NCBI RefSeq assembly: GCF_963853765.1
Contig: NC_088858.1
Span: 7,006,001 to 7,070,000, forward strand
Direction of reading: 5' to 3'
Origin: Magallana gigas
Lineage: Eukaryota
Length of the DNA stretch: 64,000 nucleotides
Part shown: piece by piece, positions 1-64,000 of the stretch
How the letters are laid out: the number at the start of each line of letters is the position of its first letter
Numbering within the stretch: the first letter of the stretch is position 1
The notes under the pieces: generated by a model
Databases searched by the model: none
What the model saw: only the letters and a program-made list of their open reading frames with translations
Told to the model about the DNA's origin: nothing
Made by a program: the position numbers and the translations under genes

Positions 1-2499
1 GACTTTGACTTTGTCCTGTGGACCCTGGGCTATTCCTGTAACTGTTCCCTGCTCCGTGTTCCTCACCCAACCGACCAGACCCAGGGACTTAGCCTTTTTC
101 TTTGTAAACTTTGTAACACATTAAACTAATTACTTTTTAGGGGAAATTTTGTCACATTGGAAAGGCTTGACTTATGAAATTAATAAAAAAATTATATATA
201 TTAAGTAAAACATCTGTAGAATTACCTTCCTGAAAAATACATCTGAAAAAGAAATAATAAAAATATCAATTTAAAATAAAGAACAAATTGGACAAAAGTC
301 TGTAATAGAACATCCACGATTATACAGAATTAGAGTGTTAAAAATGTTATGGAGTAAGTTACATGTACACACGCCTCCGTAAATTGATTAGAACAAACAA
401 ATTCTTGGGGAATGGTGGTGATTATTAATGACGATGCAATATTGCTTGAAATATTTGCGGATCATTATGGTACATGCATGTACATTATCTTGTCACAGAA
501 ATGCAGGTTATTATTCCCAAGATATTTTTATTTGACAACTGAAAGAATCATGATGCAAGATGAATTGGTTTTACATTGCACCTTATATCACTTTGGTCTA
601 GTTTAAATGGCTGGAAATGGACCATTTTTACTATACATGTAATAATACAGAGGTAGTGTTTAAGTTGACTATAAAAAAACTCATTTGAACGTGTCTCAAT
701 CTAATTAAAATTAGATGTTAGATCCGCTCCCTTACTACTTGTGTAGCGAGTAAGCGAGCGGATCTAACATCAAATTTAAATTAGATTGAACGTGTCTTAC
801 TTAACAATTTTCAGTCATTTTCAAAGAAAATTTATATCGATATATCTTTTGGATAAAATAAATAAATGTAGTCACAAACCAACGTTAGATACAAACTAAC
901 ATGCCTTAACCTATGTATATACATGTATTATGTATAATTATATACACTGGAAATTAATTGAGTATCTCAGTATTGTCCAAATTCGCCCCTTTTTATTCAA
1001 GGATTGGGTACACCCTCAGTCGATCGAACATCATCTTCGCTAACCAAGGTTTACGATCCGCTCCTCTCAAAAGAGAGGGAAGAAGAGGAGCGGATCGTCA
1101 TCCTCGGTTAGCGAAGATGGTCCACCACAAACTAAGGTGGTGGTGAAAATTATGTTATATACACTAATCATATTCTAAATCATAATGCATGCAGGACAAG
1201 ATGTCAGCCAGATCTAGCTCTGTATCCAAGCGTTTCGTTGTTCAACCAGAAGATCTGCGTTAGTTGTCAAAAAGAAAGTGGTTTCTATTAACTGTGAAAT
1301 GCTGTTTAAAATCTCACTTCTTTCCCATGTTTCCCTAGAAATTTCTTTTTTTATTTACAATATTAATACTACTGAGTACACAGGAAAAGGCACAGCGAGT
1401 CCATATGCATCCCAGCCTTCATCTATTTTCGAAGAATGCAGTTCTGTGGTGATGCTGAATTATGCCTGATCACGCCATCTTCCCAAGTCAAGGGTTTCTG
1501 ATCCGCACCGCTTTGTGAGATTTAGAAATACAAGAAAACGTCGGTTGAAAAAGTTGGGGGAGGGGGTGTTCTCGCATTATCACCGGTGTGAGATCGGTTT
1601 GTCCAGCGTGACAGCAGTGTGAGATTTTTTGGTCTTACACTGTGTATTACTACGCCGCTTTTTAAAAACGTAAAAAACGTTGTCTGCTTTAGAGAAATGA
1701 AAAATGATGGATTGAAATTATCCATTGAGTAATTGTTTTGCTTATTAATTATAGTTTATCATATTTTAATTGAAATAAATGTCGTGTGCTCTCATCGGAG
1801 GGATAAATCGAAAGTAATCAACAGAGTAGTCAGAAATCAGTTTTTAATGTAAAATAATGCGAGAAAAATAATCATTCATTATATACTCGGGTGGGGTAGT
1901 GAAATTCCACCTCGGGGCCAAGATTCACTGTCTAGAACTCGGCAAAGCCTCGTCATAGACCGTGAATATTGTCACCGAGGTGGAAGTTCACTATCCCACA
2001 CTCGTAAAAATGAATGATTCTATTACTCCCTTTATCCCCCTCTCCCGTTGTTAGTGCAGGCCTGCTAATACATGTACATACATCGGCCATCTCTTCCTTA
2101 CTAGAACAATTTTAACAAGGCCTTGGACTTTTAGTATGACGTAACTATCTATTTTTTGCGTCCAAACACTTAGCTCAAAAGCCAGACAAAACTTGTTGAT
2201 TTCAAAGAGCAATGGCACTGGCAGAGTGGCCAACAATGAAATAGACAGGCCTACGTCACATTGCAGTTTGACACCAACTACCCAAAGTCAAAGCTCTTGT
2301 TAAAATGGTTCTAATACTCCCCGCGGTTTAAGTTAGGAGGGTGAACCCTACGTGAAACCAGTGCCGGGCCACGAGAGGTGCACTGATGATCCGGTCGTTT
2401 AGATTCACAATAAAAAATCAATCAGAGAACACAGCTTTCTATACCTTGCACTATGCCAAAAATCTCAAAATCGAAAGAGACTAATTCCGATTCTGCCAT
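1..2499 (-). CDS. ACYP: Acylphosphatase paralog B, 3'-partial: join(2499-2445, 242-226, 108-1); continues beyond the window start
   Basis: Spliced by hand with GT-AG junctions: MAESELVSFDFEIFGIVQ/DVFFRK/FTKKKAKSLGLVGWVRNTEQGTVTGIAQGPQDKVKV. It carries the acylphosphatase motifs VQxVFFR and GLVGWVRNT. Exon sizes (55, 17, >=108) mirror paralog A. Confidence 0.93.
697..788. mobile_element. 92-bp hairpin MITE with 9-bp TSD (Mutator-like)
   Basis: Imperfect ~33-bp inverted arms CAATCTAATT...GATCCGCTC / GAGCGGATC...AATTAGATTG, flanked by the direct repeat AACGTGTCT at 688-696 and 789-797. Confidence 0.75.
1032..1119. mobile_element. 88-bp palindromic MITE-like element
   Basis: CATCTTCGCTAACCAAGG...GATCCGCTCCTCT paired with AGAGGAGCGGATC...CCTCGGTTAGCGAAGATG. 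No TSD resolved. Confidence 0.6.
1870..2019. repeat. ~150-bp imperfect palindrome (non-autonomous element-like)
   Basis: AATCATTCATT..GTAGTGAAATTCCACCTCGG..ATTCAC paired with GTGAAT..CCGAGGTGGAAGTTCACTAT..AATGAATGATT. Confidence 0.6.
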
Positions 2500-3125
2500 C
2501 GTTACTACACAGTGCACAAGCGTGCCGTTTATAACTGTATTTATTACTAAAATACCGACCTATTCCAGTTCAACGACCTAACAAAAAATCAAACCGGAAG
2601 TCAAAAGTGAACGGTACTAAAATGAAAACCAAACACCTTTCCTTCCTGAAACCGGACTAGCGAAATTCCATTTACAAAATTTGCAATATATGGCTGTGAT
2701 TAGATACGAGGATTTTCTACAGATACTGAGTTCAATATCAATCCCGCAATACAATACTGTCAGACTAATCAGCTTTCTTACATTTTTTTAAAATTCATTT
2801 AAAAATTGAATTCAATAATTTTTCACAGTAAAAATTGTAAAGATTTAATATGTAAAACCAGAAGTTTAGCAGAATAGCTACCAATTATGTACAAGCTGGC
2901 ACAGTTAATGACAAAGATATTAGACAAAAATATACATGTACATGTACATTCTAGATTTAAAAATTAGTATTTACGCCTTAAGTTGATATAGATAATATGT
3001 CACACATAGTTTTAAAAAGTCTTAACATAAAACAACAAAGCAGATTTTGTCAGGGTACAAAATAAGAACTTTGTTTATCTGTGATTAACATTACACAGTC
3101 AGACCAACACAATTTGTCAATACAG

Positions 3126-6100
3126 CTAGTGCCGCACCACGAAGTCTTCGAACTCGAGGTTTGAAACAGATTTTTCGTTTTTGAACACAGCACGGTCAAT
3201 CCTTGATTTTCGACTACCTTTTGTTTGTAACCATTTCTTCCTAAAATAGTAAAAAAAATTATATATCGCAAAAATCTATTTTTTGCTTTTCTTGTTTATT
3301 TTATTCTGCAGAAATATTTTTTATAATAACACGTGTATCACGATAATGTAATATGGTGAGTTTTCAAACGGGTAGGGTTTAAATACAAAATTCACAATTA
3401 TTTGGAAACTAGTTCACCTGTTGAATATAGTAGAAGAATATCATAGAAGAGAAGATATTAATTAAAGGAAACAAACAATATCCAATTTTCTCTTTTCTTT
3501 GTTGTTTTATACGAGATATGCAAACAGTTATAATCATCGCAGGAAAAAAGTGCCTTTTCTGCAATACCCGCAAAAGTTGCACCCGTAATACAAAACAAAG
3601 AATTATCAACATTACATTGAAACCTTCTCTTTTCTCATTCTCCCATCATCCCTACACTCACATCTCCGCCAGTTTTTTCTCCTCCCCCTGGGCCACGCCC
3701 TCCACCGTCTTTTGCTCTGTGTTCCTGACCCAGCCCACTAGCCCCAGAGATTCCGCTGTCTTCTGAGTGTACTGTTCACGAACAAACAATGGTCTTTTTA
3801 AAACGTTCAAGCTAATGTAAACTTAATTTCAAATAAAATTAGAATTCAATTCATTGATTGAAATCGAAAAATGATGCATTTCATAAACACTGCTTAAGAT
3901 TCCCATCGTTTTCTACATTGTGTACATGTTAATAAACACTTTCAATTGCATGAATGAATGTATATTTTTCTAGTGATCAATGCGATACCTACGTGTAGGT
4001 ATACTAGGCTTAGCCTATGAGGAGCACGTTTACCTGAATGTCAACTACTGTACACGTAATTTGGTCAGTACGGGGTTACTTATAGATACCGCTGTCATCA
4101 TGGAATTATGCTGACTGGCGGCCTGCACGAATGTGGTAAGATGATATCCGACTTTGACTCAGCAGTGTTAATGTGCTGACTCAGTGGAAATATCTTACTC
4201 GACAGACAATAGTTGTTCATGTACCTACTTATAATTTCGAATCAAATAAAAAATAAGTACATTGACTAACACACTTTGTAAAAGTATTTATAATTTAGAA
4301 TATATAACGTGAAAATATCATTAAATGTTAGTAGAATAAATTCTGTACGTTTTTTTGTTGTTGTTGTTTTGCACACGTAAGGACATGCTAGAGATCAAAT
4401 AAATCTCTGTATAAACCTAAGAAGGCCGGATGGTCCACAAATTAACCATCAAATCTACTTCAATCTTTAATATATGATTTGTTTAGCAATAACCTATTAC
4501 ATGCATTTAGTAAAGAAACCATCCATTTATTTTACTTTTAAACTTGGGTATTTTCCACTATGTATATTTAGAGCTCTTCTTCTAAAAGAGATAAATAAAG
4601 TCTAAAAATGGCCGCGACCATCGAGCCCTCTCAAGATTCTACCATGTCTACCATGCACTCGGAATACCAACCTTCCTAAAGAAAACTCCTGCAAAGAGAA
4701 ACAAAACGGCATTTAAATACAATGATCAGATGATTGAAAATGTTGGTCCTTATACAGAAAGGAACAAATTTTGTGTTGTTGATTTTACAAAATGTATATA
4801 TCACATAAATAATCATTTTGCGAAAGAGATGCATTAAATAATGACCAAATAATATATTGGTGACACTGAGAGTGTTGAGACACCTTGAATAATACTCGTG
4901 CAATTGATTTGTTTTTTGTTTTAATCTCCTCAAGGTTATTTCCCGTATGGAGACCAGAGGAAATCTAGATCTCGCCGTTTGCATGTATTGCATAAGGGTC
5001 CAAAACGTTTTCAAAATTCAACCAAACATTAGGTTTGTGCAAATGAAATTACATTTCATATTTCTTTTGGCAAATAGTGTGCGAGAACTAAAAAAAAAAA
5101 ATCATTTTTTATTTTTTATCCTTTGTAAACTCGGAAGACTGCAGCGGTATTTCGCCAGGCAACAAAAAAAAAATAACCGTGTCCGACCTCCTTGGACAGT
5201 CAGAAGTTTCAACTTATGGACTATGGATGACATATTTAGATAAGTTAAGAGCTCTAACAGAAATCACTTCATTTGTAACAAAATTTATCAACCATACATG
5301 TACATCATGATCACTAATGAAAAAAAAAGGATCGTCAGATTCTTCCGTTATTGGCAATAGTAGCCAATATTTACATTAACCAGACAAATGGGAGAGTATT
5401 GTATAAATATGCAATGTGTGCAATCATATAAAATTCTTGATATTATAAAATAAGCTAACTACTTTTAGAAAAATATGAATAAGACGGACAATCAAAATAT
5501 CACATGTTATTAACATAACCAATTCTATGAGAAGCAATTAAATTTAGTGTCGCTCGGGCGATCGGTAAGAAACATTTACTTTTTGCCTCAGCCAACCCCC
5601 CCCCCCCCCCAACAAACAAACAAACAAATAGCAAAAGAGCCAAGGTTAATTAAATCAGGGGTTTAACTTCTTTGGTTGATTGACAGCCCAATCACCACCG
5701 ATGTATCATCGGTAATACATATGCATGGATATTTATATTGACTGTTTTGCATTTTCATACATTTTATTTGTTCGCTCAATATCCTTAAATGACTAAATTT
5801 TGACATGAACGAAATCTATATTATAAATAATGTGTGTATTCTTCTATATTTCAAGATTAAAAGCTAAACACAACGCCAATAAAGTCTTTAATACTGATTA
5901 CATGTAGCCAGGGAATGGCCATCATACATAATAAATGATAAATTACAACGGCAGGTAAGTTTATGAGACAGTGGGCCCAAAATAAACACGAGAGATGGAG
6001 ATCTGTAACAAAGAAACGATTAACTAATTAATATCAATGTGCTCCCATCAAAAGATATGAATAACTCTGCATATATGATCCAATTAAACATAATCTACAT

Positions 6101-8787
6101 ATGTTTATTGCTTTTTAGTGAGATGCAGCGCTTTTTTATTAGTGAAGGACTCTTCTTTTCCCTCACTTAGAAACTATTCATAAGTTTCTGTGTCAGTAAG
6201 ACTTACACTATGATGTTTAGCTATTGAGTCTTGTACGTGAAGTACGCAAAAAGAACATAATATTTTTTTTGTGTGCATATACCGGTATATCAATATATTC
6301 TTAATATAAGCAACTTTATTGTTTAATTGTGTTAAATTTACATTTTTAGAAATTGCATAATCCTTTATTCCAGTTCGGTCATATGAAGAACTGTAAATAA
6401 TATCCATTTTTTGAATATCTTTTTTCTAATTTTTGAAAAACTTTAATCATAAACAATGGCAGACTTCAAAAGACGGCTCATCAGATTCTCTGGTTGATTA
6501 AGTAGTTGTAAACTTAGAGTAGCCATTTTATTCTCCAATTTACGGACAAGTTCAATCATATTACACTCTAGTAATGTTTATGTTTCATAATTTAATTAAT
6601 AATAATTTGTTGCTACAATAATGTCAATGTTAATTTGATTATCTCAATTTACGCTAGATATTACATGTTTTTGAACTAAGCAAAATAACCAGTTAGTATA
6701 GCACAGTGTACCTGTTTAGAATGAAAATAGAAGGTGCTACAGAACTGTTATATGTATAGTTAGCTGTATATACGGTAAATGTACATAAAGCTGTGCTGGC
6801 TAATGGGCCCCCCCTGATGAACAGCCGGACAGATAAATGACAATGCAGGTGTCATGTTCTCAGCTGGACTCTGCAATTTCTGCGTATATGATCTGTGGTT
6901 TTATTTTCCAGTCATAGTGCCTGCACATTACTATCAATCATACATTCAATTTATTAATTTTTCATTGGAAAAGAAATGATAATTCTGACCATTGGATGTA
7001 AATAGAGATGTTATATGTAGAAAGCACACTTATAAGACCAAATAATATCTTAAACAGAGGGGCATCATTATTCCAGACACTATATAATAATGCAGACACT
7101 TCTCATTTAAGATTAAAATGATTCATATATTTAAATAATCATTAATTAAATCATTAAAAAAAATTAATCAATATCTAATAATTTAATCAATTTCGTTGGG
7201 AACAAAGGTACCAGTATTAACACCCTCCATTGCAAATACTGATCAACCCAATTCTCGGGAAAATTTTTGTAGACAATTTACTACTGATATCGTTCTTTAC
7301 AGAGTACTTAGTCGCCAGTTTTACATATTATATTTATTAAACAAACTGCACCACTTCACTTTACGGGGCTGGTGGTGGTGTTACAAAGAATATCAGAGGT
7401 AACTAAAGTGACGATATCTGTAGTAAAATGTCCGAATAATTTTTAGAATCCAAGATATGTAAAGAATGTGTTCGGAAATAAGATAAGCCAAACACTAGCG
7501 CAATTTTTTGTGCGCCGTAAATTGCAACTTTTTAACAGACACGAAACTGTAGCTCCCAGTTCGTCAATCCGAATTTTTTTCAGAACGGTTCACAATGTTT
7601 ATAAAAATGGTGTTCTTGCTTAAATACAGAACAACGATAGATTTAATTACTTTTGTTACACAGCAATTTAATTATCATAACTTTTTTTTTATAAATTAGA
7701 TAAGAATTCACTTTATTTCTTATTGTTTTATTTTCTGTTTAGTTTAGACAAGAAAGATGCATTGTTCAATTTTCAAATGTAGCATCAACCGTTTAATGTA
7801 TATCTCATGTTGTGATGTTGGCAAAATATATTAAACAATATGTAGACAGATAAATAAATTATATCTTTAAAAATCGTATTATCACACACTGCTTTGAAAC
7901 TTTATTATATTTAATGCACTTTGACTGTTAAATACAAAGACAACAAAAAAAACCCCATGCATTTCAATGGCGCCGGAAGCAAATTGAAAATGGGGGGGGG
8001 GGGGGGGGGGGGCTAGACTGATCATCAGAAATCTTGACAAGTCAAAAAAAAAAGGCGAAAAATTCCCAAAATCATCATGAAAATGGGGGGGGGGGACTGC
8101 TATACCTATGACCCATGACTCCAATTTTAAACATTACTATTATAGTATTTCAATCTTTTTAAACGTAGATTTAGGAACAATTATGTTTGCTGCGAGATAA
8201 AGTGGGGGGGGGGGGGTGGCCCCTCCCTGATGCTATGTGCCTGATGGTTAGGTCTAACTTTGCAAAAAAGTGGTATGGCTAAGCACCCCCCCCCCCCCCC
8301 CGGTTCCGACGCCTATGCATTTTGAAAGGACATTCGTACAGCGAAATTACTTATCAGTAACCCTGTAAACCACTTCTTACACAGTACAATTATCATTTCT
8401 AATATTTCTAATGTCCACTGAGCTGATACCTACCAATCAAATTCTTTTGGCATTATCACATATTCACTCGAAATTTTGATCATAATTGCATTCCTTTTCA
8501 ACTAGGCTATGATTTTTATCATCTTAGTGGCCAAAGCCCTGCACTTATTTCATGAATTATATTACAAGTCTGTAACTAGATCTGTATATATCATCTTGGT
8601 GGTTATTCTCTTTTGAGAAGTGGACAGGCATAGATGTAGGCTATGCCTGTCCACTTCTCAAAAGAGAATACTTGGTGGTATTCGTATATTTCCATACAGT
8701 GCAGATAATGTAAACAAAGCATCGTTATTTACCTTGTACTTTACCAAATATTTCGTATTCAAATGATGCCAGTTTCGTCCCTGCCAT
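3126..8787 (-). CDS. ACYP: Acylphosphatase paralog A, complete, 98 aa: join(8787-8733, 4688-4672, 3771-3662, 3240-3126)
   Basis: MAGTKLASFEYEIFGKVQGVFFRKYTQKTAESLGLVGWVRNTEQKTVEGVAQGEEKKLAEMKKWLQTKGSRKSRIDRAVFKNEKSVSNLEFEDFVVRH*. All junctions are GT-AG and in frame. The GKVQGVFFR signature and the catalytic Arg and Asn are intact. Confidence 0.96.
8604..8670. mobile_element. 67-bp perfect hairpin mini-MITE with 9-bp TSD, in intron 1 of ACYP-A
   Basis: Perfect 30-bp inverted repeat TATTCTCTTTTGAGAAGTGGACAGGCATAG with a 7-nt loop. CTTGGTGGT is duplicated at 8595-8603 and 8671-8679. Confidence 0.8.
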
Positions 8788-9621
8788 TGAGCTCTTTAAA
8801 AAGCGTGCACACAGTACCCGAGTACAGCAGACCGCCTAGGTCGATGTTTGTTGACAACAAACCCAAAACTGGAACTCCTTTATCGTCAATAAAAACAGAA
8901 TTCATTTAGACAGCATTAATATACCCGGATTGATTCAACGAACCACTTTCCCCATGAACAAGCTGTAAAAGCGATGATTTTCTTTTTGTCTTTGGTTTAA
9001 ATTTGAATGGATTAGATTTGTATAATATCTTCATTTGATATTCATTCGCATTCAATATTTTCTACTTTTTCTTTTATATTTTCTATTTGTATTTTTTTTA
9101 TTTGTACATGTGTATTCGATATTTTGCAACTGTAGGAGACTCATTTATACCAAACCTCAATTATTTACTACGGCCGCTGGATTTCTAAATTAAACCAGTT
9201 TTCTGTTTTCCACAAGATAAAAGTAAAAACACAAGATAAAAGCTAGGCTTTAGTACATGTATACGCCGTCATCCTTATATAAGTACATTATTGTAGTTAA
9301 CCACGTTAAAAAAAATTGTTGAGAGAGATGCATTATAGTAAAACATATACTACAATGTGCGGTTCTTATGTCATAAAAAGCCGTAAAACCATCACACGAG
9401 CTAATAATAATGTCAATACCCCCAAGAAATGATATCCAATTAATAGACCATCTTAGTGTTATTAATGTCCAGTCATATCCAGCAACGCAATGTTTGATTA
9501 AATACATAACGGACATAGTTTATTGCGAGTATTGTTATTGCTCTGATGAATCAGTGAAATTGCTCGTTAAAAGTAGCGCTTGGATTTCCGGACTACATCC
9601 GATTTTGGCACCTGGGAAGTG

Positions 9622-9674
9622 TATATATAGGGGACGGAAAATTCACACACTAGACTGGACAGATCTCAACCAAG
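9622..9674 (+). promoter_or_regulatory. TATA box and short non-coding exon 1 of the Gly-rich gene
   Basis: TATATATA at 9622-9629; donor CAAG|GTAAGA at 9675; pyrimidine-rich acceptor AG at 9931-9932, 1 nt before the ATG. Confidence 0.65.
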
Positions 9675-9933
9675 GTAAGAGGGTCTCAAAAAGTTATCCA
9701 ATATCTACAACCGTTCTTAAAGGGTAACTCTCATCTGTATAACCATGTATAATTGTGTTAATCAAAAACTTTTCTTTGTTGTAAAATCAGATGTTCATTA
9801 CGTTAACAATTTACAGATTTTACGCACTTATTTTAAAGCTATAATAGAAATTATTAAAAACTTGGAATTCTATGGTCTTGAATACATATCGTGCAATATT
9901 AAGTTGCTTTCAATGGTTTCTTCCTCTATCAGC

Positions 9934-11322
9934 ATGAAGTCGTTTCTGTTTCTACTGAGCGTCGCGTGCTCCTGTTATGGACTTCACATCCTGCCGTGTG
10001 AGCCTGGAGACCCGGGGCCCCTGGGATGTGATGCCTACCAGAGAAACGGTGGCCGCCTAGACGTAGGTGGTGCCGGAGGTGGAGCCATGAATTCCATCGG
10101 GTTCGATCAGAATCAGAACGCCGGTTTTGGAAACGGACTTGGTTCCAATTTCCTGGAGCCAAGGCTCGAATTTGGAATGGACGGAGGAGTAGTGAACGAC
10201 TTTAACAATGGATTTGGTCAAGATGTCGGACTGGTCGATACTGGATTCGACAACGGCTTCCAAAATGACTTATCAGGGCTCAGTCTTGACTCCAATATCG
10301 GACCTGGGGGATTTGATCCCAGTCTCGGGGCTGGAGGATTTGACGCCGGTGTCGGCGGTGGATTTGACGCTAGCTTTGATGTGAACTCCGGTTTAGATGG
10401 GCCTTTCATTGGAGGGGGAGGTGGTGGTGGTTTTGATGGGTTCGACAACGGACTTGGAGGGAATATTGGCGGGCCATCCATCGGAGGAAACTTTGGCGGC
10501 GGGAAAGGTGGAATAATCGGGGGACCCTCGGTGGGGGGATTCAATGAAGGGTTTGGATTTGATGGAAACCTCGGTGGGGCAGACTTTGGACAGGACATAG
10601 GCTTTGGTGGTGCTGGTATTGGTAAAGGCAAAGGATTCGGAGGTGCCATCGGCAGTGGTGCAGGATTTGGAAAAGGAAATGGTATCGGTGGTGCCATCGG
10701 TGGTGGTGCAGGATTTGGAAAAGGAAAAGGTTTCGATGGTGGTATCGGCGGTAATGCAGGATTCGGAAAAGGCAAAGGTTTCGGTGGTGGCATTGCTGGT
10801 GGTGCAAAATTTGAAAAAGGGAAAGGCTTCGGTGGAGGTATCGGTGGTGGGAAGTTCGGTGGATCCCTAGGACCATCTTACCCTAAAAGAAAAGGCTTTA
10901 ATATCGACAGAAGATATAATAAAGGCTTCGGAGGTGGTTCTGGATGGGGGTCAAGAGGAAAGGGAATTATAGGGGGATCTCACGGAATCATGGGAGGAAA
11001 AGGCATTGGTGGAGGTAAAGGTATTATTGGAGGTATTGGAATCGGGGGCGGTTTCGGATTTAGAGGCGGACTCGGCAAAGGATTCGGTAAAAACAGAAGA
11101 ATGAACTACGGACCACAGTTGGGACATTCTTTGAAACCACGCATTGGAAAACGGCCAATTTTCCGTCATAGACGTCCAAACATATTCCCGATAAAAAGAC
11201 CTTACCCCAGCTTTGGAATTCGAAGTCCAGTCTCAATGCTACCAAAATCATACGGAAGAGTTTCTAATTATCCAAAGAATATGCCAATTAAGCCGATCCG
11301 ACGAATGGCGTCCGGTTACTAA
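9934..11322 (+). CDS. Secreted Gly-rich low-complexity protein, 462 aa (acidic G/D/F block, 16-aa GKGKGF repeats, basic R/K/P/Y tail); shell-matrix/shematrin-like architecture
   Basis: Long GC-richer ORF. The real start is probably MKSFLFLLSVACSCYG (signal-peptide-like) right after the splice acceptor, not the ORF-track start at 9745. Ends in RRMASGY*. Candidate 3'UTR intron 11333-11482; AATAAA at 11624. Confidence 0.9.
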   Translation: MKSFLFLLSVACSCYGLHILPCEPGDPGPLGCDAYQRNGGRLDVGGAGGGAMNSIGFDQNQNAGFGNGLGSNFLEPRLEFGMDGGVVNDFNNGFGQDVGLVDTGFDNGFQNDLSGLSLDSNIGPGGFDPSLGAGGFDAGVGGGFDASFDVNSGLDGPFIGGGGGGGFDGFDNGLGGNIGGPSIGGNFGGGKGGIIGGPSVGGFNEGFGFDGNLGGADFGQDIGFGGAGIGKGKGFGGAIGSGAGFGKGNGIGGAIGGGAGFGKGKGFDGGIGGNAGFGKGKGFGGGIAGGAKFEKGKGFGGGIGGGKFGGSLGPSYPKRKGFNIDRRYNKGFGGGSGWGSRGKGIIGGSHGIMGGKGIGGGKGIIGGIGIGGGFGFRGGLGKGFGKNRRMNYGPQLGHSLKPRIGKRPIFRHRRPNIFPIKRPYPSFGIRSPVSMLPKSYGRVSNYPKNMPIKPIRRMASGY

Positions 11323-36432: not shown

Positions 36433-39259
36433 CTATCCCATGAACCCGCCGGGGAACACTGAAACCAGAAAAAGACAGTCAAGAAATGTTTGTTTGCAAT
36501 AACTAGTATCATATTAAAAAATATATAAATAAAAACAATGTGTTTATGAATTATTAGAATATACTAAATATAAAAGAGTTATGAGAGTTTTATTAAATCA
36601 TATTTTACAGCATTAATTTAAGGAATAAGGAATCAATCTTTTTAAGTATTATTAAGTGATTATATACGGTTGGGGTGATCAAATCCAATTCCCTTCGGGG
36701 TTTATGATAGATTTGATCACACCTGATCGTATTTGATCGACTCAAATTTAAATTCCTTATAACCTATATTTTATATTAGTTATAAGAGATGCTATTTTAA
36801 ATTATTCTCCAATATACTACGAATGTCGTCAGTAAATGTATAGACACCCCATATTTTGTCGAATCACGGGTTTTTTTTAAAGTAGCATATAGAGAACTGA
36901 ATGTTGAGAAACACATGTAAGGCTTTCACTGATAGTTAGAGGTTAAACGTTAAACTATGTCGTTTTTTCACGTCTTACGTAGCAAGGGACAATTTCAGAT
37001 TTTTGTAAAATTGAGCAATACAGTGCTTGAAATCGAACGAGTGTTGCTAAAATTCATGAAATGGTTCTTCATGATTATCATTAGTTAGAGGGACGTCTCC
37101 TGTTGAATATGGTATGCAATATGTAGGCCCCTTACGCAAATAACATGAGAGAATCAGGAGTAAATTGAGAATTTTGCGACTATGACTGTTGGGTTGACTT
37201 TAAACTGTGAAACTGCAAGTTACAGACAGGAGGGTAAAAAACACGGAAAGCAGGTGGATGGGACATTGTAAACTATACACCAGTAAGTTTCTGAAATGTA
37301 AAGGTGCAAGCTACACGCAGTACGGAAAGCCAACTCTTTGCATGGTATAAGCTGGTGGAGGTCTTAAAAGCTGAAAAATCATGAAAAAGTGGACGAATAT
37401 GAAAGGGTCGAAATCTTAGAAAAACCACTTTGTAGAAAATATTACATGTTCTGACTAGTAATTTTTTTCAGAATTGGTGATGGGCATTATTAAGAGTGAA
37501 TTAAAGGTATTTGTATAAAAGGAAACAGAGAAAATTCTGGTTACAGAAGACACATCACCTGGCTACAGTGACACCCCTGCGAGTGTGTTCGGATTGTTTT
37601 CTTTATCGTTGCTAAGTATGTAATAAATCCAGAGGTGCTCGAATGAAAAATTCACGAGACTTCACCGAGATTTGTTCAGTTCCTGTGAAATTTCGAGAGG
37701 AAGTATGAGTGTTCGGATAATATTCTCAAAATACGTTAGTACTGGTGGATTTTCATATCATATCCTATTGTGATTTATGTTAAAACATCAACATCTTTTA
37801 AGATGTATGTCTTATTTCACCATCTAGCGGTTTTTTAAATCATTCGATAATACTCGAAACAGAGTTATCGTTCGTGTTCAATGAGTGGTTGATAATATAA
37901 ACTTTGGGTTGCTTAATAAATTCATAGACATGTTTGATGTTTGATGTTGTGGTGTGTAATACAATGTTTTAAAAAAATAATGTGTGAATGTTTTGCATAA
38001 AAACTTAGTATATCGAGCCATTTTTAAGGAACATTCTGCATAAAATAGTACAGTCTGTTTCACTATTAGTGTTATTACTAGGTCAGGCGCGGATCGAAAA
38101 TTAATTCTTAGGGGGATGTCTACTACGCATGTTAATTGTCGCAACAGCAGAAAAAACTATTTTTGTATTGTCACATTTACTTCTAGGACACATTTTACCC
38201 ACCAATTAATGAAGATAAAGTTTAAAATCAATAAACCTCTAGAATTTATATTTGACTACAAGTACCTAGATTCTCTAAAATAGACTATAAACACGAGGCA
38301 CGATTTTTACTGCGAAACTGAAAGTGTCAAATAAAACCTCGTGATTTAAAATTTAAATGACAATAACATTCGCAGGGGTGAGTGAGTTGTATAAAAAAAC
38401 TGTCCTGTACCATCTTAGTACCAGTAAGCGATACGTAATGCCTCGGATGAGCTCAGTATGGCTGTTTTAATCTAATTACCTCCTTTTACACTTGCATTGC
38501 ATATTTGTATATTAAATAGATAAAAATGTACCATTTATCATTGTATAAAATTACCCTTAAATTGGTGAAAATATGATACAAGTTATCTTTACAAAGAAAT
38601 AAGTACGTGCATTTCATAAATCTCCGAAAAAATGTCGTCTGCGTGTCATTCCGATTGGTTGCCTGTGATTTATTTCTATGTAAACTATTTCTTACAAAGC
38701 TACTGAGTTTACTAGGAATAGTCGTTAAAACTCTATTGAGGAGAGACCAGCAAATCCGAACTGCTGGTAGAACAGAAGTAAAGTTCTTGTTATTGTGAAT
38801 GTTGCAGAATAACCCCTTTTGGTTTATAAAATATTGTATGAAATATTAATAATTTCAAAAAAACATTTCTCGAGTCGACCTTGGAGATTACTAGTATTCT
38901 GCAACATTCACACAAATTCTTGCTTTCTTTTTTAAACGGTTGTTAGTTGTAAGAATATACAAGTTAATATATTTACTTGGACCTGGACCGGCTCCGGGAA
39001 AGCCGACTCCTGGAAAGCCGCCTCCGGGGAAGAATGGCATCGGAGCAGGGAATGGATTAAATGGGTTGAAGTTGGTTTGAATAGGGTAGGGTACCACGAC
39101 CGGAAGAGGTTGGCGCCGAAAGCGGTTAAAGATGAACGGAAGTGCCAGTCCCGCCAGGAAAGCGCCCCCTGTGCCGATGTTTCCGAAGCCTGTCGTCTGC
39201 GCTGTTGTCATTGCCATCACGGACATGAAGATCAATGCGACGAGATTTCTGGTCAACAT
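36433..39259 (-). CDS. Secreted Pro/Phe/Gly-rich peptide, 102 aa: join(39259-38977, 36458-36433)
   Basis: MLTRNLVALIFMSVMAMTTA-QTTGFG...FPGAGPGP + MFPGGFMG*. Donor CCAA|GTAAAT at 38976 and acceptor TTTCAG at 36459 match in phase 1, and the last exon continues the FPGG composition. Acceptor 6 nt before the ATG. Confidence 0.82.
37572..38380. mobile_element. 809-bp non-autonomous DNA transposon, copy 1 (TIR CACCCCTGCGA(A/G)TGT, 5-bp TSD AGTGA)
   Basis: TIRs at both ends; AGTGA at 37567-37571 and 38381-38385; lies in the coding intron of the 39259 gene. Confidence 0.85.
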
Positions 39260-39331
39260 GGTCGTCTAAATAAAAAGGATCACTTTACATTTTAAAAGTA
39301 CATGTATATACATGTATATATATCAGATCGA

Positions 39332-39715
39332 GTTGCGTTCAAGATCATAGCTGCTGCGTAAGGCCACGTAGCAGCTACATGTATGATCTTCAACGGTAAG
39401 CTACATGTAGCTTAGCTACAAAGTAGATATTCGTAGCTTTAATATTTTATGTTATGCATCAAATTCAAAATGGCCACCTTATAGTTACCACTTTGTAACA
39501 CACAGGAGATCTATTTATTAAGTGATATTTTTTTCGTTTTAAGTTCTAATAGATTTTGAAATGTAGATTTCGGCTTGAAATTAACAAATCATGTCGATGT
39601 AATTAGTCTGTAGTTGAATATTTCCAACTTCAAATCAGAGACATAGCGGTCTGTTAACAGACCTAAGTATTTACGACCTAGCGACTAAGCTAACTGCTAC
39701 GATCTCGAACGCAGC
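39332..39715. mobile_element. ~385-bp MITE just upstream of the 39259 ATG
   Basis: GTTGCGTTCAAGATCATAGC pairs with GCTACGATCTCGAACGCAGC. TSD not resolved. Confidence 0.55.
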
Positions 39716-39916
39716 CCAGGTCATCGCAGTGAACAACTTAAAATCACACTTTATAAAACGACATAGCTAATTGTCAAAGATACAATATTTTACGTTTCCT
39801 TATTTTAAACATCAAATTAATTGGGGTTTATCCTGATTTTAGACAAGGTCCAGCACTACTTTTTTCGGAGATTCCCAACTAACAATAACAACAGAAACAT
39901 TGAAGAACGCGCTAAA

Positions 39917-40727
39917 CACCCCTGCGAATGTTATTGTCATTTAGATTTTAAATCACGAGGTTTTATTTGACCCTTTCTGTTTCGCAGTAAAAACCGCGCC
40001 TCGTGTTTATAGTCTATTTTAATCTAGGTACTTGTAGACAAATATAAATTCTAGAGGTTTATTGATTTTAAACTTTATCTTCATTAATTGGTGGATAAAA
40101 TGTGTTTTAGAAATAAACAAGACAATACAAAAAATAGTTTTTTTCTGCTGTTGCGACAATTAACATGCGTAGTAGAGATCCCCTCTAAGAATTAATTTTC
40201 GATCCGCGCCTGACCTAGTAATTACATCAATAGTGAAAGAGACTGTACTATTTTATGCAGAATGTTCCTTGAAAATGGCTCGATACACTAAGTTTTAGGC
40301 AAAACATTCACCCATTAATATTTTAAAAACATGGTATTGCACACCACAAGCATCAAACACGGCTATGATTTTATTAAGCAACCCAATGTTTATATTATCA
40401 ACCACTCTACACGTGGTTGAACACGAACGATAACTCTGTTCTGAATATCATCGTTTAATTTAAAAAAAAACGCTAGATGGTGAAATAAGACATACATCTT
40501 AAAAGATGTTGATGTTTTAACATAAATCAAGATAGAATATGATATGAAAATCGACCAGTACTTACGTATTTTGAGAATATTATCCGAACACTTATACTTC
40601 CGCTCGAAATTTCACAGGAACTCAACAAATCTCGGTGAAGTCTCGCGAACTTTCATTCGAGCACCTCTGGATTTATTACATACTTAGCAACGGTAAAGAA
40701 AACATTTCAAACACATTCGCAGGGGTG
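39917..40727. mobile_element. 811-bp non-autonomous DNA transposon, copy 2, inverted relative to copy 1 (5-bp TSD CTAAA)
   Basis: Alignable along its length to the reverse complement of 37572-38380; CTAAA at 39912-39916 and 40728-40732. Confidence 0.85.
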
Positions 40728-40952
40728 CTAAAGTCGGACGTAATCACAAAGAAACAATGTTATCATATAAATGTATGAAAGAATTTCCTTTTAGTTTCAA
40801 CTTTTCTTTAAAATAAATAACGCTTAATTTTAACATGTGGTTGCCATGCCTAAGACTCTAAGCTTCATATGATATATTTGTACATCTTTTGTTGATATTG
40901 ATACGTGTAATAACGAATATGCCTGTGAATTATCATGTTATAATTTTTTAAT

Positions 40953-41034
40953 TTTACCGGGTGGCAGTAAATACAAAATTTACATCATTACAACTTTTCT
41001 GGTTGTAATCTTGTATTTACTGCCATCCGGTAAA
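40953..41034. repeat. 82-bp hairpin
   Basis: TTTACCGGGTGGCAGTAAATACAA paired with TTGTATTTACTGCCATCCGGTAAA. Confidence 0.65.
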
Positions 41035-44000
41035 TTCAAATTTTACAACATGTCGGAATCAGGGAAACGTAAATTTATGTTGTTGTTCATTGATTACAGT
41101 TCGTGATATTTGAGTCAAAGTTCTTTTTTTAAAAATCTTGTAAAGACCACCCAATCTTAGAGAAGAGGAAGTGCTCAGTCCGAAGGGTGTTTAACATTTT
41201 CTTAACTCTGTATACCGTATTCTAGGGAGACAGTTGTCATTGACTACGTTAACACATATATAGCACCAAAGAGTAATGCACAAATCCTAAAGTCACATGT
41301 ACATGTATGTAAGAATTTTGAATTTTGAATTCCTGAAACAAAAGTTAACGTTCTTTGGGTTGTACATGGGAAATGCACCTTAATTTTGTTACCAGTCACG
41401 TGATATGAACTTTCAAAGTTTGTTAAAAATGGTCGTGATTTGGAATTTGCTCTTTCTCTACTAACGTATTAATTGTATATAGGAAACATTTTTCTATTTT
41501 TGCAGAATTTTTTTTTATAAATCTTTAAAAACTGAAAACCCCCCCAGAATGATGTACTTTTCACACGGTGTTAATTTCACTTTTATTACCAATGACTGTC
41601 AGTGGTCATATATACAATGGCATGAAAAGTACTAACGCACAAGTATTTATATGATGTGTGTACGGAGTAGGATAGACAGGGACTGTGAGTCATATACGGG
41701 ACTGAAGCGGCACTGACCATAAAGTTGTCGTCTCTGACAGGACCCAGGGTGACAGTGATAAATGGCCGATGAACCGCGCTGTCTGTCAATGGACGATTTC
41801 CAATGTCCAATCACACGGCCAGTCCTAACTCTCGGCGACCGGTCCATGCTTTTTTGAAACATTGTTTTTATCCAATTAAGATAGTGGTCAGGATTGCTAC
41901 GGCTTTTACATTCGGACAATTTATCCGTAGAATTATTTATAGTAAATGACTTCTTTTCGAAAATGGTATTGATTATTCATCGGTAAAATGATTGCTTTTA
42001 TTATTTTATCAAATCATATTACTTATTGTAAACTTTAAGAGAAGAGATGCTATTTTGACAAACAAACGAACATGTATTTTCTTTTAATTACTACCAGCTT
42101 GGTCAAAGAGTTAAATATTTAGATCAATCGTTTAATTACATTGATGGTATGAATGCATTTCTGTTTTCTCATTTCAAGTTTTAGTTATATGCTTTTACCC
42201 CCCAAATTGGTAGCTGGTTAGGGGTACTAGTGGATACAAGTTAAAAAGGAGTTAAATATACAATGAATTAAATGCTGATATATAATGAAATGATTTCTAA
42301 ACGTAAGAGAATATTGACAACAATATCACACTTTTAGTGGCACAATGAAAGAGTTTAGTGGAAGCGCTACCGTACGCTAATTAAAATATGGTATATAAAA
42401 CAGCATACAGCATACAATGTATGTTGTTACGCTATAGTAAATCAGTTTTTTTCAGTTTTATGAAATTTAACCATAGAAATGCATTGTTAAGTTATTATTA
42501 GGTACTTATTTCTTAAAACATTCACAAAATAATCGCCTCTGAGTTATGCGAAGCATGATACCGGTATGCACTTTTCCTAGCTAAGTATTTAGAGGATAAT
42601 TCAACACAAATGAAAAAAAATCAGTAAGAGATTTCATTATAAACTTTCATTATAAACTTTTATAGAAGGACAAATAATTGATTAAAACTATCACATACCC
42701 GAGCATGTCATTATCATATAAATGAAGTTACATGTATGTTAGATGGATCCAAAACAAACAATTACCTATTATGACGTATATGTTATAACATAAAACACAA
42801 TTGGTTAGAATCTCTTTAATAAAAAGTAAAAACTATCATATATAATAAATATCAAGCATTTATTGGGATGTTTTATTCAAACATAGGATAAGGAAGAGTG
42901 CAAGTCAAACACACACACATACGGGGATTTAACAATGACTGACGGATCACCATTTTTATCAGTAGGTACAGAGGTTGAGGAGGGTGGCCCCAGGGGAAGT
43001 ACTAGGGGGCCGCACTACCTACCTTTGTGTGAACACTTCCCAGCGGTACGGAAGGCAACTGGTTCCAGGGATCATGATCGATGTTTATATATCATAAATA
43101 AGATTATACTTAGCGCGCACTTGTCAATATCTTGATAACGTGTATACATATGTAAATGTATGAATTCATTATGAATTCATGCTCTGGACTTGGGTGTCCT
43201 AATGTGTGTAACCAACATACCATAAATAACCTGGCATTAAGGAGTTCTATCGCCATAGATGTTGTCTTTATGCATTTTGTGCACCAGTTGCTGTCTACTT
43301 AACAGTAGGAATCCGGGATTACTCAATATTAACGTTGGTAATAATTGAAATTTAGAAAATATATACTTCTCACTATAAAGTGTCTACGCCTTTAATATTA
43401 CTAATTTGTAACTTAGAAACTCGATCAAATGTATACATATCAAAGTTATCCAGTTCATTTCAGTGTAAAGCTGTATGGGTAGCCTTTTTAACCAGTGAAA
43501 ATTCTGATAGATGTAAATCTTTCCTGGTCATTTTATTTGTAATGGGTTTTTAAAAATAAGTTTTCAATATATTTGATTAGTGCCTACTATTTATCAAAAA
43601 TATAATATTATAGTCATGTACTCTTTACACAATTGCGCTGAAAAATAGTTTCATTCATGATCAGCGGAAACAACATTACAACAAATGTTTAGAATGTCGA
43701 TGTAAATGCAATACATAGAAGAAAACAAAATAAACGTTAAATTATTTTAAAAATTCACCTTGACTGAAAAAATGTAAATTTGAAGCATTCATAGTCTTAC
43801 CCTAGCTGGCTCCTCATCCTTTTCACGAAAATATAGGTCATTCTTTGATTGACATTTTTTTCATTAATGAATATTACTTATATCACTTTCATGATTATTG
43901 TTCGTTATTTTAAACACGGTATATTTTAAATATTTATTGTGTATGAGAGCGTGTATTTTTTCTTTTCCTTTTTAATGACGGAATGGTTATGCAACACCTG

Positions 44001-45517
44001 CACCGTATTTCTGACGTAAGACTGCTGCCAGTACTTGGCTATGCTTCGTACGGACATAAAGAAATATATACGCCAGTTTCTTAGCAAGGATTTTAACTTA
44101 GAGAGACCAGCTAAGCAGTGAAAATAAATATAATTTAATAGTCAAACATCTTGTCGTTTTTTTAAAATTTACTCCACATCCATATGTAAAGAACGATGAG
44201 ATAAGTGTATAGTCAAAAGTCAACATGATTATATACCATTGTACAACCAGTATACATTCGTTTTATGTGCGATTGTAGCGGTAAGTCTATGAAAACCAGA
44301 AGTATTAAAACTTTACAATCTCCTTATAAGACAGCAGATTCATTTTAAACGTTTTCATTGAACTATACATAACATTACATTTGCAAAGGGTCTTTAGCTT
44401 TTTATTTATTTATTGCAATTCAAAAGATTTCAATTCAGTTTTCAGAAACACCCTAACGTAGAACCTATTTTGTTCCAGCTGGAGTTTTTCCCATACCCTT
44501 CAAAGGATACTAGTAAAACTATTTCGATTTAAAAAATGGTAGACATTTTTGTCTAGGTGACGGTGCAAGATTTTTTGAAATTTCTATTTCTAGATATTTG
44601 ATTCAAGATTACACGGCTTTGGGGTTAATAGTTGTTTACCATTATCAGTCATGAAGATTATGATTTTACGGCACCCAGTTTTGCAGTTTACTTCTGATTC
44701 TCATGTACTTAACATTATAGACTTACATATTGCATACAAAATCCCTCTAATTAATAATGATTATGAAGAATCATTTTATGAATTTTAGCAATACTTATAC
44801 AGTTATACATGTACGGCTTCAAGTACAGTATTTCTCATTTTTACACAAATATTTGTCCGAAACTGTCCTTTGCTTAAGAGTTTATCAAATTTCTGACCAA
44901 TTTGCCAATTAGACAAATTGTACATAAAATGAATTCCAGCGACAAATACAAGTTTCAGTATGTCGAGGGTCAGTCAAACACTTCTTCTATAGTAAAATAA
45001 TTATATACCAGCTGTAAACCCTTTACTTCCATTTTCGGCAATTGCCCTAACATGTGTATCTCCATTCTAAGATCAACAATTACAAACGTAAACCATTAAC
45101 TTAAACAGACAATGATTGTTTTATGAATGTGTTTATTGCCAACATAAACAATGGTGATGAGCGACAGATGGATCTGATTCTGTGACGATGTGTGTGCTGA
45201 GCGGCGCTTGTCCTGCTCTCATTCCGCTTAATATTCTTCTTCTTCTTCTTTACGATGTGCGTCAATTAAAGTGGTGATGATTGGAAATAAATAACCTGCA
45301 AATATATACAAAGAATTAATGTTAAGTTACTGAAGGATGTTTCAAAAAATAATTGATCCTCATTTCAAAAACACATGGTTACGAAAAAATCGAGAAATTT
45401 TAACACGGGAAAATCGAAAAAAAAGAAAAAAGAAAATTAAATAAACACCCTTAAAAACCTGTAGTAATTGAGATTGACAAATAAAATCCGTTGAACTTAC
45501 ATGATGGTGATTCTTTC

Positions 45518-45796
45518 TCAGTAGTGTTTGCGGTTGTGGTGGTAGACGATGACTGGTGGCTGGGCGATGGGGAAGGGGGCGATGAATGGTGGGGGTGGGG
45601 GAATGATGACACGGCTTGGGTTGGGTCCCAGGCTGTTGGCGGCAAGAAAGGGAGCGACGAAGGACAGCGCCAGGGCTGGGTTGTTGCTGATGAAGCTGTT
45701 CAGGTTGTTGAGGAAGGTGTTTGTGGTGATGGTCTGAGAGTAGACAGATCCTGTCAGGCACAGGACGGCCAAGACAACAGCGACGCAGGACTTCAT
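45518..45796 (-). CDS. Secreted Asn/Pro-rich peptide A, 92 aa (paralog of 47834)
   Basis: MKSCVAVVLAVLCLTGSVYS-QTITT...IIPPPPPF...HHNRKHY*. Acceptor 3 nt before the ATG; 3'UTR donor GTAAGT 17 nt after the stop; terminal exon with AATAAA near 45131. Confidence 0.88.
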   Translation of the reverse strand: MKSCVAVVLAVLCLTGSVYSQTITTNTFLNNLNSFISNNPALALSFVAPFLAANSLGPNPSRVIIPPPPPFIAPFPIAQPPVIVYHHNRKHY

Positions 45797-46189
45797 GGTC
45801 TGTGACAGAAGAGAACAACATTTACTTATCGAATGAAACTGACATGCTAAACAGTGTTTGGCAAATTGCGCCTAATAAAGACAGTCGTACTTGGGTTCTG
45901 TTCTATTATGTTATTAAGACTTGCATTAGCAATTTCTGTGGCGAAAAATAATGCATGATGCAAAATCTTTTTTCGTGGACACTTTTAAATATGATTTTAA
46001 AGAAAAACCTATTTTTTGAACATATCCTCTTTTTTTCAAGAGACACCAATGATTTCAAATTGGTCTTTGAACAGAAAACAAATTGACATTTCAAAAACCC
46101 CGCTTCTGCTACGAAATATTTTTTTTTCCATTATTATTTTTCATTTACATTGACCAGAATACTTGAGCTTAGAGTAGCTCGACACATAC

Positions 46190-46254
46190 CTGTATATGAA
46201 AGAGTGAATCCAAAGAATGAACTGAAGATTCTAGAAACTCGAACTACTTTTATA
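46190..46254 (-). promoter_or_regulatory. TATA box and non-coding exon 1 of peptide A
   Basis: TATAAAA on the minus strand at 46248-46254; donor ACAG|GTATGT at 46189. Confidence 0.55.
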
Positions 46255-47548
46255 GCAAAGAGGCAGACTCTTTTGACAGATGCAATGTCACTGTGTCTGA
46301 AAAATGTTACATGTCTAACAATACTGAATGGTTTTCTTCATTAATGTTTGAATTCACACTTTACCATTGTTAGCTCGTGTAATACAATGTCTGCAGGTCA
46401 CGGCAGATTAACGAGAGGTGTCCACTGCTGTCGCGCCAAGACCGTCTCGGCCTTCCAGGTTACAACCATCAAAATTTTTCTTTTGAAATCAAATTTGTCA
46501 AATTTCCAAATTTTACATCTTACAAATAAACAAATACACAATAGAGAAAAAGGAAACTCAGAAGAACAAAAGTTGCTATAATTTACTGATAACATTTATC
46601 TTATATTACTTGGAATAATTCATATTTAAATTTATGCTTTGATCTGACTTATTGATTCTGTTGAAACAATGGGTGTCATTTTGTCGAGATATAGATGTGT
46701 TCGTTGCATGGGCTAAATATTTGATCAGTAATTTAAATTCAACGCCCCCCAAAAATTCCTCCGTCACAAACATTTCACATGTAAATTTAAGAAATTGAAA
46801 TTGAAATTGTATATGTATGAAGACAGTACATTTGTAATATCTTTTAAGACCAACAGATCTTAAGAGCTTTTTAAGGTTGTAAAGTATTGTGAAGACAGTT
46901 GAAATGCATGTATCACTATTTCTTTTCTCATTATTGTGTTATGACTGTTTGACATGTTTCCCGGTGGGTATGTGAGATCCCAACTAACACAAGACCCGCT
47001 GTTAGTCCGTGTGCTCGTCGAGTACAGCGCTCGTTAGTTACTTTTTATTACATCACGTCGACAAGGAGATATTGTAACTCCAACACTATACTTGCTGCAA
47101 GAGTTGGCATAATAAAAGCCGACGAATACAATGCAGTTGGAACGAGCGGATATTATCCTACCATAAAATGACAGAATATCATGTAATTACGCAACAAGTT
47201 GTCAAAAACCACAGAAAAGCATGCAAAATATTTGTCAAAGTGTCATCAATTAGCGGTGGTTATAAGATAGGTATTATGCTAGAGACATGATAACTTGTAA
47301 TTAAAATCCAATTCATAGTAGCATACATCTTGACCTTACAGAATATAGATTTTGGTATTTGGTAGATGAGGAACTTTAGGGGGAAATTCTTTATTTGTTT
47401 AAATTTCTCCATTATCTTTAATTTAAAAATCAAACTTTAAACTAGAAAATATTTTTTATTGATTTCAAAAATAGGCCCTGTAGGTCTTAAACTGGAATAA
47501 GATATTTCTTCGTTAGTTCATCCCCTTACGGTCCTCTCTCATATTACA

Positions 47549-47610
47549 TATATAAAGGGGAGAAATAATGGAGTCAAACTATAGTTTCTCTATCGCACAA
47601 ACTGTAACAG
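47549..47610 (+). promoter_or_regulatory. TATA box and non-coding exon 1 of peptide B
   Basis: TATATAAA at 47549-47556; donor ACAG|GTAAGT at 47611; acceptor at 47827. Confidence 0.65.
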
Positions 47611-47833
47611 GTAAGTTAAAACAAGAAGGTTTTTTTTCATATTTATCTAATGACTGATCATTACAATTATAAATGTTGCAAATCATTTTTAGAATCAATT
47701 TCCATTCGCTAAGTTTAGGCAAGAAATGCAACAACTGTAATGAAAATGAGTTGCTTATAGACGAACTTTAATGTTGTGTTGTGCATTGATTTTTAACTGC
47801 AATGTATTTTTTCTTTCACCTGGCCAGGTAATA

Positions 47834-48109
47834 ATGAGGTCTTCAGTCGCTGTTGTCTTGGCCGTCCTGTGCCTGACAGGATCTGTCTACTCTCAGACCA
47901 TCAGCACAAACACCTTCTTCACCAACCTGAACAACTTCATCAGCAACAACCCAGCCCTGGCGCTGTCCTTCGTCGCTCCCTTTCTTGCCGCCAACAGCCT
48001 TGGACCCAACCCCAGCGGTGTCATCATTCCCCCACCCCCACCATTCATCCCCATGGTCCCTCCCATGGCAATGATGCCACCCATCATTGTTAGGAAGCAC
48101 CACTACTGA
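47834..48109 (+). CDS. Secreted Asn/Pro/Met-rich peptide B, 91 aa (paralog of 45796)
   Basis: MRSSVAVVLAVLCLTGSVYS-QTIST...PPPPPFIPMVPPMAMMPPIIVRKHHY*. The real start is 47834, not 47771. 3'UTR donor GTAAGT at 48127. Confidence 0.88.
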   Translation: MRSSVAVVLAVLCLTGSVYSQTISTNTFFTNLNNFISNNPALALSFVAPFLAANSLGPNPSGVIIPPPPPFIPMVPPMAMMPPIIVRKHHY

Positions 48110-51100
48110 GGTGTGGATGATATGAAGTAAGTTGTCACAAGAATATCACTTTCTTATGAATCAATTACACAAATAAACTTAGGCAACTTTGAATATCTAA
48201 GCAGTTTCAACCTTTCTGCACTGCAGTATGTGTATGGTTGTTCATAAAACATTTTTTTAATTTTATTTTTCTATCTATTTTCTAGAGATGCTGGAACTTC
48301 CATGTTTATCTATCAACAACACATACATTTTTGGGATGAACTCATCTAAGAGACCCGCCATTTTTGACGTTGACGTCCAATCCGTGGTCCACGCTTAGAC
48401 GGAGATGAAAGGTTGAGGACTGGAATATTGCTTGTTATAGTTTTTAATAAACCCAAAACAAAACTATACTATCGTTGCTTTTCTTTTTTGCTTACTTGAT
48501 GTTCAGATCAAAGTATTTATGAACCCATAAAATGGTTCATTATTCTTTTAACTCAATTTCAAATCGCATAAAATGATGGCATAAGGTAGCCGATTTTCAT
48601 ATACATATGTACACGTAATTGTGTTAAAATACCTAGAACCGCGAGGACGTGTACTGCGGTAATTTCATTGTTGAAGAACTGTTTCTTGGACACGTCTGAC
48701 CAAGACTTTATGGCGTTTGTATACAAGACTTTGTAACCAGTTTCACAGGCTTGAATGTAGTTAGTAGCTCTTCAAACACGGTTTATTTCTTAGATTTCAC
48801 GTCCAATTCCACATATTCTTATTTGGTAACCAAACTGCCTGTAACAGAAGCCTTAGATCTAAAAAATAATTATAAGATATTTACATTCAGAACACCCCAC
48901 GTATGAACCACGTATGGAATCACCAAAAGGTGGAGTTTATTTTAATTAAGCAAAATTAAAAATAACGGACTTCATTTACTGACGATGCAACCTCCAAACC
49001 CGTGAGAAACAACACACGAGGCTTTTTATTATTTGAATTAGCTCCAAATACTAGCCATTAAGTTTAAATGATAAAGTGACCTCCAAAACGTACTTTAATT
49101 TTTGATTTTGACAGCGAATTTAAGAAGATACAAAGAAGTTCACCCTAGCACAACGTACAATCGTTAACATTAAACCGAGTTTTCCCGCGTTAACTATCTG
49201 TGTTGTTATGGAGTCTCGCTGTTTTGGAAAAGAGATTGTTATCTGTGTAACCTGCTTGTAAATGCAGTCTAAAAAGAGAATTCATCAAATTCATCTCCGT
49301 TTTGTAAATTGTTATTTGTGTGACCTGATTGCAGATAGTGTCTTAAACATAACATAGTATAATAGAGCAAATTTTTACACGCCATATACATGTACAAGAA
49401 AAGGGTGCTTATGACATTTTTTGCACATTTTTAGATTTTTACATAATTGAATGAAACACATCTTAAAGTTGTCAAATCCAAAATTTTATGGCCATACGCT
49501 AATTCTAAGTAGAGTTTTTGCCCGTATACAGTGATGCTATTTCAATACAAAAATCACGACGTCGTGTTCACATACGCAACGTCAAGTAAATTAAGGTGAT
49601 CACACAGTACTGTGAATTAGCCGTTTAATAAACGTGAAATACAGCTTTTTGTTATCAGTATCTTATCACATTGTTGAATATAGTTGTATGCCTGCATCTA
49701 TGCTATTCATTTATTGGGCTTTTTTTAAATCATGAATAAAAATGTTTCTATCGACAGCGCAGTTCTCTGCCAGTGTAAGGTTATTATTCAAAAAATAAAA
49801 TGGCGGTTGTGTAGTTACGGTTTATTTTGGGATATCAACGAGTAACCAGTTATGGAGTATTCTATGTGAACATATTTGATTTACATAAACACTGTCTTTC
49901 CATCTAAACAATCAATAGCTATAATATATTAGTAGCTTTTGTTCTTAAACAACATATGCGATTTTCGTGACATTATCAAATATGTCATATTTTAGTCGTG
50001 AACTTTGAAAACAATATCAGAAGTTACGTATTATTCATGATCCATTGTACAACTTATTGATACAATTATAGTGGCAGCACTGAACTATTCTTTTGAAGTT
50101 TTAAGAATAGTTTCAGTATTAACCTGTACACTCACAAACACAATAAGAAAAATGAAAAATAAGTTAATTAATTATTAAGTTAACTAAGTTAATAAATAAA
50201 AAAAATAATTCTAGCACTGCCGGGATCATGCCCTTTACACCACTCCTTCTGTTCAAAAGATTTTTCCATTCGACTTTGTGCAGAATTTATGGAAAAGAGT
50301 GCCCCTTCCCTGGATCAAATGATATTCACCCCTTTCCAATACTGATAAAATTTCCCCTAATTTAAAATGGTATTTGTTTAGTGTATGTGGGATATTTTTA
50401 CTTTCCAATCGCTTGTAGGCACATTTTTTTTTCAAACTACTGTGATTGTTTTTCTACAATGCTTAAGCCCCTCCCCCCCCCCCCCCCCCCCCCTTACGCC
50501 TTTGCTTACACATTTTGGGCGTGCCCACACCTGAAGAATAACATCCAGAGGATTATTATCTGTGCGTGACTATCTTACAGCAAATATATAGGTTTAGTAT
50601 TATAGAGAAAACATGCAGTATGCAAAGATTGATTCCGTGTTTTGAATGTATATTTCACTATCGGTTTAAGACAACTATCAACTGTCGATTACCCATTATC
50701 TAAAGCTTATGCATGCATTTAAACACACCGTCAGTGCGCTGTATTCTAGCTATATCATTAGTCTCTATGTATCCTACATTCCAAAATCATTTGTAAATCT
50801 TACACACTTCATTAAAGCCTTATATAATTTTGTGAATTCGCTCCATCGACTAAAATAAATACTAAAATAAAAGTAAGGGCTACAGGTTTGAGCGGGATCA
50901 TGAAGCTGTCTGAATTCTCTAGCTCTTCCGTTATGGTCACAAGAAAATGAACACAAGTATTAAGATTGGTCTTGACGATTACAAAGTTATTGATTAATTA
51001 ATGCTGATCGAATTCAAAAATAAGTTCGGATATAAAACATGAGATAGGTTCAACGCTTTTAATATTAAACATGGTTTTTTTTATCGGTATTAAAGCACAT

Positions 51101-53083
51101 AATAGCGAGTCAATAATTTTATATATGGTAGTAACAATATGAGCTTTAATTATGATGTCAAACATTTTTAGCAATAAATTATCACTCACTATCACTAATT
51201 ATCACTAACTGTTTGGAATACTATTCCGAATTCTTGTGTCACCGTACATGTAGGTACTGGCACAATAACAGTTTCTCATTTTTTTTAAGCATACTGCGTG
51301 CGCTTAAAGAATCTTGATGTATTTTAAAAAAATCACGCAAAAACATAATGTACAAATGTTTATCTCCTTTTTTTGTTTGTAACGTACATTTAGAAGTATT
51401 ATGTGTTTATGTACAGTGTACATCTAAGCGATTTAATATTATTAAATCTGAAGAAATTTTGTTAGCGAACAGTTTTTTAGAAAGTCAGTTTCTTTAGCCC
51501 ATCAACGTTAACACTGGGGTGGGGGATATTGTCTTCATTGCGGTTAGTCAGCCATTCTTTCACTCATCGAATTCGACTCGCGTTATATATTTAAGGAATG
51601 AATTCAATATTTATTTGTTTTATACGATATAAAATGGTTTGGGGCAGTTTACGCTTTATAAACCGCGTAGGCAACATTCTTTATACGATATAAAATAATT
51701 TTTTAACCAATCAGAAAGTGCGTTACAACCAGAATTAAATTATTTATAAATATATACATATTTTAAAAGTTATTAACTAAGTTTAAAAATCTTTCGTATT
51801 CATGGTCGGATAAATGTGTCTATTTACCTAGTACATGGACCCAAATTTTTTACGACTTGTTTTTTGTTTGTTTGGTTTTTTTTTTAAATAAAACAGATTT
51901 GTCCTTTTAAATGAATCTTTAACAGAATTTTCTCTAATTCTATTTAGTTCATAAAATGACAACTGATTTAAAATTAGGGGTACCGCAGGGAACACGTTTC
52001 GCTTATGCAATACTCTCAGAATGCTTGTTATGTCTAATCATATGGGAATCGTCATTTACCACTTTATAACCAGGTGGGAACACAATTCCACCATGCAGTT
52101 AAAAAGTTAGCTGTAGAATGTAACTCTACGGGAAAATTTTACGCACCTGTCAACACGACTTTCCGTAGTACTAGACCTGGAGTTCTGCAGCTACATACTA
52201 CATGTAGGATATAGAGTACCGTTTACCGTTTATTGCATGATTTATCAACATAAAAATTGGATATTACACGCACACTTCTTTCCTTGAACAATCAATTAAA
52301 CCGATAATTTGCGTGTGTTCGAGTGGAACACTTTTTCAATTTTTTTTTACTTATCAGTTTTGGACCTTCTCTAAAAAACCAATATGGATTGTTATACGCC
52401 TGCACTGCTTATCAGTGAACAAATCAACAGATATATATGAGTGAAAGTAATGCCCTTGTTTGTGTATTGCTAAACTCATGTTTCTTGTCTAATCGGTGTC
52501 TTTTACAATTGTACATGTCTCGCCTGCAGCCAATAACACCTAATAATGCATGCAATCACGTCACTTGTAAGTGTTACGTAACCCGAATGACGTATAATTA
52601 CCCGATCGATATTCATCATAATCAAAACGATTGGTTGTAAAAGTGTTACCCAACTGATGAAATAATTGTTTGTTTATCTCAAAAACATATAAAGTACACC
52701 ACTTTTGTATATATTTATACTATTTGTCTATCTGACATATACTTGTAATAAATCAAGATAAATAAAATCTTATTTTTATCTTTCCCTTTAAAAATATAGA
52801 TAACGGTACAGTTTCAAAATGATGTATAGTTTTTAATGAAATTGTTATTATTCTCCTGACGTACATTTTTTGGTTAATTTTTGGCTCTGACAGAACCAGG
52901 AAGTTCCCTTGTTATAAACTTCACCCACAAAGACTTACAACACCGATCACGTGATAACAATGAAGTGGTCAGTTGAAGAGATCATTGTGACCTAACTGAC
53001 ACGTTTATAACGACTTGGACTCGTTAACAATATATTACGTAACTCAATGATTGGTTTACAGCCTTTTATTCTTTTATCACAGC

Positions 53084-53138
53084 TATATAAGTAAAGGTCT
53101 GAAGAGATGTGTTTTAATCAACATCAAGAAACAGCTTG
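53084..53138 (+). promoter_or_regulatory. TATA box and non-coding exon 1
   Basis: TATATAA at 53084-53090; donor TTG|GTAAGT at 53139; acceptor TTCAG at 53721, 6 nt before the ATG. Confidence 0.65.
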
Positions 53139-53727
53139 GTAAGTTACAGTTACAAGAAGTTGTCGTGTTCGATTAGGACACGATTGAGATACGATTCACG
53201 ACCGATTAAACCTGGATGTAGACTGTACTATACGATTATAATATGTTATGATTAAGAAAAATAACGTTCATTGAAAAAAAACCCCAAACTTGACAGTTTC
53301 TGGGTTCTTCCTAATGTTAAACTTAAAAGATTTCGATGGTCGTGGTCAGTTTTTAGACTTTTTTTATCTCCCTTAGAAGAAGAGCTCTGTGTAAAAAATG
53401 AAATACCCTACTTTAAAGAGGTTAAATATATGGAATTTTCTCTACAAATTAATAGTTTTAAGCTTCACAATCTTTAAATCTGAGGTAAATTTGAGGGTCA
53501 ATTTACTGACCATCCAGCCCCCTATAACACGTGCATCGTTTAAGCGGTATCTTCCACAAAGTGCCCACATAAACCGTATTATTGCTTTTACACTTGGTAT
53601 TAATTTCATAAAATTAAAACATAACTTATAATTTAAAACTACTTTTCTGCTTGGATATTGTTATGATTTTACATGCAATGATTTTAATTTAAGTAAACCT
53701 TTCCATGCTTTCTCAATTCAGATAATC

Positions 53728-53997
53728 ATGAAGAAACTCATTGCCACGTGTCTTCTACTATGTGTAGTGTCGTCTGCTCTCGGCCAGTTCCCAACGAACT
53801 TTTTCCCGGGATTTGGACCCGTGTTTGGACCTTTCGCTTCAGTGGGACTCCTTGACAGGATTACCGGTGGGCCTGGACTTCTCCCTAGAGTGATTAACGG
53901 ACCAATCGGAGGGGGATTCCCCACAGCTCTGGGTGCAGCCGGCTTATTCAGCGGTGGCAACGTGCCGTTCAATCTTGGTCTGCTTGCCATTGGTTGA
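53728..53997 (+). CDS. Secreted hydrophobic Gly/Pro/Phe/Leu-rich peptide, 89 aa
   Basis: MKKLIATCLLLCVVSSALG-QFPTNFFPGFGPVFG...LGLLAIG*. Signal peptide and cluster-type gene architecture. Confidence 0.85.
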   Translation: MKKLIATCLLLCVVSSALGQFPTNFFPGFGPVFGPFASVGLLDRITGGPGLLPRVINGPIGGGFPTALGAAGLFSGGNVPFNLGLLAIG

Positions 53998-54984
53998 CGC
54001 GACAGTGACGTCATAACCATGGACTTGTAAGAACTTGTGTCATACGTAGACAATCTAGACATTTACGTTTCCTACATCAGTTAAGCTATCGGAAGTAGCG
54101 TGTTGCTTGAAAAAGACAATATTATGGAAACAGAAGTATCACTTCACTGTTGATCATTGTCTCCGCATATATCATAATAAAGGTTGTCTTCGAAAAAAAG
54201 GGTATTTGTCTTTATACAAGTAATAGTCAGAGTAAAAATATGTGTACCCAGTTCAATAACCGTCCCCGATTTATTATATTGTCATATTTTCAAGAAGTAA
54301 TAGAATGCGTTTCACTTAAAAAAAGATTTTTTGAATGCGTCAATAATTCAGAAACAATAAGTCTATGTATATTGTTTGACTTAGGAAGTCTGAAAACTCG
54401 ATATCAAATGAAATGTTTTCCCTTCTTACATATACCAAAATCATGTTCTTTGCTTAAAGTTTAATCTGGTAACGCAGTTTAAAGTATGTTAACTTACGTA
54501 TCTACTGATTGGTGGTCAAATGAGTATGACTTTTTGAGTGTTGATTTTTCTAAATCATCGCGTGTCAGTGGTGTTACTGGTATTATAGTACATATACTTG
54601 TAAAGTAATAACCCACGGTATTGAACGTGTTTATGTTCTATCCAGCATTAAGAGTACGAAGAAATCTACTTCATGCAATCATATATAAAAATTCCCTATG
54701 AAAGTGTCACAAAAATATGCCCAATATCTAATCATAAAGTCACAAGTTGTTTGTATATATAAGAGTTTTTATTTTATTTTGTCCTTGTTTAAAACAAAAC
54801 AAAAACAGCCAGGAAAAAACCTGTAAAGAAAGAAACAGGACACATTATTAATATTGCGTATTCTTATATATATTGAATTGACTGTTTTTTAATGTAGTTT
54901 TTTAATATGCTCTGAGAATTCATCGTAATATTGAAGTCTTTTACAAAAGGAGCACGTGTTCATTGTAAGTCTTACCTATAATAT

Positions 54985-55883
54985 TTAATACATGGCACCG
55001 CTGGAACCTAAAGCATATCCTCCCTGGGAATAGGCGGATGCCCCGCTGTATCCAGCCTGGGGATAGGAAGATGCATATCCTGATTGGGCATAAGAAGCTT
55101 GGGGATAGGATGATGCTCCGGCATATCCTACTGAGGGATAGCTAGATGTTTGGTATCCTGTAAAAAGTGTAATGTAGAATTGAAGAATTATTTCATCATT
55201 CATTAGTGTTGCAAACGTGCTCGTGATGTTGACAAATACTAAGGCTTTTACTAAACACTGCATTTTATGATCCCATCACCAGTGTGGTTATTTTCTATAT
55301 CATCACCTGCTTTGTATAGTAGCTAACATGTATGTTTATCAAAAAAAAATCTGTTAGATTAAAATTGGAATTTTTCAATACCTGAAACCATAGGTACACC
55401 AATGGCGGAAGACTTTCCGTATCCGGTCATCTTTTTACCATATCCGCTCATCTTCTTTCCGTATCCACCGTACTTTTTCTTTCCATATCCGGATCCTCCC
55501 ATGCGTCCCCCAATCATACCGCCCATTCCTCCAAATCCGCCAGCACCCATTAAACCACCAGCGCTCATTAAACCACCAGCGCTCATTAAACCACCAGCGC
55601 TCATTCCTCCAATGAGAGGGACGCCTCCCATTCCTCCAAAAACTGGGCCACTTCCCATTCCGGGTCCTCCGATAATGATACCAAAGGAGTCGTCATCGAA
55701 GAAATCATCATCGTAAAAGTCATCGTCGAAGAATCCATCGTCGAAGTTTCCATCGTCAAAGAAACCATCATCAAAGAACCCATCATCCCCGCCAAACCCG
55801 ACGATAAATGGTCCCCTGCGCCACTGGGCGGAACAGCTGGCCAATACGACGGCAGCCAAGGTCAAGGTCAGGAAAGATTTCAT
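54985..55883 (-). CDS. Secreted block-copolymer protein 1, 224 aa (DDGFF acidic block, Gly/Met block, GYGKK block, Ser/Tyr/Gly/Ala tail): join(55883-55382, 55157-54985)
   Basis: MKSFLTLTLAAVVLASCSA-QWRRG...VPMVS|G|YQTSSYPSVGYAG...SSGAMY*. A phase-1 GT-AG intron joins two separate ORF-track ORFs. Confidence 0.88.
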
Positions 55884-56126
55884 GGTTTCTACAAGAATAC
55901 AGAACGTACATCTCAACGTAAAACAGAATACAAAATGTAGGGTATAAAAAAGGGTTTTTTTCAGTTTCAAACATCTCGTTTAGATTTAAAGTGAATAACA
56001 AAAACTACAATTGCTCAGAATTTTTTTCTTGATATATTCTTATTTCTACATGGTAAAGGTGCAACAATTTATGCTTTTAATAACTAAATCGTTTTAAACT
56101 CGCGCGAATGACATGCCACTACTTAC

Positions 56127-56177
56127 CTAGAGAGAAGAGACACTGGTACCTACCCACCGTTCGTTGGTCTATATAAA
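56127..56177 (-). promoter_or_regulatory. TATA-like box and non-coding exon 1 of block protein 1
   Basis: TTTATATAG on the minus strand at 56169-56177; donor CTAG|GTAAGT at 56126; acceptor 5 nt before the ATG. Confidence 0.6.
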
Positions 56178-58278
56178 GGGTTCCATGCTGTAACGTATAC
56201 GAACTGTTTGGCTTAGGGGTGTCGGGCAGACACGAACGTTATGCGTCGCTTACCAAACATGTCTGCCTATCGCTTCCTGGTCCAGAAAAAATCACAGCAG
56301 TTAGGAAATCCCCCTCATATGTAGGTATAGATAATTTGTTCTTGCATCTCTGGTATTTCAGGTTTTTAGTTCAATGCAATGACTAAACGGTGTAAAGCGG
56401 CGGCAAACAATATAAATTTAACGATACTGTAAAGGGGTCGCTGAACGAACACATCAGCGGGTATTATAATATTGGTTATCCAGGTCCAATTTATCACCTT
56501 TGTTATACAAATTTTTAAATATTGTTTTACCAGTGTTTTGCAACTTGAAAATCTGGTCTAAGATCACTCAGAATAAAAATTAATATTAATTGAAATTGTG
56601 CTGAAAATCAATTATTCATACCAATAAAAAATTTAAAAATAGGGATTTTGACAAATTATTTATTCATTCACTTCATTAAACATTACATTATTTTGTGCAA
56701 AGATCTGAAGCTGTACTTGTAAACAAGGACTTCATTTTGACTTCACATTTTATTTACACCCGTGTGGCAACGTACTTTGAAAAAATTGCCCACTTTAATT
56801 TTTTTCCAAAGTGCGTTAAGTGGTAAATTCAGGACGAAATCAACGCACTTTGAAAATTTTTCCAAAGTGCGTTAAATTTTGGACTAAGTTATCCCACTTT
56901 GATAATTATTTTCAAAGTGCATTATGAAGGTACATCAACATTTTTTAGGATTGAGACACTTCACTGACTTTGAAAAAATATGTATAAATCACAAAATAAC
57001 ACTAATGAATCTAATTTACCATCTTTAAGGACGGGGATGGGGACGGGGGTGGGGGTTATACCAAAGGGTTTGTTGTTTCACGGTGGGGAACATATTTCCA
57101 CAGACTAAAACATTTTCCAAAAATGTAAAGTTTCAAAATATAATTAAGAAATATAAATTAAAATGAAAATTTACTTTAATATCTAACGTAAACATGTGAT
57201 TATTAAATTTTTTATGCACATATCGGCCGCTAAATAATATTTTCCTCGCTCATAAAGACCGATTTCAATGAATTTTTTAAGACCCCGCGTTAGCAAAACT
57301 TTTGTTTAAAAATCGATAATTTGATAACAAATTATATATTGATATAAATTGATTAGGATTTGATTATACCTTTTAGTAGAAAACTTAGTTTTTGAATATC
57401 TGACAGAAATTCCGAAATATTTGGATGTAAAATGTAGGCGGGAAACGGGCGTTAGCGTTCGCAGTTCTTTATGCTCTAGCTCCTGTGAAATTTAAAGCCT
57501 TAAATTTTTAAAATAATTTGAAGAACTCCATGATTGATTATTTAAAACGCAAATAATGCACATGTTTTATGCCAAGATTTTCAGACATTGATAAAAAGTA
57601 ATCCGAACCTAATTTTTTTACATATGGGAATAGATTTTTGAATATTATTCATACTAGACTTCGTCACGATTGTGCACTAAATAATGATTTATTTCGATGT
57701 AATATTATCAACAGTCCACTCTGATCGTGTGGTAAGATCGAAGATACTTACCATTATTTTTTCACATGTAATAAATATAAAGATGCTAGAAATGTTCTAT
57801 TTAATGACGTTTTTCAAATTGTAAATCTTAACATTGTCAATACTCATGTTTTACTTTGGGGTGACAGTTCAATAACTGACAATGAAAACAAGAATTTATT
57901 TACATTAGTTTATAACTTTATCAAAAACACTGAAAGATTTAACTGATCTTATATCTACAAGCACACCGTTGTTAATTATATGCATGTCTATGCTATGTAT
58001 ACGTCCATTCTATCCACTGACCTTTATTATATTGTGTACACATATATTGTATTGTTATACTTTCATGTTAAATACTGAAGTCTGATTGGTTAAGACGCAG
58101 TTAATAATATTTACTATTACCCTCAGCGTTAGCAACGCACTTGGCAACGGGTAACATTAAAAAATGTTACATGCGCGAAAATTATGCGCGTACGGTTCGC
58201 TGTAGAATTCACGTTATTCCTATATAAAAGCAGTAAAATTTTCTTAAAATTTTTAAAAAAGACATTCAGTATAACAAA

Positions 58279-58421
58279 ATAAATAGTGCCTGTTTGGGAG
58301 GATAACAGTTGAAATTGACACCCCTCGAAAACCATTGTCAACCTCCGCTTCGCGTCGGTTGACAATGGTTTTCTCGGAGTGTCAATTTCAACTGTTACCC
58401 TCCCAAACAGGCACTATTTAT
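58279..58421. repeat. 143-bp near-perfect palindrome at the end of a ~370-bp repeat-like element (~58050-58421)
   Basis: ATAAATAGTGCCTGTTTGGGAGG..GACACCC..AAAACCATTGTCAACC / loop TCCGCTTCGCGTC / GGTTGACAATGGTTTT..CCTCCCAAACAGGCACTATTTAT. Confidence 0.75.
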
Positions 58422-60984
58422 ATATTATGTCTCTGTATTGGGAGAGGGCGGTCTAAGTTATGGAACTTGTGCCCAATCCCAATTGTATTTTTGTACAATA
58501 AAAATATGTTCAAATCAAATCAAATCAAATCAAGTAATCCGAACGATCCGGGTCATTTTTTTAGTGTTGAATATTGAGACCAATTGTGTCACGCTTGAAT
58601 AAAGACCCTAGTCTGTTGGAAATTGACCCGCATCGTAGAATTTTGATCACGAAACCGGTTCTAAATTCAACAGCAAATAAGCACACATAAATGAACACTT
58701 TTTTACAGTGTACATCTTTGATTTACTCATTTAAGAATAATTACAATTCATTCATGTTTATAGTTTTTTAGATTGATATGTTTAATAAACGGTCTCTCTA
58801 AAACATGAACCATTTCACTGATTATGTCTAGATTTATCATATTAACCTTTCATGTAGTAAAATATTTGAAATATAATAACACATATAAAGTTGAGAGTGC
58901 ATGTATATAATCGCTATGATTGCAATATTAATATTTGAAAATGATGTCTGTTATAAGATTAATTTCTGTCGATTAACATGGTTACACGTGTATCATTTCT
59001 TCTAAAAATAACCTTTTTTTTTTTACATATTTGCTGAAGGGTAGTAAATACAAAAATCTGTAATATATCATATTGTATAATTTTGTATTTACATTTACCT
59101 AGCAATTTGAAATTATCATATTGTAAATCGAAAAGTTTTTTTTGGTGGGTGTAAATACAAAATTTACAGTATAACATATTGTGAATTTTGATTTTAAAAC
59201 CACTAAGTCTATCTTAACTTTAATTATTTAAATATTTTATGTACATCCTCCCAGTAAATTTACAGCAAACTTTACAATACGACATATTTACACCTACTAG
59301 TAAACTTTACGATATGACAAATTGATACACTAACAGTAACCACTTTATTATTTATAATTTAAATACATGTACACGTGTATTTCGGAAACGTTTACTTAGT
59401 GGTTTTAGGCACGCTTCACGTACAATTTCATGCATATTCATTTCTGCACACATGTAACTGTCTAAATCCGTCTTGAATCTTATTTTTCATTAGTTTAGGC
59501 CATCCTTTGTATTTTTTATTAGTTGTTAAAGACTTTTTTTTTCCAAAATAGGGTCGGTGGGTCGAAATAAAAATTCGACATATTTTCATAAAAGTTATAA
59601 GTGTAATAGTAATACAAAAACCGACTCGCTTCCAGCACTAAATATTGATAACAAAATATTATCCTAAAAATTTACCCTTTGTTAAAATATCATTTTATCT
59701 ATTTTATATAATATGTTGATTTTTCTAGTGGATACATTGGTTTAGATAGATTCATTTACGGACACCACAAAAAATCCCCTCCCCCTAATTTCTGGAAAGG
59801 GTAGGTCGGTTTTGATAAACAACTAATAGAAATGGATTTATTTGGATAGTGTTATCATATGCTATTATAAATATGTGCAATAAAGAGAATTGAAAACATC
59901 GGGGGGGGGGGGGGGGGTTCTGGAAGAAAAATAATTTTGCATATTGGAATGTATAGCAACAGCTAGTTGCTGCCATTACCCAAACTCCATAATCATATCC
60001 TTAATTGGTTTATGAGATGTGATGGTATGCTAGACGCTGTTTTATTTTTTGATCAATATTGTTTTTATTCTTAATAAATATTTGAATGATACAATAAACA
60101 TAAAATAAAATTTACATAAATAATAGGTATATAAATACACAATATACATACAAGGAATAAAACATTCATGTTAATATATAGATATAATGAAAGTATACAC
60201 TATTTGTATTATAAATAATTATACCTTGATCTCAGGTGGAGAGAGCTAATATAGGCTATTTTTGCCCGCTGTTCAATCCATATTCACTTATATACTTTAT
60301 AGAGAGCAGACAATGTTTAATAAAACGTTAACAGAGATAATGATTCCATCTAGTGTAAGATTTTAGTTTTTAATGAATATACGCAATCATGTAACACGAA
60401 CCTATTCTTCCTGTACAAATACATATAACTGGTGTTGGGCACACATGTCCAGAATAAGTTACTGAACTTGACCACCTTCTTTCTACACAAATATATAATT
60501 AATATACTTATATAATTTTCAGAATATTGAATTTCTCAACTAGATATGTCAATATGGCATACTGCTTAAATTTTGGTTTTTTTTTTTAAAATTACTTATT
60601 CACTTACTTTGCACATTCTATGTAGTAATAAAATTCGCCAGCAACAAAGGTTTTATTATCTTATAACAAACTCTCAAACTTCTCTGAAATAAGTGTGCAG
60701 CGATCAGAAAGATTTTGCTTAAGAAAACTTATATCACATCTCTAATATAGGTTAAAAATATAGCTACATCCACATATATATAAAACTAAACAAACTAGGA
60801 TCACTCGTGTGACATCTTAAACTATATATACTGGGTTCCTCCGACACACATACAAATGTATATATTATTTTGGCATAAGAGTTTAAATGGAGAAGAATCT
60901 TTGTCAAAATCTACAATAAAGGATTTTTCATCATATCAAGCCTGATGAAAGAAGAAGGGAGAAGGATACTCAGGCATAGCCAGC

Positions 60985-61615
60985 CTAATAATAGGATGAT
61001 GCTCCAGCATACCCTACTTGTGGATAGCTTGATGTATGGTATCCTGTAAAAAATGATTTCATAGTTCAGTGAACACGATCCTATTTTGCGAATTATAAAA
61101 AGAGAAAATATTGCATTACTTAAAGATCAAATTTGCTTACCTGAAACCATAGGTACAGCAATAGCGGAAGATTTTCCGTATCCGGTCATCTTTTTACCAT
61201 ATCCGCTCATCTTCTTTCCGTATCCGCCGTAGTGTTTCTTTCCATATCCGGATCCTCCCATGCGTCCACCGATCATACCGCCCATTCCTCCAAATCCACT
61301 AGCGCCCATAAATCCATCGACACCAGCGCCCATTCCTCCCATAAATCCACCAGCGCTCATTCCCCCGACGAATGGAGAAAAGCCTCCCATTCCGAATCCT
61401 CCCCTCCTTGGCCCGCCAAGGAAGAAACCAAAGGAGTCGTCATCGAAGAAATCATCGTCGTAGAAGTCATCATCGTAAAAGTCATCATCGAAGAATCCAT
61501 CATCAAAGATTCCATCATCCCCGCCAAAGCCGACGATAAATGGTCCCCTGCGCCACTGGGCGGAACAGCTGGCCAAAAGGACGGCAGCCAAGGTCAAGGT
61601 CAGGAAGGATTTCAT
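60985..61615 (-). CDS. Secreted block-copolymer protein 2, 177 aa, paralog of 55883 with a truncated terminal exon (could be a pseudogene): join(61615-61141, 61043-60985)
   Basis: Same signal peptide and blocks as 55883. The terminal exon reads GYHTSSYPQVGYAGASSYY* with TAG at 60985-60987 and a second TGA five codons later, in sequence homologous to the open tails of the paralogs. Confidence 0.75.
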
Positions 61616-61761
61616 GGTTTCTACAGGAATACAGAACGCATATCTCATGGTAAAACGAAATACAAAACGTAGGGTATATAGAACATTTTTCAATTCAAGT
61701 AAGTGTTTGTTACAAAATGTAAAGATTACATTCGCTCATATTTGTTACAAGATTCACGCTC

Positions 61762-62198
61762 CTGACCGGATACGGAAAATCTTCCGCAATGAGTGTACCA
61801 ATGATTTCAGGTAAGCATATTGTTCTTTAAGTAATGCAATATTTTAAAATCTTTCAAATAAGAAAATATTGAATTATATATATTTTATTTTTCAAGGATA
61901 CCAGACAGCAGGCTATCCGTCAGGAGGATATGCTGGAGCCTCCTCCTATTCCCAGGCAGGATATACCGGATCATATCCCCAAGCAGGATACAGCGGAGCA
62001 TCTGCCTATTCCCAGGCAGGATATACCGGATCATATCCCCAAGCAGGATACAGCGGAGCATCTGCCTATTCCCAGGGAGGATATGCCGGATCATACTCCT
62101 ATCCCCAGGGTGGATACAGCGGAGCATCTGCCTATTCCCAGGGAGGATATGCCGGAGCTACCCCTTACTTTTCTTCTTCACTTGGGGGTCAATACTAA
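61762..62198 (+). pseudogene. 5'-truncated inverted copy of the block-protein family (end of the coding exon, intron 61811-61897, intact Ser/Tyr/Gly repeat terminal exon)
   Basis: LTGYGKSSAMSVPMISG|GTAAGC matches MTGYGKSSAIAVPMVSG|GTAAGC. Acceptor TTTCAAG then GYQTAGYPSGGYAGASSY...SLGGQY*. No signal peptide or upstream coding exon found. Confidence 0.65.
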
Positions 62199-63650
62199 CT
62201 ATTTAGGTTAAGCGATGAATTGTATTAAAAACACATGTATTTACGAATATATAATTAGGCAGAGCACTTTCTGTAGATTATTGCATCAAAATTGATATAA
62301 TATCAGCTCCTTTTGTGTGTTTTTGTCATATATAATATATTTCATTAATTTTCAGTATTTTTTTTAAAGTATCGCAAAAGCAATAAGCTTGTGCGTAGAA
62401 TCTCTGTCCCGAGTACATACATTACTAAATCACATGTACTTATAAAAGACTGAAGCGTGCGCAGTCTGAAGTTCCGTGCAGCATATTTTATTTTACTATA
62501 TGCCAATGTTATAATCAACAGCATAAAAAGAAAACTATCGAGTAACCTTTAAATGTAGTATTTGAAAGGTTACTGCGATTTCTTTGCTGAAAATGTGATA
62601 ATTAACAATAAAAAGATTTAAGCTATTTATTTCCCGGTGTGTACATGTAAAGACACGTCCCACGAATGATCATGGTTTCAAACTTCCATGGTTTTGGAAA
62701 CTATAGTGACATATATATGAAGCGTATATCTTATTTCTATTGTATGCTATAAATATTTGTTTATGGAAAGAGTGGTCTAATCTTCTAATTATGTTCCGCT
62801 CTCAGATGAATATTCCTACGATAACAATATGTTTATATCATATTCATGTATATCAAAAAAGTTTAAATCGTATAGTACAATATCTGTTTATTTTTAAAGC
62901 AATGTCTACTCTTCCCACATGTATTAAGATGGATGTTCTATTAATGTTTATTGTATATACTTTATGTCTATGATTATCTTGTACTAATCATAAAATAAGA
63001 ATAAAGAAATAAATAAACAAACGTTTAAAAGACTATCCAGACTTATTTCATCAACTTAATCAATTGAATTCATACAAGAATAGAACAATGGCGACTGGCA
63101 ATCAGACAATGCAAGAAATTTGTAGAAAATGAATACTTTTGCAATACTGAGTATTTTGTATAATAAATAATGTTTTAAGTTCCAGACGCCAAACAATAAA
63201 CTGAACCTAGTTTAACTTAGCATTTTTATTGTGAAGCCGTCGACGAATTTCTAGGTCATTAACTTTGCAAACCCTTTAGATAGACACCCTCCTGTTGAAT
63301 GTTTCAATTCCTTATTTTCTAATTATCGCATATATTTTATGACAAACTATTGAACAACCACAGACGATAGAACACAAATCCGAATAAAAAACGTCAATAA
63401 AAAACACATTTGGCCAGGCTAAAATTTCAAGGAAAACCAACAAAAACTTTGTCTTTCTGTCATTGTCGGTCCATCCTATGTCTGAAAATAAAATAATTTA
63501 AAAGTACTGTTTAGAAAATTAGTCTCAAGATTTATCACAAACCTAAAATTCCTTCTTAGTTGTTTTGAACAGGCTAATAAATAAACCATCATACTTTTGA
63601 TTTAAAAAGCGACAAATTGATTCATAAGTTAGTTTTAAAGGATTTTGATC

Positions 63651-64000
63651 TTTTTATTAGCTCGCCTGAGCCGAAGGATATAGCGAGGGGAGATAATTTA
63701 GAATTATTAAAAAATTGCTTGTATTTTTCAAAATCTTCTTCTTAGAAATGATTTGGCCAGTCAAGCTTAGATTTGTGTGGAAGCACCCTCAGTTTATGTG
63801 GATTCAAGTTTGTTCAAATCATGGTCCCTGGGGGGGGGGGGGGGGGGGGGAGAATAGGAGGATGAGGTTTTACATAAGAATAATAGAGAAAATCTTCTTC
63901 TCAAAAACCATGCATTTGCAAGTTAAGTTCAAAGTGTGGAAGCATCCTGAGGTAAATAGATGTAGATTCAGGTTTGTTCAAAACAAGGTCCCCGGGGTTG
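63651..64000 (+). mobile_element. 5' part of another Helentron/166-bp-satellite element, running off the window end
   Basis: TTTTTATTAGCTCGCCTGAGCCGAAG followed by monomers matching 30600-31300 (ATTCAAGTTTGTTCAAATCATGGTCCC). Confidence 0.75.

What the first reader, a model, noticed from the sequence alone, without database searches (positions are those of the whole stretch)
9622..62198. A ~53-kb cluster of ten secreted low-complexity genes plus a thaumatin-like gene: candidate bivalve extracellular-structure gene complex
Seen: every coding gene I could identify between 9.6 and 62.2 kb encodes a signal peptide (ATGs at 9934, 15631, 21723, 25677, 29281, 39259, 45796, 47834, 53728, 55883, 61615), and no housekeeping gene interrupts them. 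Apart from TLP, each is a biased-composition or repeat polymer (G/D/F, DKYPV, P/F/G, N/P, DDGFF-GM-GYGKK-SYG). Known: molluscan shell, periostracum, ligament and adhesive proteins are dominated by secreted repetitive low-complexity proteins; pearl-oyster shematrins are Gly-rich and end in a basic motif plus Tyr. Clustered, rapidly diverging structural genes also make up the vertebrate EDC and SCPP loci and insect chorion loci. Inference: this is a co-regulated structural 'toolkit' locus for one secretory epithelium, which homology-based annotation would leave as scattered hypothetical proteins.
Basis: partly seen in the sequence, partly recalled or inferred. Interest (0 to 1): 0.88.

Follow-up and report, generated by a model that had tools for sequence, protein, structure and literature searches.

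The report
Oyster cluster of secreted low-complexity genes
This stretch of the Pacific oyster genome holds a dense run of oyster-only genes for secreted, repetitive proteins that look like shell or matrix building material, but they are switched on in at least two different sets of samples, and gene clusters of this kind are already known in molluscs.

Summary
The window is Magallana (Crassostrea) gigas chromosome DNA. All 11 named ATGs exist and open reading frames with signal-peptide-like starts. One gene is a true thaumatin-family gene. Nine of the other ten are low-complexity; g2 is not.

Corrections:
- The + strand Ser/Tyr/Gly ORF at 61869-62198 does not belong to the minus-strand gene at 61615. 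It is an inverted 99% copy of the 3' end of a paralog outside the window.
- The cluster runs about 20 kb past the window, to about 81.8 kb, and adds four genes. That makes 15 genes and one fragment in about 72 kb.
- The N gap lies in satellite DNA between genes.

The families have paralogs only at this locus. Relatives were found only in oysters (Crassostrea, Saccostrea).

Most genes share three features: a splice-acceptor-like site just before the ATG, a predicted mature N-terminal Gln, and a C-terminal Tyr, often after basic residues as in pearl-oyster shematrins and KRMPs.

RNA evidence: g3, g4 and the spliced thaumatin gene occur together in one RNA sample. A sample that holds g9/g10 has none of them. 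So there is not one co-regulated unit.

A matrix function is inferred, not shown; no tissue or proteome link could be made. Unchecked first-stage notes list several similar clusters elsewhere in this genome. Verdict: a new member of a known kind.

The parts
9934..11322 (+). g1: 462-aa secreted Gly/Phe/Asp-rich protein with a 5x 48-bp GFGKGKGF-type repeat. The N-terminal two-Cys motif and the C-terminal ...RRMASGY are conserved.
   Evidence: ORF. [quoted passage not shown] Saccostrea orthologs have near-invariant N- and C-termini and a variable repeat core. Tandem repeat.
15631..15651 (+). g2 exon 1 (MITVYKK, GTATGT donor). Inferred only.
   Evidence: Sequence reading; no RNA or annotation support obtained.
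16395..16760 (+). g2 exon 2: rest of the signal peptide plus a basic 103-aa mature protein ending LGYY. Not low-complexity.
   Evidence: Single copy in the genome.
21723..23438 (+). g3: 571-aa secreted protein with about 32 DKYP(V/M) pentapeptides and a Lys/Tyr/Arg-rich tail ending RRRSSGY. The 3' UTR runs to about 23700.
   Evidence: The 3' end is at depth 243-312 in RNA-like run X1. RNA-like runs hold 61-72% of its words. Single copy.
25677..26261 (+). g4: 194-aa secreted Gly/Ser/Phe/Asn/Asp protein ending RRRGRRRPRY. Poly(A) site near 26342.
   Evidence: X1 contigs at depth 45-180, with an A8 tail at 26342. Single copy.
29160..29281 (-). Thaumatin-like gene, coding exon 1 (signal peptide and start of the domain).
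   Evidence: An X1 contig joins 29160 to 28966 (193-nt intron, GT..AG on the minus strand). The contig carries 20 further 5' letters that do not lie on the genome beyond 29289, which fits a 5' UTR intron.
28369..28966 (-). Thaumatin-like gene, coding exon 2. The whole protein is 239 aa with 16 Cys.
   Evidence: Pfam PF00314 at 7.6e-61. The only thaumatin match found in the genome.
38976..39259 (-). g6 first coding exon: signal peptide plus a Pro/Gly/Phe-rich basic segment, ending at a donor-like A|GTAAAT. The rest of the gene was not found.
   Evidence: Single copy. Lies between 0.8-kb inverted repeats at 37572-38380 and 39917-40727.
45518..45796 (-). g7: 92-aa secreted Asn/Pro-rich protein ending NRKHY.
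47834..48109 (+). g8: 91-aa paralog of g7 (79-82% identical), head-to-head with g7, ending RKHHY.
53728..53997 (+). g9: 89-aa secreted Gly/Phe/Pro/Leu-rich protein ending LLAIG.
   Evidence: The exact protein is in the collection, next to UniProt K1PVT5 and A0A8W8IAH7. RNA-like runs hold up to 62% of the g9+g10 stretch.
55382..55883 (-). g10 main coding exon: signal peptide, DDGFF acidic block, Gly/Met block, GYGKK repeats.
   Evidence: The homologous 5' UTR exon maps near 56127-56323 by alignment of a congener cDNA contig.
54985..55157 (-). g10 last exon: Ser/Tyr/Gly tail ending GAMY. The whole protein is 224 aa.
   Evidence: Donor and acceptor read from the sequence. The same splice pattern occurs in the congener cDNA.
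61141..61615 (-). g11 main coding exon, paralog of g10 (83% identical DNA).
60985..61043 (-). g11 short last exon (...GYHTSSYPQVGYAGASSYY). The whole protein is 177 aa.
   Evidence: Same splice in the C. angulata NCBI model XP_052702539.1 and in a spliced 1109-nt Logan contig.
61763..63579 (+). Inverted duplicate of the 3' part of g12 (end of exon 1, intron, Ser/Tyr/Gly exon 61897-62198, and downstream DNA). A 5'-truncated gene fragment with no signal peptide.
   Evidence: 99.2% identical over 1819 bp to 68749-66933, window-relative. Reading frames.
34166..34302 (.). Assembly gap in non-coding DNA between inverted 21-bp minisatellite arrays (32947-33315 and 34690-34974). Not part of any gene.

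Best explanation
This is an oyster-restricted tandem array of secretory genes. It spans about 72 kb (window 9.9 kb to about 81.8 kb) and holds 14 low-complexity or short Pro/Gly-rich genes, the genome's only detected thaumatin-like gene, and one truncated inverted copy.

How it arose (partly shown, partly inferred). It grew by local duplication: g7/g8/g13/g14, g10/g11/g12 plus the fragment, and probably g1/g3. Repeat turnover inside single large coding exons then diversified the copies.

Shared design. Most members have an untranslated first exon, an intron ending 0-6 nt before the ATG, a signal peptide whose predicted cleavage leaves N-terminal Gln, and a C-terminal Tyr, often after Arg/Lys/His.

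Proposed function (inferred). The products are extracellular matrix or framework proteins of the shell-forming system:
- acidic Asp/Phe blocks would bind calcium carbonate;
- Gly/Met and Gly/Phe blocks would give a flexible insoluble scaffold;
- Lys/Tyr repeats and terminal Tyr would be substrates for oxidative cross-linking.

Expression (shown). The array is used in at least two separate programmes: g3/g4, with the thaumatin gene also present, versus g9/g10.

What is shown and what is not. Gene existence, the paralogy, the shared architecture, the restricted distribution and the split expression are shown. The matrix function and the tissue are inferred from composition and analogy.
For: - Organism and gene reality: g1 is an NCBI and UniProt M. 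gigas protein. It is conserved in two Saccostrea species, with near-invariant termini and a variable repeat core.
- RNA support: g3's 3' end and g4 are at high depth, and g4 carries a poly(A) tail. The thaumatin gene is spliced. A spliced congener cDNA matches the g11 model and reveals a 5' UTR exon. RNA-like runs hold g3 and g9/g10.
- Extent of the cluster: four more members lie past the window. None lies in the 20 kb upstream or in 82-164 kb downstream.
- All tested families are confined to this locus.
- Restricted distribution: a profile of the g7 family found only 3 clusters among 1.84 billion representatives; the one cluster that carries a name is M. gigas and the other two are unnamed Logan contigs. 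The g10 family has 3 hits, all Crassostrea-like.
- Shared features: 12 of 15 ATGs have an acceptor-like site within 8 nt upstream, against 13.8% of all ATGs in the region (p about 1e-8). This is confirmed by RNA for the thaumatin gene and the g10 family. Predicted mature Gln occurs in 13 of 15 genes, and C-terminal Tyr in 9 of 11 complete low-complexity models (the background rates are my assumptions).
- Analogy from the literature: shematrins and KRMPs are Gly/Tyr-rich with an RnKmY C-terminal signature and a role in cross-linking (PMC3896809). Shell-matrix genes are tandemly clustered in Pinctada and Lottia (PMC4759782). Lineage-specific repetitive secreted proteins dominate mantle secretomes, including that of C. 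gigas (PMC5400390). Met-rich regions are common in insoluble shell and ligament proteins (PMC7591529). Oyster shell-forming cell types are enriched for young, Ostreidae-age and duplicated genes (bioRxiv 10.64898/2026.03.09.710468).
Against: - No tissue, stage or proteome link was obtained. Run identities are coded, and three shell-proteome papers gave no searchable sequences.
- There is no detectable sequence homology to any named shell protein. Published work says shematrin homologs are absent from C. gigas (PMC4759782).
- The small basic Pro- or Gly-rich members (g6-g9, g13, g14) and the thaumatin gene would fit an immune-effector reading equally well.
- The split expression argues against one functional unit.
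- g2 and g6 lack any RNA or annotation support.
- Signal peptides were judged by a heuristic only.
Confidence: 0.55

Rival explanations
1. It is an immune-effector locus. The small cationic Pro-rich and Gly-rich secreted peptides (g6-g9, g13, g14, perhaps g1) would be antimicrobial-peptide-like, clustered with an antifungal-type thaumatin-like protein. The acidic members would be unrelated neighbours.
For: - Mature pI is 9.6-11.7 and mature size 69-92 aa for g6-g9, g13 and g14.
- g13 ends in ...YGK, an amidation-like ending. g14's open frame runs on past ...RHGK, probably into an intron.
- N-terminal Gln is typical of processed bioactive peptides.
- The thaumatin gene is embedded in the cluster and is expressed in a sample without g3 or g4.
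- NCBI naming of Gly-rich oyster genes overlaps with names such as 'ctenidin-like' (PMC12040131).
Against: - The long repeat polymers fit poorly: g1 at 462 aa, g3 at 571 aa with 32 DKYPV units, and g10-g12 with poly-Asp/Phe and Tyr-rich tails.
- C-terminal Tyr after basic residues is a matrix-protein signature (PMC3896809).
- The 'GK' endings of g13 and g14 coincide with donor-like GTAA(A/G) sites and may simply be read-through into introns.
- No match to known oyster antimicrobial peptides was seen. No PADLOC-type or AMP library applies here.
Confidence: 0.15
2. There is no functional unity. The array is a hotspot of local duplication and de novo repeat evolution in permissive chromatin. Its members have been recruited separately to unrelated tissues or stages, and co-location is historical only.
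For: - Expression is split between samples.
- Rearrangement is active: a 99% inverted duplication, a truncated copy, transposon-like repeats and satellites inside the array.
- Every family is locus-specific.
- First-stage notes report several similar clusters elsewhere in this genome (unchecked).
Against: - About eight sequence-unrelated families all keep the same 5' architecture, a Gln start and, mostly, a Tyr end. That points to shared ancestry or a shared processing constraint.
- g3 and g4, from different families, are both abundant in the same RNA sample.
Confidence: 0.2
3. It encodes larval settlement adhesive or cement proteins. The Lys/Tyr DKYPV polymer (g3) and the Gly/Tyr-rich proteins would be DOPA-type adhesive or tanned proteins of the pediveliger foot or of adult cement, rather than shell matrix.
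For: g3 is 14% Lys, 12% Tyr and 13% Pro in short tandem peptides. By my own knowledge, this resembles mussel foot protein decapeptides. An earlier first-stage note (s1-366400) makes the same suggestion.
Against: No expression or proteome evidence either way. A literature search for the motif found nothing relevant. Acidic Asp-rich blocks in g10-g12 and g15 fit mineral binding better than adhesion.
Confidence: 0.1

Closest known systems
Shematrin and KRMP families of pearl oysters (Pinctada), and their tandem gene clusters
   Same: - Secreted proteins with no recognised domains, made of repeats rich in Gly or Gly/Tyr.
- A C-terminal basic run ending in Tyr. The published RnKmY signature includes RKKKY, RRRKY and RRKY (PMC3896809). 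Here the endings are RRRPRY (g4), NRKHY (g7), RKHHY (g8), RRMASGY (g1) and RRRSSGY (g3).
- Lineage-restricted and fast-evolving (PMC5400390).
- Tandemly arranged in the genome (PMC4759782).
   Different: - No detectable sequence homology. Shematrin homologs are reported absent from C. gigas (PMC4759782).
- This array mixes about eight unrelated-looking families plus a globular thaumatin gene, rather than one family.
- Presence in shell and expression in the mantle edge are not shown.
Vertebrate SCPP and epidermal differentiation complex loci
   Same: A dense array of secreted or structural low-complexity genes with little sequence similarity but a common exon plan: an untranslated first exon, with the signal peptide at the start of the next. 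Here, 12 of 15 ATGs sit 0-6 nt after an acceptor-like site. This is confirmed by RNA for two families.
   Different: There is no homology. Common descent of all families here is only inferred; the g1-g3 N-termini match at E 1e-4 and their C-termini do not match significantly. The comparison with SCPP rests on my own knowledge, not on a test.
Abductin and Met-rich ligament or shell framework proteins (Pinctada LMP, NU-5, MRNP34)
   Same: g10-g12 carry Gly/Met/Phe-rich stretches (GFGGMGGMIGG, GGMSAGGLM repeats). These resemble the Gly/Met/Phe composition of abductin and the Met-rich regions found in insoluble shell and ligament proteins (PMC7591529).
   Different: No sequence match was found. 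g10-g12 also have a strong poly-Asp/Phe block, whereas Pinctada ligament proteins are reported to lack acidic regions (PMC7591529). No regular decapeptide array was seen.
Thaumatin-like proteins (PF00314)
   Same: The gene at 29281-28369 is a full member: signal peptide, domain match at 7.6e-61, and 16 Cys.
   Different: Its position inside an array of low-complexity genes, and its apparent single-copy status in this genome, are unusual. It is expressed with g3 and g4 in one sample but without them in another.

Membership tests
Thaumatin family (gene at 29281-28369) | Match to the PF00314 domain above the curated cut-off | tested here: met
   205.9 bits against a cut-off of 27.4, E 7.6e-61, on exon 2 alone.
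Thaumatin family (gene at 29281-28369) | Sixteen conserved Cys and a signal peptide | tested here: met
   16 Cys in the 224-aa mature protein from the RNA-supported two-exon model. The signal peptide was judged by heuristic only.
Shematrin / KRMP | Signal peptide plus Gly- or Gly/Tyr-rich repetitive body | tested here: met
   g1 is 34% Gly. g10-g12 are 28% Gly with Tyr-rich tails. g4 is 20% Gly.
Shematrin / KRMP | C-terminal RnKmY-type signature (PMC3896809) | tested here: met
   g4 RRRPRY, g7 NRKHY and g8 RKHHY fit closely. g1 and g3 have RR..SGY. g2 and g10-g12 end in Tyr without a basic run.
Shematrin / KRMP | Sequence homology to Pinctada members | tested here: not met
   No Pinctada hit for g1, g3 or g10. 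The literature reports none in C. gigas (PMC4759782). The searches were limited by word sharing and a length window.
Shematrin / KRMP | Presence in the prismatic layer and expression in the mantle edge | not testable with these tools
   Run metadata are coded. The proteome supplements searched held no sequences.
Tandem shell-matrix-protein gene cluster (Pinctada/Lottia type) | Adjacent paralogous secreted genes | tested here: met
   g7/g8/g13/g14, and g10/g11/g12 plus the fragment.
Tandem shell-matrix-protein gene cluster (Pinctada/Lottia type) | Products identified in the shell matrix | not testable with these tools
   No accessible peptide or sequence tables.
Abductin | Array of GGFGGMGGGX-type decapeptides and sequence similarity | tested here: not met
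   Only short Gly/Met/Phe stretches. The tandem-repeat finder gives an 18-bp unit 3.7 times in g10. No abductin hit. The abductin motif itself is recalled from memory.
Extensin_1 (PF02095), hit by g3 | Plant cell-wall protein with Ser-Pro4-type repeats | tested here: not met
   The 120-bit hit (cut-off 105) covers only the DKYPV array. It is a repeat-composition match in an animal protein with no Ser-Pro4 motif.
SCPP/EDC-like structural gene complex (works-like comparison) | Shared exon plan across sequence-unrelated neighbours | tested here: met
   12 of 15 ATGs, from 8 of about 10 families, have an acceptor-like site within 8 nt upstream, against a 13.8% background. RNA confirms this for two families.
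SCPP/EDC-like structural gene complex (works-like comparison) | Coordinated expression in one tissue system | tested here: inconclusive
   g3, g4 and the thaumatin gene are together in X1. g9/g10 holders lack them. The tissues are unknown.

The most novel reading that the evidence does not exclude
The array is an oyster counterpart of the vertebrate SCPP and EDC loci. All of its roughly eight sequence-unrelated families, possibly including the recruitment of the thaumatin gene's 5' end, would descend from or be built on one ancestral secretory gene module. That module is an untranslated exon, an intron just before the ATG, a signal peptide, a Gln start and a Tyr end. Sub-blocks of the array would now be partitioned among the different shell-forming cell types or life stages of oysters. 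This would make it a compact model for how new biomineral matrix proteins are born and wired.
Probability: 0.25. Interest if true: 0.7.

Novelty: new member of a known kind. Interest (0 to 1): 0.45.

Why it matters
Oyster shells lack the classic pearl-oyster matrix families, and much of their matrix gene set is unnamed. If these genes are matrix proteins, the locus gives a defined set of 15 genes, confined to oysters, for studying how repetitive biomaterial proteins arise by local duplication and repeat turnover. It would also show how neighbouring genes are split between expression programmes. Finally, it offers candidates (the Lys/Tyr DKYPV polymer and the Asp/Phe-Gly/Met-Tyr proteins) for shell growth, repair and acidification studies in a major aquaculture species. 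The shared Gln start and Tyr end suggest testable processing steps: pyroglutamate formation and Tyr cross-linking.

Tried and rejected
- **Paper searches by identifier.** Searches for XP_019918888, K1PVT5 and the two A0A8W8 accessions found nothing. A search for the DKYPV motif gave one irrelevant hit. A search for the SRA accessions of carrier contigs gave only unrelated papers.
- **Peptide motifs in shell-proteome supplements.** PMC6231486 holds no supplements, and PMC5379566 and PMC10543319 gave no occurrences. This says nothing about presence in shell.
- **ESM Atlas search with g10.** No usable hit.
- **g3 homology search.** I ran it with the whole protein's length filter and it found nothing. 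This was a design flaw, because assembled fragments of a repeat protein are shorter than the length window. It is not evidence of absence.
- **Carrier contigs.** Contigs carrying g1 and g9 turned out colinear with the genome, probably from DNA runs, so they give no expression evidence.
- **Pfam hits rejected.** Extensin_1 for g3 was rejected as a repeat-composition artefact. LPAM_1 (g10) and Glyco_hydro_64 (thaumatin gene) fall below their cut-offs.
- **g6 as a transposon-borne ORF.** Rejected as a multi-copy element because it is single copy. It still lies between transposon-like inverted repeats, and its gene status stays open.
- **g1-g3 shared C-terminus.** Not significant by BLASTP. The N-termini match only weakly, at E 1e-4.
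- **The gap.** It does not break a gene.


Full report
**Identity of the DNA.** The window is G000 contig 6, bases 7006001-7070000. Protein g1 is an exact NCBI protein. [quoted passage not shown] GC content is about 33%, with peaks over the coding repeats.

**Check of the observation.** All 11 ATGs exist on the strands implied, and each opens an ORF whose first 15-25 residues are hydrophobic with small residues at -3 and -1. This is my heuristic; no dedicated signal-peptide predictor was available.

The gene models in the window, with their status, are:

| Gene | Coordinates (strand) | Length, ending | Status |
|---|---|---|---|
| g1 | 9934-11322 (+) | 462 aa | exact NCBI protein |
| g2 | 15631-15651 and 16395-16760 (+) | 128 aa | inferred from GTATGT and ttgacag sites |
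| g3 | 21723-23438 (+) | 571 aa, about 32 DKYP(V/M) units | |
| g4 | 25677-26261 (+) | 194 aa | RNA with poly(A) tail |
| thaumatin-like | 29281-29160 and 28966-28369 (-) | 239 aa | spliced in RNA |
| g6 | exon 39259-38976 (-) | incomplete | then a donor-like site; rest unknown |
| g7 | 45796-45518 (-) | 92 aa | |
| g8 | 47834-48109 (+) | 91 aa | 79-82% identical to g7, head-to-head |
| g9 | 53728-53997 (+) | 89 aa | exact protein in the collection |
| g10 | 55883-55382 and 55157-54985 (-) | 224 aa | splice sites read from sequence |
| g11 | 61615-61141 and 61043-60985 (-) | 177 aa | splice confirmed in relatives |

The thaumatin call is firm: Pfam at 7.6e-61 and 16 Cys. Residue entropy confirms low complexity for every gene except g2 (3.95 bits) and the thaumatin protein (4.09 bits).

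**Corrections to the observation.**
The + strand ORF at 61869-62198 lies within a duplicate (61763-63579) that is 99.2% identical, in inverted orientation, to 66933-68749 in window-relative numbering. That region is the 3' part of a full paralog, g12, whose ATG is at 69176 on the minus strand, outside the window. The copy keeps the last 16 codons of exon 1, the intron and the Ser/Tyr/Gly exon. It has no start codon or signal peptide.
- g11 has its own short last exon. The same splice is used in the C. angulata model XP_052702539.1 and in a spliced 1109-nt Logan contig from a congener. That contig also reveals an untranslated first exon homologous to 56127-56323, upstream of g10.
- The gap at 34166-34302 lies in AT-rich DNA between two inverted arrays of a 21-bp minisatellite, and no gene model crosses it.

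**True extent of the cluster.** I fetched 20 kb upstream and 100 kb downstream. This showed four more members:
- g12;
- g13 and g14 (ATGs at 72414 and 72994, minus strand; paralogs of g7 and g8);
- g15 (ATG at 81804, minus strand; an acidic FWGDDFGDRFDD start followed by a basic Trp/Tyr/Arg-rich body).

Upstream of g1 lie a tyrosine-phosphatase gene and other DNA with no such genes. Downstream of g15 lie a Harbinger-like transposase, a non-LTR element and satellites, and no further secreted low-complexity ORF up to 164 kb. The array is therefore 15 genes and one fragment in about 72 kb.

**Families and distribution.**
- Searches of the own genome place every tested family at this locus only: the g7 family has 4 copies, the g10 family has 3, and g2, g3, g4, g6 and the thaumatin gene have one each.
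- A profile of g7/g8/g13/g14, run against 1.84 billion representative proteins, found only three clusters. One holds M. gigas entries. The other two are unnamed Logan contigs close to g13 and g14.
- The g10 family found three relatives, all Crassostrea-like.
- g1 has orthologs in Saccostrea cucullata and S. echinata. Their N-terminus (LHILPCEPGDPGPLGCDAY) and C-terminus (SNYPKNMP..PIRR..SGY) are almost invariant, while the Gly-rich repeat core changes in length. That is the pattern of a functional gene under selection with an unstable repeat.
- The g1 and g3 N-termini match weakly (E 1e-4). Their C-termini do not match significantly.

**Shared features across unrelated-looking families.**
1. 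Twelve of 15 ATGs have a pyrimidine tract plus AG within 0-8 nt upstream, against 13.8% of all ATGs in the 124-kb region (binomial p about 1e-8; 8 of about 10 families). RNA confirms a 5' UTR intron at this spot for the g10 family. For the thaumatin gene, the RNA contig stops matching the genome at 29289 with 20 letters left over.
2. Predicted signal-peptide cleavage leaves Gln as the first mature residue in 13 of 15 genes.
3. Nine of 11 complete low-complexity models end in Tyr, several after Arg, Lys or His: RRRPRY, NRKHY, RKHHY, RRMASGY, RRRSSGY.

The p-values use assumed background rates, and paralogs are not independent. By family the signal remains strong.

**Expression.**
- On the stretch 23320-29319, the RNA-like run X1 covers only three places. 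These are g3's 3' end (depth 243-312), g4 (45-180, ending in an A8 tail at 26342), and the thaumatin gene (about 15, with the 28966-to-29160 joint). Intergenic depth is zero, so X1 behaves as RNA.
- X25 is the best RNA-like holder of the g9/g10 stretch. It has none of these three genes.
- X33 has only weak g4.
- The raw poly(A) RNA run X21 has thaumatin reads but no g3 or g4.
- The 14 best RNA-like holders of g3 and of g9/g10 are disjoint sets from mostly different studies.

At least two expression programmes therefore exist, and the thaumatin gene is used more widely than g3 and g4. Tissues are unknown because run identities are coded. g1, g2, g6-g8 and g12-g15 were not tested for RNA.

**Interpretation.** The best reading is an oyster-restricted array of extracellular matrix-type proteins. 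It rests on composition and on published analogies:
- Shematrins and KRMPs combine Gly/Tyr-rich bodies with an RnKmY ending linked to cross-linking (PMC3896809).
- Shell-matrix genes are tandemly clustered in Pinctada and Lottia (PMC4759782).
- Lineage-specific repetitive secreted proteins dominate mantle secretomes, including that of C. gigas (PMC5400390).
- Met-rich regions mark insoluble shell and ligament proteins (PMC7591529).
- Oyster shell-forming cell types are enriched for young and duplicated genes (bioRxiv 10.64898/2026.03.09.710468).

None of these papers names these genes, and I could not link them to any proteome. The genes are not shematrin family members: no homology was found, and the literature reports none in C. 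gigas.

Three rival readings remain open:
- an immune-effector locus, built on the small basic Pro/Gly-rich peptides plus the thaumatin gene;
- a duplication hotspot with no functional unity;
- larval adhesive proteins.

**Novelty.** Clusters of lineage-restricted repetitive secreted genes are a known kind. First-stage notes of this scan list several similar clusters elsewhere in this genome (unchecked). This locus is a new, well-delimited member. Its distinctive points are the mix of families with one gene plan, the embedded single-copy thaumatin gene, and the split expression.

Noticed in passing
window 61763-63579, and 66933-68749 in window-relative numbering (locus L007 2933-4749): An inverted duplication 1.8 kb long and 99.2% identical, with a 3.35-kb spacer. 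It copies the 3' half of g12 next to the start of g11, where g11's untranslated first exon would be expected. It is either a very recent rearrangement or a local assembly fold-back.
   Followed up: partly
window 32947-33315 and 34690-34974: Two arrays of a 21-bp minisatellite (higher-order 63 bp) in inverted orientation around the assembly gap. They read as long MLKYQHV pseudo-ORFs that are not genes.
   Followed up: yes
window 30650-31376; also 94970-97055 in window-relative numbering (loci L009-L010): A 172-bp satellite with 4.3 copies in the window and a larger inverted array about 64 kb away. A related piece occurs at 63686-64076, and about 300-bp relatives occur on many chromosomes.
   Followed up: no
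window 37572-38380 and 39917-40727: Inverted repeats 0.8 kb long and 90% identical flank g6. Further copies lie near 100.8-101.5 kb in window-relative numbering. They look like a transposon, and g6 sits between the arms.
   Followed up: partly
window 27986-28320: A short stretch just downstream of the thaumatin gene is covered in all four runs, with many reads that run on into unrelated sequence. It is an expressed dispersed repeat, not part of a local gene.
   Followed up: no
window 21723-23438: g3 is abundant in an RNA sample, yet neither its exact sequence nor any relative within the length window is in the 5.8-billion-protein collection. Short-read assemblies and annotation probably break on the 480-bp DKYPV array.
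   Followed up: partly
window 28369-29281: The thaumatin-like gene was the only match to its own exon in the whole genome search, so it may be single copy in this oyster.
   Followed up: partly
L007 8121-8414 and 8656-8994; window 38976: g13, g14 and g6 all run into a GTAA(A/G) donor-like site right after their Pro-rich part. The apparent ...GK or longer endings may be intron read-through, and a small unseen last exon may exist.
   Followed up: no
L011-L012 (window-relative -7000 to -2900); L008-L009 (86.5-89 kb); L021 (106.8 kb): The genes flanking the array are a protein tyrosine phosphatase upstream (VHCSAGVGRTG motif), then a Harbinger-type transposase pair and a non-LTR retroelement downstream.
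   Followed up: no
window 58047-58428, and 79456-79837 in window-relative numbering: A 382-bp repeat, 99% identical, is shared between the g10-g11 spacer and the region upstream of g15.
   Followed up: no
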